Of a DNA stretch of 64,000 nucleotides, positions 1 through 64,000 are shown piece after piece. Position 1 is the stretch's first letter, and each line of letters begins with the position of its first letter. The translations under genes and the position numbers were made by a program. The stretch spans positions 248,001 through 312,000 of the forward strand of contig NIVC01000513.1 of the NCBI GenBank assembly GCA_002269645.1, given 5' to 3'. The DNA is from Macrostomum lignano. Lineage: Eukaryota. The notes beneath the pieces are model-generated. The model saw only the letters and a program-made list of their open reading frames with translations, did not search any database and was not told where the DNA came from.

Positions 1-199
1 GCGAAGCGAAGCGAAAATTTGGCCATTAACTTGAATTCGTGCTTCATATTAGCTGCATTGATTGAATTGTCTATGGGTGAAAAGGCGGGAAAGAAAATAT
101 CGATGCGTACACTTCATGTCAATGGACAGTACCGCAGATAACATTGGTGAATCAGTTGTCTATGGCCGAAATTGGAGGCCATAGACATCGAAATTGGAG

Positions 200-1082
200 A
201 CTGGCCGTGATATGCAAAAGCTTGCATGCTACTTTGAGGGAGGTACGGCAGTGGCAGAGCAGGACAAATTTATTTCTGTTTTATGTCCTTTATTACTTGG
301 GCGAAAGAGGCCAAAGAGCACCTGCAGCATCTGACACGACGAGCTGCATTGGAGCTGCACATCGACTCTGATGGTAAGGAGTTCTACTGTCTGCCGCCTC
401 TTCCGTCTAAGAATAAGTCCGCGGATCCAGTGAGAAGTAAAGCACAACCCGACAACCAGCCGGCAAGGATTTACGATATTGAAAAGGTACGACGGTATCT
501 AGACCTTCTACCAGTTGAAACCAAGGATAACCATCTAGTTCCACAGCCACTGGCAAACTCTGCGAACGGAAGTCCTACGTATTCAACGAAGCAGAATCGC
601 GGTGTCAACTATCTTGTTCGATTCATGCATAACTTGAGCGAGACGGCTGGGCTATCGAAGATGCATTCCAACCATTGCATCAGGTAGTACGACTAATTTT
701 TTTGATCTCGAAAATAACAGATCTTAGATCTTTAATTTATCTGCGAGAAAACATTGTAAACTACATGCATTAGTAATGTAATCATCATTGATCATATTTT
801 CTTAGGGTCACCAGGATTACGGATCTAGAGGCCGCGGGACATAGCATGGCCGACATTATGTCCATCACCGGCCAGACATCTGAACGAACGGCACGCAGGT
901 ACCTTACAAAACGTCAGGACCGATCTCTGCAAGCGAGCAGCTCTGCTGTGACGTCGGCATTGGCACTGCAAACTAAAGAAGAAGAAGTTAAAGGTGACCA
1001 GGCCGGACACGTAGGACCAAGCGATTCTGGGGCCAGTGAGCTGGATATTAATGTGGTGTCAAATTGGAAGCCCAATTGTTGA
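200..1082 (+). pseudogene. Crypton-type (DUF3504-like) tyrosine recombinase, frameshifted, with an intron at 684-805
   Basis: Spliced reading ...RGVNYLVRFMHNLSETAGLSKMHSNHCIR|VTRITDLEAAGHSMADIMSITGQTSERTARRY contains HxxR and the catalytic-Tyr box; frameshifts near 275-315. Confidence 0.75.
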
Positions 1083-1164
1083 AGTTTCCTGAATTTGAAA
1101 GTCAATATTAAATACCTTTTGTTTCTTGCGTTGCGTCTGCATGTTGCGAGACAGTTACGAGTTG

Positions 1165-1310
1165 TTATTTTGGATAATCGGGATCCCGGGATTTTCCTAC
1201 AGTTTTAAGCGGATTTTTCGGGATTTATAATCCCGGGATTTCAGAGCCACGCGATTTCGGGATTTTTTAAACCAGGGATTGTCAATTGTCAGGGAGTTTG
1301 GAATCCCTAA
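1165..1310. repeat. MITE-like fragment with repeated CGGGAT/ATCCCG motifs
   Basis: Several cgggat and atcccgggat motifs ending in ggaatcccta. Confidence 0.4.
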
Positions 1311-1384
1311 GAGAGAGAGAGAGAGAATAGGCACGGAACCGCTCACAGCACTCTTACATGTAGCTGACGCTCCACCCCATTGCC

Positions 1385-1785
1385 AGCTATAGCTGCAAGT
1401 TCAAGTTGGGTTTGTGCATTCTGATCATATTATACAAAGCTTCAATAATCTTAAGCTTATGGTCAAATTTGCACCCATCCAGCACTTTAAAGAGCTGAAT
1501 CGGTTCACCGTCACAACATTTTTTTACAAACAAGCAGATGGTCATTAATCGCAGAGCTTTTTAGCCAATGTTCCCTTGCTCTAGTGTGCAGGTGTCGCTT
1601 CGTTTTTCCAATGTAGGAAACGCTCTGATCCTCAGAGCAGCGAAATTGGTAAACAGCACCACCCCTTAGAGCAGGTGGAACAGCTGACTTAAGCCTGCTA
1701 GCATAGCGACCAATCTTTACGGTGCGAAACACAATCCTAACGGTGCATTTAAGCCATTTGCTAATTTGCTAAACGTTTTCCCAAA
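1385..1785 (-). mobile_element. Penelope-like retroelement 3' fragment (GIY-YIG endonuclease)
   Basis: AVYQFRC...YIGKTKRHLHTRAREH, then in a shifted frame FKVLD...LKIIEALY...KPNLNLQ. Confidence 0.85.
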
Positions 1786-1948
1786 AAAGCAAAACTAACG
1801 AGAACAATAATAGATGCCATCAAAGAACTTCTTGCTGTACGATTTAACTATAAATGAGTTTATAGAAATTGAAATGAAAAACTAATAAAAATAAATTCAT
1901 GTCAGAGTTTGGTTCATCAGTTGTTTTTAGTCTTTTTGGTGCCACGAT

Positions 1949-2407
1949 TTAGCCGGGGACGGTCGCTTTCTCTGCTCGCTTGAAGAACCAGTTGACTGTT
2001 GCTTTTTCTTGCGGATTACCGGTAGATATTTCCTTAAAATTTTTTTCAATTTTTCTTGGCGTCCCTGATAAGTTTAGAAAACGTTTGTGCTTCTTGAGCG
2101 TCGGTCCGCGTTCGTGTGAGCGTTCATACACCTGCATGCACACGTAGGGGCTGCAGTCGTTCATTTCTATGGGTCTCAAAATCATTCTGTATTTTCTGTT
2201 GAGATTTACATGAACGAAGTTCTGATTCTCATAGTGAACGAGACACATGTGCAGCGTGTTTTTTACATAATTTATTATTTTAGCAAAGCCAGCACTTTGC
2301 TCCAGCTGTATAATATATTCCGCTATATTTTTTATAGTAGATTTCAAATTTCTGTTTCTCTCGACTTCCGGCATTGGCCACTGGTTTTCCAGGAATCCAC
2401 AACGCAT
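1949..2407 (-). CDS. Uncharacterised nested-family protein, copy 1 (152 aa; C-terminal tail frameshifted relative to copy 3)
   Basis: Same upstream atgagtctgactca...cag|gtgcgacacc leader; YRMILRPIEMNDCSPYVCMQVYERSHE core. Confidence 0.75.
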   Translation of the reverse strand: MRCGFLENQWPMPEVERNRNLKSTIKNIAEYIIQLEQSAGFAKIINYVKNTLHMCLVHYENQNFVHVNLNRKYRMILRPIEMNDCSPYVCMQVYERSHERGPTLKKHKRFLNLSGTPRKIEKNFKEISTGNPQEKATVNWFFKRAEKATVPG

Positions 2408-2574
2408 TTCTTTGAATCGGTGTCGCACCTGTCAGTGAATAGCAATTAGGTAGGACTGAGTCAGACTCATGGTTAATAGCACAGAATAGCAGTGGCTTAG
2501 CCAAGGGGGGCCGCCCCCCTCTAATCGCCTGGGAGTGGGGTTGGGCGCGGCGGGTACCCAAAACCATGAGGCAA

Positions 2575-3560
2575 TTGAGTGCCTGCGGCGCTAAAATGAG
2601 TGCCTGCGGCGCTTAAATGAGTGCCTGTGACGCTAAAATGAGTGCCTGCGGTGCTAAAATGAGTGCCTGCGGCGCTAAAATGAGTGCCTGCGGCGCTAAA
2701 ATGAGTGCCTGCGGCGCTTAAATGAGTGCCTGCGGCGCTAAAATGAGTGGCTGTGACGCTAAAATGAGTGCCTGTGGCGCTAAAATGAGTGCCTGCGGCG
2801 CTAAAATGAGTGCCTGTGACGCTAAAATGAGTGCCTGCGGCGCTAAAATGAGTGCCTGCGGCGCTAAAATGTGTGCCTGAAGTGCTAAAATGAGTGCCTG
2901 CGACGCTAAAATGAGTGCCCGCGGCGCTAAAATGAGTGCCTGCGGCGCTAAAATGAGTGCCTGCGGCGCTAAAATGAGTGCCTGTGACGCTAAAATGAGT
3001 GCCTGTGGCGCTAAAATGAGTGCCTGCGGCGCTAAAATGAATGCCTGCGGCGCTAAAATGAATGCCTGCGGCGCTAAAATGAGTGCCTGTGACGCTAAAA
3101 TGAGTGCCTGTGGCGCTAAAATGAGTGCCTGCTAAAATGAGTGCCTGCGGCGCTAAAATGAATGCCTGCTAAAATGAGTGCCTGCGGCGCTAAAATGAAT
3201 GCCTGCTAAAATGAGTGCCTGCGGCGCTAAAATGAATGCCTGCTAAAATGAGTGCCTGCGGCGCTAAAATGAGTGCCTGTGACGCTAAAATGAGTGCCTG
3301 TGGTGCTAAAATGAGTGCCTGTGACGCTAAAATGAGTGCCTGCGGTGCTAAAATGAGTGCCTGTGACGCTAAAATGAGTGCCTGCGGCGCTAAAATGAGT
3401 GCCTGCGGTGCTAAAATGAGTGCCTGTGACGCTAAAATGAGTGCCTGCGGCGCTAAAATGAGTGCCTGCGGCGCCAAAAAGAGTGCCTGCGGCGCTAAAA
3501 TGAGTGCCTGTGGCGCTAAAATGAGTGCCTGTGGCGCTAAAATGAGTGCCTGCGTCGCCA
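2575..3560. repeat. 21-bp minisatellite GCCTGCGGCGCTAAAATGAGT
   Basis: Direct tandem units. Confidence 0.95.
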
Positions 3561-5059
3561 AAAGTGACAATTGCATGAGGCTTGGCCAGCCAAGCCAACC
3601 TGCCCGCCCCCCAATCGAAATTCCTGGCCAGCAATCAGCGCCCCCCGTACAGAAGTTTTTGTATAGTGGACCCGGGTCGGTTCGGGTGCCCAGCCCAAGT
3701 ACCCTAAGGCTGTACCAGCAGGCGTTGTGATGCTCTGCCAATGCGGTATTACTGCTGACAGGCGCTAAGATGCTCTGAGTACCAAGTTGCTCCCAGAGGT
3801 GTTGCGACACTCTCTTGTGCTTATTCAGTGGTACAGTATAAGTATAAGTAAAGTTTGGTATATGCTCTTCCAGCGTTATGACGCTCTGGCAAGAATTCAC
3901 TGTAGCCAACTTACAAGCCTCCCCAGGAAGCAGGCGGCTTACCAGTGGCCTAGTTACCGGACGCGCGTTTATTGGACTTCTTATTTGATTTTGCTCGCTG
4001 GTCTGCAGAGAGGTGCTTAACTGGCTTTGGCTTCTCTGGCTTCAACAGGTGATGTCTATTTACTGTAAGTCTATCTTCTGCTTTTAACTTTAACTGAAAC
4101 TGACTTGGAGAGTTACTCCAGACCGCTGTCACACAAGAAAGCGGACGCGAGGAGAATAATAGTGAAGCAAGAAGGCGCAGTGCGAGAAAGGGCGCAACAT
4201 AATCGATACCAGCACAGGCCTGGGGGGGGGGCAGACGACCCCACCGGATAAGCTAATCAAAACACCGCCTGGGGAAGAGGGTGCAGCACCCGGGGAGGCA
4301 CCCTGACCAACTCAGAGCACAGAGAGGCACTCACAAAGGCCCAGACCTTGCCCCATGCACTGCAGCATCCAGCCTACCAAAACAGGCAAGGGCACATGCA
4401 CTAAATTTGAATAAGCAAAGGGAGAATCAGAGCTAAGCCCTAAGATTACAGGCCGATGGTTTTTGCTTTGAACATAATTTTTCTAAGGATTACTAACAAT
4501 AGTGACTGTACAGTGCACTTCAGGGCCAGATCCGGCCCCAAAGGCTCTTGATGATCTGGCATTGCATCCGGTCCCTAACTCTTTCCCTCTCGCTCTCACC
4601 TTTCTCATCCCTCTCCTGTGTTGGGCTGCATGCAGGTCTGAATGCTTCCAGAGGAGGGAAGAGGCACGCCCTCCGTTGAGTTTGATTTCTTATTTTTTAT
4701 ATGAAAAATACACATTATCATGCACATATGCATAAACATGTACCTTAGTAGTCTGCGCAACGCCTTTAAAATTTTCTGGATACTGCATATCTTCATTTGA
4801 TATGCAGTTACTATCAAAACGTTTTGATCTTTTAAATCTCTTTATTAAGATTTACATGTACTAAGCATTGGGAAGGCAATGCAGACAAAATCTGCCGCGT
4901 GGCCAGGTCAAAAGCTACATGCAGTTTATTAAAAAAAACAAGCTATTAAAACCCGCTCAATTCCAATCCCTTGAACTGTTCCTGAATACATCCACATACT
5001 AAAAATGAGTTTAACTCTGACCTCTGACCTCTGGCCTCTACCCCTCTCCGTCCCTCTGG

Positions 5060-5560
5060 TCCTTCGAAACTTCTCTTTGATCTCTCCACTCTCTCTCTTC
5101 TCTCTCTCTTCTCTACTATTTTATCTCTCCCCCTCTCTTCTATCTCATCTCTCCTCTCCTCTCTACTTTTTACTCTCTCATCTCTCTAGGTGTGTCCTCT
5201 CCTCGCTCCTCGCTGCTCTTTTATCATCTCCTCTCTCTGCTCTCTTCTTTCTACGCTCATCTCATCTCTACTCTCTCATCCTTCGATCCTTTCATCTCTA
5301 CTCGCTTATCTCTCTTTTCTCCTCTCTTCTCTCTCTACTTTTCTCTATTCTCTATTATCTCTCCTCTCTTCCATAAGTAAAATTTTTTATTCAGTCCTTA
5401 AAAGTAAAAACTTGCCTACTTTCTGCTAAATAAAAGAAGAGGACAGTGGATTGAGGAGAGAGAGGAGAGAAAGAGGGAAATAGGAGAGGGGATGGGAGAG
5501 AGTGGAGAGCGGAGAGAGGAGAGACAAGAGAAGAGCGGAGAGAAGAGAGGAGACAGCTTA
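5060..5560. repeat. CT-rich tract followed by a GA-rich tract; part of a dispersed family also seen inverted at 47800-48120
   Basis: ctctgacctc...ggtccttcgaaac and aattccaatccct.gaactgtt match the reverse complement of 47850-48110. Confidence 0.7.
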
Positions 5561-6967
5561 AGACATCAACCTTGCTACTGTGAAGTTTTAAAGAACTCGA
5601 GGGCTGGATGGAGAGGCTTTGCTGGCCGGAGTTTAACGAGAGGCAAAAACTCAGCAGGAAACTGTTGGTGCTGCTGATGTCAATGAACTGGTCTGTGCAT
5701 GAAGGCTTCACAGACCAATAAGTATAACTAGACTGCGCATGTGGGCAAGAAATGTGTGCCTCTTGTTCAAAACATTTTTGATTTTTCAAGGCAAAGAGTA
5801 AGCAAGGGGCACGAAAAGCTGTTGACATCTCGGAGCTTTGGAAAAGCCTGGAAGGACTCCGTCATCCGGCTACAGCGGAGAGCAGTCAACAGCGCAGCAA
5901 AAGCTGCCATGATTTCCTCTTCTTTTCCTCGGCAAACAATCTAGATTCAGATTGTTTTTTCATTCAATTTTGATCAATTTATAGTTTAATAACTTTGCTG
6001 AGCTGTTTGAAGTGAGCATAGCATTGCTATTTTGATCCCCAAGCCACATTAATATACATGTCAATTTAAAAAAGGGCAGACACCTGAAGAAGGGCCAGTC
6101 AGCCAGTCTTCCCGACCCCTGATATCGATCGTTTTGGGCTGGGGTAGAGAGGACCATTTTTTTGCACCTGTGTTGCCTGTTCCCTCTGTGCTCCTGCAGC
6201 ATCGATTGCTGATAGAACAGTCGGGCAGCCGAAACAGTTTGGTTGAGAAATTCTAACCAAGCCTCTTCATTGCATGGAGCGCAAATAACGTCGGAGTTAT
6301 TCGAAGCTATGTACACTGGCTTACCCCCTGTTCAGGGAATGAGTGTCGTGAGTGAGCGGCCCAACACCAGAAAAAGCAGACAAACTTCACATGCTTATAG
6401 TCAGGGGCGGATTTAAGGGAAGCTCGCCAGCTGCGTTACACCAGATTTTAGAATAAAATTTCTTTAAAACATCGCTCAAATAGTTCGAATGTCAAGTGGC
6501 CGACTCTAGCTCTCTGCATTACACTCATTGGCTCCGCCTGGGGGGGGACTTGGGAGGTCTAACCAATGTCCCGGTTCGCGGACATGGATTGCGCAGAAAT
6601 TTGCATAATATCACATTGAAAGCGAAGACCAGAAACATGCGATAAAAGAAAACTTCACTATATGAATTACAGCTCGATCGTTGGCAGGTGTGGCAGACAG
6701 ACTCATTGTGGAGCCTTTGGCAATGTTCGATTAAGCAGAGCCTGCGACTTGCTGGGTTGTCAAGATTTGCTAAACTATGAGATTGGTTATTCGTTTCCAA
6801 TGGGAAAGCTTGCACGGCAGTAGATAATTATTGTTCTCACTTGCATCTAAGGACAAATTTCAATCAGATTCAACTAAATGCCCCTAATCACATCTAGCCA
6901 ACATAAACACATCTAGACAAATTGGACACATCTAGGTACACCTGGACACAGCTAGACACAGCCAGCT

Positions 6968-7640
6968 TGAGAAGAATCTCAAGAAGAATTCCAGACAAGA
7001 ATCTCCAGAATTCCAGAGAAGAATCTCCAGGAGAATTCCAGAGAAGAATCTCCAGGAGAATTCCAGAGAAGAATCTCAAGAAGAATTCCAGACAAGAATC
7101 TCCAGAATTCCAGAGAAGAATCTCCAGGAGAATTCCAGAGGGGAATCTCAAGAAGAATTCCAGAGGGGAATCTCAAGAAGAATTCCAGAGGGGAATCTCA
7201 AGAAGAATTCCAGAGGGGAATCTCAAGAAGAATTCCAGAGGGGAATCTCAAGAAGAATTCCAGAGAAGAATCTCAAGGAGAATTCCAGAGGGGAATCTCA
7301 AGAAGAATTCCAGAGAAGAATCTCAAGGAGAATTCCAGAGAAGAATCTCAAGGAGAATTCCAGAGAAGAATCTCAAGAAGAATTCCAGAGAAGAATCTCA
7401 AGGAGAATTCCAGAGAAGAATCTCAAGGAGAATTCCAGAGAAGAATCTCAAGGAGAATTCCAGAGGGGAATCTCAAAAAGAATTCCAGAGGGGAATCTCA
7501 AGAAGAATTCCAGAGAAGAATCTCAAGGAGAATTCCAGAGAAGAATCTCAAGAAGAATTCCACAGAAGAATCTCCAGGAGAATTCCAGAGGGGAATCTCC
7601 AGGAGAATTCCAGAGGGGAATCTCAAGAATCTCAGGAATC
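6968..7640. repeat. 25-bp minisatellite GAATTCCAGAGGGGAATCTCAAGAA
   Basis: Paralogous to the 22-bp array at 27108. Confidence 0.95.
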
Positions 7641-8221
7641 TGAAGACAGTTAAAATTGAGCACCAACAAGGAAATGCCAATTAACTATTTTGAGACAATA
7701 ACACACGAGCGTGCTGCACAGAAGTGCAGGAAAAAACTGCAAAATCGAAAGTCAAATTCAAAAAGCCAATAAGAAAGTTAAACTCCATTTATTGAATTAA
7801 TTATTTGTAAATATATTTTCTCTGGAACGTTCGAAAAAAACGTAACCAAGCGTGTTCAGTATTGCATAGAGGCAGGTTGTAAGCGAGATTATAAAATATG
7901 CAATTTTAGGATTCGATTAAACAAATAACAAAAGAGCAATTTTCGAATTTTTGATTTATTAAATTTGGGTTATTATTATGCGATAGACAAAACGAATAAC
8001 GGTCGAATGAAAAAGGCTATTGCTAAATAAATTCTATGTAGCTACGAATATTCAACCATTATTGCCTATATGGTATGTGGTAATACTATTGAATATATCT
8101 CCTGAACAGAGATTAATAAATATTTATAAATATAAATATAAATCGTAACAATAAATCTGTCAGTTTCGCGAGTTGGACTGTGACAAAAAGTTTCAGAATG
8201 TCAAGCTTAACTGACCACAGT

Positions 8222-8254
8222 TCAAACTCCCATCACTTTGCGAGCGGCGAGGCC
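8222..8254 (-). CDS. Ferlin terminal coding exon ([10 protein letters not shown]), distal copy
   Basis: cag|GGCCTCGCC...GTTTGA; AATAAA on the minus strand at 7788-7793. Confidence 0.83.
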   Translation of the reverse strand, partial: GLAARKVMGV

Positions 8255-11200
8255 CTGCAATTTTATAAAAATAATTTTTCATAAATTTAAACAATAATGC
8301 TCTACTCTTACTCTTAGTAGCTGAAGTCTAGAAAACAAAATATAATAAACTAGAAGCAGTTTAAGCTTATGGAAATTCAGATTCCAGAATTTCCTGACAC
8401 TAAACTTGGCGCTTTCCTGAAACTAAATTTGATGCTTTTCCTGGCACTAAATTTGATACTTTTCCTGACACTAAACTTGACACTTTTCCTGGCACTAAAC
8501 TTGACGCTTTTTCTGACACTAAACTTGACACTTTTCCTGACACTAAATTTGACACTATTCCTGACACTAAATTTGACGCTTTTCCTGACACTAAACTTGA
8601 CACTTTTCCTGACACTAAATTTGACGCTTTTCCTGACACTAAATTTGACGCTTTTCCTGACACTAAACTTGACGCTTTTCCTGACACTAAACTTGACGCT
8701 TTTCCTGACACTAAATTTGACACCTTTCTGGCACTTGACACCAACTGACACTCTATTTCGGCAATTTGTGACACGGTTCACGACTGCCTAGAGCTCAATA
8801 TGCTACTATCTGACACTCAATATGCTACTATCTGACACTCAATATGCTACTATCTGACACTCAATATGCTACTATCTGACACTCAATATGCTACTATCTG
8901 ACACTCAATATGCTACTATCTGACACTCAATATGCTACTATCTGACACTCAATATGCTACTATCTGACACTCAATATGCTACTATCTGACACTCAATATG
9001 CTACTATCTAACACTCAATATGCTACTATCTGACACTCAATATGCTACTATCTGACACTCAATATGCTACTATCTGACACTCAATATGCTACTATCTGAC
9101 ACTCAATATGCTACTATCTGACACTCAATATACTACTATCTGACACTCAATATGCTACTATCTGACACTCAATATGCTACTATCTGACACTCAATATGCT
9201 ACTATCTGACACTCAATATGCTACTATCTGACACTCAATATGCTACTATCTGACACTCAATATGCTACTATCTGACACTCAATATGCTACTATCTGACAC
9301 TCAATATGCTACTATCTGACACTCAATATGCTACTATCTGACACTCAATATGCTACTATCTGACACTCAATATGCTACTATCTGACACTCAATATGCTAC
9401 TATCTGACACTCAATATGCTACTATCTAACACTCAATATGCTACTATCTGACACTCAATATGCTACTATCTGACACTCAATATACTACTATCTGACACTC
9501 AATATGCTACTATCTGACACTCAATATGCTACTATCTGACACTCAATATGCTACTATCTGACACTCAATATGCTACTATCTGACACTCAATATGCTACTA
9601 TCTGACACTCAATATGCTACTATCTGACACTCAATATGCTACTATCTGACACTCAATATGCTACTATCTGACACTCAATATGCTACTATCTGACACTCAA
9701 TATGCTACTATCTGACACTCAATATGCTACTATCTGACACTCAATATGCTACTATCTGACACTCAATATGCTACTATCTGACACTCAATATGCTACTATC
9801 TGACACTCAATATGCTACTATCTGACACTCAATATGCTACTATCTGACACTCAATCTGCTACTATCTGACACTCAATATGCTACTATCTGACACCCAATA
9901 TGCTACTATCTGACACTCGATATGCTACTATCTGACACTCAATATGCTACTATCTGACACTCAATATGCTACTATCTGACACTCAATCTGCTACTATCTG
10001 ACACTCAATATGCTACTATCTGACACCCAATATGCTACTATCTGACACTCGATATGCTACTATCTGACACTCAATATGCTACTATCTGACACTCAATATG
10101 CTACTATCTGACACTCAATATGCTACTATCTGACACTCAATATGCTACTATCTGACACTCAATATACTACTATCTGACACTCAATATGCTACTATCTGAC
10201 ACTCATGCGGCTTGAACTCACAGGCACAGCATAGATGAACATGGCCAGCAACAAGCCGAAAATGACCACCAGAAAGGCGCCGAGGATGTACCACTTGTAG
10301 TTCTTCCAAACGATGTGCTTGAAGGTCTTCCACGGAGACGTGAACCACAGGAAGGAGGTCTCCGGGCGCCTGGGTGAGGTGAAGGGTTTGCTGTGCAGAA
10401 ATACTGCCACGTGTGGAAGGTATGGGAAGGGATTGGGGAGATTTGAGAGACTTGAGGGATTGGGGAGATTTGAGAGACTCGAGGGATTGGGGAGATTTGA
10501 GAGATTTGAGGTATTGGGGAAATTTGAGATAGATTTGCGAATATTTAGGGAGAAACTACTTATTAGCATTGAGTCAGTAGTGCAAATGCGGCATGAATAC
10601 AGCAAGACAAAAAGACCCGCAGCTCACTTGGGCGGCTCCAGATGCGGGTTCTCGTTGGGCTCGTCTTGGCCGAAACCGGCGGGACGAAGCTGCGCCTCTT
10701 CGACCGTCAGCAGCTCCAGCTCCATCTCCACCTTGCCCTGCCGATGCGGGATTTCAGTATTGAGGTGTCGGGACCAACCAGCCTCTCAGCAAGGCTGCCC
10801 GATCTTCAACTTCTTCTTATTCAAATCGAACCTATCTTACTCCACCCAATCCAAACCCTACTTCTACCCAATCTCAACCCTACTTCTCACCCAATCTCAA
10901 CCTTACTTCTCACCCAATCTCAACCCTACTTCTCACCCAATCTCAATCCTACTTCTCACCCAATCTCAACCCTACGTTTCGACCTCTCCATTCCCACAGC
11001 TTCATGGATCTCACAGTGAGTCTCTCGCCATCGGGCTTCTCATCGTTGATACAGGGCCAGTAGCCGTAGGCGCGCTTGCAGTCGAACAGGTTGATCATCT
11101 TGACGCTCTTGCCGTAGGCGGGCAGCTGCTCAACTCCGCACTGTCGCGACTTCTTCTTCGGCGCCGGCATGCTGGACAAGTTGAGCTCCAAGGTGCCAAG

Positions 11201-14200
11201 GAAGTCGTCAGCCGAGAACTTGTCATTGTCCCAGATCTGCACGACCAGGTTCGGCGGGATGCACTGCTCAGTGGCGTCGAGAGACCAGAAGTGCTCCTTC
11301 TTCTTCACCACCATGACATTCTCGGCGGGCAGGTAGTCCATGGGGAATTTGAAGCGCCAGTTGAAGTTGCCGACCCCGTCGAGGCTGCGGTAGTGCACGT
11401 CTGTCTCCTGCTTCTCGTCAAGGCCCGCCAGCCAGCCCTGGGGGTGTAGAAGGGGATGTTGAGCTCTGATTACTAGGGAGATTACTGAAATGTCAGGGAT
11501 CGTAGGGGGGATTGCTGAGATGTCAAAGCTAATGGGGGAATTGCTGAGATGTCAAAGCTAATGGGGGAATTGCTGAGATGTCAAAGCTAATGGGGGAATT
11601 GCTGAGATGTCAAAGCTAATGGGGGAATTGCTGAGATGTCAAAGCTAATGGGGGAATTGCTGAGATGTCAAAGCTAATGGGGGGAATTGCTGAGATGTCA
11701 AGGCTCATAGAGGGAATTGCTGAGACGCTACGAATCATGGGGGAATTGCGGAGATGCTGATTGTAGGCAGCGCCTACTATCGTGTGTGTGTTGGGGGGTT
11801 GTTAGCGGCTGCGCCGCGTGACTCTGCTAGCTCAACCCTTATGCGTACAATATCAAATGTGCATGGTGCGACTTTAGCCACCATTCTGACTCAGCTCAAT
11901 AATTCAATAAATATACTGATCGCTATTATTCTCGCCTGCAAGCTTTCGGCAACTATCGACTACAACAAGCAGTCTAGCCTCGTTTCACTCACTACACTGA
12001 TGATCATGAGGGAATTCCGGAGATGCTAAGGATCATGTGGGGAATTGCTGAGATGCTAAGGATCATGGGGGGAATTGCTGAGATGCTAAGGATCATGGGG
12101 GGAATTGCTGAGATGCTAAGGATCATGTGGGGAATTGCTGAGATGCTAAGGATCATGGGGGGAATTGCTGAGATGCTAAGGATCATGGGGGGAATTGCTG
12201 AGATGCTAAGGATCATGGGGGGAATTGCTGAGATGTCAAAACTAATGGGGGGAATTGCTGAGATGCTAAGGATCATGGGGGGAATTGCTGAGATGCTAAG
12301 GATCATGGGGGGAATTGCTGAGATGTCAAAACTAATGGGGGGAATTGCTGAGATGTCAAAGCTAATGGGGGGAATTGCTGAGATGCTAAGGATCATGGGG
12401 GGAATTGCTGAGATGTCAAAGCTAATGGGGGGAATTGCTGAGATGCTAAGGATCATGGGGGGAATTGCTGAGATGTCAAAACTAATGGGGGGAATTGCTG
12501 AGATGTCAAAGCTAATGGGGGGAATTGCTGAGATGCTAAGGATCATGGGGGGAATTGCTGAGATGCTAAGGATCATGGGGGGAATTGCTGAGATCGATGT
12601 AACCACGCTATGGTCGCGGGATAGGGCAGGGGAACTTTTTCGAGAAGTGCCGCCCATCACCGCGCACCTCCTGCACTCTTCGACCAGGCCTGCAGACTCC
12701 CGCTCTGCTGCACCTCCTGCTGTCTTGGCTCCGTCTCCCCTGCCGCCACACTTGCCTTTCCGGGGCTCCCTGTCCCCCTCTGTACCTCCCCCTCTACCCT
12801 ATCTCCTCTGTGCTCCACCCTATTCTCTCTGTACCTCCACTGTCTCCCCTCTTTTTGCCCATTTTTGCACTATTTTCCTGCGCTGTCCCCTCTTTTTCTG
12901 CGTCTACTTACAGTATTTTGCGCGCTCACCGTGCCCCCATCCCTTCTCAAACTCCCAAACGGTGATGCAAGTCGTGTGACCCCTCCTTCCCCTCGGTGAC
13001 TCATCGATGACTCATCCCCCTCTCTTGCGCAACCTTTTCTCATGTCATTGTTCTCCCCCCCCCAAATTTCTCATGTGACACCCACCCCACCTCCGCTTCT
13101 ATTGTTCTCGTTTTTGATTCTTTTGTTCTCTTTACCCCCACCAATTATCACATTTTCTCTGATTTTCTCTTACTATTGTTCTCGCTTTCGCACCTAATTA
13201 TCACCTTTTCCCCAATGTTTGCCTTTCTATTGTTCTCGATTCTCCCCAATTATCCCCGATTTCCAATTCCTTTGTTCTCAATGTTTGCTCGCGCAACACT
13301 TTCACGACCTCCCGCGGCGCCAATTACCCCCACCCCACCTCTGGATTGCGCAATTCTCCCATTTCTCATGTTGCTATGCCGTTCTCATGCTTCTCATCAT
13401 GACTCATTCTGACGTCATTCTGCTGGCAACCAATCAGAGAGAGGGAGTCATGGAAACGACCTTGGAGCGGCGGCTGAGAAGGCTATTTAAGGAAGCGGTT
13501 TTCGGCGTGAGAATCCTCAACCTTCGGGCTCCTCATCTTTCTTTAGACTTGCTGTCAGACATTGTTCTGACCCAATCGTCTATAGGACGAACCTCTGCCG
13601 GTCTGCGGTCTGATACCGCCAAGTTACCTTAGCTCCCCAAGTGAGCTCGCCTATCGGCCCGCGGTCTGTTACCGCCGAGTATCATCAGCATCGCCTGATC
13701 TACATCAGTGCCTCGTCGCTTCAGCGCATCGCCGCTTCACCGTCTGCCTGACTGCAGCCAGCAGCCGCCCTCGTCACTCCATTGCTCTTGATCTCTGTGC
13801 AGCCGCCGGTAAGTTCCTGTTACTAATTTGTGCTCTGATTGCCTTTGCTTATCCGGGGTTTACCTATTTTCCATTGCTTGATTAGAGAGCTGAGCCAATT
13901 GTGATACCGTATCTTTTGCTGTACTTTTACTCAATAGTGAAGCCGCTTAATAGCCTGATTATTTGCCTAAGGGCCTAATTATTAACTATTAACTAACCTC
14001 ATCATTATTCAATCTTTCACCATCATTTCACTCATGGCGTCACACACCATCAGCCTCTTGTAGCCGCTCCTCCCGAGCAAGAATTGAATCGTCGCCCTGT
14101 TCGTGCGAATCGAGGAGTTGCACCACGTCGATTCGGAGACCCAATCCTCTATTAATCTGTACCAATCTGTCTATCAATCGCTCTGGAATGTTTAATTCTC

Positions 14201-17200
14201 ACCCTTCTCATCGCGCCTCCAAGTTGCTAAGTACAGTACGGGTTCGTATTTTCATACAGTTGTAATTGTATTTTCATGCGTCTAGCAAGTTCCATAAAGG
14301 TGGCCTTCCGTCGGCGCTCACTACTACTTCACCCCGACAAGGTAGGCGTCGGAGGCACGGGGGCCTACCAGCGGGTGGTGTTCGCGTATTCAGTCCTGGG
14401 CGACCCGTTTTATAGAGCGCTATACGACAAATTCGGTGAAGCAGCCCTGAGCAACACGCTATCGTACGCGCAGTTCTTCAGCCCGCCACCCGGAGTCAGT
14501 TTTCCGGACGAAATACGAGCCGGACTCGAAAGTATGGGGATCGTGGTCATCAGTGACGATGAAGACGAACCTCCCGCCGTTGATGCGACCCCAATTGCGC
14601 CGGCGGGTGGAGTCTTAATGGTCGCGCGACCAAGTCCACCAAGAGTCCCTGAATCGATTGAGGCCAGGTACAGAAGTCTCCGGAATCACCTGGCCCAGCA
14701 TCTGCGGATCAGTCGGATCGCTCAGGCGCAAGAATGTATCTCTGGACTGGAAGAACTGTTCCTTTCGGCAGGCCTGGAACCTCGGCGATGGGTCTCCGAT
14801 TCTCTAGGGGTTGCGCTGAGTTTCATAGCGTCTGATGTGTCACCTTGAAAACGCCGCCCAGGGTCATCTAGGCGAGGCATTCGAGTGCTGTCGAACGAAG
14901 CGCTGACTGCATCAATCGGATTTGTAATGACATGCATCAAGAAAATGGGCCTGCTGAACGGCGGGGCACTCCTGTCAAAACTCCGAGAGCTAACGGTACT
15001 CGTGGCCCCGGACTCGAAGTCCGAAGACCAGGCAGAGAAGGCCGTCGATGAAGCGGATATCCTCGACCTAGAATGCCCTCAAGAAGACCTAGATGCCGTC
15101 GGTCCCGAGGAGCGCCCAGCTAGTCCAAGCGCCCCAGAAGCGAGCCAGGTCACGGGACTATTAGACGCGCATGCCTTCTTGCTCCGGCTATTTTCATGGT
15201 CAGGGGATCTGTTCCTGGACGGTGTAGAAGCCTGTGTGTCGGTAGTGAATTCACCATTCTATTTGAGACCGTCAAACCCCGCAACTGCCCGGCTCATCTG
15301 TGACTCTCGGATCCACTTTGCGCTCGGATTGAGGGCGTCAGCGGCACCGCTCATGACGACGCTGGCCGCCGACCTACAGCGTTTCATAGCGGGTGAATGG
15401 CCAAGGGTAGTGGCTGTCGGCGAAGCCGAGTTGGACGTCCAGAATACTGCGATCAGTGTGGAGCAACAAATGGCAGCCCTGGAGCTACAGGTTCGGCTAG
15501 CCAAGAAACGGGATCTACCCCTCCTGGTTCGTTTGCGAGAGCGTAGACGTAGTCCAGTCGAACCCGGTGGCTCGGCCTGGCACCAGTTCTTACGGTTGCT
15601 AGTGGCGTCGGACTTTGCAAACTGTCGCATTCTAGTTGTCGAATCTTCCGACTGGCCCAAAGACACTCTCAGCCTGTACCTAGCGTCGTTGCCAAGACTG
15701 AAATTTGAAGTCACCGCCCGGGTCGTCAACAGCCGATGGCATGCCCAACGCGTCGCAGCGATACCTTCCGACCGGCTGCTAGTCGCTTCGTCAGCGCCAT
15801 TCGCGGGAAACCCGGGCAAGCCGACTGATGTCCGGAAGGCGGCGGCCTGGCTTGCTGAGGAGCGAAGCGACGGGGCTCTACCTGGTCGACTGGCTGGGCT
15901 GCGCGTGAATTTTATAATATTTAACTGTGTGTAAAATGCCAGCTGACAATAACAAATGCTCATGTCGTCATTGCACAGTCCTTCGTCTATGGTATGAACC
16001 CTCTTTTCGTGGAGGGGGAGGGTGTTGTGCCCGGGTGCGCTTGCACCGATGAGCAATCTCTGGCTCTCGGTCAAGTGCGCCCGGCACTGCACTCCCACCC
16101 CTCCTGGCCGCGTGCCTGCGCCACCCCCCCATTCTGTTTGTGTCAGCCCCCCCACCCATTTCTGCCTGCGCTAACCCCCCCCCCCCAGTTGTGTATCAGC
16201 TCTTATGCTCTGCCCCCTTTTCTTTATGCGTACCCAGCCGGATTGGCTGGTCTGGCCCTCTCTCCCCCCTTTTGTTAGCCCTTGTCAATTGGTGATTGGC
16301 CAATAAGTTGGGTTTTGATAATGCTGTCTGGCGTGAGACCCTAGGGCTTACGCCAGGCAGTCCAAATAAATAGAGAATTGCTGGCGGTGGGCAGGGCGAG
16401 CGCGCTTGTTGACGCCTGACACTAGACTACTCTTCAGAACCTACAAACTTCAACAGCAAGAATCTCAGTTCTACAAATTGACGAATTCGCTGCCTTGCCC
16501 ATCGTCGAGCAGATTGGAAATCAAAGTAAGACCTACGCCTACATTCATTACTCATTTGGGCCTCGTGCGAAGCGGGTACTGTACACCTCAGGGACGGACT
16601 GACTACCTTACCTCGACGCGACCCCACGCTCAGTTACGGAGTCAGTCCGGTCAGTGGGCTGACGCCATCTCCAGGCTCGATCACTGCAGAGCGTTCTTAG
16701 GGGGCTGTTTCGATCACGTGTAGTGACACAACACTTGCTAAGCCTTTCTCCCGGGGTGGCAAAGCATAAGAAGTTTGGGTAAGCTAATGGCCTCTCCCCG
16801 TGCAAAGCCCGCCTGTGTGTGTGTGTGCTGCGGGTCCGTGTGTGCGTGCAGTAGAGGGATTAGCGAGTCTTGGCACAGAATGGCAGCAGGAAGGTTGCAA
16901 CCCCATGCTGACGCGTCCCTTCGCCCTGAGCAATCTAAACCATAGACAGCACATGTTCGCCTCATACTACTCTTAGTAATCAAGGTCGTAAGTCAGCCTC
17001 GCTCACAGCCACAAAGGATCCCCTGCTGAGAAATCCTCCAGATTGAGCTCAGAGTTCCCGATCATGCCCCAAGCAGAGTCCCTGTACTCGGCTGCATGTG
17101 TCTCCCCTGTTAGCCTAAATCCCCTGGTAACCAATCCAGGCGGGGCTCTAGCCTCGAGAGGTCTGTAAGATCCAGGTGCGCCAGGTCACATAGAGTGGTG

Positions 17201-20200
17201 GCAGCCACTCGGTCATACTATGACCGAGTGACCAACTATTGCACCTTGGCTACAGGTGGGGTCCATGTGGGTCCTTGGCCCTCTAGTCACGAAAGCGCTA
17301 CCAAAGCTATTAATCATGTGGGCGGGACAGTCTGGTGCTGGAGGTCCGTCAGGTCATTGCCCGGTCATAGGCAGCCTATGGTCATTGCCCCCTCTAGTCA
17401 TGCGTTCGTCTCTCTACGGAGCGGACAGGCGACAAGGGTGGTTACATCAAAATCGTGGCAGCGGTGGGATTTGGTGCGAACAGTGATGAGAATCGGCCCA
17501 ATGGTCAAGACTCATAGGGACATCCCATCTAAAAAACACACTAATCCCATCGCTTAAACCCACAATAATCCCATCTCAAAAACCCACACTAATCCCGTCT
17601 CAAAAACCCACACTAATCCCACCTCCACAATGCTCACTCGATCCAGCTGCTCACCCTGACATAGATGTCGGACATCTGCTCCCCAGTGATGGACGTCTCC
17701 TCCAGCACAACGTCCTTGGTGTTCCACACGATGACTCGCAGTTCGTATTTCTTGGGCTCGCGAGGTCGCACATCGGTTGGCTGGGGCAGCGTGCCGGCTA
17801 AGCAGGGGAAAATGTCCACCCAGCACTGCAGCTTGCCCTGCTCGATGCCCGGCTGCAGCGGAGAGTACAGCGGCCGGGTCTCGACGTGCTCCTTCACCAG
17901 AGGCAGGCAGTTGAGCACGTGCAGCGCCAGGCGCTCGTCCTCCGGTCCAAAGTGCGGGTTGGACTTTCGCGTGGGCTCAAAGCTGTCCAAGTAGAAGGTC
18001 TTGGCGCCCAGTCTCAAGCAGTCGGCGCCTTCGAATCGGGGCTCAGGGAGGAAATTTTTTGAGCAAAAATCAGCCAGAATCTCTTTGGGTTTTTGAACGT
18101 CGCGCCACTGATTCGGACCTTCGACGTAGTAGGACTGCGGCAGGCCCACTCGGGCGTTGAACTTGCTCAGGTAGCGGTTCTCCAGGTCGATCACCGTCTC
18201 CCCGATTACGTCATCGGAGCTGAGGAAGTCGTAGTCCTTAACGCGGATGTACAGGTCTTTGTCGATTGGCAGAATGCACTTCAGCTCGAATATTCTGCGA
18301 GTGTGGGGGATGAGCGGCGCTGGCTTGAGGATCAGGGATTTGAGGATCAGGGATTTGAGGATCAGGGATTTGAGAATCAGGGATTTGAGGATCAGGGATT
18401 TGAGGATCAGGGATTTGAGGACCAGGGATTTGAGGATCAGGGATTTGAGGACCAGGGATTTGAGGATCAGAGATTTGAGGACAGGGATTTGGGGATCAGG
18501 GATTTGAGGATCAGGGATTTGAGAATCAGGGAGTTGAAAACCAGAAATTTGAGGATCAGCGCTTCATCATTCGTGAACCGTAAATAAGAGCAAAGCTACT
18601 TGAGCCAATCAGGCCGGCACTCACTGTCCAAACACGGGGTTCAGAGTATTCGGGATGTACTTGTCCTTGCTGTCCATCTTTCGCTTGCCCAGTTCGATTT
18701 CAACGTACGGATCAGCCAGTCCGCTCGGGTCGTTGGGCTGCAGATCGAAGGACTTGATGACGTACAGGCGGACGGTGCAGTCAACCGGGCTCGAGTCCAT
18801 CCTGCCTTTGCCCAGCTGCCGCAGCGGCATGGGGGCGCCGAAGTCGTCCGGCAGCGGGTAGATCCTGAACGAGCCTTTGAACTCGCCGACGATGTTGCCC
18901 TCCTCGTCGTCAAGATTTTTGCCTCGCACGAAGCCGAAGGTGTCGCAGAAGTCGTTGAAACCGTGGAACGACTCGGCGCTCTCCAACGAGGTCGTGTACA
19001 CCTTCATGGTGTCATAGCCCATGTCCACGTACTTGCGGCACTTGCTGAGGTCTCCCGTGGAGGCGTAGTACTTCGACCACCAGTCGATGTCTTCGTCTAC
19101 CTGGGAGAGGTCGATCTGAAACAGCAAGGGATGCTGAGTGAGTGACTGACTCAGTGAATCTGTGATGCTGAGTGACTAAGAGACTCAGTGAATCTGGGAT
19201 GCTGAGTGACTGAGAGACTCAGTGAATCTGTGATGCTGAGAGACTGAGAGACTCAGTGAATCTGGGATGCTGAGTGACTGACTGACTCAGTGAATCTGGG
19301 ATGCTGAGTGACTGATAGACTCAGTGAATCTGGGATGCTGAGTGACTGACTGACTCAGTGAATCTGGGATGCTGAGTGACTGACTGACTCAGTGAATCTG
19401 GGATGCTGAGTGAATGAGAGATTCAGTGAATCTGGAATGCTGAGTGACTGAGAGATTCAGTGAATCTGGGATGCTGAGTGACTAAGAGACTCAGTGAATC
19501 TGGGATGCTGAGTGACTAAGAGACTCAGTGAATCTGGGATGCTGAGTGACTAAGAGACTCAGTGAATCTGGGATGCTGAGTGACTGAGAGACTCAGTGAA
19601 TCTGGGATGCTGAGTGACTGACTGACTCAGTGAATCTGGGATGCTGAGTGAATAAGAGACTCAGTGAATCTGGAATGCTGAGTAACTGACTGACTCAGTG
19701 AATCTGGGATGCTGAGTGAATGAGAGACTCAGTGAATCTGGGATGCTGAGTGACTGACTGACTCAGTGAATCTGGGATGCTGAGTGACTGAGAGACTCAG
19801 TGAATCTGGGATGCTGAGTGACTGACAGACTCAGTGAATCTGGGATGCTGAGTGACTGAGAGACTCAGTGAATCTGGGATGCTGAGTGACTAAGAGACTC
19901 AGTGAATCTGGGATGCTGAGTGACTGAGAGACTCAGTGAATCTGGGATGCTGAGTGACTAAGAGACTCAGTGAATCTGGGATGCTGAGTGACTGAGAGAC
20001 TCAGTGAATCTGGGATGCTGAGTGACTAAGAGACTCAGTGAATCTGGGATGCTGAGTGACTGAGAGACTCAGTGAATCTGGGATGCTGAGTGACTAAGAG
20101 ACTCAGTGAATCTGGGATGCTGAGTGACTGAGAGACTCAGTGAATCTGGGATGCTGAGTGACTCAGTAGAATCTGAGACATTGCAGAATGTTTTAGAAAT

Positions 20201-23200
20201 ATGTTTGAGAAATTTAAAATAAAAATTGTGCACAACAGTCAAAGACATTACAACACAAATTACACATGAAGTACACTTAAGCCTGACAGTGAACAAGCAC
20301 CATTCCATTCCAAGCTTGAATCCCTGTTAGTAACTAACTTACCAAACTCAACTCAATGCCCAATTTATGAGTTCAACTAGTACGTATTTGCAGTGAATTG
20401 TTTTCTGATAAAACAAAATAATTGATAGCCAGCCAACACGACAGGAGAAATATTCTGGAGATGTTAACTGATGTGTAACTGATTTTTGATAAGTATATAT
20501 TTGTAGTAATTTTAAAAGTTTCTAATAATTATTTAAGCTAATAGAAAAGAGGTAAATGGATAATTTTATTGAACTCTACGTGCACTAATAGTGAAAAAGC
20601 AAAACTACGAGTAGCTAAAACAATAGACAGGTGCTGAGCAAGGAAATTTGTAGCTAAGAGTTAACCATAAATGAATTTAAAATTAATTAAATATTAATAA
20701 AAGTGAGTTTATGACAAAGTTAGGCTCATGCCTCATCAGTTCTTTTTAGATTTCTTGGCGGCTTCTTGGCGGCACGTGCTGGTGGAATTTGCGGAATTAC
20801 CTCGAGTGTGTTCTGGGAAATTCTCCTCAGCTTTTTCTGGTGAAGAAGATTTGTTAAGAAAAGTTTTGTGCTCCTCGAGCGTCGGTACGTGCTCGTGTTG
20901 GCGTCGGTAAATCTCGATGCACACGTAGGTGCTGCCGTCATTCATTTGCACAGGTCTGAGAAGCATCCGGTACTCACTGTTTAAATCCACATACCAGAAT
21001 TTTTCACAGAAATACAGCTTCAGTTTCCATTCTCTCCATAGATACGCCATTATTTTAGCAAAGCGAGCATTTGGCTTCTGATCGCGAATGTAGTTCACGA
21101 TATTATTTACAGTCTGTTGCGCATTCTGGTCGCCCCCAAATGACTGGCTTGGCCACTCCTGGCCTCTTATATATCCATACCGCATTTTGAGTTGGTGGTC
21201 GCACCTGTTAGTGAATAGCAAGGTAAGACCGAGTCAGACTCATAATTAATATGGCAACCTGCGCCCGACGTTGGGGAGGCAAAAAGGAATAAAATACAGG
21301 TAGGCTATGACCTTGTATCAATATTATTTTTAGGAAAATGATGTTTAAAGCCTCCCTTTGAGCCATGGCTTAACCCTAACTGTCCTTTCGATCTGCGTCT
21401 ACTTCTCAGAAATTCCACATGAGCCTCGATATCTCAGCAATATCATGAGGGACTTGCTGAGATGTCAAGGCTTATGATGAATGCTGAAATGCTGCGGCTC
21501 ATTGGGGGGGGGGTTGCTGGGATTCCAAGGGTCAATTGGAAGCTGTTGGTAGGCCAAGCCACAGCCCACAGGTAGAGCAAAGGCAGAGTTTGGGCTGAGC
21601 CACGGCTTAAAGGGAAGCTTTTAACTTTTAGTTTATTAAAACATTTTAATTCCTCGCTTTCTTGTTGCCTCCGAAACGGGGGAAGGGCGCTGATTAGGAT
21701 AATAATAATGCCCATACAATTACAATACTTTAATTATGAAACTTTTGATTTGTTTTTTGAGATAAATTAATTTAATAATTTGATGTAATCTATGATATTA
21801 AATTAATGATTTACTCACCTTAACGGTGAATGTGTCCGTTGATGTTGCAGAAGAAGAATGCAGAAGCAAAAAGCCAGAAGCAAAAAGCTCTTCTGCAGGT
21901 AGGGCTTATCAGAAAGGTTATTAGTTAAAGTATTACACTAGAAGAAATGTCACTGCAAAACCTGTGTGAATTTTTATACCATTTTTCCGACGAATGGCAA
22001 GAGCTCCCATGGAAACCGCCTAGAACTTGGTGGGTATGAGAAGGTCTAACCGTTGCACAGGCCAGGGACTCCTAAAAATAGCATCACTAGAGATCTCTGG
22101 AAGTCCCTGTCTCGGCCCTGTTTGTGGGCACACGGATTGTGCTAAAATAATTTACATTAAGGACCACCCAAAAGCCATTTTTCTTGTCTGGTTTAGAAGG
22201 CCAATGATAGAATTCTGCCGCATCTAATTAAATCCCATCTAAAAATGTACATGGGATTTAATTCAACGCTATCGAGATTGTTCCCAAAAACAAGACATAA
22301 AATTAATATAAATGTACACTGAATACTTTCTGACGGTTGAATACTGCTTGAAGTTGACTGCTGTAAACTTTGCTGTCACTGTGACGGATGTCTCTCACTC
22401 ACAGTCACAACATCAGTTTGGAAACCAGCATTTTTCATTTCAATAAATAGGCCATGCACAAAAACATGACAACAAAGGCTAACAACGAGTTAACAAACAT
22501 GCGATAAAAAGAAATCTGCTATATGAATTACAGGTCGATCGTTGGCAGGTGTGGCAGACAGACTCATTGCGGAGCCTTCGGCAAGGTTCGAAGCAGAGTC
22601 TGCGACTTGCTGCGTTGTCAAGATATGCTAAACTATAAGATTGGTTATTCGTTTCCAATGCGAAAGCTTGCACGGCAGTAGATAATTATTGTTCATTCTT
22701 GTATCTAAGCACAAATTTTTATCACATTCAACTAGATGCCCCTAATCACATCTAGACAACGTGAACACATCTAGACAACGTGAACACATCTAGACACACC
22801 TGAACACATCTAGACACACCTGGACAATCTAGACACACCTGGACAATCTAGACACACCTGGGCAATCTAGACACACCTGGACATTTTCTAGACACACTTG
22901 GACATTATCTAGACATACCTGGGCACATTTAGACACACCTTGGATACATCTAGGCACACTTGGACACATCTATACATACCTGAACACAGCTAGACACACC
23001 TGGTCAGTGTAGTCACATCTATACACACCTGGACACATCTAGACATACCTAGACACATCTAGACACACCTGGACAGATCTGGACACATCCAGATACAAAT
23101 GGATACAACTAGACACACCTTGGATACACCTAGGCACACCTGGACAGATCTGGACACATCCAGATACAAATGGATACATCTAGACACACCTTGGATACAC

Positions 23201-25865
23201 CTAGGCACACCTGGACACAGCCAGACACACCTGGACACAGCCAGACACACCTGGACACAGCCAGACACACCTGAACACAGCCAGACACACCTGGACACAG
23301 CCAGACACACCTGGACACAGCCAGACACACCTGGACACAGCTAGACACACCTGGGCACAGCTAGACACACTTGGACACAGCCAGACACACTTGGACACAG
23401 CCAGACACACCTGGGCACAGCCAGACACACTTGGACACAGCCAGACACACCTGGACACAGCCAGACACACCTGGGCACAGCCAGACACACCTGGACACAG
23501 CCAGACACACCTGGACACAGCCAGACACACTTGGACACAGCCAGACACACCTGGACACAGCCAGACACACCTGGACACAGCCAGACACACCTGGGCACAG
23601 CCAGACACACCTGGGCACAGCCAGACACACTTGGACACAGCCAGACGCACCTGGACACAGCCAGACACACCTGGGCACAGCCAGACACACCTGGGCACAG
23701 CCAGACACACCTGGGCACAGCCAGACACACCTGGACACAGCCAGACACACTTGGACACAGCCAGACACACCTGGACACAGCCAGACACACCTGGGCACAG
23801 CCAGACACACCTGGGCACAGCCAGACACACTTGGACACAGCCAGACGCACCTGGACACAGCCAGACACACCTGGGCACAGCCAGACACACCTGGGCACAG
23901 CCAGACGCACCTGGACACAGCCAGACACACCTGGGCACAGCCAGACACACCTGGGCACAGCCAGACACACTTGGACACAGATATACACAGCTAACTACAC
24001 CCAAACGGATGTAGGCTCATGAATACTAGCAAATCCTGAAAATACAAGACAAAAAATTGGTTGAATTTATAACAGACACAGCAGCAAGCAGTGAGCACAC
24101 CAACTCCTACCTTCATCCGCATGTTCAGCACTGCTGTGGTGCCCCTAGGAGCAGAGCCGACTGGTCGCTGAGCAGAATGGGCGTTTAATAGAGCTGGAAA
24201 GCGAAAATGGAAAAAGGGGGTCACTCACTAGAATAACTGGATGGATCAACACTGAAGGGGTCAGCGGTCCCCCAAAACACTGAAGGGGGTCAGCGGCCTC
24301 CCAAGAACACTGAAGGGGGTCAGCGGCCCCATAAAACACTGAAGGGGGTCAGCGGTCCCATAAAACACTGAAGGGGGACAGCGGCCCCATAAAACACTGA
24401 AGGGGGTCAGCGGCCTCCAAAAACTCTGAAAGGGTCAGCGGCCTCCAAAAACACTGAAGGGGGTCAGCGGCCTCCAAAAACACTGAAGGGGGTCAGCGGC
24501 ATCCAAAAACACTGAAAGGGTCAGCGGCCTCCAAAAACACTGAAGGGGGTCAGCGGCCTCCAAAAACACTGAAAGGGTCAGCGGCCTCCAAAAACACTGA
24601 AGGGGGTCAGCGGCCTCCAAAAACACTGAAAGGGTCAGCGGCCCCATAAAACATTGAAGAGGGTCAGCGGTCCCATAAAACACTGAAGAGGGTCAGCGGA
24701 TTCCAAAAACACTGAAGGGGGTCAGCGGCCTCCAAAAACACTGAAGGGGGTCAGCGGCCTCCAAAAACACTGAAGGGGGTCAGCGGCCTCCAAAAACACT
24801 GAAGGGGGTCAGCGGCCTCCAAAAACACTGAAGGGGGTCAGCGGCCTCCAAAAACACTGAAGGGGGTCAGCGGCCTCCAAAAACACTGAAAGGGGTCAGC
24901 GGCCTCCAAAAACACTGAAGGGGGTCAGCGGCCTCCAAAAACACTGAAAGGGTCAGCGGCCTCCAAAAACACTGAAGGGGGTCAGCGGCCTCCAAAAACA
25001 CTGAAAGGGTCAGCGGCCCCATAAAACACTGAAGAGGGTCAGCGGTCCCATAAAACACTGAAGAGGGTCAGCGGACTCCAAAAACACTGAAGGGGGTCAG
25101 CGGCCTCCAAAAACACTGAAGGGGGTCAGCGGCCTCCAAAAACACTGAAGGGGGTCAGCGGCCTCCAAAAAACACTGAAAGGGGTCAGCGGCCTCCAAAA
25201 ACACTGAAGGGGGTCAGCGGCCCCATAAAACACTGAAGAGGGTCAGCGGCCCCATAAAACACTGAAGAGGGTCAGCGGTCCCATAAAACACTGAAGAGGG
25301 TCAGCGGACTCCAAAAACACTGAAAGGGGTCAGCGGACTCCAAAAACACTGAAGAGGGTCAGAGCCCCCCTCCCCAGAAACAGCTTACCTGGGAAGTTGG
25401 CAAACGCGTCGTACTCCTCGTTAATCGGCTCAGTGCGGTAATCGTCCAAGCACTTGATCACGTGCAGCCCGACCATGGGCTTGCGTCCGAACTGGCGATG
25501 GTCCCGAATCCGGATGTTCATGGGCGGCAAATACAGCGTCTCCTTCGGCAGCATGACGTCCATGAACAGCAGAGTCTCTTGGAAGTTCGGATTTCTCTTA
25601 GTGTTGGCGATGATGTCCGTGGTTGCCAAGTGGCCGCCAATCTCGAACTCGACGCTGGGAGAAGTGACGGACATCAGCTGGAAGGCCTGCATGTTGCGAA
25701 CGCCCCACGACAGGATCTCGATGCCCGTCCGTTGCAGCACTGGCTTCACGCCGTCTGGCACAACGAAAATGTCGGCGCCCCGTTTTGAAGGCGTCGGCGG
25801 CAGCGGCTCACCGGTGAGTAGGAAGAGCTCGAATGCCGCCAGCAGCTCGCCGCCCTCCTTGCTGC
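8222..25865 (-). CDS. Tandem duplicate of the ferlin 3' half (8 exons, late C2D to stop), with no 5' exons of its own
   Basis: All 8 exons have the same lengths as in the proximal copy (477, 83, 491, 640, 423, 110, 148, 33 nt), with open frames and intact splice sites. Confidence 0.93.
8390..8725. repeat. 24-bp minisatellite CCTGACACTAAACTTGACGCTTTT
   Basis: Only about two units at the paralogous site near 28850. Confidence 0.9.
8793..10204. repeat. 22-bp minisatellite CTCAATATGCTACTATCTGACA
   Basis: Homogeneous array; paralog at 28957-30328. Confidence 0.97.
10222..10369 (-). CDS. Ferlin TM exon, distal copy
   Basis: Same peptide as 30346-30493; the visible differences are synonymous. Confidence 0.9.
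10628..10737 (-). CDS. Ferlin exon, distal copy
   Basis: Paralog of 30840-30949. Confidence 0.9.
10830..10980. repeat. 23-bp minisatellite AATCTCAACCCTACTTCTCACCC
   Basis: Paralog at 31020-31320. Confidence 0.85.
11015..11437 (-). CDS. Ferlin C2F exon, distal copy
   Basis: Paralog of 31351-31773; intact. Confidence 0.92.
11480..12595. repeat. 29-30-bp minisatellite GGGGGAATTGCTGAGATG...
   Basis: Same family at 31800-32000 and 39790-40730. Confidence 0.92.
11762..11996 (+). mobile_element. Solo LTR, 235 bp
   Basis: TGTAG...CTACA termini, perfect 5-bp TSD CTGAT, internal AATAAA; inserted in a minisatellite. Confidence 0.85.
13400..13490 (+). promoter_or_regulatory. Pol II promoter-like cluster inside the insertion
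   Basis: TGACTCA at 13400, TGACGTCA at 13410, CCAAT at 13430, TATTTAA at 13484; a gtaagt donor follows near 13808. Confidence 0.45.
14276..14848 (+). CDS. DnaJ J-domain-containing ORF (helix I not evident)
   Basis: [16 protein letters not shown]...[26 protein letters not shown] matches J-domain helices II-IV with the HPD motif. Confidence 0.85.
   Translation: MRLASSIKVAFRRRSLLLHPDKVGVGGTGAYQRVVFAYSVLGDPFYRALYDKFGEAALSNTLSYAQFFSPPPGVSFPDEIRAGLESMGIVVISDDEDEPPAVDATPIAPAGGVLMVARPSPPRVPESIEARYRSLRNHLAQHLRISRIAQAQECISGLEELFLSAGLEPRRWVSDSLGVALSFIASDVSP
14885..15934 (+). CDS. TatD-like DNase (amidohydrolase TIM barrel) with degenerate active site; in frame with the J-domain ORF
   Basis: [35 protein letters not shown] and [13 protein letters not shown] correspond to TatD DxHxH, GEIGLD, LPxxIHxR and LLLETDAP. 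Confidence 0.8.
   Translation: MLSNEALTASIGFVMTCIKKMGLLNGGALLSKLRELTVLVAPDSKSEDQAEKAVDEADILDLECPQEDLDAVGPEERPASPSAPEASQVTGLLDAHAFLLRLFSWSGDLFLDGVEACVSVVNSPFYLRPSNPATARLICDSRIHFALGLRASAAPLMTTLAADLQRFIAGEWPRVVAVGEAELDVQNTAISVEQQMAALELQVRLAKKRDLPLLVRLRERRRSPVEPGGSAWHQFLRLLVASDFANCRILVVESSDWPKDTLSLYLASLPRLKFEVTARVVNSRWHAQRVAAIPSDRLLVASSAPFAGNPGKPTDVRKAAAWLAEERSDGALPGRLAGLRVNFIIFNCV
17655..18294 (-). CDS. Ferlin C2E to C2F exon, distal copy
   Basis: Paralog of 33902-34541; intact. Confidence 0.92.
18325..18560. repeat. 15-bp minisatellite GAGGATCAGGGATTT (short version)
   Basis: Paralog at 34567-36105 is much longer. Confidence 0.9.
18625..19115 (-). CDS. Ferlin C2E exon, distal copy
   Basis: Paralog of 36173-36663; intact. 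Confidence 0.92.
19130..20165. repeat. About 34-bp minisatellite GACTCAGTGAATCTGGGATGCTGAGTGACTGAGA
   Basis: Paralog at 36678-37362. Confidence 0.95.
20736..21185 (-). CDS. Uncharacterised nested-family protein, copy 2 (149 aa)
   Basis: aaaATG start; acceptor ctaacag 19 nt upstream; AATAAA (minus) at 20565-20570; shares the [23 protein letters not shown] core. Confidence 0.8.
   Translation of the reverse strand: MRYGYIRGQEWPSQSFGGDQNAQQTVNNIVNYIRDQKPNARFAKIMAYLWREWKLKLYFCEKFWYVDLNSEYRMLLRPVQMNDGSTYVCIEIYRRQHEHVPTLEEHKTFLNKSSSPEKAEENFPEHTRGNSANSTSTCRQEAAKKSKKN
21819..21892 (-). other. Putative small exon, distal copy (74 nt, with an internal 14-nt duplication)
   Basis: ctgcag acceptor and gtgagt donor; cagaagcaaaaagc occurs twice. 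Confidence 0.45.
22745..23990. repeat. 20-bp minisatellite CACCTGGACACAGCCAGACA
   Basis: Paralogs at 41985-42610 and a short start at 6900-6965. Confidence 0.95.
24111..24193 (-). CDS. Ferlin linker exon, distal copy
   Basis: [28 protein letters not shown]. Confidence 0.8.
24248..25362. repeat. 28-29-bp minisatellite AAAAACACTGAAGGGGGTCAGCGGCCTCC
   Basis: Paralog at 42885-43445. Confidence 0.95.
25389..25865 (-). CDS. Ferlin exon, C2D end and C2DE, distal copy
   Basis: Nearly identical to 43477-43953. Confidence 0.92.
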
Positions 25866-25884
25866 CTGGAGGTGAAGCATGGGT

Positions 25885-26120
25885 TGTACACCTGGTTTAC
25901 CGGTACACCTGGCCTACTGTTTACTGGTACACCTGGCCTACTGTTTACTGGTACACCTGCTCAGCTGGTACACCTGGTCAACTGGTACATCTGGTCAACT
26001 GGTATACCTGGTCAGCTGGTACATTTGGTCTACTGGTACACCTGGTCTAATGGTATACCTTGGTCTAATGGTACACCTGGTCCAATGGTACACCTGGTCC
26101 AATGGTACACCTGGTCTACT
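25885..26120. repeat. About 17-bp GGTACACCTGGT-core repeat
   Basis: Paralog at 43970-44295. Confidence 0.85.
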
Positions 26121-26201
26121 TAAAAAAAGCCCCTTTGTTTGGTCAATGCAAAACATATTCAATCGGAAACCGCTCAAAATCAATTGATCCGCATTTAAAT
26201 G

Positions 26202-26511
26202 ACACACTTGAGGAGTACTCCGCTCGTTAAGAGTTCGCGGACAAAGAGCCCGTCTGAGTCGTGCCAGACGCTGAGTCATCCCAGGCCTAAAGTCCAGGTG
26301 ACTCATAGTCTGCAGCCAGACAAAGAGCTAGAGAGACAAAGAGCCCAGCGGAAGTCTAGATTCCCGCGAGACATAGGGCCCAAAGGAAACTATAGGGTAC
26401 TCGAGACAGAGAGCCCGTTCCTGCTCGGTACTAGAATTTATATCTGCGATAGACTACTTGTCAGTAGCGAAGTTAGAGTTTGTTTAATAAATAATTCCGG
26501 ACAAGTTGACA
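26202..26511 (+). mobile_element. LTR-like segment at the duplication breakpoint
   Basis: Flanked by direct AAATG; repeated gacaaagagc motifs; AATAAA near the end; ends GTTGACA; the 5' TG is ambiguous. Confidence 0.35.
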
Positions 26512-26629
26512 AAATGTCACACCTGTTACATTTGGTGTCATTAGCGGTGGGATTTGATATCCAAGCCGTCATGTTTTAAAATCATTCCGACCGTTTACAA
26601 TAAAAGAGAGAGGAAATCGATAGCTTAAA

Positions 26630-27110
26630 TTGTTAGCAAAGAGGGATGTAGCAGACTCTTACTCCAAGACGGATAGTGACACAATAAATATCACCGTGTT
26701 ACAATTAATTGACGATGCTCTTAGGTGCGTAAATAATTTGACAGAAATTGAAAATACTAAGTCTTATTCAAAGACAGAGAGTGACACTCAATTAGCTCTA
26801 AAAAGAAATATTTCCGACTCTTATTCAAAAGAAGAAATCGATGCCCAAAGAGCTGCAAGCACTGCTCACAGAGCTGCAAGTGAAAGCAGATTAGTAAAAA
26901 TTCTTCTAACAATGACATCAAATACTTCCCATCCTGATGTCGTTGTGACTGCTTCTTTCAACTCTTCAACTGCAGTTCATGTTGCTGATTCAAACCCAAG
27001 AACAGAATGGAGCAATTCAGATGACTCAGATAAGTGGATACGATTTCAATTTCTGAAAAGATCTAGAAAAGTTGTAGAGATAAAATTGGAAGGATTGGAA
27101 GGAAGAAAGT
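26630..27110 (+). pseudogene. Virus-fibre-like fragment: DSYSK(T/E)(D/E)xD repeats plus a discoidin/F5-8C-like stretch
   Basis: Three DSYSKTDSD / SYSKTESD / DSYSKEEID repeats, then VTASFNS...ADSNPRTEWS...KWIRFQF...VVEIKLEG; the ORF runs into a minisatellite. Confidence 0.4.
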
Positions 27111-28180
27111 TCCAGAGGGGAATCTCAAGAGTTCCAGAGGGGAATCTCAAGAGTTCCAGAGGAGAATCTCAAGAGTTCCAGAGGGGAATCTCAAGAGTTC
27201 CAGAGGGGAATCTCAAGAGTTCCAGAGGGGAATCTCAAGAGTTCCAGAGGGGAATCTCAAGAGTTCCAGAGGGGAATCTCAAGAGTTCCAGAGGGGAATC
27301 TCAAGAGTTCCAGAGGGGAATCTGAAGAGTTCCAGAGGGGAATCTCAAGAGTTCCAGAGGGGAATCTCAAGAGTTCCAGAGGGGAATCTCAAGAGTTCCA
27401 GAGGGGAATCTCAAGAGTTCCAGAGGGGAATCTCAAGAGTTCCAGAGGGGAATCTCAAGAGTTCCAAGCAGGAATCTCAAGAGTTCCAGAGGGGAATCTC
27501 AAGAGTTCCAGAGGGGAATCTCAAGAGTTCCAGAGGAGAATCTCAAGAGTTCCAGAGGGGAATCTCAAGAGTTCCAGAGGAGAATCTCAAGAGCTCCAGA
27601 GGGGAATCTCAAGAGTTCCAGAGGAGAATCTGAAGAGTTCCATAGGGGAATCTCAAGAGTTCCAGAGGGGAATCTCAAGAGTTCCAGAGGGGAATCTCAA
27701 GAGTTCCAGAGGGGAATCTCAAGAGCTCCAGAGGGGAATCTCAAGAGTTCCAGAGGAGAATCTGAAGAGTTCCAGAGGGGAATCTCAAGAGTTCCAGAGG
27801 AGAATCTCAAGAGTTCCAGAGGGGAATCTCAAGAGTTCCAGAGGGGAATCTGAAGAGTTCCAGAGGAGAATCTGCAGAGTTCCAGAGGGGAATCTCAAGA
27901 GTTCCAGAGGGGAATCTCAAGAGTTCCAGAGGGGAATCTCAAGAGTTCCAGAGGGGAATCTCAAGAGTTCCAAGCAGGAATCTCAAGAGTTCCAGAGGGG
28001 AATCTCAAGAGTTCCAGAGGGGAATCTCAAGAGTTCCAGAGGGGAATCTCAAGAGTTCCAGAGGGGAATCTCAAGAGTTCCAGAGGAGAATCTCAAGAGT
28101 TCCAGAGTAGAATCTGAAGAGTTCCAGAGGGGAATCTCCGGAGTTCTAGAGGAGAATCTCAAGAGTTCCAGAAGGAACTC
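27108..28180. repeat. 22-bp minisatellite GAGTTCCAGAGGGGAATCTCAA
   Basis: Direct tandem units; marks the left end of the proximal duplicated unit. Confidence 0.95.
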
Positions 28181-28681
28181 TCAAGAAAAAACTGCAAGCA
28201 AAAGTCAAATCAAAACCCAATGTTAAACTTGAACTTCATTTATTGGATTAATTTTTTATGTATTTTTTCACTAAAACTTTCGAAAAATTCGTAACCAAGC
28301 ACGTTTAGCATTGCAGACGAGCTGGAAGCAAACTTGTAAGCGAGATTATAAAATATGTAGGATTGAATTAAACAAATAACTAAATAGCAATAAGTTGGGT
28401 TTCGAATTCTGGATTTGTTAAAACTGGCCATTATTATAACAAAAAGAATAACGAATGAAAAGGGCTATATTGCTAGACAAATTCAAAAATTATTTTTTGT
28501 CTTTATCTATATAGTAATACTATTGAATATAAATCTGTTAGCACAGAGATTAATATAATATTTATAAAAATAAATCACAACAATAAATTTGTCAACTTTG
28601 TCGCTTTGGCCTGTGACACAAAGTTAAGAATGTCCAGTGTTTTTATTAGAAATATTGGGAAGTCAAGCGACTGACGACAGT

Positions 28682-28714
28682 TCAAACTCCCATCACTTTG
28701 CGAGCAGCGAGACC
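28682..28714 (-). CDS. Ferlin terminal coding exon ([10 protein letters not shown]), proximal copy
   Basis: cag|GGTCTCGCT...GTTTGA; AATAAA on the minus strand at 28239-28244. Confidence 0.85.
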   Translation of the reverse strand, partial: GLAARKVMGV

Positions 28715-31700
28715 CTGCGATTTAAAAAATAATTTTGATAAATTAATTTTTAATACAGTTAAACAAAATGCTCTACTGATAGTAGCTGAAGCCAGCGAAA
28801 TTATACTAAACGAGAAGCTTGCTTATGAAAACTCAGAGTCGGGCTTTTCCTGACACTAAACTTGACGTTTTTCCTGACACTAAATTTGACAGCTGACTTG
28901 GCATCAACTGACACTGCAATTTCGGTAATTTGTGACACTGTTCACTACTACCTGAAGCTCAATATGCTACTAACTGACACTCAATATGCTACTAACTGAC
29001 ACTCAATATGCTACTATCTGACACTCAATATGCTACTATCTGACACTCAATATGCTACTATCTGACACTCAATATGCTACTATCTGACACTCAATATGCT
29101 ACTATCTGACACTCAATATGCTACTATCTGACACTCAATATGCTACTATCTGACACTCAATATGCTACTATCTGACACTCAATATGCTACTATCTGACAC
29201 TCAATATGCTACTATCTGACACTCAATATGCTACTATCTGACACTCAATATGCTACTATCTGACACTCAATATGCTACTATCTGACACTCAATATGCTAC
29301 TATCTGACACTCAATATGCTACTATCTGACACTCAATATGCTACTATCTGACACTCAATATGCTACTATCTGACACTCAATATGCTACTATCTGACACTC
29401 AATATGCTACTATCTGACACTCAATATGCTACTATCTGACACTCAATATGCTACTATCTGACACTCAATATGCTACTATCTGACACTCAATATGCTACTA
29501 ACTGACACTCAATATGCTACTATCTGACACTCAATATGCTACTATCTGACACTCAATATGCTACTAACTGACACTCAATATGCTACTATCTGACACTCAA
29601 TATGCTACTATCTGACACTCAATATGCTACTATCTGACACTCAATATGCTACTGACACTCAATATGCTACTGACACTCAATATGCTACTGACACTCAATA
29701 TGCTACTGACACTCAATATGCTACTGACACTCAATATGCTACTATCTGACACTCAATATGCTACTATCTGACACTCAATATGCTACTGACACTCAATATG
29801 CTACTGACACTCAATATGCTACTGACACTCAATATGCTACTGACACTCAATATGCTACTGACACTCAATATGCTACTGACACTCAATATGCTACTGACAC
29901 TCAATATGCTACTGACACTCAATATGCTACTGACACTCAATATGCTACTATCTGACACTCAATATGCTACTATCTGACACTCAATATGCTACTGACACTC
30001 AATATGCTACTGACACTCAATATGCTACTGACACTCAATATGCTACTGACACTCAATATGCTACTGACACTCAATATGCTACTGACACTCAATATGCTAC
30101 TGACACTCAATATGCTACCATCTGACACTCAATATGCTACTATCTGACACTCAATATGCTACTATCTGACACTCAATATGCTACTATCTGACACTCAATA
30201 TGCTACTATCTGACACTCAATATGCTACTATCTGACACTCAATATGCTACTATCTGACACTCAATATGTTACTATCTGACACTCAATATGCTACTATCTG
30301 ACACTCAATATGCTACTATCTGACACTCAGGCGGCATGAACTCACAGGCACAGCGTAGATGAACATGGCCAGCAGCAGGCCGAAAATGACCACCAGAAAG
30401 GCACCGAGGATGTACCACTTGTAGTTCTTCCAAACGATGTGCTTGAAGGTCTTCCACGGAGAGGTGAACCACAGGAAGGAGGTCTCTGGGCGCCTGGGTG
30501 AGGTGAAGGGTTTGCTATGCAGAAATACTGCCACGTGTTGAAGGCATGGGAAAGATTTGGGATTTGGGACGGTTTCGGGATTTGGGGGATTTAATAGATT
30601 TAGGGAGATTTATAGGGGAGATTTGGAGAGATTTGAGGTATTTGGGGGAGATTTGAGGGATTTGGGGGGATTTGACGGATTTGAGGTAGATTTGAGGGAA
30701 TGGGGAGATTTGAGGGATTTGGGGAGATTTGAGGGATTGAGGGATGTTGCGAAGATTTAGGGAGAAACTACTTATTAGACTTTAGTCAGTAGTGCAAGTA
30801 GGCCATGAATACAACAAGACAAGAAGACCCGCAGCTCACTTGGGCGGCTCCAGATGCGGGTTCTCGTTGGGCTCGTCTTGGCCGAAACCGGCGGGACGAA
30901 GCTGCGCCTCTTCGACCGTCAGCAGCTCCAGCTCCATCTCCACCTTGCCCTGCCGATGCGCGAGTTTGGTACCAGGGAGAGGAGAATCAGTGTGCAGAAC
31001 CAACCAGCTTCTCAGCGAGGCAATCTCAACCCTACTTCTCCCCCAATCTCAACCCTACTTCTCTCCCAATCTCAACCCGACTTCTCACTCAATCTCAACC
31101 CTACTTCTCTCCCAAACTCAACCCTACTTCTCCCCCAATCTCAACCCTACTTCTCAACCAAACTCAACCCTACTTCCCTCCCAATCTCAACCCTACTTCT
31201 CTTCCAATCTCAACCCTACTTCTCACCCAATCTCAACCCTAACTCTCTCCTAATCTCAACCCTACTTCTCAATAAATCTCAACCCTACTTCTCACCCAGT
31301 CTCAACCCTACGTTTCAACCTCCCCATTCCCACAGCTTCATGGATCTCACGGTCAGTCTCTCGCCATCGGGCTTCTCATCGTTGATGCAGGGCCAGTAGC
31401 CGTAGGCGCGCTTGCAGTCGAACAGGTTGATCATTTTGACGCTCTTGCCGTAGGCGGGCAGCTGCTCAACTCCGCACTGTCGCGACTTCTTCTTCGGCGC
31501 CGGCATGCTGGACAAGTTGAGCTCCAAGGTGCCAAGGAAGTCGTCAGCCGAGAACTTGTCATTGTCCCAGATCTGCACGACCAGGTTCGGCGGGATGCAC
31601 TGCTCAGTGGCGTCAAGAGACCAGAAGTGCTCCTTCTTCTTCACCACCATGACGTTCTCGGCGGGCAGGTAGTCCATAGGGAATTTGAAGCGCCAGTTGA

Positions 31701-34700
31701 AGTTGCCGACCCCGTCAAGGCTGCGGTAGTGCACGTCTGTCTCCTGCTTCTCGTCAAGGCCCGCCAGCCAGCCCTGGGGGATGTGGAAGGGGATGTTGAG
31801 CTCTGATTACTAGGGAGATTACTGAGATATCAAGGCTCATGGGGGAATTGCGGAGGTGTCATGGCTCAAAGGGGAATTGCGGAGGTGTCATGGCTCATAG
31901 GGGAATTGCGGAGGTGTCATGGCTCATAGGGGAATCGCGGAGGTGTCATGGCTCATAGGGGAATCGCGGAGGTGTCATGGCTCATAGGGGAATTGCTGAG
32001 ATGACCCCTCAACACACACTAATCCAATCCCAAAGCCGACACTAATCCCATCCCCAGAACCTACACACTAATACCATCCCCAGAACCCACACTAATCCCA
32101 TCCCCAGAACCCACTCTAATCCCATCCCCAGAACCCACACTAATCCCATCCCCAGAACCCACACTAATCCCATCCCCAGAACCCACACTAATCCCATCCC
32201 CAGAACCCACACTAATCCCATCCCCAGAACCCACACTAATCCCATCCCCAGAACCCACACTAATCCCATCCCCAGAACCCACACTAATCCCATACCCAAA
32301 ACCCACACTAATCCCATCCCCAGAACCCACACTAATCCCATCCCCAGAACCCACACTAATCCCATCCCCAGAACCCACACTAATCTCATCCCCAGAACCC
32401 ACACTAATCCCATCCCCAGAACCTACACTAATCCCATCCCCAGAAACCACACACTAATCCCATCCCCAGAACCCACACACTAATCCCATCCCCAGAACCC
32501 ACACTAATCCAATCCCCAGAACCTACACTAATACCATCCCCAAAACCCACACACTAATCCCATCCCCAAAACCCACACACTAATCCAATCCCAAAGCCGA
32601 CACTAATACCCATCCCCAGAACCCACACTAATCCCATCCCCAGAACCTACACACTAATCCCATCCCCAGAACCCACACACTAATCCCATCCCCAGAACCC
32701 ACACACTAATCCCATCCCCAAAACCCAGACACTAATCCCATCCCCAGAACCCACAAACTAATCCCATCCCCAGAACCCACTCTAATCCCATCTCCAGAAC
32801 CCACACTAATCTCATCCCCAGAACCCACACTAATCCCATCCCCAGAACCCACCCTAATCCCATCCCCAGAACCCACACTAATCCCATCCCCAGAACCCAC
32901 ACTAATCCCATCCCCAGAACCCACACTAATCCCATCCCCAGAACCCACACTAATCCCATCCCCAGAACCCACACTAATCCCATCCCCAGAACCTACACTA
33001 ATCCCATACCCAAAACCCACACACTAATCCCATCCCCAGAACCCACACTAATCCCATCCCCAGAACCTACACTAATCCCATCCCCAGAACCCACACTAAT
33101 CCCATCCCCAGAACCCACACTAATCCCATCCCCAAAACCTACACTAATCCCATCCCCAGAAACAACACACTAATCCCATCCCCAGAACCCACACACTAAT
33201 CCCATCCTCAGAACCCATACTAATCCCATCCCCAGAACCCACACTAATCCCATCCCCAGAACCTACACTAATCCCATCCCCAGAACCCACACTAATCCCA
33301 TCCCCAGAACCCACACTAATCCCATCCCCAGAAATCACACTAATCCCATCCCCAAAACCCACACACTAATCCCATCCCCAGAACCCACACACTAATCCAA
33401 TCCCCAGAGCTGACACTAATCCCATCCCCAGAACCCACACTAATCCCATCCCCAGAACCCACACACTAATCCCATCCTCAGAACCCATACTAATCCCATC
33501 CCCAGAACCCACACTAATCCCATCCCCAGAACCTACACTAATCCCATCCCCAGAACCCACACACTAATCCCATCCCCAGAACCCACACTAATCCCATCCC
33601 CAGAAATCACACTAATCCCATCCCCAAAACCCACACACTAATCCCATCCCCAGAACCCACACACTAATCCAATCCCCAGAGCTGACACTAATCCCATCCC
33701 CAGAACCCACACTAATCCCATCCCCAGAACCCACACACTAATCCCATCCCCAGAACTCACACTAATCCCATCCCCAGAACCCACACTAATCCCATCCCCA
33801 GAACCCACACTAATCCCATCCCCAGAACCCACACTAATCCCATCCCCAGTACCCACACTAATCCCATTCCCAGAACCTAGGCAATCTGCCCAGCTGCTCA
33901 CCCGGACATAGATGTCGGACATCTGCTCCCCAGTGATGGACGTCTCCTCCAGCACGACGTCCTTGGTGTTCCACACGATGACTCGCAGTTCGTATTTCTT
34001 GGGCTCGCGAGGTCGAACATCGGTTGGCGGAGGCAGGGTGCCAGCCAAGCAGGGGAAAATGTCCACCCAGCACTGCAGCTTGCCCTGCTCGATGCCCGGC
34101 TGCAGCGGAGAGTACAGCGGCCGGGTCTCGACGTGCTCCTTCACCAGAGGCAGGCAGTTGAGCACGTGCAGCGCCAGGCGCTCGTCCTCCGGTCCAAAGT
34201 GCGGGTTGGACTTTCTGGTGGGCTCAAAGCTGTCCAAGTAGAAGGTCTTGGCGCCCAGTCTCAAGCAGTCGGCGCCTTCGAATCGGGGCTCAGGGAGGAA
34301 ATTTTTTGAGCAAAAATCGGCCAGAATCTCTTTGGGTTTTTGAACGTCACGCCACTGATTCGGACCTTCGACGTAGTAGGACTGCGGCAGGCCCACTCGG
34401 GCGTTGAACTTGCTCAGGTAGCGGTTCTCCAGGTCGATCACCGTCTCCCCGATTACGTCATCGGAGCTGAGGAAGTCGTAGTCCTTGACGCGGATGTACA
34501 GGTCTTTGTCGATTGGCAAGATGCACTTCAGCTCGAATATTCTGCGAGTGTGGGGTTCAGCGCTGGCTTGAGGATCAGGGATTTGAGGATTGGGGATTTG
34601 AGGATCAGGGATTTGAGGATCTGGGATTTGAGGATCAGGGATTTGAGGATCAGGAATGTGAGGATCAGGGATCTGAGGATTAGGGATTTGAGGATAGGGA

Positions 34701-37700
34701 TTTGAGAATCAGGGATTTGAGGATCAGGGATGTGAGGATTGGGGATTTGAGAATCAGGGATCTGAGGATTAGAGATTTGAGGATCAGGGATTTGAGAATG
34801 AGGGATTTGAGAATCAGGGATTTGAGGTTTAGGGATGTGAGGATTGGGGATTTAAGAATCAGGGATCTGAGGATTAGGGATTTGAGGATCGAGGATCTGA
34901 GGATTAGAGATTTGAGAATCAGGGATTTGAGAATGAGGGATTTGAGGATCAGAGATTTGAGGATCCCGGATTTGAGGATCAGAGATTTGAAGATCAGAGA
35001 TTTGAGGATCAGAGATTTGAGGATCAGGGATTTAAGGATCAGAGATTTAATGATCAGGTATTTGAGGATCAGAGATTTGAGGATCAGGGATTTGAGGATT
35101 GGAGATTTGAGGATCAGGGATTTAAGGATCAGAGATTTAATGATCAGGTATTTGAGGATCAGAGATTTGAGGATCAGAGATTTGAGAATGAGGGATTTGA
35201 GGATCAGAGATTTGAGGACCCCGGATTTGAGGATCAGAGATTTGAGGATCAGGGATCTGAGGATCAGGGATTTAAGAATCAGGGATTTTAAGATCACAGA
35301 TTTAATGATCAGGGACTTGAGGATCGGAGATTTAAGGATCAGAGATTTGAGGATCAGAGATTTGATGATCAGGAATGTGAGGAACAGGGATTTGAGTATC
35401 AGGGATCTGAGGATTAGGGATTTGAGGATCGGGGATCTGAGGATTAGAGATTTGAGGATCAGGGATCTGAGGATCCCGGATTTGAGGATCAGGGATTTTA
35501 AGATCACAGATTTAATGATCAGGGACTTGAGGATCGGAGATTTAAGGATCAGAGATTTGAGGATCAGAGGTTTAAGAATCAGGGATTTTAAGATCACAGA
35601 TTTAATGATCAGGGACTTGAGGATCGGAGATTTAAGGATCAGAGATTTGAGGATCAGAGATTTAAGAATCAGGGATTTGAGGATCAGAGATTTAAGAATC
35701 AGGGATTTTAAGATCACAGATTCAATGATCAGGGACTTGAGGATCGGAGATTTAAGGATCAGAGATTTGAGGATCAGGGATTTGAGAATCAGAGATTTGA
35801 GGATCAGAGATTTGAGGATCAGAGATTTGAGGATCAGGGATCTGAGGATTAGAGATTTGAGGATCAGGGATCTGAGGATTAGAGATTTGAGGATCAGGGA
35901 TCTGAGGATTAGAGATTTGAGGATCAGAGATTTGAGGATCAGAGATTTAAGAATCAGGGATTTGAAGATCACAGATTTAATGATCAGGGATTTAAGGATC
36001 AGAGATTTAAGGATCAGAGATTTGAGGATCAGAGATTTGAGGATCAGGGATTTGAGGATCTGGGATTTTGGGATCAGGGATTTGAGGATCAGCAATTTGA
36101 GGATCAGCGCTTCATCATTCGTGAACCGTAAATAAGAGCAAAGCTACTTGAGCCAATCAGGCCGGCACTCACTGTCCAAACACGGGGTTCAGAGTATTCG
36201 GGATGTACTTGTCCTTGCTGTCCATCTTTCGCTTGCCCAGTTCGATTTCAACGTACGGATCGGCCAGCCCGCTCGGGTCGTTAGGCTGCAGATCGAAGGA
36301 CTTGATGACGTACAGGCGGACGGTGCAGTCCACCGGGCTCGAGTCCATCCTGCCTTTGCCCAGCTGCCGCAGCGGCATGGGGGCGCCGAAGTCGTCCGGC
36401 AGCGGGTAGATCCTGAACGAGCCTTTGAACTCGCCGACGATGTTGCCCTCCTCGTCGTCAAGATTTTTGCCCCGCACGAAGCCGAAGGTGTCGCAGAAGT
36501 CGTTGAAATCGTGGAACGACTCGGCGCTCTCCAACGAGGTCGTGTACACCTTCATGGTGTCGTAGCCCATGTCCACGTACTTGCGGCACTTGCTGAGGTC
36601 TCCTGTGGAGGCGTAGTACTTCGACCACCAGTCGATGTCTTCGTCTACTTGGGAGAGGTCGATCTAAAACAACAAAAGATGCTGAGTGACTGAGCCTCAG
36701 TGAATCTGGGATGCTGAGTGACTCTGAGAGACTCAGTGAATCTGGGATGCTGAGTGACTAAGGGACTCAGTGAATCTGGGATGCTGAGTGACTGAGCCTC
36801 AGTGAATCTGGGATGCTGAGTGACTGAGAGACTCAGTGAAACTGGAATGCTGAGTGACTGATAGACTCAGTGAATCTGGGATGCTGAGTGACTGAGCCTC
36901 AGTGAATCTGGGATGCTGAGTGACTCTGAAAGACTCAGTGAATCTGGGATGCTGAGTGACTAAGGGACTCAGTGAATCTGGGATGCTGAGTGACTGAGCC
37001 TCAGTGAATCTGGGATGCTGAGTGACTCTGAGAGACTCAGTGAATCTGGGATGCTGAGTGACTGACTGACTGACTCAGTGAATCTGGGATGCTGAGTGAC
37101 TCTGAGAGACTCAGTGAATCTGGGATGCTGAGTGACTGACTGACTGACTCAGTGAATCTGGGATGCTGAGTGACTCTGAGAGACTCAGTGAATCTGGGAT
37201 GCTGAGTGACTGACTGACTGACTCAGTGAATCTGGGATGCTGAGTGACTCTGAGAGACTCAGTGAATCTGGGATGCTGAGTGACTGACTGACTGACTCAG
37301 TGAATCTGGGATGCTGAGTGACTCTGAGAGACTCAGTGAATCTGGGATGCTGAGTGACTCAGTAGAATCTGAGACATTGCAGAATGTTTTAGAAATATGT
37401 TTAAGAAATTTAAAATAAAAATCAGTACATACAATTGCACAACAGTCAAAGACATTACAACACAAATTACACATGAAGTACACTTAAGCCTGACAGTGAA
37501 CAAGCACCATCCCATTCCAAGCTTGAATCCCTGTTAGTAACTAACTTACCAAACTCAACTCAATGCCCAATTTATGAGTTCAACTAGTACGTATTTGCAG
37601 TGAATTGTTTTCTGATAAAACAAAATAATTGATAGCCAGCCAACAGGACAAGAGAAATATTCTGGAGATGTTAACTGATGTGCAACTGATTTTTGATAAA

Positions 37701-40700
37701 TATATTTTTGTAGTTATTTTAAAAGTTTCTAATAATTATTTAAGCTGATAAAAAGGAAGAAGTGCAAGGAAAATTTTATTGAAATCTACGTGTACTAATA
37801 GAGGAAAAAAGCAAAACTATGAGTAGCTAAAACAGTAGAGATAGATACTGAGCAAGGAAATATATAATTAAAATACATTTTACCTAAGAATAAACTATAT
37901 AAAATGTATTTATGTCAGAGTTTGGCTCATCAGTTCTTTTTAGGTTTCTTGGCGGCTTCTTGGCGGCCGGATTTAGCCGGCGACGGTCGCTTTCTCTGCT
38001 CGCGTGAAGAACCTGCTGACGGTTGCTGTTCTTGCGGACTACCTCGAAATATTTCCGGGAAATTCTTCTCGGCTCTTTCTGGTAAAGATTTGTTGAGAAA
38101 TATTTTGTTCTTATCGTGCGTCGGTCCGTACTCGTGCGTGCGTCGGTAAATCTCCATGCACACGTAGGTGCTGCCGTCCCTCAGTTGCACAGGTCTGAGA
38201 AGCATCCGGTAACTTCTGCTTAGATTTACAGAATAGTAGTCCTGATCCCCACAGGGAACCAGATTCAGATTCAGTGTGTCTTGTAGTTTTGCCATTATTT
38301 CAGCAAAGTGAGCACTTGGCTCCTGCGCATAAATATAGTTAACGATTTCATCTACAGTGACTTGCGTAGTATGGGTGCCCCCGAATGGTGGGTCTCGCCA
38401 ACCCTGGTCTTTTATAAATCCACACCGCATTTTGAGTCGGTGTCGCACCTGTCAGTGAATAGCAAAGTAGGACTGAGTCAGACTCATGGCGTACTAGCAA
38501 TCAATGCCCTCCTTTCTTGGAGGCAACACAAAATCGACAATTTTTTTAATTAACTACATGTAGCTTCTGGCCTTGTACAGTCGCTATAGCTAGTAATTAC
38601 AATGGGGGTCGCCATGGTAAACCCGAAAAAATTACAGCTCCGAAAGCACTTCCTATCATAAATCCGAAATATCATAAACCCGAAATATCATAAACCCGAA
38701 ATATCATAACTCTGAAATTACTAGCAGGGCCCATCATAAATCCGAAATATCATAAACCCGAAATATCATAAACACGAAATATCATAAACACGAAATATCA
38801 TAACTCCGAAATATCATAAATCCGAAATATCATAAACCCGAAATATCATAAACACGAAATATCATAACTCCGAAAACCAAAATAGTGTTGGACATGGCTA
38901 GAACTTTTGGAGTTATGATATTTCGGAGTTATGACATTTCGCAGTTATGATGGCAATTCCCCATAAGTCTTGATATCTCAGCATTTTTCCAAATGAACCT
39001 TTAAATCATAGCAATTAATCACTGGAAAATTTCTGATCAAACGGTGCAAGTTTCGTGATAATCTTTTTTATGACATCAATCCCATAAATACCCACGAGTA
39101 CCTACCTATAGAGACAAACCATTTTAGTATAGTGAATAATGTCTTCATCCTTGTCCTTGCATCTCATACCCGCTTTCAATATTCCTCAATATACTCTTAA
39201 AGTGTTTTACACCACGAATTCTCATACCTAACTATGCTCAGTGGTCAGTATGGTGTATAAGAAATGCACAGCAAAAAATGTATTCAATTAATGCTAATCT
39301 CTACATATAAAAATAAAAACTCTTCTATATGCAAGGGTTCGGCAAACTCATGTGCCCGCGAAGCCTCTCTATCCGCCGTATCCGCCCCTCGGGTCTTTTG
39401 AAACTTCACAATAGCAATCTTCTCAGCTCTCAGCTCTCTTCTCTCTTTGAGGCAGCGCTGAGCCTCGCACATCGCTTACTCTGGTTGACTGCACTGTCAA
39501 TGACTGTACGCTTGTTACGAATCATCAACACTTAGCCTTATTCTCGCACCAATACTCGCGCACCAGCGCTTATTGACTTTCGTATCGTCAATTGCTCAAA
39601 ATAGACTTTGTGTGCGCAACAACAATGTACAGTTTAAAAAAAAACCATGAACTAAGCGTATTGTCGAACATAAAAGATTGATTGAGGAATCGCTAAAATA
39701 TTAAGACTCAATGGGAAATATCTGGGATATCAAGGTTCAGGGGGGGATGTCTATACTAGTGTGACTCTTAGGGAGAATTGCGTCAAGGCTTACGGGGGGA
39801 TTGCTGAGATGTCAAGGCTAACGGGGGGATTGCTGAGATGTCAAGGCTAACGGGGGATTGCTGAGATGTCAAGGCTAACGGGGGATTGCTGAGATGTCAA
39901 GGCTAACGGGGAGATTGCTGAGATGTCAAGGCTAACGGGGGGATTGCTGAGATGTCAAGGCTCACGGGGGGATTGCTGAGATGTCAAGGATTACGGGGGG
40001 ATTGCTGAGATGGCAAGGATTACGGGGGGATTGCTGAGATGTCAAGGCTAACGGGGGGATTGCTGAGATGTCAAGGCTCACGGGGGGATTGCTGAGATGT
40101 CAAGGCTTACGGGGGGATTGCTGAGATGTCAAGGCTAACGGGGAATTGCTGAGATGTCAAGGATTACGGGGGGATTGCTGAGATGTCAAGGCTAACGGGG
40201 GATTGCTGAGATGTCAAGGATTACGGGGGATTGCTGAGATGTCAAGGCTAACGGGGGGATTGTTGAGATGTCAAGGCTAACGGGGGATTGCTGAGATGTC
40301 AAGGCTAACGGGGGATTGCTGAGATGTCAAGGCTAACGGGGGATTGCTGAGATGTCAAGGCTAACGGGGGATTGCTGAGATGTCAAGGCTTACGGGGGGA
40401 TTGCTGAGATGTCAAGGCTCACGGGGGGATTGCTGAGATGTCAAGGATTACGGGGGATTGCTGAGATGTCAAGGCTAACGGGGGATTGCTGAGATGTCAA
40501 GGATTACGGGGGGATTGCTGAGATGTCAAGGCTAACGGGGGGATTGTTGAGATGTCAAGGCTAACGGGGGGATTGCTGAGATGTCAAGGCTAACGGGGGG
40601 ATTGCTGAGATGTCAAGGCTAACGGGGGGATTGCTGAGATGTCAAGGCTAACGGGGGGATTGCTGAGATGTCAAGGCTTACGGGGGGATTGTTGAGATGT

Positions 40701-43700
40701 CAAGGCTGGGTTGCTGAGATGTCAAAGCTCACGTGGGATGCTGATATCTGAGGCAAGGTAGCTGGATTCAGGACTGACGCATTTTGCTTTGAACTTCATA
40801 ATACTAGCGATAGCGACTGCACAAGATCAAAAGCTACATGTAGTTTATTATCAAGCACTTTAGTTCCTTTTCTGTTGCCTCCCAAACGGGATGGGGCGCT
40901 GATTGGTAGTAACAACCTAATAACTTAATTAGAATAATACTCATACAATTACAGTACTTTATGATGCAGTTGCTTTGTTTTTAGATTATATTAATTAATT
41001 TAGTAATTCGATACATTAGAAAATATTGAATAAATGATTTACTTACCCTAACGGTGTGTGTGTCCGTTGATGTTGCAGAAGAATGAAGAAGCAAAAATCT
41101 CTTCTGCAGGTAGGGCTTAATAGAAAGGCTGCTAGTTAAAGTATCAAACTAGAAAAGAATGTCTCAAAGCTCTATTTCGCTCAAAAATCTTTATGAATGA
41201 CTGAGACGACCTCTGCTTCTGCATTCCGCTCATTGGCTCCCATGGAAACCGCCTAGAACTTGAAGGGTATGGGAAAGTCTAACCATTGCACAGGCCAGGG
41301 ACTCCTAAAAATAGCATCACTAGAGATCTCTGGAAGTCCCTGCCCCGGCTCTGTTCGCGGGCACACGGATTTCGCTAAAATAATTTACATTAAGGACCAC
41401 CCAAAAGCCATTTTTCTTGTCTGGTTCAGAAGGCCAATGATAGAAGTCTGCCGCATCTAATTAAATCCCATCTAAAGAATGTACATGGGATTTTATTCAA
41501 CGCTATCAAGCTTGTTCCCAACAACAAGACATAAAATTAATATAAATGTACACTGAATACTTTCTGACGATTGAATACTGCTTGAAGTTGACTGCTGTAA
41601 ACTTTGCTGTCACTGTGACGAATGTCTCTCACTCACAGTCACAACATCAGTTTGGAAACCAGCATTTTTCATTTCAATAAATAGGCCATGCACAAAAACA
41701 TGACAACAAAGGCTAACAACGAGTTAACAAACATGCGATAAAAAGAAATCTGCTATATGAATTACAGGTCGATCGTTGGCAGGTGTGGCAGACAGACTCA
41801 TTGCGGAGCCTTCGGCAAGGTTCGAAGCAGAGTCTGCGACTTGCTGGGTTGTCAAGAAATGCTAAACTATAAGATTGGTTATTCGTTTCCAATGCGAAAG
41901 CTTGCACGGCAGTATATAATTATTGTTCATTCTTGTATCTAAGCACAAATTTTTATCACATTCAACTAGATGCTCCTAATCACATCTAGACAACGTGAAC
42001 ACATCTAGACACACCTGGACAATCTAGACACACTTGGACATTTTCTAGACACACTTGGACATTATCTAGACACACTTGGACATTTTCTAGACACACTTGG
42101 ACATTTTCTAGACACACTTGGACATTATCTAGACACACTTGGACATTTTCTAGACACACTTGGACATTTTCTAGACACACTTGGACATTATCTAGACATA
42201 CCTGGGCACATTTAGACACACCTTGGATACACCTAGGCACACTTGGACACATCTATACATACCTGAACACAGCTAGACACACCTGGTCAGTGTAGTCACA
42301 TCTATACACACCTGGACACATCTAGACATACCTAGACACATCTAGACACACCTGGACAGATCTGGACACATCCAGATACAAATGGATACAACTAGACACA
42401 CCTTGGATACACCTAGGCACACCTGGACACAGCCAGACACACCTGGACACAGCCAGACACACCTGGACGCAGCTAGACACACCTGGGCACAGCCAGACAC
42501 AATTGGACACAGCCAGACACACCTGGACACAGCCAGACACACCTGGGCACAGCCAGACACACCTGGACACAGCCAGACACACCTGGGCACAGCCAGACAC
42601 ACTTGGACACAGATATACACAGCTAACTACACCCAAACGGATGTAGGCTCATGAATACTAGCAAATCCTGAAAATACAAGACAAAAAATTGGTTGAATTT
42701 TTAACAGACACAGCAGCAAGCAGTGAGCACACCAACTCCTACCTTCATCCGCATGTTCAGCACTGCTGTGTTGCCCCTAGGAGCAGAGCCGACTGGTCGC
42801 TGAGCAGAATGGGCGTTTAATAGAGCTGGAAAAGCGAAAATGGAAAAAAGGGGGTTACTCACTAGAATACTGGATGGGGCGTCACTGAAGGGGGTCAGCG
42901 GTCCCCCAAAAACGCTGAAGAGGGTCAGCGGCCTCCAAAAACACTGAAGGGGGTCAGCGGCCTCCAAAAACACGGAAGGGGTCAGCGGCCTCCAAAAACA
43001 CTGAAGGGGGTCAGCGGCCTCCAAAAACACTGAAGAGGGTCAGCGGCCTCCAAAAACACTGAAGGGGTCAGCGGCCTCCAAAAACACTGAAGGGGTCAGC
43101 GGCCTCCAAAAACACTGAAGGGGTCAGCGGCCTCCAAAAACACTGAAGGGGGTCAGCGGCCCCATAAAACACTGAAAGGGGTCAGCGGCCTCCAAAAACA
43201 CTGAAGGGGGTCAGCGGCCCCATAAAACACTGAAGGGGGTCAGCGGCCTCCAAAAACACTGAAGGGGGTCAGCGGCCCCATAAAACACTGAAGGGGGTCA
43301 GCGGCCTCTAAAAACACTGAAGAGGGTCAGCGGCCCCATAAAACACTGAAGGGGGTCAGCGGACTCCAAAAACACTGAAAGGGGTCAGCGGACTCCAAAA
43401 ACACTGAAAGGGGTCAGCGGACTCCAAAAACACTGAAGAGGGTCAGAGCCCCCCCCCCTCCCCAGAAACAGCTTACCTGGGAAGTTGGCAAACGCGTCGT
43501 ACTCCTCGTTAATCGGCTCAGTGCGGTAATCGTCCAAGCACTTGATCACGTGCAGCCCGACCATGGGCTTGCGTCCGAACTGGCGATGGTCCCGAATCCG
43601 GATGTTCATGGGCGGCAAATACAGCGTCTCCTTCGGCAGCATGACGTCCATGAACAGCAGAGTCTCTTGGAAGTTCGGATTTCTCTTAGTGTTGGCGATG

Positions 43701-46700
43701 ATGTCCGTGGTTGCCAAGTGGCCGCCAATCTCGAACTCGACGCTGGGAGAAGTGACGGACATCAGCTGGAAGGCCTGCATGTTGCGCACGCCCCAGGACA
43801 GGATCTCGATGCCCGTCCGTTGCAGCACTGGCTTCACGCCGTCTGGCACAACGAAAATGTCGGCGCCCCGTTTTGAAGGCGTCGGCGGCAGCGGCTCACC
43901 GGTGAGTAGGAAGAGCTCGAATGCCGCCAGCAGCTCGCCGCCCTCCTTGCTGCCTGGAGGTGAAGCATGGGTTGTACACCTGGTCTACTGGTACACCTGG
44001 TCAGCTGGTACACCTGGTTTACTGGTACACCTGGCCTACTGTTTACTGGTACACCTGGCCTACTGTTTACTGGTACACCTGCTCAGCTGGTACACCTGGT
44101 CAACTGGTACACCTGGTCAACTGGTACATCTGGTCAGCTGGTACATCTGGTCTACTGGTACACCTGGTCTAATGGTATACCTTGGTCTAATGGTACACCT
44201 GGTCCAATGGTACACCTGGTCCAATGGTACACCTGGTCCAATGGTACACCTGGTCTAATGGTACACCTGGTCCAATGGTACACCTGGTCTACTTAAAAAA
44301 AGCCCCTTTGTTTGGTCAATGCAAAACATAATCAATCGGAAACCACTCAAAATCAATTGATCCGCATTTAAATGAACAAAAAAGCAGAGTCGCAAATTTC
44401 ATTCCAACGCACCCTTAGTGATGGAGTGCCACTGCAGCACAGGCCTGCGCTTTTCCGTAGGGCTCAGCTTCACCATGGGCTGCACAACGGCCCGGCCAAG
44501 GAACTCGTCCTCGCCCAGCTGATCGTAGTCGAAAATCTCCACCACAACCGGGGGCGGATTGTCAGCCAGACTCTTCGGATCGCTGAACGCTTCGACGCTG
44601 TCAAAGATGAGAGTCTGGTCCCAGGTGGGGCACAGGGTCTTGTCAATCCGCTCGGTGACCCCCGACCGGGTGTGGAAGATCACCCTGGCGTAGGGGTCGG
44701 ACAGACCCGTCTGATCGCCGGCAAGCAGGTCGCGGGCCTGGAACACGTAGGCTCGGAGCTGCCAGCGGCGCGGCTCTGCGGAGGCATGGGCCGGGTTTGA
44801 CGGATGGAAGGTCCCGGGTTCGATTCACTTAGGGAATGGACAGTACGTGGGAGTCAGGGAACGGGTAATTAGTAAGTCATGAGTTCGATTCTGTCTAGGG
44901 AACAGGTAGAAGTGGAAGGTCCAGGGTTCGAGTCCGGCTAGGGAACGGATGGAAAGTCCCGGGTTCGAGTCCGGCTAAGGAACGGATGGAAGGTCCCGGG
45001 TTCGAGTCAGGCTAGGGAACGGATGGAAGGTCCAGGGTTCGAGTCTGGCTAGGGAACGGATGAAAGGTCCAGGGTTCGAGTCAGGCTAGGGAACGGATGG
45101 AAGGTCCAGGGTTCGAGTCTGGCTAGGGAACGGATGAAAGGTCCAGGGTTCGAGTCTGGCTAGGTAACGGATGGAAGGTCCAGGGTTCGAGTCCGGCTAG
45201 GGAACGGATGGAAAGTCCCGGGTTCGAGTCCGGCTAAGGAACGGATGGAAGGTCCAGGGTTCGAGTCCGGCTAGGTAACGGATGGAAGGTCCCGGGTTCG
45301 AGTCCGGCTAGGGAACGGTGGGAAGGTCTTAGGCATTACAGTAAGCATCAACTTATTAAAGCCTATAAAAAATGAAAACTCTGTCTGTCTGTTGTCTGTC
45401 TTTGTACAAATTACTTCACAATGGACTCTTAAACCGCTTAACCAAATGACACCAAATCAGGGAGTCGGGACTATGATGTAAACTTAAGCTCATAAGGTGG
45501 AGTCCTTAATTGTCCCTTTGCTTGTTCTCTCCCATCCCAGGTCCAATTTTTGTAATTTTTTTTGCTAAAACAGCTTTCTGGTGTCACTGTGAGCAGAATG
45601 ACGCATCAGTTGTGTACATAGGTTACCCGGGCTTCACTTTACGAGCTCAAGTTGACAGGCCCTTTTCGAGTCTCAAAGTTAATCCTAAACGGCGCTGTGC
45701 ACTTTTAAAGTTAGTCTCTTTTTTTCAACGAGGAAACCACATCCAACCTCCGCTTGCCAAAAGGTCAAATAGTCAAATAGGTCAAATAGGCCTACAATTG
45801 ACCAACTTTCGGCTGCCATACTAATAAGTTTGCTCCACGTGAAGCGATTGACTTTAAACTTGACACAATTCTTCATTGGCTCATTCTCTGCCTAAATGTA
45901 AATTCTCAATACTGTAGCTCAATCAGAACGGAAACTGTAAGTATGTGAAGTCTGTCTGCTTTTTCTGGTGTTTGTGCCGCTCACTCACTCATTCCTCCCC
46001 GCCCAGACCAAGGGTCAGGGGATAGGGGCTCAGTGTACATTAGCAATGTACATTACCTCAAGCAGTCAATTGGGCCCGATAAAGAATCCACTGCGGGCCA
46101 GAAGAGAGTGGTCAGGAGAGAGAACAGACGATTAGAAAAGAGAGGAGAAGTGAGTGAGAGTATGAGAGAAAAGATAGAAGATAAGAGGAGAGAAGAGGGG
46201 CGAGAGGAGGGGGAGAGAGGGGAGAGAAGAAATAGAGAAGAGACAAGAGAGGAGAGAGACAAAGAGAGACAAGGGGAAAGACAAGGCTTAGTTTAGGTGA
46301 AACTAAGCAACCGTACGGTCAGGGGATCCGCAGACCGAGTACCGAGTCCCACAACCCCTGGCCTTAACAATCATCAAACTCGATCACAACCTCCTCCGTC
46401 CGCCCGCAGTATAGTGTGCTCAGGGAGGGTCGCCATCAGAAACCCGAAATATCACAAACCCGAAATATCACAAACCCGAAATAGCACAAACCCGAAATAT
46501 CACAAACCCGAAATATCATAAACTCAAAATATCAGAAACCCGAAATATCACAAACCCGAAATATCACAAACCCGAAATATCAGAAACCCGAAATATCACA
46601 AACCCGAAATATCAGAAACCCGAAATATCATAAACCCGAAATATCACAAACCCGAAATATCGCAAACCCGAAATATCACAAACCCGAAATATCGCAAACC

Positions 46701-49700
46701 CGAAATATCACAAACCCGAAATATCACAAACCCGAAATATCACAAACCCGAAGTATCGCAAATCCGAAATATCACAAACCCGAAATATCGCAAACCCGAA
46801 ATATCGCAAACCCGAAATATCACAAAACTAAAATATCACAAACCTAAAATATCACAAACCCGAACTATCACAAACCCGAAATATCACAAACCCGAAATAT
46901 CACAAACCCGAAATATCGCAAACCCGAAATATCACAAACCCGAAGTATCGCAAACCCGAAATATCACAAACCCGAAATATCGCAAACCCGAAATATCACA
47001 AACCCAAAATATCAGAAACCCGAAATATCACAAACCCGAAATATCGCAAACCCGAAATATCAGAAACTCGAAATATCGCAAACCCGAAATATCGCAAACC
47101 CGAAATATCACAAACCCGAAATATCACAAACCCGAAATATCGCAAACCCGAAATATCACAAACCTAAAATATCACAAACCTAAAATATCACAAACCCGAA
47201 CTATCACAAACCCGAAATATCACAAACCCGAAATATCGCAAACCCGAAATATCGCAAACCCGAAATATCACAAACCTGAAGTATCGCAAACCCGAAATAT
47301 CACAAACCCGAAATATAATAAACCCGAAATATCATAAACCCGAAATATCACAAACCCAAAATATCGCAAACCCGAAATATCGCAAACCCGAAATATCACA
47401 AACCTAAAATACCGCAAACCTAAAATATCACAAACCCGAACTATCACAAACCCGAAATATAATAAACCCGAAATATCATAAACCCGAAATATCACAAACT
47501 CGAAATATCGCAAACCCGAAATATCACAAACCCAAAATATCAGAAACCCGAAATATCACAAACCCGAAATATCGCAAACCCGAAATATCAGAAACTCGAA
47601 ATATCGCAAACCCGAAATATCGCAAACCCGAAATATCACAAACCCGAAATATCACAAACCCGAAATATCGCAAACCCGAAATATCACAAACCTAAAATAT
47701 CACAAACCTAAAGTATCACAAACCCGAACTATCACAAACCCGAAATATCACAAACCCGAAATATCGCAAACCCGAAATATCGCAAACCCGAAATATGGCA
47801 GGAAAGAGAAGAGAGGAGAGAGAAAAGAAGAGTGAGGAGAGAAGAGAGCAGAGAGGTTTCAAAGGACCTTAGTGACGGAGAGAGAGGCAGAACCCGGAGG
47901 TCAGAGTTGGCCAATGCATGCTTAAGACAGACATTGCCTGTCATTCAGCGCCGCACCCCAGCTGATGAGATCAATGCTTGCCTCAAATATTGCCTCAAAT
48001 ATCTACTCCATTTTTTTTACCTCTATCCTAACAAGTTCTTGTTTGAATATGACATCAGATTTAAGAATGCATGCAAAAACAGTTCCAGGGATTGGAATTC
48101 AGCAGGTTAAAAATCCGCGGGTTTTTCATATACTACTTGTCTTCGTTAGTAATATAATTCTCAAAGCGGTCTAATTTTCAATTTTGTAGAAACAAACACA
48201 AAATGTTAAATCATTAGTTTAACTACAATTTATTCTATAATTTATGAGTTGGTCTTGAAACTGATCCAATCCATTGGAGCTCTCGCGAAGTCAGTGCGTC
48301 GAAAGTGTAAAAATGAAATATTCAACTTACTGTCGTACATCAGTACCATTCTTGGAGCGGCTAGAAGTGCTTTCTGAAAGCAAATAATATAAAAAATTCA
48401 GTTTTTATAGACACTGCTCAGCCTTTCTATAAATTTATCATGAGAGACATGAGAGACATGAGAGCTGAGAGAGACAGAAGGAAGAAAGGGGCAGGTAAGA
48501 GACGGGGAGGTGAAGAGGAGAGGGAGATGAGGAGAGGAAAGTGAGGAGAGGGAGATGGGAGAGGGTGATAGGAGAGGGAGATGGGAGAGGGAGATGGAGA
48601 AAAAAAGGGGAGACAGGGATGGAGACAGGGGAGACAGGGATGGAGACAGGGGAGACAGGGATGGAGACAGGGGAGACAGGGATGGAGACAGGGGAGACAG
48701 GGATGGAGATAGGGGAGACAGGGATGGAGACAGGGGAGACAGAGATGGAGACAGGGGAGACAGGGATGGAGACAGGGGAGACAGGGATGGAGATAGGGGA
48801 GACAGGGATGGAGACAGGGGAGACAGGGATTGAGATAGGGGAGACAGGGGTGGAGACAGGGGAGACAGGGATGGAGACAGGGGAGACAGGGATGAAGATA
48901 GTTAGAAAGAGCAGAAGGAAATACCAGGGGATAAAAACCAGGGCAGCACTAAGCAAGAGTCTCACATTGTCGCCAGCCTTCTCAGTCATGTTGAAGAAGC
49001 ACGGCGCCCCGGGTTTCGTTGGCAGCAATTTGCGTTGCCACCGCCGGCGCCTCACCAGGTCCACCGGGCGCTTGTTGGCGTGGAACTTCTGGCCGAAGCC
49101 GATGGCGTACTCCCAGCACTGCTCCGGGTCAGTGATCTCCTCGGGCTGGCGGGTTGATAACGAAAGGGCAGATGAGATTATCATTAATGGCTATAAATGT
49201 TTACAGGTGAGATTAGCCCTAGTGTCTATAAATGTCTACAGGTGAGATTATCCTTAGTGTCTATAAATGTTTACAGGTGAGATTATCCCTCGTGTCTACA
49301 AATGTCTACAGGTGATATTATCCTTAGTGTCTATAAATGTTTACAGGTGAGATTATCCTTAGTGTCTATAAATGTTTACAGGTGAGATTAGCCCTCGTGT
49401 CTACAAATGTCTACAGGTGATATTATCAAGTGTGTACAAATGTCTACAGGTGAAATTATCAAGTGGGTACAAATGTCTACAGGTGAAATTATCGTGTGTA
49501 CAAATGTCTACAGGTGATATTATCAAGTGTGTAAAAATGTCTACAGGTGATATTATCAAGTGTGTACAAATGTCTACAGGTGAGATTATCAAGTGTGTAC
49601 AAATGTCTACAGGTGATATTATCAAGTGTGTACAAATGTCTACAGGTGATATTATCAAGTGTGTACAAATGTCTACAGGTGAAATTATCCACAGTGGTTA

Positions 49701-50270
49701 TTAGTGTCTACAGAAGACATTTTCAACACTAACAGCCTAGATGTCTACAGGTGAAACTATCCAGAGTAGATGGGTTTTTACAGGTGAGGTTATTGCTAGT
49801 AGCTATGGACTCCTAACACGTCAGACTTAAAGTCTACAGTTGAATATTTAAGCCAGCCTTCACCATCTTCTTGGTCTCATCAATGGGTGAAGTGGCGCTA
49901 ATCAGCACCCTGGGCCGGATGTAGCGCCGCCTGCGGCACATGTGGAACATCTTCTCCGTGGGCACGTAGCCGCCCATGGAGGCTTCCACGGTGTACTCCC
50001 AGCCTTCTTCGTCGCAGGGCCGGTTGAAGTCCACCTTCCACTCGTCCTTCCAGCGCCAGCCTTCGGGCGGCTTGATGTTCTCGAACTCGCTGCAGGGATC
50101 ACCTTTGACGTCCGTGTATTTCACCTGAATGTTGGATTGGTGGACTGACTGACTGACTGACTGACTGACTGACTGACTGACTGACTGACTGACTGACTGA
50201 CTGACTGACTGACTGACTGACTGACTGACTGACTGACTGACTGACTGACTGACTGACTGACTGACTGACT

Positions 50271-50302
<32 letters not shown>

Positions 50303-50306
50303 GACT

Positions 50307-50338
<32 letters not shown>

Positions 50339-50402
50339 GACTGACTGACTGACTGACTGACTGACTGACTGACTGACTGACTGACTGACTGACTGACTGA
50401 CT

Positions 50403-50434
<32 letters not shown>

Positions 50435-53097
50435 GACTGACTGACTGACTGACCGACCTTAGCATCCTGCCAAGCACCTCCGGGCATCCGTGTCTCATTC
50501 ACGTAGACGTCCTCCAGGAACTCGGAGTGGCCGGCGTCCTTGTCGTAGATCAGGCTGAGCTCCGGGCTGACGAACCAGTCGCGCTCCACTTCCAGCCGGC
50601 CGGAGGTGTCAGCTTGTCCTTGAGAATCTCCACCCGGCCAGAAGCGTCCGACCAGGCTGGGCGACCGGGACCGCTCTTCATCCACTTGACGAAGTACCAC
50701 TCGTTCTCGTAGGTTTCGGCCAGCACTGAGAGGCTGCCCTCGCGCTGCATCCGGAGCCATTCGGACTCGTCCTTCTCGTGGCCCAGCCACACGGTCAGGC
50801 GGACCAGCGCTGGGATCTCCAGACGGTTCTCCTCGTTCTGCTTCACGCTGGGGGGCTGGAGACGGGGCAGGAGGGGGGGTTTGAGCACACTGGTGCCATC
50901 TGTATCTAGTTTTGAGCACACTGGGGTCATCTGTATCCAGTTTTGAGCACACTGGTGCCATCTGTATCTAGTTTTGAGCACACTGGTGCCATCTGTATCT
51001 AGTTTTGAGCACACTGGGGTCATCTGTATCCAGTTTTGAGCACACTGGTGCCATCTGTATCTAGTTTTGAGCACACTGGTGCCATCTGTATCTAGTTTTG
51101 AGCACACTGGGGTCATCTGTATCCATTTTTGAGCACACAGGGTCATCTGTATCTAGTTTTGAGCACACAGGGTCATCTGTATCCAGTTTTGAGCACACAG
51201 GGTCATCTGCATCCAGTTTTGAGTACACTGGGGTCATCTGTATCCAGTTTTGAGCACACTGAGGCAATCTGTATCCAGTTTTGAGCACGCTGAGGCCATC
51301 TGTATCCAGTTTTGAGCACACTGTGGTCATCTGTATCTAGTTTTGAGCACACTGAGGCAATCTGTATCCAGTTTTGAGCACGCTGAGGCCATCTGTATCC
51401 AGTTTTGAGCACACTGGGGTCATCTGTATCCAGTTTTGAGCACACTGAGGCAATCTGTATCCAGTTTTGAGCACACTGAGGCCATCTGTATCCAGTTTTG
51501 AGCACACTGGGGTCATCTGTATCTAGTTTTGAGTACACTGGGCCCTCAAACGGTTCAAAGGTTAAGCATTATATCATTAAGCCACCTATATTCCATTCAT
51601 TATCCAGTGACCTATATTTTCAATCATGCATTAAAACGCGGATTTATTGAAAAAACAAAAAAACAAATAACAAATAACAAAAAACAAATAAAAACAAATA
51701 AAAAAGCAAAAAAATCTCTAAACTACAAACAATCATTGTGTTCCTGGTTCCCCATGCAAGGAGCAAATCATCAGAAAATCAATCAAATTAATCAAAATAA
51801 AATATGGAAAATAACAGTCGCATATAAACAAGAAAACAAAATACACGACAGATAGCCATCTGCCACAACCAACATCCATTTCCAATAGTACCTCACCTCT
51901 TCTAGAAACTGACGAATAAGTAAGCAGTCAATTATTAATGTTTATTTAGTAAGATTGTAAACAGAAATAAATTATCAAACAATCATCAAATTAGCATAGC
52001 TTAAGAATTCGGTTATTCAATTTGAATCTCTTTATCTCCCTAAATCCCTTCATCTCCCTACATCCTTTCATATCCCTACATCCCTTCATCTCCTTACATC
52101 CTTTCATATCCCTACATCCTTCATCTCCCTAGTCCCTACATCTCTTCATCTCCCTACATCCTTTCATATCCCTACATCCTTCATCTCCCTGGTCCCTACA
52201 TCCCTTCATCTCCTTACATCCTTTCATATCCCTACATCCTTCATCTCCCTGGTCCCTACATCTCTTCATCTCTCTACATCCCTTCATTTCCCTGCATACC
52301 TTTCATCTCCCTACATCCCTTCATTTCCCTACATACCTTCATCTCCCTACATCCCTTCATTTCCCTACATACCTTCATCTCCCTACATCCCTTCATCTCC
52401 CTACATCCTTTCATATCCCTACATCCTTCATCTCCCTGGTCCCTACATCTCTTCATCTCCCTACATCCTTTCATATCCCTACATCCTTCATCTCCCTACA
52501 TCCCTTCATTTCCCAGCATCCCTTCATCTCCCTACATCCCTTCATTTTTCTACATCTCTTTATCTCCTTACATCCTTTCATATCCCTACATCCTTCATCT
52601 CCCTGGTCCCTACATCTCTTCATCTCCCTACATCCCTTCATTTCCCTGCATACCTTTATCTCCCTACATCCCTTCATTTCCCTGCATACCTTTATCTCCC
52701 TACATCCCTTCATTTCCCTGCATCCCTTCATCTCCCTACATCCCTTCATTTTTCTACATCTCTTTATCTCCTTACATCCTTTCATCTCCCTTTACTTTTC
52801 CTAATCTTCGAATAAAAGTTATCGAATTATCAAATAAAAGTCCAAGCCAAACCTCACCTTAAAAAGTACGTTCTGAACTTTTCCGCAAAACTTGCCCCGA
52901 AAATCGTCATTCTTGCAGTAAAGAACCTCGTAAGCCGGCATTCGGTAATAAGCGATGCGCTTGTCCGCGCACAGCATCCAGATCACCACATCCGGGAAGG
53001 AGTTTTGCGGCTGCGGGAGAGTTATAAAAACATTCCAATGGCTAAATAATTTAAAAAACAAGTAACTAACTAACTAGCTATGAAGCTAACTAACTAG

Positions 53098-53132
<35 letters not shown>

Positions 53133-53156
53133 GCTAGGTAGCTAACTAACTACTAG

Positions 53157-53191
<35 letters not shown>

Positions 53192-53192
53192 G

Positions 53193-53227
<35 letters not shown>

Positions 53228-53228
53228 G

Positions 53229-53263
<35 letters not shown>

Positions 53264-53341
53264 GCTAACTGACTAACTAACTAACTAGCTAAGTAACTAA
53301 CTAACTAACTAACTAACTAGCTAACTAACTAACTAACTAAA

Positions 53342-53380
<39 letters not shown>

Positions 53381-53381
53381 A

Positions 53382-53415
<34 letters not shown>

Positions 53416-53416
53416 G

Positions 53417-53447
<31 letters not shown>

Positions 53448-53453
53448 GCTAGA

Positions 53454-53501
<48 letters not shown>

Positions 53502-53516
53502 AAACTAACTAACTAG

Positions 53517-53595
<79 letters not shown>

Positions 53596-53601
53596 GCTAG
53601 A

Positions 53602-53649
<48 letters not shown>

Positions 53650-53668
53650 AAACTAACTAACTAACTAG

Positions 53669-53719
<51 letters not shown>

Positions 53720-53725
53720 GCTAGA

Positions 53726-53763
<38 letters not shown>

Positions 53764-53821
53764 GCTAACTAACTAACTAACTAACTAGCTAACTAACTAA
53801 CTAACTAACTAACTAGCTAGA

Positions 53822-53863
<42 letters not shown>

Positions 53864-53878
53864 GCTAACTAACTAACC

Positions 53879-53920
<42 letters not shown>

Positions 53921-53992
53921 TTAACTAACTAACTAACTAACTAATTAACTAACTAACTGACTAACAAACTAACAAAATAACTATCTAACTAT

Positions 53993-54027
<35 letters not shown>

Positions 54028-54048
54028 GCTAGGTAGCTAACTAACTAG

Positions 54049-54091
<43 letters not shown>

Positions 54092-54100
54092 GCTAGATAG

Positions 54101-54131
<31 letters not shown>

Positions 54132-54132
54132 G

Positions 54133-54167
<35 letters not shown>

Positions 54168-54173
54168 GCTAGA

Positions 54174-54239
<66 letters not shown>

Positions 54240-54240
54240 G

Positions 54241-54271
<31 letters not shown>

Positions 54272-54452
54272 GCTAACTAACTCACTAACTCACTAACTAA
54301 CTAACTAGCTAACTAACTAACCAACTAGCTGACTAACTAACTAACTAACTAGCTAACTAACTAACTAACTAGCTAACTAACTAACCAACTAGCTGACTAA
54401 CTAACTAACTAACTAGCTAACTAACTAACTAACTAGCTAACTAACTAACTAG

Positions 54453-54500
<48 letters not shown>

Positions 54501-54501
54501 T

Positions 54502-54532
<31 letters not shown>

Positions 54533-54572
54533 TTAACTATCTAACTAACTATCTAACTAACTAATTAACTAT

Positions 54573-54615
<43 letters not shown>

Positions 54616-54673
54616 GCTAACTAACTAACTAACTAACTAGCTAACTAACTAACTAACTAACTAACTAGCTAGA

Positions 54674-54715
<42 letters not shown>

Positions 54716-54730
54716 GCTAACTAACTAACC

Positions 54731-54772
<42 letters not shown>

Positions 54773-54844
54773 TTAACTAACTAACTAACTAACTAATTAA
54801 CTAACTAACTGACTAACAAACTAACAAAATAACTATCTAACTAT

Positions 54845-54879
<35 letters not shown>

Positions 54880-54900
54880 GCTAGGTAGCTAACTAACTAG

Positions 54901-54943
<43 letters not shown>

Positions 54944-54952
54944 GCTAGATAG

Positions 54953-54983
<31 letters not shown>

Positions 54984-54984
54984 G

Positions 54985-55019
<35 letters not shown>

Positions 55020-55025
55020 GCTAGA

Positions 55026-55091
<66 letters not shown>

Positions 55092-55160
55092 GCTAACTAA
55101 CTAACAAACTAACTAGCTAACTAACTAACTAGCTAACTAACTAACTAACTAACTAACTAG

Positions 55161-55191
<31 letters not shown>

Positions 55192-55308
55192 GCTAACTAA
55201 CTCACTAACTCACTAACTAACTAACTAGCTAACTAACTAACCAACTAGCTGACTAACTAACTAACTAACTAGCTAACTAACTAACTAACTAGCTAACTAA
55301 CTAACTAG

Positions 55309-55356
<48 letters not shown>

Positions 55357-55357
55357 T

Positions 55358-55388
<31 letters not shown>

Positions 55389-55428
55389 TTAACTATCTAA
55401 CTAACTATCTAACTAACTAATTAACTAT

Positions 55429-55461
<33 letters not shown>

Positions 55462-55472
55462 AAACTAACTAT

Positions 55473-55524
<52 letters not shown>

Positions 55525-55664
55525 TTAACTAACTAACTAACTAACTAATTAACTAACTAACTGACTAACAAACTAACAAAATAACTATCTAACTATCTAA
55601 CTAACTAACTAACTAACTAACTAATTAACTATCTAACTAACTATCTAACTAACTAATTAACTAT

Positions 55665-55709
<45 letters not shown>

Positions 55710-55734
55710 AAACTAACTATCTAACTAACTAACC

Positions 55735-55788
<54 letters not shown>

Positions 55789-55860
55789 TTAACTAACTAA
55801 CTAACTAACTAATTAACTAACTAACTATCTAACAAACTAACAAAATAACTATCTAACTAT

Positions 55861-55901
<41 letters not shown>

Positions 55902-55928
55902 AAACTAACAAAATAACTATCTAACTAT

Positions 55929-55964
<36 letters not shown>

Positions 55965-58900
55965 TTAACTAACTAACTGACTAACAAACTAACAAAATAA
56001 CTATCTAACTATCTAACAAACAAACAAACAAACAAACTAACTAACTAACTAACTAACTAAGACTAACTCAAAGGACCTCAAACCTCAACAGCCACAGCTC
56101 GGATCTGACTGCGAAACGAGTCCAACTCGTTCAGCGCCTCCTCAACCGAGGTGCACTCCGCTCTCAGCTTGGTGGCCGCTGCGCGAATACTTTTAAGTTG
56201 GTTCTCGCGCAGAGAAGTCAGGTACAAATCCAACTCGTTCACTGGGCTCTGGCCCGGCTCCCATTCTGGCAGGTCTTTGCTGTTGGTTAAAGTTGACAGT
56301 TCAGTCAGAGAGGCCAAGCTTATTACACTCCGCATTGCGAATTACAGACAAACCACACACTCACTTGCACATGAGAATGAGATCGTCCAGAGCTGCGATG
56401 ACGAACTGAGCCTGCTCCTCCTCCGGCAGTTTCGCCTTCATGGCTACGCTGATTTTCTCAATGTTCTCGTCCTGAGTGGAGTAGAGAAGCATTGATTGCT
56501 GCTTAGTAGTAGTGAGGAAAAAGGTAATTACACTGGGATATGAGTAAGTGCAGGAGGGAGGTGGTGGCCCAGCAACTGGGGATCTGGGAGGCTGGCCCAG
56601 CCACTGAGGATCTGGGAGGCTGGCCCAGCAACTGAGGATCTTTTAGGCTGGCCCAGCAACTGAGGATCTGGGAGGCTGGCCCAGCAAGTGAGAATCTGGG
56701 AGGCTGGCCCAGCAACTGACACTCTGGGAGGCTGGCCCAGCATTTGGGGATCTAAGAGGCTGGCCCAGCATTTGGGGATCTGGGAGGCTGGCCCAGCAAC
56801 TGAGGATCTGGGAGGCTGGCCCAGCAACTGAGGATCTGGGAGGCTGGCCCAGCAACTGACACTCTGGGAGGCTGGCCCAGCATTTGGGGATCTGGGAGGC
56901 TGGCCCAGCAACTGGGGATCTGGGAGGCTGGCCCAGCAACTGAGGATCTGGGAGGCTGGCCCAGCAACTGAGGTTCTGGGAGGCTAGCCCAGCAACTGAG
57001 GATCTGGGAGGCTGGCCCAGCAACTGACACTCTGGGAGGCTGGCCCAGCAACTGACACTCTGGGAGGCTGGCCCAGCATTTGGGGATCTGGGAGGCTGGC
57101 CCAGCAACTGGGGATCTGGGAGGCTGGCCCAGCAACTGACACTCTGGGAGGCTGGCCCAGCATTTGGGGATCTGGGAGGCTGGCCCAGCAACTGGGGATC
57201 TGGGAGGCTGGCCCAGCAACTGACACTCTGGGAGGCTGGCCCAGCAACTGACACTCTGGGAGGCTGGCCCAGCATTTGGGGATCTGGGAGGCTGGCCCAG
57301 CAACTGGGGATCTGGGAGGCTGGCCCAGCAACTGACACTCTGGGAGGCTGGCCCAGCATTTGGGGATCTGGGAGGCTGGCCCAGCAACTGGGGATCTGGG
57401 AGGCTGGCCCAGCAACTGAGGTTCTGGGAGGCTAGCCCAGCAACTGGGGATCTGGGAGGCTGGCCCAGCAACTGAGGATCTTTGAGGCTGGCCCAGCAAC
57501 TGAGGATCTGGGAGGCTGGCCCAGCAAGTGAGAATCTGGGAGGCTGGCCCAGCAACTGACACTCTGGGAGGCTGGCCCAGCAACTGACACTCTGGGAGGC
57601 TGGCCCAGCATTTGGGGATCTGGGAGGCTGGCCCAGCAACTGGGGATCTGGGAGGCTGGCCCAGCAACTGAGGTTCTGGGAGGCTAGCCCAGCATTTGGG
57701 GATCTGGGAGGCTGGCCCAGCAACTTGGGATCTGGGGGGCTGGCCCAGCACTTGGGGATCCTGAGGCTGGCCCAGCAACTGGGGATCTGGGAGGCTGGCC
57801 CAGCAAGTGAGAATCTGGGAGGCTGGCCCAGCAACTGACACTCTGGGAGGCTGGCCCAGCATTTGGGGATCTGGGAGGCTGGCCCAGCAACTGGGGATCT
57901 GGGAGGCTGGCCCAGCAACTGAGGATCTGGGAGGCTGGCCCAGCAACTGAGGTTCTGGGAGGCTGGCCCAGCAACTGACACTCTGGGAGGCTGGCCCAGC
58001 ATTTGGGGATCTGGGAGGCTGGCCCAGCAACTGGGGATCTGGGAGGCTGGCCCAGCAACTGAGGTTCTGGGAGGCTAGCCCAGCATTTGGGGATCTGGGA
58101 GGCTGGCCCAGCAACTTGGGATCTGGGGGGCTGGCCCAGCAACTTGGGATCTGGGGGGCTGGCCCAGCACTTGGGGATCCTGAGGCTGGCCCAGCAACTG
58201 GGGATCTGGGAGGCTGGCCCAGCAACTGAGGATCTGGGAGGCTGGCCCAGCAAGTGAGGTTCTGGGAGGCTAGCCCAGCAACTGAGAATCTGGGAGGTTG
58301 GCCCAGCAACTAACACTCTGGGAGGCTAGCCAAGCAACTGAAGGATATTGGCGGCTGGCCCAGCAACTGAGGTTCTGGGAGGCTGGCCCAGCAACTGACA
58401 CTCTGGGAGGCTAGCCAAGCAACTGAAGGATATTGGCGGCTGGCCCAGCAACTGAGGATCTGGGAGGCTGGCCCAGCAAGTGAGAATCTGGGAGGCTGGC
58501 CCAGCAACTTAGGTTCTGGGAGGCTGGCCCAGCAACTGACACTCTGGGAGGCTGGCCCAGCAACTGAGGATCTGGGAGGCTGGAGCAGCTACTGACACTC
58601 TGGGAGGCTCCATCAAGAAGCAGAACACAGACTCACCAAGCGCTGAATAATTTTATACAGAAAGTTGACAGCGTGCAGTCGAAAGCTGATATCCTCCCAC
58701 TGGCTGTCCACCACGGCGCAGGGTTTGGTCTTGCCCCAGGGCAGGAAATAGTAGTGCACCCCGTCGAACACGGCGTTGGTTGGCTGAGTGGTGGACGCAG
58801 TCGGGAGGACAGTATCGTCCAGCTTGTTGCCATAGTTACCGATGCTAATCTCGAACTCCACTGGCGCGTCCACCTCGGAGATCATGGTGGCGCTGCCGAA

Positions 58901-61900
58901 GGCCGCGTGCAGTCGGAATTTCCGCCGGCGCAGAAACTTCTGCACTTTAGTCAGCTGATCTTCGGAAATGTCGCCCTTGCTTTGGTTGGGCGTCTCGCCC
59001 AACTCGGTGCGCAGCTCGGCGAGAAGGCGACCGCGGTAGGCGACGCCCTCGCCTTTGCCTTCGTTCAGCGCGGAGAATTCGTCGCCGAGTTCGGAGAATT
59101 CGCGCGGCGAGCCGTAGAAATTGATGAAGGCCGGGCCGAAGGTGGGCAGGTAGCCTGGAGGGGGGCGATTAGGTTAGACTTTGAGGTCTGACAGCCGATT
59201 GAACTGAAGGCGAGGCTGTCGTTAAAGGACTTTCTGGGGAACCCAAATCGTGGAGTTTCGTAGAGGATTGTCCTGAAATTCCTTTAGGACTTCCCTGGAA
59301 TTCCCAATGAATTTCTAAGGAATTCCCTATGGAGTTCCCTGGAGTTCCCTGGAATTCCCCATTTATTTCGAATGGAATTCGCTATGGATTTCCCTGAAAT
59401 TCCCTATGGATTTCCCTGAAATTCCCTATGGATTTCCCTGGAATTCCCTATGGATTTCCCTGGAATTCCCTATGGAGTTCCCTGGAGTTCCCTGGAATTC
59501 CCCATTTATTTCGAATGGAATTCGCTATGGATTTCCCTGAAATTCCCTATGGATTTCCCTGAAATTCCCTATGGATTTCCCTTGAATTCCCTATGGATTT
59601 CCCTGGAATTCCCTATGGATTTCCCTGGAATTCCCTATGGATTTCCCTGGAATTCCCTATGGATTTCCCTGGAATTCCCTATGGATTTCCCTGGAATTCC
59701 CTATGGATTTCCCTGGAATTCCCTATGGATTTCCCTGGAATTCCCTATGGATTTCCCTGGTAATACCAATTGAATTCTCTGAAATTCTCAATAAATTTTC
59801 CTGGAATCCCTTAGGATTTACTTAGGAAAACCTCATAGAAACCTCATTGGATTGCCATAGGACCTTTCTAGGATTAAACTGGAACTGGAGTAACAGGTAC
59901 ACGAAATAAAAAAAATAAACGTGGGTGAATGTTGCAGTTGAAAATATCTTATTATATGCTCAAGTACGAGCGTAAAAGCAATAAAAATCGATTAACTCAA
60001 ACTGCTTTACAATTCTCGAAAAACAAAATTGTCACAGCAAAATTGTCACAGAAAAACTAAACAACCTTCATGCTGCAGCTAGACTGTAGCACGCAACGGG
60101 TTTCACCAGCGATTTGGATTAAAGTGATGTGGCGTGACGGAAGCAAAGGTTTGTTTCAAAGTGCACGCAGCTCTTAGTCGGTGCTACAGCAGGCACAGCT
60201 CAAAGCGAAGAACGCCGCACTCGTAAATCCTGCAATTCCGCTGGATGCCGCAAAAATGCATTGACGACACAGGCAGTTCTCAGCACTGAATTCTCCCAAA
60301 ATTTCCCATTCTCGACCCTCACTATGCGAATTTTGTCTGAGGTTGATCGCCCCAGAGTCGTTTTAGAGTTTTCGCAGGTAACACAGGTGTAAAATAGGAA
60401 AGGAGTGACTCTTAGACGACTTTAAGACGACAGATGTCGCCGAAGAGACGCTAGAGTCGCAAATGAGCTGTTTGCCATGACAATTTAGCGAGTCGCTAGA
60501 GTCGCAAATGAGCTGTTTGCCATGACAATTTAGCGAGTCGGGTCACGGCTAATATTAAATATCATTAAGTAGTTTTAGCGCACCTGTGCAGAACTTAAAA
60601 ATTTAACTAATAATATTTATAGCATACCGTTGCCACATATTTATTAACAAAAACTAAAACACTTTCCTAAACAATTAGGGTAGAAACTAAATAACCTAAA
60701 TTAGGAACTAAACAAAATGATAAACAGCATCGCGGGGTCGCACCTTCGCTGGTTTTGTCTGAAATTCGAAATAGAAATCAGGAAATTCCCGTACAAAATC
60801 TGACTTTTGATTAGCATTCTTTTTTCCGAGAAACTTCAGGTACAGAGTCGGAGTTCCTTACCTGACTCGCCCTGAGCCGATATTAAAGAGATGTCAATAT
60901 AGGCAGTGCCGATGACGTCATCCTCTGTCAAGCGGTCCCTGGTAACAAGATTTTCATGTTTTCATGTTTCGTGCTTGTATTACGCTCATAGTTGAAATTT
61001 TCTACCAATTCAAGAATTATAAATTTCATTTTACAATGGTAGACTTCAGACTTTTATCCGGCGCTTTCTTCGGATTTCCCACGGAATTCCCATGGAATTT
61101 CCCTGCGATAAATCTAATATACTAAATTGTAACAAAGATTGCAATAGGATTTTCTTAAAATTTAGCTTGGGATTCTATTATTGGGGTTACCAATATTTTC
61201 TTACCGATTGCAATACAATTTCGTAGGAATTACGTTAATTAGGACTTTCTGGAGTTTTCCACTAATTTTTTGTGATTCCCGTAGGATTCAAGTAGGGTTT
61301 CTTTGGGATTATCTTTGGATTTAAGTGGGATTTCCGTAGGATTTCCTTGGGATTCTCTTTGAATTCAAGTACGATTTCCTTGGGATTCCCTTTGAATTTA
61401 AGTACGATTTCCTTGGGATTCCCTTTGGATTCAAGTAGGGATTTCTTGAGATTCCCCTTTGGATTCCCTTGAAATTCCCTCTAGTTTGACAATGCAGATT
61501 TAATTGGGATTTCCCAGCATCAGCCAATCGAAACGGAAGCCGCCAACTGACCAGTCGAACATCTGCAGCTTGATCCGCTCGCACATGGACGGAAACTGCA
61601 GGCCGATGCGCAGCTCCTCGTTCCACTCCGGATGATCGTCGGTGTACTTGGTGTCCGTGTGGACCTCCTTGCCCGCGAACTGGAACACCAGGTACGGATC
61701 CACAAGCTCTTTAGTTGACGTGCCGGTGAAGATCTTCTTGACGCCTTGGAACATCTCGGAGTCCACTGAAGTGCATTTTTACAGACAAGTGGCTTTAGCC
61801 TCTTAACTAATTGATACGCTTTATTGAAACCGCCCAGGTGTGCAGGCAATGGCATTTGTACCGGAATTAAAGTACAATAGGTCCTTGCGGCCGTAGCCCA

Positions 61901-63611
61901 GTGGTCCAGTGCGGCGCTCTGATGTGCCAGCGGCCCAGGCTCGATTCCAAGTGCAGTCACATTAATTTGGGGCTGAATTGGAATCTCGGCTTGGCTCTGC
62001 TCAGTGGAATTAACGCCCTTGAAGGCCAACCCCCAAGGCACAGTGAAGTGTACATGCCTAACGATAAATAAAGTTAGGGCCGCTGTACACCCCTGTGTGA
62101 GTGTGTGCCTGTGCGTATGACTGCGTAAGTATCCGCGCGCTTGTGTGCCTGCTCAGGGGAGTCGGCAGAATGGGCAGTGTGACAATTTTGCTTAAAGTGC
62201 GCCAGGGTGCACACAGCTTCCCTGACTCTAATGATAAACAGTAGCTCTTTGTCCGGCTTCAGAATCTATCGGAGTGTACATTAAAGTACAGTCGGTTGTG
62301 CATAAGTGAATTAAAAAGTCTTGAATTCGATGCAGCACCGTGAGAGTTACGAGCTAAGATCGGGTCTTTGTTGCAGCTAAATAACGGGAAGCACTCACTC
62401 CTGGGCAGGTCCTCGCCCGGTAGACCCGCAGGGTGAAGGTGGCCGGCCGCAGCTGCACGCCGGCCGGACGGAGCAGGTTGGCTTCGATGTCCTCGTCTTC
62501 ATCGGCGTTGGCGGTCTGCTTGAAGCTCTGCGATTCGAGAGGGGGGGGCATTTGAATTGGATTGCAAACCCGGATTGCAATATTTGTATAATGATTCCAC
62601 TTTGAATTCTCTCGAACTGTCTTTGATGTCTTGGTGATTCCCTTTTGATGTATTGAGGATTCCCTTCGGTGTCTTAGAGATTCCCTTTTGGTGCATTGGA
62701 GATTCCCATTCGGTGTATTGGGGATTCCCATTCGGTGTCTTGGGGATTCCCTTCGGTGTATTGGGGATTCCCATTCGGTGTCTTGGGGATTCCCTTCGGT
62801 GTCTTGGGGATTCCCTTCGGTGTCTTGGGGATTCCCTTTCAGTGTATTGGGAATTCCCCTCGGAGTCTTGTGGATTCCTTTTCAGTGTCTTGGGGATTCC
62901 CTTCGGAGTCTTGTGGATTCCCTTTCAGTGTCTTGGGGATTCCCTTCGGTGTATTGGGGATTCCCTTCAATGTATTGGGGATTCCCTTCCATGTCTTGGG
63001 GATTCCCTTTTTGAGTGTATTGGGGATTCTCTTCGGTGTCTTGGGGATTCCCTTCGGTGTATCGGGGATTCTCTATCGGTGCATTTGGGATTCCCTTTCG
63101 TGAATTGTGGATTACCTTTCGGTGTATTGGCAATTCCTTTCAGTTTCCAGAGGATTCGCCTTTAAGTTGGGTGGAATTCCCTTTAAAAGCCGGAAGATTT
63201 CCCTCTTAAGTTTCCAGGGGATTCCTCATTAGTTTCCATCGTGATTTCACCTTAAGCTTCCAGGGGATTTCCCGTTGGTTACAGGGGATTTTGCTTCCTT
63301 CCAGAGAAATCAAACGAGATTTCTAGAGTGTTCCATTCGGCCAACTCGGAACTCCCCATTGGGAATCTCAGGGATTCCCCCAATAAAAGTACAGAGATTC
63401 CCAGAAAGTCGCACCGGCGCCTCATCGCCGGGGCCGAGGATGACTGCGCAGATTTTCAGGTAGCCCTTGGCGCCGCCCTGCGGGTCCTCGGGTCGCACAG
63501 CAGCAGCCACTTGTGCAGGAAGGCGTGGCCATCCTCCTCGTACAGCATGCCGAGGTCGAATTTGAAGGCTCCAATGAGGGCGTCCGAGCGGAGACGTCGG
63601 GAGTTGAACAC
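28682..63611 (-). CDS. Type-1 ferlin (myoferlin/dysferlin-like) multi-exon gene, 5'-incomplete in the window; 21 exons traced
   Basis: Exons with GT-AG boundaries and consistent phases encode C2B (GAFKFD...KWLLL), C2C ([19 protein letters not shown]), FerA, FerB (PDVVIWM), DysF (GWEY, RRRRW), C2D-F ([17 protein letters not shown]) and a C-terminal TM helix. DysF marks type-1 ferlins. Confidence 0.96.
28957..30328. repeat. 22-bp minisatellite with interspersed 18-bp deletion variants
   Basis: ctcaatatgctactatctgaca and ctcaatatgctactgaca. Confidence 0.95.
30346..30493 (-). CDS. Ferlin TM exon, proximal copy
   Basis: [15 protein letters not shown]...[23 protein letters not shown]; gtgagt donor. 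Confidence 0.93.
30840..30949 (-). CDS. Ferlin exon, proximal copy
   Basis: [36 protein letters not shown]. Confidence 0.92.
31351..31773 (-). CDS. Ferlin exon, C2F, proximal copy
   Basis: [29 protein letters not shown]...[15 protein letters not shown]. Confidence 0.95.
32010..33880. repeat. 24-bp minisatellite TAATCCCATCCCCAGAACCCACAC
   Basis: Only a few units at the paralogous site 17540-17625. Confidence 0.95.
33902..34541 (-). CDS. Ferlin exon, C2E to C2F, proximal copy
   Basis: IFELKCILP...[10 protein letters not shown]...[27 protein letters not shown]...[10 protein letters not shown]. Confidence 0.95.
34567..36105. repeat. 15-bp minisatellite GAGGATCAG(G/A)GATTT (long version)
   Basis: Source of the spurious IRDLR ORF. 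Confidence 0.95.
36173..36663 (-). CDS. Ferlin exon, C2E, proximal copy
   Basis: [19 protein letters not shown]...[11 protein letters not shown]...[10 protein letters not shown]...NTLNPVFG. Confidence 0.95.
36678..37362. repeat. About 34-38-bp minisatellite, paralog of 19130-20165
   Basis: Direct tandem units. Confidence 0.93.
37930..38430 (-). CDS. Uncharacterised nested-family protein, copy 3 (166 aa, basic C-terminal tail)
   Basis: aaaATG start; acceptor ctgacag 18 nt upstream; AATAAA (minus) at 37775-37780; clear paralogs at 20736 and 1949. Confidence 0.8.
   Translation of the reverse strand: MRCGFIKDQGWRDPPFGGTHTTQVTVDEIVNYIYAQEPSAHFAEIMAKLQDTLNLNLVPCGDQDYYSVNLSRSYRMLLRPVQLRDGSTYVCMEIYRRTHEYGPTHDKNKIFLNKSLPERAEKNFPEIFRGSPQEQQPSAGSSREQRKRPSPAKSGRQEAAKKPKKN
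38604..38960. mobile_element. MITE with internal 16-bp repeats in both orientations
   Basis: gggggtcgccat / atggcaattcccc termini; the same head and 16-bp unit start the array at 46425. Confidence 0.55.
39790..40730. repeat. About 29-bp minisatellite GGGGGATTGCTGAGATGTCAAGGCTAAC inside the foldback element
   Basis: Direct tandem units. Confidence 0.93.
41047..41103 (-). other. Putative small exon: a ferlin cassette or the first exon of the nested gene (proximal copy)
   Basis: ctgcag acceptor, gtaagt donor, 57 nt open; splice signals kept in the paralog at 21819-21892. Confidence 0.5.
41985..42610. repeat. 20-21-bp CACAC(C/T)TGGACA minisatellites
   Basis: Paralog of 22745-23990. Confidence 0.9.
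42743..42825 (-). CDS. Ferlin linker exon, proximal copy
   Basis: [28 protein letters not shown]; phase 1 to 0 fits. Confidence 0.82.
42885..43445. repeat. 28-29-bp minisatellite, paralog of 24248-25362
   Basis: Direct tandem units. Confidence 0.9.
43477..43953 (-). CDS. Ferlin exon, C2D end and C2DE, proximal copy
   Basis: GELLAAFEL...[11 protein letters not shown]...[12 protein letters not shown]. Confidence 0.94.
44413..44775 (-). CDS. Ferlin exon, C2D (last single-copy exon)
   Basis: [31 protein letters not shown]...[12 protein letters not shown]...[16 protein letters not shown]. Confidence 0.95.
44800..45325 (+). repeat. 37-bp tandem repeat containing a tRNA B-box/T-arm motif
   Basis: GGGAACGGATGGAAGGTCCAGGGTTCGAGTCCGGCTA units. 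Confidence 0.85.
45355..45500 (+). mobile_element. Possible non-autonomous Helitron 5' end
   Basis: aaaatgaa...ctgtctgtctg...aaaccgct...accaaat layout; the helicase fragment lies about 2.5 kb downstream. Confidence 0.35.
46437..47797. repeat. 16-bp minisatellite AAACCCGAAATATCAC
   Basis: Same unit as in the MITE at 38604. Confidence 0.95.
47915..47995 (+). mobile_element. Helitron PIF1-helicase fragment
   Basis: [21 protein letters not shown] matches the Helitron helicase motif GDFRQTLPVIPRSTxADExNACLK. Confidence 0.75.
48331..48373 (-). CDS. Ferlin 43-nt exon ([14 protein letters not shown]) not shown in the ORF track
   Basis: tttgctttcag acceptor and gtaagt donor; supplies the phase 0 to 1 change needed between its neighbours. 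Confidence 0.88.
48608..48897. repeat. 21-bp purine-rich minisatellite GGGGAGACAGGGATGGAGACA
   Basis: Direct tandem units. Confidence 0.92.
48966..49145 (-). CDS. Ferlin exon, DysF C-terminal part
   Basis: [22 protein letters not shown]...[10 protein letters not shown]; gtgaga donor. Confidence 0.92.
49190..49700. repeat. 33-bp minisatellite AAATGTCTACAGGTGATATTATCAAGTGTGTAC
   Basis: Direct tandem units. Confidence 0.9.
49864..50124 (-). CDS. Ferlin exon, inner DysF
   Basis: VKYTDVKG...[26 protein letters not shown]...[10 protein letters not shown]. Confidence 0.92.
50143..50452. repeat. (GACT)n microsatellite filling almost the whole intron
   Basis: Lies between exons 49864-50124 and 50458-50855. 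Confidence 0.97.
50458..50855 (-). CDS. Ferlin exon, FerB end and DysF (1-nt deletion near 50581)
   Basis: ...[10 protein letters not shown]...PPAGWKWS then shifts frame to [10 protein letters not shown]...[14 protein letters not shown]. 398 nt where 399 is needed. Confidence 0.9.
50880..51540. repeat. 31-bp minisatellite TGAGCACACTGGGGTCATCTGTATCCAGTTT
   Basis: Direct tandem units. Confidence 0.92.
52040..52790. repeat. About 18-bp pyrimidine-rich minisatellite CTACATCCCTTCATCTCC
   Basis: Direct tandem units. Confidence 0.9.
52858..53010 (-). CDS. Ferlin exon, FerB
   Basis: [31 protein letters not shown]...[10 protein letters not shown]. Confidence 0.93.
53060..56070. repeat. 3-kb (CTAA)n microsatellite with recurring variant blocks
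   Basis: Direct tandem units. Confidence 0.97.
56084..56279 (-). CDS. Ferlin exon, FerA region
   Basis: [20 protein letters not shown]...IRAVAVE; follows an 85-nt intron; phases fit. Confidence 0.87.
56365..56471 (-). CDS. Ferlin exon, FerA region
   Basis: [35 protein letters not shown]; cag acceptor, gtgagt donor. Confidence 0.85.
56565..58610. repeat. 28-bp minisatellite GGGAGGCTGGCCCAGCAACTGAGGATCT
   Basis: Source of the spurious LLGQPP ORFs. Confidence 0.95.
58637..59154 (-). CDS. Ferlin exon (GYLPTFGP...[11 protein letters not shown])
   Basis: Conserved ferlin motifs; 518 nt, phase 1 to 0; gtgagt donor. Confidence 0.94.
59285..59765. repeat. 22-bp minisatellite GGATTTCCCTGGAATTCCCTAT
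   Basis: Direct tandem units. Confidence 0.88.
60862..60938 (-). CDS. Ferlin exon, end of C2C
   Basis: (W)[25 protein letters not shown]; cag acceptor and gtaagg donor; phases fit both neighbours. Confidence 0.9.
61552..61765 (-). CDS. Ferlin exon, C2C
   Basis: [13 protein letters not shown]...[15 protein letters not shown]...[15 protein letters not shown]; phase 1 to 2. Confidence 0.93.
61889..62240 (+). mobile_element. tRNA-derived SINE
   Basis: A-box TAGCCCAGTGG, B-box GGCTCGATTCC (61938-61948); the body recurs inverted at 63765-64000. Confidence 0.75.
62399..62527 (-). CDS. Ferlin exon, FerI and start of C2C (1-nt deletion near 62415)
   Basis: [42 protein letters not shown], gtgagt donor. 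129 nt where 130 is needed. Confidence 0.9.
62650..63140. repeat. 21-bp minisatellite TGGGGATTCCCTTCGGTGTCT
   Basis: Direct tandem units. Confidence 0.88.
63415..63611 (-). CDS. Ferlin exon, C2B domain (1-nt deletion near 63490)
   Basis: cag|GTGTTC...GCGCCG|gtgcga. [19 protein letters not shown]...KWLLLCDP then shifts frame to [25 protein letters not shown]. 197 nt where 198 is needed. Confidence 0.9.
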
Positions 63612-63764
63612 CTGGGCGAAGATTGCGATAATTGGAGAGTTTAGATTACAATTCGATAGTGTCTTTTTGAGCTTATTGAAATTACCAGGGTCAAGGAAGT
63701 ACCTTTGCATCCCATGTACTTAGTGTATCTGACTTTCGCAAGGGGGTTTGGTCAATTTATTTTT

Positions 63765-64000
63765 ATATTAGAGGCAGAGGGTTGTGTGCACCCTATGGCG
63801 CACTTTAAGCGACATTGTCACACAACCGGCTAGAGGCATTGCTGCCCATTCCACCGACTCCCCTGAGCAGGCACACAAGCGCGCGGATACTTACTCAGTC
63901 ATACGCACAGGCACACACTCACACAGGAGTGTACAGTGGCCCTAACTTTATCGTTAGGCATGTACACATCACTGTGCCTTGGGGGTTGGTCTTCAAGGCC
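63765..64000 (-). mobile_element. Second SINE copy, inverted and cut by the window edge
   Basis: Reverse complement matches 62020-62240 closely. Confidence 0.75.

What the first reader, a model, noticed from the sequence alone, without database searches (positions are those of the whole stretch)
6968..44375. Tandem duplication of the entire ferlin 3' half, with both copies intact: possible mutually exclusive C-terminal halves
Seen: homology runs from the GAATTCC/GAGTTCC minisatellite (6968 / 27108) to gcatttaaatga (26202 / 44375), which is 38 nt inside the intron after the last single-copy exon. All 8 exons, their phases, stops and polyA signals are kept in both copies, and visible exon differences are mostly synonymous. 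The phase-1 donor at 44413 is compatible with either acceptor (43953 or 25865). Inference: alternative 3' halves with different 3' UTRs, or a headless paralog. An uncollapsed haplotype in the assembly is the main alternative. The much lower 3' UTR similarity, the 25- vs 22-bp repeat units, the unique junction and the third copy argue against a simple artefact but do not exclude it.
Basis: partly seen in the sequence, partly recalled or inferred. Interest (0 to 1): 0.7.

Follow-up and report, generated by a model that had tools for sequence, protein, structure and literature searches.

The report
Tandem-duplicated ferlin gene tail in flatworm
In the flatworm Macrostomum lignano the last eight exons of a ferlin (membrane-fusion/repair) gene lie twice in a row, and selection has kept both copies intact, so the second, promoter-less copy is probably used, but how it gets into a messenger RNA is not yet known.

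Summary
The window is part of contig NIVC01000513.1 of the Macrostomum lignano DV1 assembly Mlig_3_7. On the minus strand it carries a dysferlin/myoferlin-type ferlin. Its last 8 exons (801 codons: C2E, C2F, C2G, membrane anchor) occur twice in tandem, at 44375→27108 and 26202→6969, with 0.9 kb of unrelated DNA between.

All 16 exons keep length, phase, GT/AG, the TGA stop and one shared AATAAA. The coding sequences differ at 43 sites: 40 synonymous, 3 not (omega 0.02).

Divergence is a mosaic. It is 0-2% at the 5' end and 14-25% in introns 5-7, the 3'UTR and the core of intron 2. Subgenomes of this inbred neopolyploid differ by about 2%. An uncollapsed haplotype or homeolog join is therefore unlikely (~0.12) but cannot be excluded without reads. 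The pattern fits an old duplication with gene conversion and purifying selection on both copies.

The RNA-based GenBank annotation places an 88-aa fragment across distal intron 4, a hint of expression.

In this spliced-leader trans-splicing species, an operon-like short ferlin is at least as likely.

Caveat: the single-copy head has an apparent 1-nt frameshift at ~50587.

The parts
44413..44775 (-). Last single-copy ferlin exon (C2D domain). It ends in phase 1 at 44413 with donor AAGG|GTGCGT.
   Evidence: Pfam C2 E 2.3e-16. Splice sites read. It is part of the 13-exon model that gives exactly the annotated 1184 aa.
44376..44412 (-). The 37 nt of the intron that are not duplicated. The upstream breakpoint of the duplication lies at 44375/44376.
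   Evidence: Base-by-base reading of both copies.
27108..44375 (-). Proximal copy of the duplicated unit: most of intron 0, exons X1-X8, introns, 3'UTR and terminal 22-bp minisatellite.
   Evidence: Self-BLAST chain; TRF.
43477..43953 (-). Proximal X1 (477 nt; last strand of C2D plus C2E).
   Evidence: tblastn to ferlin homologues.
42743..42825 (-). Proximal X2 (83 nt; linker; phase 1 in, phase 0 out).
   Evidence: Found as the only copy-conserved AG..GT exon with the right phases. Confirmed by the exact 1184-aa length match.
36173..36663 (-). Proximal X3 (491 nt; DWWSKYY motif, start of C2F).
33902..34541 (-). Proximal X4 (640 nt; C2F end, dsrm_Ferlin, start of C2G).
   Evidence: Pfam dsrm_Ferlin E 7e-27.
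31351..31773 (-). Proximal X5 (423 nt; C2G).
30840..30949 (-). Proximal X6 (110 nt).
30346..30493 (-). Proximal X7 (148 nt; transmembrane anchor).
   Evidence: Ferlin_C.
28682..28714 (-). Proximal X8 (33 nt; [10 protein letters not shown] then TGA). The annotated 1184-aa CDS ends here.
28220..28681 (-). Proximal 3'UTR, with AATAAA at 28647 (private) and 28244 (shared).
27108..28186 (.). 22-bp-unit minisatellite (49 copies) at the 3' edge of the proximal unit.
   Evidence: TRF.
26203..27107 (.). Junction: 0.9 kb with no counterpart anywhere else in the window. It contains one chance-level ATG..GTGAG phase-1 candidate first exon at 26918-26870.
6969..26202 (-). Distal copy of the duplicated unit.
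25389..25865 (-). Distal X1. Its acceptor cttcacCTCCAG| fits the M. lignano trans-splice motif [T/C]TNCAG.
   Evidence: motif from PMC8629364.
24111..24193 (-). Distal X2.
18625..19115 (-). Distal X3.
17655..18294 (-). Distal X4. Its last 171 nt are part of an annotated 88-aa product.
11015..11437 (-). Distal X5. Its first 93 nt are part of the annotated 88-aa product.
10628..10737 (-). Distal X6.
10222..10369 (-). Distal X7 (transmembrane anchor).
8222..8254 (-). Distal X8 with the TGA stop.
7770..8221 (-). Distal 3'UTR, with AATAAA at 7960 (private) and 7793 (shared).
6969..7629 (.). 25-bp-unit minisatellite (26.7 copies) at the 3' edge of the distal unit.
   Evidence: TRF.
1879..6965 (-). 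Partial third unit, colinear with the inside of intron 2: 20-bp-minisatellite remnant 6885-6965, element 6633-6960 and ORF3 (1949-2407). It holds no ferlin exons.
37930..38430 (-). Orphan ORF nested in proximal intron 2 (ORFp). It lies in the old, unconverted core of the unit.
20736..21185 (-). Orphan ORF nested in distal intron 2 (ORFd). It is annotated as a 149-aa protein in the GenBank record.
12595..17522 (.). 4.9 kb present only in distal intron 4.

Best explanation
SHOWN from the sequence:
- The unit is a genuine-looking direct tandem duplication of the 3' 40% of a dysferlin/myoferlin-type ferlin gene in Macrostomum lignano. It covers 8 exons and 801 codons (C2E, C2F with the ferlin dsRBD-like insert, C2G and the membrane anchor), plus introns, 3'UTR and a terminal minisatellite.
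- Both copies are intact.
- Coding differences are almost all synonymous.
- Divergence is a mosaic.

INFERRED about its history:
- The duplication is old. Unconverted parts differ by about 0.2-0.3 substitutions per site, roughly ten times the subgenome divergence of this neopolyploid.
- The 5' two thirds have since been homogenised by gene conversion.
- Both coding sequences have stayed under strong purifying selection. The promoter-less distal copy must therefore be translated, or have been until very recently.

INFERRED, and the weakest step, how the distal copy is expressed:
- Transcription reads through the proximal poly(A) sites into the distal copy.
- By then the shared donor at 44413 has normally been spliced to the proximal acceptor 459 nt downstream, and proximal exon 8 has no donor. 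The distal exon-1 acceptor (25865) is thus an orphan 3' splice site.
- In this species such sites receive the spliced leader. The result would be an independent, operon-like mRNA for a short tail-anchored ferlin: C2F-C2G-TM for certain, and C2E whole or in part depending on the start codon.
- A fraction of transcripts may instead join distal exons in cis, either 44413>25865 or a proximal exon n to distal exon n+1. That would give the same full-length protein with a different 3'UTR.
For: Structure and intactness.

Ferlin identity:
- Pfam C2, dsrm_Ferlin, Ferlin_C and FerB.
- The distal 801 aa align to human dysferlin residues 1306-2075, E 8e-275.

Selection:
- Nei-Gojobori counts: Sd 40, Nd 3, dS 0.077, dN 0.0016, omega 0.021.
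- If the distal lineage were neutral, about 68 nonsynonymous changes are expected and 3 are seen (P 1e-25).
- In the oldest part alone (exons 7-8, pS 0.19-0.24), 13 are expected and 0 seen (P 2e-6).
- The 3 replacements lie at positions that vary among ferlins, judged from the homologue alignments and my knowledge of dysferlin.

Age and gene conversion:
- pS per exon is 0.018 / 0 / 0.076 / 0.088 / 0.082 / 0 / 0.188 / 0.240. The heterogeneity is significant (Fisher P 1e-4).
- Unique intron sequence is 98-100% identical at the 5' end. Introns 5-7 and the 3'UTR are 80-86% identical with many indels.
- Intron 2 switches sharply from about 99% to 60-80% and back.
- The ORF nested in that core has dS 0.29 between the copies.

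Against an artefact:
- There is no N, and the unit lies inside one Canu PacBio contig (PMC5730564).
- The line is inbred and the subgenomes differ by 1.4-2.4% SNPs, 1.1% in CDS (PMC10733133).
- The sequences that follow the two copies are unrelated.
- A third, older partial unit follows.

Expression:
- The GenBank annotation of this assembly is built from RNA-seq (PMC5730564).
- It contains an 88-aa internal ferlin-frame product that joins distal X4 to distal X5 across the distal-specific 6.2-kb intron and carries the distal Q522.
- It also contains the distal nested ORF.

Spliced-leader route:
- 30-39% of genes are trans-spliced and 15% lie in operons. The rule is that an acceptor without an upstream donor is trans-spliced (PMC8629364; PMC5730564).
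- The distal acceptor CTCCAG fits [T/C]TNCAG.
- The repeat-adjusted distance from the proximal poly(A) site is about 1.0 kb.
- The first 173 nt of X1 hold no ATG. After the spliced leader's own AUG, the next AUG is the in-frame Met59.
Against: - No read-level evidence could be consulted, neither DNA depth nor RNA junctions.
- CDS divergence overall (1.8%) is close to the homeolog CDS average (1.1%). Mlig_3_7 is known to hold mis-represented paralogs.
- With the canonical acceptor, the spliced leader's terminal AUG is out of frame (a 40-codon uORF). The first in-frame Met would remove the first strands of C2E. An in-frame leader AUG needs a weak AAG| acceptor 8 nt downstream.
- The repeat-adjusted intergenic distance (1040 nt) sits at the edge of the 1-kb operon criterion.
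- The RNA-based annotation holds no full distal gene model, only a 264-nt island. Distal expression may therefore be low, or the island may come from reads of an unassembled homeolog.
- Exons 1-2 were homogenised too recently to say whether they are under selection in the distal copy.
Confidence: 0.4

Rival explanations
1. The two 8-exon tails are alternative 3' cassettes of one gene. The donor at 44413 is spliced either to 43953 or, after read-through of the proximal poly(A) sites, to 25865. Alternatively a proximal exon n joins distal exon n+1. The product is the same full-length ferlin (3 residue differences) with a different 3'UTR. This resembles the IgM/IgD constant-region choice.
For: - Phase-compatible donor and acceptors with identical splice signals.
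- Each cassette has its own stop and poly(A) signals, and the 3'UTRs are strongly diverged (80% plus indels). The proximal one has a private AATAAA 35 nt after the stop.
- Purifying selection acts on the whole distal coding sequence.
- Nearly the whole upstream intron, with acceptor context, was duplicated.
- It yields a structurally complete protein, whereas a headless product would start inside C2D/C2E.
Against: - The proximal acceptor is identical in sequence, is transcribed 18.5 kb earlier and lies only 459 nt from the donor.
- The unique intron-0 sequence is 98% identical between copies, so there is little on which regulation could act.
- No docking/selector complementarity above shuffled controls: -65.6 against -63.4 +/- 4.8 kcal/mol.
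- The annotation shows no isoform reaching distal X1-X3.
- In this species an orphan acceptor is expected to take the spliced leader.
- The head has an apparent frameshift at ~50587 in this assembly.
Confidence: 0.28
2. Assembly artefact. The two copies are homeologous (subgenome) or residual allelic versions of one single-copy tail, or of two dispersed loci. The assembler joined them head to tail in the neopolyploid DV1 genome.
For: - Mlig_3_7 is about 764 Mb for a ~500 Mb genome. About 70% of it is in 3-copy blocks, and some paralogs are known to be mis-represented (PMC10733133; PMC5730564).
- CDS divergence of 1.8% is of the order of homeolog CDS divergence (1.1%).
- An excess of synonymous differences is also what two functional homeologs would show.
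- Homeologs differ by many large indels.
Against: - There is no gap, and the unit lies inside a long-read contig.
- Aligned non-coding divergence of 14-25% in the 3' third and the intron-2 core, and dS 0.29 in the nested ORF, compare with about 2% between subgenomes.
- The sequence after the proximal copy (26203-27107) is unrelated to the sequence after the distal copy. Alleles or homeologs should match there.
- The join lies in unique sequence, not in a long shared repeat.
- A third partial unit follows in the same contig.
- The 0.9-kb junction plus the 1.1-kb minisatellite is short enough for PacBio reads to span (inference).
Confidence: 0.12
3. Headless paralog with a new promoter and first exon of its own, in the 0.9-kb junction or the proximal 3' flank, making a short ferlin without trans-splicing.
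For: - The junction is unique sequence of unknown origin.
- It holds one ATG-initiated 49-nt candidate exon (26918-26870) that ends in phase 1 at a GTGAG donor.
- Short ferlin forms are known in mammals (the otoferlin short isoform and calpain-made mini-dysferlin C72; from my own knowledge).
Against: - A single such candidate in 2.3 kb is what chance gives.
- No gene model is annotated there.
- No promoter evidence is available.
Confidence: 0.1
4. The distal copy is a dead, untranslated partial duplicate that only looks intact because gene conversion from the functional proximal copy keeps repairing it.
For: Clear signs of conversion at the 5' end: exons 1-2 and 1.3 kb of intron 2 are 99-100% identical, next to segments at 60-80%.
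Against: - Conversion erases synonymous and nonsynonymous differences alike. It cannot produce 40 synonymous against 3 nonsynonymous differences.
- In exons 3-8 the copies have accumulated pS 0.08-0.24 since any conversion, with 2 replacements where about 50 (exons 3-5) plus 13 (exons 7-8) are expected for a neutral copy.
- All 16 splice sites, the stop and a poly(A) signal are kept although introns and UTR have diverged by up to 20%.
Confidence: 0.05

Closest known systems
Mutually exclusive exon clusters born by tandem exon duplication (e.g. Dscam, tropomyosin; own knowledge)
   Same: The alternatives are tandem, homologous, of equal length and equal phase, and sit behind one shared donor.
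   Different: - The unit is eight exons plus stop, 3'UTR and poly(A) signal, not a single internal exon.
- The alternatives encode almost the same peptide (3/801 differences).
- No competing RNA pairing was found.
- Exclusivity would come from termination, not from splicing rules.
Alternative multi-exon 3' cassettes chosen by poly(A) read-through: immunoglobulin heavy-chain C-mu/C-delta, Drosophila lola and mod(mdg4) (own knowledge)
   Same: A shared 5' part and tandemly arranged homologous 3' exon sets, each with its own stop and poly(A) site. The distal set can be reached only if the proximal poly(A) site is ignored.
   Different: In those loci the cassettes encode clearly different C-termini. 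Here the proteins are near identical and only the 3'UTRs differ. Use of the distal set is not demonstrated.
Spliced-leader-resolved operons of Macrostomum lignano (PMC8629364, PMC5730564)
   Same: Two same-strand coding units. The downstream unit starts at a [T/C]TNCAG acceptor with no donor upstream of it in the processed transcript. The spacer is repeat-rich.
   Different: - The downstream 'gene' is a copy of the tail of the upstream gene and starts in the middle of a domain.
- The repeat-adjusted spacer (about 1.0 kb) is at the limit of the published criterion.
- The spliced leader's AUG is out of frame at the canonical acceptor.
- No leader-bearing reads were examined.
Partial (3'-only) gene duplicates, usually pseudogenes (e.g. 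surveys in C. elegans by Katju and Lynch; own knowledge)
   Same: A duplicate that lacks promoter and 5' exons, lying in tandem next to its parent.
   Different: Such copies normally decay. This one shows omega 0.02 and fully conserved splice, stop and poly(A) signals over dS up to 0.2.
Short ferlin forms: otoferlin short isoform, calpain-released mini-dysferlin C72 (own knowledge); solved full-length dysferlin/myoferlin structures 9b8k, 9h6x
   Same: The duplicated unit equals dysferlin residues ~1306-2075. It therefore contains the C2F-C2G-TM module that works on its own in mammals.
   Different: The mammalian short forms come from an internal promoter or from proteolysis of one gene, not from a duplicated gene tail.
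False duplications / chimeric paralog joins in polyploid assemblies (PMC10733133)
   Same: Same assembly, known redundancy, and CDS divergence of similar size.
   Different: - Local non-coding and nested-ORF divergence is about ten times the subgenome level.
- The downstream flanks are unrelated.
- There is no gap and no long shared repeat at the join.

Membership tests
Ferlin family (type I, dysferlin/myoferlin-like) | Several C2 domains along the protein | tested here: met
   Pfam C2 in exons at 61.5 kb and 44.4-44.8 kb and in X1, X3-X5.
Ferlin family (type I, dysferlin/myoferlin-like) | Ferlin-specific modules (FerB, dsrm_Ferlin, Ferlin_C) | tested here: met
   FerB E 1e-21 at 52822-53073. 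dsrm_Ferlin E 2e-26 and Ferlin_C E 5e-27 in the distal tail.
Ferlin family (type I, dysferlin/myoferlin-like) | C-terminal single transmembrane anchor | tested here: met
   Hydrophobic stretch [21 protein letters not shown] in X7 of both copies, inside the Ferlin_C match.
Ferlin family (type I, dysferlin/myoferlin-like) | DysF domain between FerB and C2D | tested here: inconclusive
   GWKW / ERDWFV and GWEY motifs in exons at 49.9-50.8 kb. The annotated product has only a weak Pex24p/DysF-type hit. The best solved relative is dysferlin. The exon carries an apparent frameshift.
Mutually exclusive exon cluster | Tandem homologous alternatives of equal length and phase | tested here: met
   8 against 8 exons of identical lengths and phases.
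Mutually exclusive exon cluster | Alternatives encode different peptide segments | tested here: not met
   3 differences in 801 residues.
Mutually exclusive exon cluster | A mechanism that enforces one-of-n choice (competing RNA pairing, steric or spliceosome incompatibility) | tested here: not met
   Duplex search of the donor region against the sequences upstream of either acceptor was not better than shuffles. Exclusivity could come only from the terminal exon and poly(A) site.
Mutually exclusive exon cluster | Mature mRNAs contain exactly one alternative, and both are used | not testable with these tools
   Needs RNA-seq junction reads or long-read cDNA.
Alternative 3' cassette by poly(A) read-through | Each cassette has its own stop codon and poly(A) signal | tested here: met
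   TGA at 28682-28684 and 8222-8224. AATAAA at 28647/28244 and at 7960/7793.
Alternative 3' cassette by poly(A) read-through | Transcripts read through the proximal poly(A) site and splice to the distal cassette | not testable with these tools
   Only indirect evidence: RNA-based annotation fragments on the distal copy.
M. lignano SL operon (criteria of PMC8629364) | Same-strand neighbours with repeat-adjusted spacer below 1 kb | tested here: inconclusive
   2354 nt raw and 1040 nt after removing TRF arrays.
M. lignano SL operon (criteria of PMC8629364) | Downstream unit starts at a trans-splice acceptor ([T/C]TNCAG) | tested here: met
   cacCTCCAG|GC at 25865; motif.
M. lignano SL operon (criteria of PMC8629364) | Spliced-leader-containing reads at that acceptor | not testable with these tools
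Uncollapsed haplotype / homeolog misjoin | Divergence at haplotype or subgenome level throughout (about 2% SNPs or less) | tested here: not met
   Introns 5-7 and the 3'UTR are 80-86% identical, the intron-2 core 60-80%, and the nested ORF has dS 0.29. Subgenomes differ by 1.4-2.4%. The 5' third and the CDS average do fall in the subgenome range.
Uncollapsed haplotype / homeolog misjoin | Gap, scaffold join or long shared repeat at the junction; flanks of the two copies match each other | tested here: not met
   No N. The junction is unique and unrelated to the distal flank.
Uncollapsed haplotype / homeolog misjoin | Half read depth on each copy and no spanning reads | not testable with these tools
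   Needs SRX1063031 PacBio reads and Illumina reads mapped to NIVC01000513.1.
Processed (retro) pseudogene | Loss of introns and a poly(A) tract | tested here: not met
   All 7 introns are retained at the same positions.

The most novel reading that the evidence does not exclude
A promoter-less, eight-exon copy of a ferlin tail has been kept as a working coding unit for a long time. It is expressed from read-through transcripts, because in a spliced-leader trans-splicing animal any orphan acceptor is automatically given a cap (and, in flatworms, possibly an AUG). If so, partial 3' gene duplicates can be 'born functional' in such genomes. The animal would then make a natural stand-alone C2(E)F-C2G-TM mini-ferlin beside the full-length protein. 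Alternatively, it would have an IgM/IgD-like pair of alternative 3' cassettes that differ only in their 3'UTRs.
Probability: 0.3. Interest if true: 0.65.

Novelty: new variant of a known kind. Interest (0 to 1): 0.42.

Why it matters
Partial duplicates that lack a promoter and 5' exons are normally dead on arrival. Here one has kept every splice site, its stop, a poly(A) signal and an almost unchanged 801-residue reading frame while neighbouring non-coding DNA diverged by up to 20-25%.

If the arrangement is confirmed at read level, it is a clean natural case for two questions:
- How does a headless gene tail get expressed (poly(A) read-through with cis-splicing, or spliced-leader trans-splicing)?
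- Does the C-terminal ferlin module have a function of its own? That question also matters for mini-dysferlin and mini-otoferlin designs.

M. lignano has public RNA-seq, poly(A)-end and spliced-leader read data, as well as RNAi and transgenesis. The question is therefore directly testable.

The case is also a useful check on false versus true duplications in a notoriously redundant neopolyploid assembly.

It is not a new kind of system. Tandem segmental duplication, concerted evolution and alternative 3' ends are all known.

Tried and rejected
- Exons E2/E3 sought in 99%-identical intronic blocks (22289-22777, 20127-20443). These are non-coding in all frames. The real exon 2 is the 83-nt exon at 42825-42743 / 24193-24111.
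- Read-through of exon 7 as the terminal exon (…[12 protein letters not shown]). Rejected in favour of a 33-nt exon 8 encoding [10 protein letters not shown], which resembles ferlin C-termini. The 1184-aa length match supports this.
- Docking/selector RNA pairing between the shared donor region and the sequence upstream of either acceptor: no signal above shuffles.
- Homology between the junction (26203-27107) and the distal flank or any other part of the window: none.
- Remnants of ferlin exons in the third unit (1-6968): none by tblastn or blastn.
- Close relatives or transcripts of this ferlin in the protein collections: the best are 56-64% identical proteins of other phyla. No M. lignano homeolog proteins were returned, so homeologous contigs could not be fetched.
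- Relatives of the nested ORF: only itself in 1.84 billion representatives and in the 5.8-billion-cluster search. No Pfam hit. The fold search gave only weak HigB/RelE-like hits.
- Terminal repeats around the 4.9-kb distal-specific insert: none.
- Literature on ferlin tail duplication, or on trans-splicing rescuing partial duplicates: nothing relevant found.

Full report
WHAT THE WINDOW IS

The minus strand carries a ferlin gene whose 5' end lies towards 64000.
- Pfam finds C2 domains, FerB, the ferlin dsRBD-like domain and Ferlin_C.
- The C-terminal 801 residues align to human dysferlin 1306-2075 with E 8e-275.
- The best named protein relatives are only 56-64% identical (oyster, sea urchin, flatworms).

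The source turned up by accident. A small ORF nested in an intron has a single match among 1.84 billion representative proteins, and that match is itself. It is encoded on NCBI GCA_002269645.1, contig NIVC01000513.1, 558 kb. This is the Mlig_3_7 assembly of Macrostomum lignano line DV1.

Two facts about this organism shape everything that follows.
- It is a highly inbred neopolyploid with three subgenomes that differ by about 1.4-2.4% SNPs (1.1% in CDS). Its assembly is redundant and partly mis-represents paralogs (PMC10733133).
- It trans-splices a 35-nt spliced leader ending in ATG onto 30-39% of its genes and has operons (PMC8629364; PMC5730564).

CHECK OF THE OBSERVATION

Self-BLAST shows a colinear, same-strand chain between 6974-26206 and 27100-44378, interrupted only by minisatellites.

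Read base by base, the homology begins at 44375/26202. That is 37-38 nt into the intron that follows the single-copy exon ending at 44413, whose donor is AAGG|GTGCGT in phase 1. It ends in a minisatellite with 22-bp units (27108-28186) in one copy and 25-bp units (6969-7629) in the other. Between the copies lie 0.9 kb (26203-27107) that match nothing else in the window.

I rebuilt the exons from homologue alignments, copy-to-copy conservation and splice phases. Each copy has eight exons of 477, 83, 491, 640, 423, 110, 148 and 33 nt, all with AG and GT[AG]AG-type sites. Each ends in [13 protein letters not shown].

Five upstream exons, starting at an ATG at 50760, join the proximal eight to give exactly 1184 residues. 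That is the length of the RNA-based product annotated at this place, whose CDS ends at the proximal stop.

One AATAAA is homologous in both 3'UTRs (28244/7793), and each copy has a private one (28647; 7960).

One limitation applies. The 'third copy' (1879-6965) repeats only the inside of intron 2: a minisatellite remnant, a 330-bp element and the nested ORF. It contains no ferlin exon.

SELECTION

The two coding sequences differ at 43 of 2406 positions. Forty differences are synonymous and three are replacements (N178T, D239G, P522Q), all at positions that vary among ferlins. Nei-Gojobori gives dS 0.077, dN 0.0016 and omega 0.021.

If the promoter-less distal copy had drifted neutrally, about 68 replacements would be expected (P about 1e-25). 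In exons 7-8 alone, 13 are expected and none is seen (P 2e-6).

Gene conversion cannot produce this pattern, because it removes both classes of difference. So there are two possibilities. Either both copies are translated and constrained, or they are two versions of one functional gene that the assembler placed side by side.

REAL OR ARTEFACT

Divergence along the unit is a mosaic.
- Synonymous divergence per exon runs 0.018, 0, 0.076, 0.088, 0.082, 0, 0.188, 0.240. The heterogeneity is significant.
- Unique intronic sequence is 98-100% identical at the 5' end. Introns 5-7 and the 3'UTR are only 80-86% identical, with many indels.
- Intron 2 switches abruptly from about 99% to 60-80% and back to 94-100%.
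- The ORF nested in that divergent core differs by dS 0.29 between the copies and by about 0.7 from the third copy.

Values of 14-29% are an order of magnitude above the subgenome divergence of this inbred line.

Further points speak against an artefact.
- The window has no gap and lies inside a Canu long-read contig.
- The join is in unique sequence.
- The DNA following the proximal copy is unrelated to the DNA following the distal copy. Alleles or homeologs should match there.

The pattern is what old tandem paralogs with patchy gene conversion look like.

I cannot see reads, and the average CDS divergence (1.8%) is not far from the homeolog average. I therefore leave about 0.12 for a mis-join.

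IS THE DISTAL COPY EXPRESSED?

The GenBank annotation of this assembly derives from RNA-seq assemblies cut at trans-splice and poly(A) sites. Within the 20 kb I could retrieve, it contains three products:
- the 1184-aa ferlin product ending at the proximal stop;
- the distal nested ORF (149 aa);
- an 88-aa internal ORF.

The 88-aa ORF is the last 57 codons of distal exon 4 joined to the first 31 codons of distal exon 5, across the distal-specific 6.2-kb intron. It carries the distal Q522. This stretch holds the densest cluster of copy-specific SNPs, so it looks like an island of uniquely mappable reads.

It is a hint that distal-type mRNA exists, not a proof. There is no full distal model.

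HOW THE DISTAL COPY COULD BE USED

The donor at 44413 fits both acceptors. Any proximal exon n could also join distal exon n+1. The product would be the same full-length protein with another 3'UTR. Against it:
- the proximal acceptor is identical, is transcribed 18.5 kb earlier and lies 459 nt from the donor;
- there is no competing RNA pairing;
- the two 'halves' differ by three residues, so nothing at protein level is alternative.

Trans model. After proximal exon 8, which has no donor, the distal exon-1 acceptor is an orphan 3' splice site. In this species such sites take the spliced leader.
- The acceptor CTCCAG fits the published motif.
- The repeat-adjusted spacer is about 1.0 kb, at the edge of the operon criterion.
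- The leader's AUG is out of frame at this acceptor (a 40-codon uORF). The next AUG is the in-frame Met59, and no other ATG occurs in the first 173 nt.
- An AG 8 nt downstream would put the leader AUG in frame.
- Flatworm leader AUGs are out of frame in most recipient mRNAs and are used as initiators in some (PMC9851317).
- The product would be a short, tail-anchored ferlin containing at least C2F-C2G-TM. From my own knowledge, that module works on its own in mammals (mini-dysferlin C72, the short otoferlin isoform).

I rank the options as follows: trans/operon-like route 0.40, cis route 0.28, a private promoter 0.10, artefact 0.12 and a dead copy 0.05. The first two are not exclusive, and the choice between them is inference only.

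CAVEAT ON THE HEAD

In the single-copy DysF exon the ferlin frame breaks at a GG run (about 50586-50588). Upstream the frame reads …LTPPAGWKW and downstream [10 protein letters not shown]…. One additional G would give the canonical GWKWERDWFV. This explains why the annotated product starts at ATG 50760 in the shifted frame.

It is either a residual indel of the long-read assembly or a real lesion in this subgenome's copy. If it is real, no full-length ferlin can be made from this locus, and the cis model loses its head.

COMPARISON AND VERDICT

The locus resembles four known things:
- mutually exclusive exon clusters in its origin;
- IgM/IgD-type or lola-type alternative 3' cassettes in its layout;
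- M. lignano operons in its likely processing;
- ordinary partial duplicates in its birth.

It fails the tested defining features of a classical mutually exclusive cluster (different peptides, an enforcing mechanism) and of a haplotype or homeolog artefact (uniform low divergence, matching flanks, a gap).

It is a new variant of known kinds: a headless multi-exon gene tail held under strong purifying selection and in concerted evolution with its parent. Interest is moderate. The case is testable at once with public reads, in a model with RNAi and transgenesis.

Noticed in passing
window 37930-38430 (-), 20736-21185 (-), 1949-2407 (-): An orphan ORF family of about 150-165 aa, nested on the same strand in ferlin intron 2 of both copies and present once more downstream.
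- The copies are 45-55% identical in protein, with omega 0.7-1.2, yet all three are open.
- There is no Pfam hit and no relative in 1.84 billion representatives except the distal copy itself, which GenBank annotates from RNA evidence.
- All three share a conserved ~60 nt upstream with an acceptor-like CACTGACAG|GTGCGAC 18 nt before the ATG.
- The AlphaFold model (pLDDT 66) has a beta-alpha-alpha-beta4-alpha topology, with only weak Foldseek hits to HigB/YoeB/RelE toxins (E ~0.02).

   Followed up: partly
window ~50586-50588 (-), exon 50458-50760 and upstream: An apparent 1-nt frameshift at a GG run in the single-copy DysF exon of the ferlin head (…GWKW | ERDWFV…). The annotated 1184-aa product therefore starts at ATG 50760 in the shifted frame. 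It may be an assembly indel or a real lesion of this subgenome copy.
   Followed up: partly
window 12595-17522; ORF 14231-15931 (+): 4.9 kb present only in distal intron 4. On the opposite strand it carries a 567-codon reading frame with a DnaJ domain followed by a TatD-DNase-like domain, interrupted by a single TGA at 14846-14848. It has no terminal repeats and is not annotated in the record.
   Followed up: partly
window 238-1079 (+) and 1514-1768 (-): Transposon-like ORFs just beyond the third partial unit. One is a GIY-YIG-type ORF (Pfam E 1.7e-4, just under the cut-off; possibly Penelope-like). The others look by eye like the C-terminal part of a tyrosine recombinase, but have no Pfam hit.
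   Followed up: partly
window 6633-6960, 22495-22818, 41729-42053: A 330-bp element that always follows the 20-bp intron-2 minisatellite. It is 99% identical between the two ferlin copies and 87-89% identical to the third copy. All unit boundaries of the second and third units fall in minisatellites, which suggests that these arrays are the breakage or recombination sites.
   Followed up: partly
whole window, e.g. 2576-3563, 8794-10205, 32011-33877, 34568-36107, 53041-56068, 56565-58609: Nearly every intron is filled with minisatellites of 15-37-bp units, up to 3 kb long. Between the two ferlin copies they keep their position but differ in copy number and sometimes in unit length. One 29/30-bp family occurs in proximal intron 2, proximal intron 4 and distal intron 4.
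   Followed up: no

What the first reader, a model, noticed from the sequence alone, without database searches (positions are those of the whole stretch)
37930..38448. Fast-evolving three-member small-protein family nested in a ferlin intron, diverging faster than the flanking non-coding DNA
Seen: three open minus-strand ORFs (1949-2407, 20736-21185, 37930-38430). They share an acceptor 18-21 nt before an aaATG, a core YRM(L/I)LRP..(D)GS.YVC.E(I/V)Y.R.HE, FLN.S..PE.AE.NF, and in copies 2 and 3 a lysine-rich tail and AATAAA. By eye copies 2 and 3 are only about half identical as proteins, with a hypervariable middle ([17 protein letters not shown] vs [18 protein letters not shown]). The ferlin exons around them and the intron at 20165-20500 / 37360-37720 are nearly identical. 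Inference: diversifying selection on a conflict gene (defence, toxin, selfish element or reproduction) amplified together with the ferlin 3' block. The layout of two helices followed by Y-S-V-N-L...Y-R-M-L-L...V-C-x-E-I-Y..T-H loosely recalls RelE/HigB/ParE-superfamily RNase folds; this is unverified. The basic tail may be an NLS.
Basis: partly seen in the sequence, partly recalled or inferred. Interest (0 to 1): 0.88.

Follow-up and report, generated by a model that had tools for sequence, protein, structure and literature searches.

The report
Orphan toxin-like gene trio in flatworm ferlin
Three diverged copies of a small flatworm-only gene sit inside a duplicated ferlin gene; they are real coding genes, their predicted shape loosely resembles a bacterial RelE/HigB toxin, and positive selection is possible but unproven.

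Summary
The window is Macrostomum lignano (Mlig_3_7, NIVC01000513.1). The three minus-strand ORFs exist as described: A 1949-2407, B 20736-21185, C 37930-38430. They lie at the same relative place in tandem 18-19 kb duplicates of the 3' block of a dysferlin-like ferlin gene. They are genuinely coding. Random substitution at the observed divergence leaves the frame open in under 1% of trials, protein-level indels between B and C are in frame, and hydrophobic residues are preferentially kept. No relative was found among 1.84 billion representative proteins. AlphaFold gives a beta-alpha-alpha-beta-beta-beta-beta core. Foldseek ranks HigB, YoeB, YafQ and ParE toxins first, but weakly (best E 5e-3, TM 0.52). 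Sequence-profile tests fail. The CDS (74-79% identity, B vs C) is more diverged than the 3'UTR (83%), the leader (91%) and the distal flanks (93-99%). However, dN/dS is 1.17 (CI 0.75-1.94), the sequence just upstream is unalignable, and the copy that stands out changes along the gene. This fits gene conversion homogenising the ferlin block at least as well as diversifying selection. Copy A has a frameshifted tail and no poly(A) signal. Expression and function are untested.

The parts
37930..38430 (-). ORF C, 166 aa (ATG 38430 to stop 37930). Predicted RelE/HigB-like core at aa 1-100, helical segment at aa 106-123, and a disordered basic tail with a bipartite-NLS-like RKRP..KKPKK.
38431..38487 (-). 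Conserved 57-nt leader of C: ATGAGTCTGACTCAGTCCTACTTTGCTATTCACTGACAG|GTGCGACACCGACTCAAA. It reads as branch point (CTGAC), pyrimidine tract and CAG acceptor, with the first exon base at 38448. It also reads as an 11-codon u[14 protein letters not shown].
   Evidence: 88-96% identical in all pairs and the best conserved part of the module. It occurs only at the three ORFs. No special RNA fold.
37775..37929 (-). 3'UTR of C up to AATAAA (37775-37780).
   Evidence: 83% identical to B's 3'UTR.
20736..21185 (-). ORF B, 149 aa. It equals database protein P0001, the only copy called as a gene.
21186..21243 (-). Leader of B. The acceptor-like CAG lies 19 nt before the ATG, and the uORF stop is TAA instead of TGA.
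20565..20735 (-). 3'UTR of B up to AATAAA (20565-20570).
1949..2407 (-). ORF A, 152 aa, the most diverged copy. A 1-nt insertion frameshifts the C-terminal tail, and the ancestral tail frame survives as 1927-2049. No AATAAA lies downstream.
2408..2470 (-). Leader of A. CAG lies 21 nt before the ATG, and the uORF carries an in-frame 3-nt insertion.
43477..43972 (-). Ferlin C2-domain exon E1 of the full-length gene, upstream of ORF C. Its donor is phase 1. The duplicate E1' lies at about 25389-25893.
41047..41103 (-). Candidate small exon Es, flanked by splice sites (57 nt in C; 74 nt in B at 21819-21892). It could be a ferlin linker exon or a 5' non-coding exon of the nested gene.
   Evidence: The lengths differ by 17 nt, so the frame fits E1 to E2 only in B.
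36172..36663 (-). Ferlin exon E2 (IDWWSKYY... plus the start of a C2 domain), downstream of ORF C. The duplicate E2' lies at 18624-19127.
30331..34567 (-). Ferlin exons E3 (33878-34567, dsrm_Ferlin), E4 (31318-31806, C2) and E5 (30331-30594, Ferlin_C with the TM segment). Duplicates lie at 17637-18323, 10976-11503 and 10207-10425.
41729..42053 (-). Intronic X block, shared by all three units (also at 22495-22818 and 6633-6960). It shows that A belongs to a third, degenerate unit.
   Evidence: Identity: B-C 98.4%, A-B 91.8%, A-C 91.4%.

Best explanation
The three ORFs are paralogues of a Macrostomum-restricted small protein-coding gene of 149-166 aa.

Location and copy number. The gene lies, in the same orientation, inside an intron of a dysferlin-like ferlin gene, between the C2 exon E1 (with the candidate small exon Es) and the IDWWSKYY exon E2. 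It was copied passively when the 18-19 kb 3' block of the ferlin was tandemly duplicated. This left two full units and one degenerate third unit.

Gene anatomy (shown). Each copy is a roughly 700-bp module:
1. a strongly conserved leader of about 60 nt with branch point, pyrimidine tract and CAG, 18-21 nt before the ATG;
2. the CDS;
3. a 3'UTR of 150-170 nt ending in AATAAA (B and C only).

Expression (inferred). The mRNA is most likely made by splicing onto that acceptor. This could be SL trans-splicing, which affects about 30% of M. lignano genes, or cis-splicing from an upstream non-coding exon.

Protein (predicted). It has a compact core: an N-terminal strand, a two-helix hairpin and a four-stranded antiparallel sheet. 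That is the topology of RelE/HigB/YoeB/ParE toxins. A conserved helical segment and a variable basic tail follow.

Mechanism (inferred, about 25% likely). The core acts as an RNA-directed, RelE-like, possibly ribosome-associated endonuclease or RNA binder. The invariant residues R75, R79, Y95, R97, H99 and E100 on strands beta3 and beta4 would do the work.

Evolution. Selection keeps the frame open and the hydrophobic core intact, while the rest changes at about the local neutral rate. The striking contrast with the 97-99% identical flanks arises mainly because gene conversion keeps homogenising the ferlin block while the module has stayed diverged. Some positive selection in the helix-2 to strand-2 region is possible but unproven. 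Copy A (frameshifted tail, no poly(A) signal, transposon insertions next to it) is probably decaying.
For: Organism and host gene. The record is GCA_002269645.1 NIVC01000513.1, which is M. lignano. Ferlin domains: dsrm_Ferlin 3e-27, Ferlin_C 1e-13, plus C2 domains.

Tandem units. Self-comparison and exon pairs define them.

Coding constraint.
- The ORF remains open in 0.75-0.85% (B-C level) and 0.17-0.19% (A level) of simulations.
- All B-C protein-level indels are in frame.
- Hydrophobic residues are conserved in 31/45 positions against 40/82 for the others (OR 2.3, p 0.04). Neutral simulation gives 50% for both.
- Core dN/dS is 0.37-0.39 against A.

Leader. It is 88-96% identical in all pairs, whereas the CDS is 67-79%.

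Fold.
- Model C has a core pLDDT of about 80 and model A a mean pLDDT of 75. Both have the same topology.
- For model C, roughly 40 of the top 50 Foldseek PDB hits are RelE-superfamily toxins. The best is HigB 9chn_B (E 4.9e-3, prob 0.98, TM 0.52).
- HigB and YoeB/ParE recur as the best near-full-length RelE-type matches for model A.
- Phage 'ParE-like toxin domain' proteins appear among the BFVD hits.
- Pfam ParE_like scores E 0.035.

Gene-conversion mosaic.
- Ferlin exon dS rises from 0.024 to 0.153 along the unit, with dN <=0.03, even in the partial copy.
- The X block is 98.4% identical for B-C but 91-92% against A.
- The outlier copy switches along the CDS (Fisher p 4e-5; max-chi2 permutation p 0.017).

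Trans-splicing background. See PMC8629364.
Against: - No expression data could be consulted, so splicing, trans-splicing and polyadenylation are inferred from motifs only.
- The acceptor context TGACAG/TAACAG does not fit the reported [T/C]TNCAG trans-splice motif at position -5.
- The fold evidence is borderline. No Foldseek hit has E <=1e-3, TM is <=0.52, and model A's top hit is Atg10, with HigB only at E 0.1. Both models rest on the same 3-sequence alignment.
- hhalign against a 26-sequence HigB profile gives probability 0.2%. A profile search of PDB sequences finds only a lipocalin at E 1.3. NCBIfam, PADLOC and PHROGs give nothing.
- No antitoxin-like partner ORF is conserved.
- dN/dS of about 1 for B-C is also what a recently inactivated gene would show.
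- The CDS is more diverged than its own 3'UTR. Gene conversion alone does not explain this; it could reflect real positive selection.
Confidence: 0.5

Rival explanations
1. One reading: recurrent diversifying (positive) selection on a conflict gene (toxin, defence, selfish element or reproduction). This selection would be the main reason the ORFs are far more diverged than the ferlin block they were duplicated with.
For: - B-C identity is lowest in the CDS (74-79%). It is 83% in the 3'UTR, 91% in the leader and 93-99% in the flanks.
- dN for B-C is 0.33. Ferlin synonymous divergence is 0.02-0.15, and pS at conserved codons of the ORF is 0.16.
- dN is 0.72 in aa 45-68.
- The frame is kept open despite this turnover.
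- Reproduction-related, homologue-poor genes are known to evolve fast in Macrostomum (PMC7336406, PMC8662610).
Against: - dN/dS is 1.17 with CI 0.75-1.94, so it is not above 1. It is 0.67-0.68 against A.
- Substitutions are equal at the three codon positions.
- Non-coding parts of the module are also elevated, and the sequence upstream of the leader is unalignable.
- The mosaic signal and the graded ferlin dS show that the flanks are not a valid neutral clock.
- Only three sequences are available, there are no polymorphism data, and the hypervariable stretch includes an indel that makes alignment uncertain.
Confidence: 0.25
2. The ORFs are functionless relics or proto-genes, drifting neutrally inside intronic and intergenic DNA. 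On this view the predicted fold and the toxin resemblance are artefacts.
For: - dN/dS is about 1 for B-C.
- No homologue was found in 5.8 billion clusters or 1.84 billion representatives.
- Only B is called as a gene, and no Logan or other source holds the proteins.
- A has a frameshifted tail, no poly(A) signal and neighbouring transposon fragments.
- Fold matches are statistically weak.
Against: - All three frames remaining open has a probability of roughly 1e-5 under random substitution.
- Indels are in frame, the hydrophobic core is preferentially conserved, and core dN/dS is 0.38 against A.
- The leader is strongly conserved.
- AF2 gives pLDDT 80-93 over the core from only three sequences.
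Confidence: 0.15
3. The module is an alternative 3'-terminal exon of the ferlin gene. Splicing from an upstream ferlin exon onto the CAG acceptor would then yield a truncated ferlin that ends in, or is fused to, this domain.
For: - The module has the same strand as the ferlin, a conserved acceptor and its own AATAAA.
- The frame is open from the acceptor in C and A (QVRHRLKM...).
- Es has a good donor (phase 0 in B).
Against: - From the phase-1 donor of E1 the reading frame hits a stop after about 35 codons.
- In B the acceptor-to-ATG distance is 19 nt, so the frame is not preserved.
- The conserved ATG with a constant MRCG/MRYG start, and a separate gene call for B, suggest an independent cistron.
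- B and A sit in units without the ferlin 5' part.
Confidence: 0.07
4. The module is the ORF of a transposable element, or was carried by one.
For: - The three-way homology is confined to a roughly 700-bp unit with sharp ends.
- A GIY-YIG (Penelope-like) fragment lies 180 nt downstream of ORF A.
- The genome is very repeat-rich.
Against: - The copies occupy the same relative position in the duplicated units, with the X block upstream in each. They arose by segmental duplication, not insertion.
- No terminal repeats were found, and no transposon domain appears in Pfam.
- No further copies or fragments occur in the 64 kb.
- The GIY-YIG fragment is absent from B and C.
Confidence: 0.04

Closest known systems
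RelE/ParE-superfamily type II toxins, especially HigB (Proteus vulgaris, PDB 4mct/4px8/9chn), YoeB and YafQ
   Same: - The size of the core is similar (about 95-100 aa).
- The predicted strand, helix-hairpin and antiparallel-sheet topology is the same.
- Basic and His/Glu/Tyr residues are invariant on the last two strands.
- These toxins are the best structural matches.
- From established knowledge: RelE can also cleave mRNA on eukaryotic ribosomes, so such a fold could act in an animal cell.
   Different: - No significant sequence or profile similarity.
- The gene is in an animal nuclear genome with splice and poly(A) signals.
- No adjacent antitoxin gene.
- An extra conserved helical segment and a basic tail.
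- Catalytic equivalence is untested.
Taxonomically restricted, rapidly evolving genes of Macrostomum (for example the reproduction-related transcripts of PMC7336406, PMC8662610 and PMC10092323)
   Same: No detectable homologues outside the lineage, high amino-acid turnover, and copy-number change.
   Different: Tissue and expression of this family are unknown. No link to reproduction was tested here.
Same-strand nested intronic genes and SL trans-spliced genes or operons of M. lignano (PMC8629364)
   Same: - An acceptor lies shortly upstream of the ATG without an obvious nearby donor.
- The SL (…TTGCATG) would supply an ATG that is in frame in C and A.
- About 30% of M. lignano genes are trans-spliced.
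   Different: - The acceptor hexamer deviates from the reported [T/C]TNCAG.
- No SL reads were examined.
- Distances to the upstream cistron exceed the roughly 1 kb operon criterion.
Eukaryotic toxin-antidote or killer elements (C. elegans peel-1/zeel-1, S. pombe wtf). This is a functional analogy only.
   Same: Lineage-restricted, fast-evolving, tandemly amplified small genes with a possible toxic activity.
   Different: No antidote partner, no genetic evidence of drive, and no homology. This is speculation, not a tested resemblance.

Membership tests
RelE/ParE toxin superfamily | Compact fold: N-terminal beta-strand, two-helix hairpin, then a 3-4-stranded antiparallel sheet. | tested here: met
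   - Two AF2 models were made (C: core pLDDT about 80; A: mean 75). DSSP order is E-H-H-E-E-E-E in both.
- Foldseek PDB for model C: HigB 9chn_B at E 4.9e-3, prob 0.98, TM(target) 0.52. RelE-superfamily toxins dominate the top 50.
- Model A is weaker, with HigB at E 0.1-0.3.
- This is a predicted structure only and the significance is borderline.
RelE/ParE toxin superfamily | Significant match to a family sequence model (Pfam ParE_toxin, HigB-like, YafQ, ParE_like and similar). | tested here: not met
   - Best hit is PF24732 ParE_like at E 0.035 and 14.5 bits, against a cut-off of 24.4. It covers 18 residues and appears for copy C and the consensus only.
- hhalign against a 26-member HigB alignment gives probability 0.2%.
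- NCBIfam, PADLOC and PHROGs give no hit.
- A PDB profile search gives no toxin.
RelE/ParE toxin superfamily | Cognate antitoxin gene immediately adjacent, in a bicistronic module. | tested here: not met
   tblastx between the three units finds no second conserved ORF. Only an 11-12-codon uORF precedes the ATG.
RelE/ParE toxin superfamily | Catalytic residues at equivalent positions (for example HigB H54/D90/Y91/H92; YoeB E46/R65/H83/Y84; RelE R61/R81/Y87). | tested here: inconclusive
   R75, R79, Y95, R97, H99 and E100 are invariant on the last two strands. No reliable residue-level alignment to any toxin was obtained, and model coordinates could not be inspected.
Ferlin (host gene) | Multiple C2 domains, the ferlin dsRBD-like domain, and a C-terminal Ferlin_C with a TM anchor. 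| tested here: met
   - Pfam: dsrm_Ferlin 3e-27, Ferlin_C 9.7e-14, and C2 in four exons.
- The gene model of the public record carries C2, dsrm_Ferlin and Ferlin_C.
- The closest proteins are flatworm and vertebrate dysferlin-like.
SL trans-spliced genes of M. lignano | SL-containing reads at an acceptor; the enriched motif is [T/C]TNCAG. | not testable with these tools
   CAG is present in all three copies, with an upstream CTGAC and a pyrimidine tract. The hexamer is TGACAG/TAACAG, and no RNA data are available.
Transposable-element ORF | Terminal repeats or target-site duplications, a transposon protein domain, and dispersed copies. | tested here: not met
   No transposon domain. The copies are syntenic within the duplicated units. 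No extra copies occur in the window. The rest of the genome could not be searched.

The most novel reading that the evidence does not exclude
An animal nuclear genome encodes a family of RelE/HigB-fold endoribonuclease toxins that has diverged beyond sequence recognition. The family has no linked antitoxin. It is expressed from within a ferlin intron, possibly carved out of the host pre-mRNA by SL trans-splicing and intronic polyadenylation. It evolves under diversifying selection as part of a genetic conflict, such as a toxin-antidote or drive element, or an antiviral or anti-transposon effector.
Probability: 0.12. Interest if true: 0.8.

Novelty: new variant of a known kind. Interest (0 to 1): 0.45.

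Why it matters
RelE/ParE-fold toxins are regarded as prokaryotic, plasmid and phage tools. If the fold and an RNase activity were confirmed, this would be a rare, expressed member of that fold in an animal. It would lack an antitoxin, evolve fast and be copy-number variable, and it would be a lead for toxin-antidote or defence biology in a tractable flatworm model. It would also be a neat case of a gene nested in, and amplified with, its host gene.

Even without that, the locus illustrates a methodological point. Comparing a paralogue's divergence with its flanks can mislead when gene conversion homogenises the flanks.

If the ORFs prove untranscribed, the finding reduces to an ordinary orphan ORF in a repeat-rich genome.

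Tried and rejected
1. Word-indexed search of 5.8 billion protein clusters with ORF C, and an exhaustive HMMER profile search of 1.84 billion representatives. Only ORF B itself (P0001) was found.
2. Pfam, NCBIfam, PADLOC, PHROGs, and PDB sequence searches with single sequences and with a profile. Nothing passed threshold.
3. hhalign of the family against a HigB alignment built from verified homologues of PDB 4mct_B. No signal.
4. Rfam scan of the whole window, and an RNA fold of the leader. Nothing.
5. tblastx search for a conserved partner (antitoxin) ORF. None.
6. Attempt to reach homeologous M. lignano ferlin loci through a ferlin-exon protein search. It returned only other species.
7. Exact look-up of ORFs C and A. 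They are not on record.
8. Literature searches for RelE/ParE homologues in animals and for the Txp40 structure. Uninformative.
9. Ferlin-fusion reading from exon E1. Rejected, because the phase-1 donor leads to a stop after about 35 codons.
10. Relative-rate test of B against C. Not significant (51 vs 35 sites, p 0.11).
Full report
**Source and setting.** ORF B is identical to a gene called on NCBI record GCA_002269645.1 / NIVC01000513.1. Several papers identify that record as the Mlig_3_7 assembly of the flatworm Macrostomum lignano. Tandem repeats make up 46% of the window.

The minus strand carries a dysferlin-like ferlin gene.
- Exons run from about 63.7 kb down to the transmembrane exon at 30331-30594.
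- Pfam confirms dsrm_Ferlin (3e-27), Ferlin_C (1e-13) and C2 domains.
- The nearest proteins are flatworm and vertebrate dysferlin-like.

Self-comparison and exon pairing show that the 3' block E1-(Es)-E2-E3-E4-E5 is tandemly duplicated.
- Unit 1 spans about 44.4-26.2 kb and is part of the full-length gene.
- Unit 2 spans about 26.2-7.0 kb and is a partial copy.
- A degenerate third unit keeps only the intronic X block (6633-6960) and ORF A.

**Checking the observation.**
- A CAG preceded by CTGAC and a pyrimidine tract lies 18, 19 and 21 nt before the ATG in C, B and A.
- AATAAA follows the stop by 150 nt in C and 166 nt in B. A has none.
- B and C are 55% identical as proteins. A is 43-46% identical to them.
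- Intron 20165-20540 / 37360-37750 is 97-99% identical.
- tblastn finds no further copy in the window.

**Are these genes?** Random substitution at the observed level leaves the frame open in only 0.75-0.85% of trials at the B-C level. The figure is 0.17-0.19% at the A level. The other five frames carry 4-12 stops each.
- The protein-level gaps between B and C (16, 2 and 1 residues) are all in frame.
- Hydrophobic residues are conserved more often than others between B and C: 31/45 against 40/82, OR 2.3, p 0.04. Neutral simulation predicts about 50% for both classes.
- Against A, the core (aa 68-125) has dN/dS 0.37-0.39.

The frame and the core are therefore under selection, or were until very recently. 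Copy A shows decay:
- a 1-nt insertion shifts its C-terminal tail, and the ancestral tail frame persists at 1927-2049;
- it lacks a poly(A) signal;
- a GIY-YIG (Penelope-like) fragment lies just downstream.

**Anatomy of the module.** Three-way homology is confined to about 700 bp. The best conserved part is not the CDS but a roughly 60-nt leader, ATGAGTCTGACTCAGTCCTAC(Y)TTGCTATTCACTRACAG|GTGCGAC..AAA-ATG. It is 88-96% identical in every pair, whereas the CDS is 67-79%. It occurs nowhere else in the window. Homology between all copies stops abruptly at its 5' end.

The leader can be read in two ways.
1. As a 3' splice site, with branch point CTGAC about 28 nt upstream, a pyrimidine tract and CAG.
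2. As a conserved 11-12-codon uORF (MSLTQSY[F/L][I]AIH*). A's 3-nt insertion is in frame, and B's G-to-A change turns TGA into TAA.

M. lignano trans-splices about 30% of its genes with an SL that ends in ATG (PMC8629364). That ATG would be in frame with the ORF in C and A, but not in B. The acceptor hexamer (TGACAG/TAACAG) does not match the reported [T/C]TNCAG. No RNA data were available, so the mode of expression is inferred.

A small segment flanked by splice sites (Es: B 21819-21892, 74 nt; C 41047-41103, 57 nt) lies upstream. It is either a ferlin linker exon or a non-coding first exon of the nested gene. Its length fits the E1 (phase 1) to E2 (phase 0) frame only in B.

Splicing from E1 directly onto the module would run into a stop after about 35 codons. 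The ORF is therefore not a simple ferlin extension.

**What the protein looks like.** No relative was found.
- The only hit among 5.8 billion clusters is ORF B itself.
- The same holds for an exhaustive profile search of 1.84 billion representatives.
- Family libraries give one sub-threshold hit: Pfam ParE_like, E 0.035, 18 residues over [16 protein letters not shown]. Nothing else appears.

AlphaFold with the three-sequence alignment gives a confident core. Copy C has pLDDT about 80 over residues 20-100. Copy A has a mean of 75, with blocks up to 93. Both have strand, helix, helix and four strands in that order. A helical segment and a disordered tail follow.

Foldseek results are suggestive but weak.
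- For model C against the PDB, the list is headed by P. vulgaris HigB (9chn_B: E 4.9e-3, prob 0.98, TM 0.52). It is dominated by HigB, YoeB, YafQ, RelE, ParE and HP0894.
- For model A, HigB and YoeB/ParE are again the best near-full-length RelE-type matches, but only at E 0.1-0.3. The top hit there is Atg10, and many short local matches to metallo-beta-lactamase hairpins also appear.
- The viral library returns phage 'ParE-like toxin domain' proteins among weak hits.
- hhalign of the family against a 26-member HigB alignment finds nothing. That alignment was built from a sequence verified as identical to PDB 4mct_B.

The fold-level resemblance to RelE/ParE toxins is therefore plausible. I rate it at about 55-60%. 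Sequence-level membership fails, and there is no partner ORF. Invariant R75, R79, Y95, R97, H99 and E100 on the last two strands have the right chemistry for a RelE-type active site, but equivalence could not be tested. The tail of C resembles a bipartite NLS (RKRP-12 aa-KKPKK). It is truncated in B and frameshifted in A.

**How fast, and why.** Nei-Gojobori estimates are as follows.

| Pair | dS | dN | dN/dS | Bootstrap CI |
|---|---|---|---|---|
| B-C | 0.28 | 0.33 | 1.17 | 0.75-1.94 |
| A-C | 0.73 | 0.50 | 0.68 | 0.42-1.06 |
| A-B | 0.76 | 0.51 | 0.67 | 0.38-1.10 |

All three codon positions differ equally between B and C (0.26, 0.27, 0.25). Ferlin exons of the two units differ by dS 0.024 (E1), 0.080, 0.125, 0.137 and 0.153 (E5), with dN <=0.03.

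Segment identities for B against C:

| Segment | Identity B-C |
|---|---|
| X block | 98.4% |
| DNA beyond the poly(A) signal | 93%, rising to 97-99% |
| Leader | 91% |
| 3'UTR | 83% |
| CDS | 79% (74% codon-aligned) |
| Upstream of the leader | unalignable |

Three things argue that the flanks are not a fair clock.
1. The ferlin dS gradient, and the near-perfect conservation of exons in a partial and presumably non-functional copy, indicate ongoing gene conversion.
2. The ratio of B-C to A-x divergence is about 0.19 in the X block but about 0.65 in the CDS.
3. The copy that stands out changes along the CDS. A is the outlier in the N-terminal part and the core. B is the outlier in the hypervariable middle and the tail (Fisher p 4e-5 on a-priori blocks; max-chi2 permutation p 0.017). 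The leader groups A with C.

This mosaic fits conversion or recombination among paralogues, or region-specific acceleration in B. Three sequences cannot separate the two. The CDS being more diverged than its own 3'UTR, and dN of 0.72 in aa 45-68, leave room for genuine positive selection, but it is not demonstrated. The relative-rate test of B against C is not significant.

**Verdict.** This is a real, lineage-restricted, rapidly changing small-protein family. It is nested in the same orientation in a ferlin intron and multiplied with the host's 3' block. Its predicted fold is tentatively RelE/HigB-like. It has no sequence-level family membership, no antitoxin, and unknown expression. The fold guess is cautiously supported. 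The diversifying-selection inference is possible but has a strong rival in gene conversion of the flanks. I rate the finding as moderately interesting. The toxin-in-an-animal reading would be notable, but it rests on borderline structural evidence.

Noticed in passing
window 10207-25893 (-) against 30331-43972 (-): The partial second copy of the ferlin 3' block keeps all five exons open and nearly identical in protein to the full-length gene (dN 0.003-0.03, dS 0.024-0.153, rising from E1 to E5). This suggests ongoing gene conversion, or a functional short ferlin.
   Followed up: partly
window 14231-15931 (+): Two adjacent plus-strand ORFs carry a DnaJ domain (E 2.6e-7) and a TatD-related DNase domain (E 1e-8). 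They lie in a roughly 5-kb segment between E3' and E4' of unit 2. Unit 1 has only tandem repeats at that place, so this may be an inserted gene or a mobile element.
   Followed up: partly
window 1514-1768 (-) and 81-1204 (+): A GIY-YIG nuclease fragment (Penelope-like element type; Pfam E 1.7e-4) lies just downstream of ORF A. Further ORFs at 238-1079 look recombinase-like by eye but have no Pfam hit. Together they look like transposon debris replacing A's 3' flank.
   Followed up: partly
window 38452-38487, 21208-21243, 2432-2470 (-): A conserved 11-12-codon upstream ORF (MSLTQSY[F/L][I]AIH*) sits in the leader of all three copies. It has an in-frame 3-nt insertion in A and a stop-to-stop change (TGA to TAA) in B. 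It could gate translation, or it could be a by-product of splice-site conservation.
   Followed up: partly
window 41047-41103 and 21819-21892 (-): This is a candidate small exon with good acceptor and donor sites. It is 74 nt in unit 2 but 57 nt in unit 1, because of a 17-nt internal duplication or deletion. It can therefore keep the ferlin frame between E1 and E2 only in the partial copy. The cause may be an assembly indel, an alternative exon, or a non-coding exon of the nested gene.
   Followed up: partly
whole window, for example 53063-56060, 56565-58609, 32015-33877, 34568-36107: Tandem minisatellite arrays make up 46% of the 64 kb (29.5 kb). Many lie inside ferlin introns, and some are shared between the duplicated units with different copy numbers.
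   Followed up: no
window 38448, 2428, 21204 (-): If the M. lignano spliced leader (which ends in ...TTGCATG) were joined at the CAG acceptor, its ATG would be in frame with the ORF in C and A. That would add MVRHRLK or MVRHRFKE. In B it would be out of frame and would create a 33-codon overlapping uORF.
   Followed up: no
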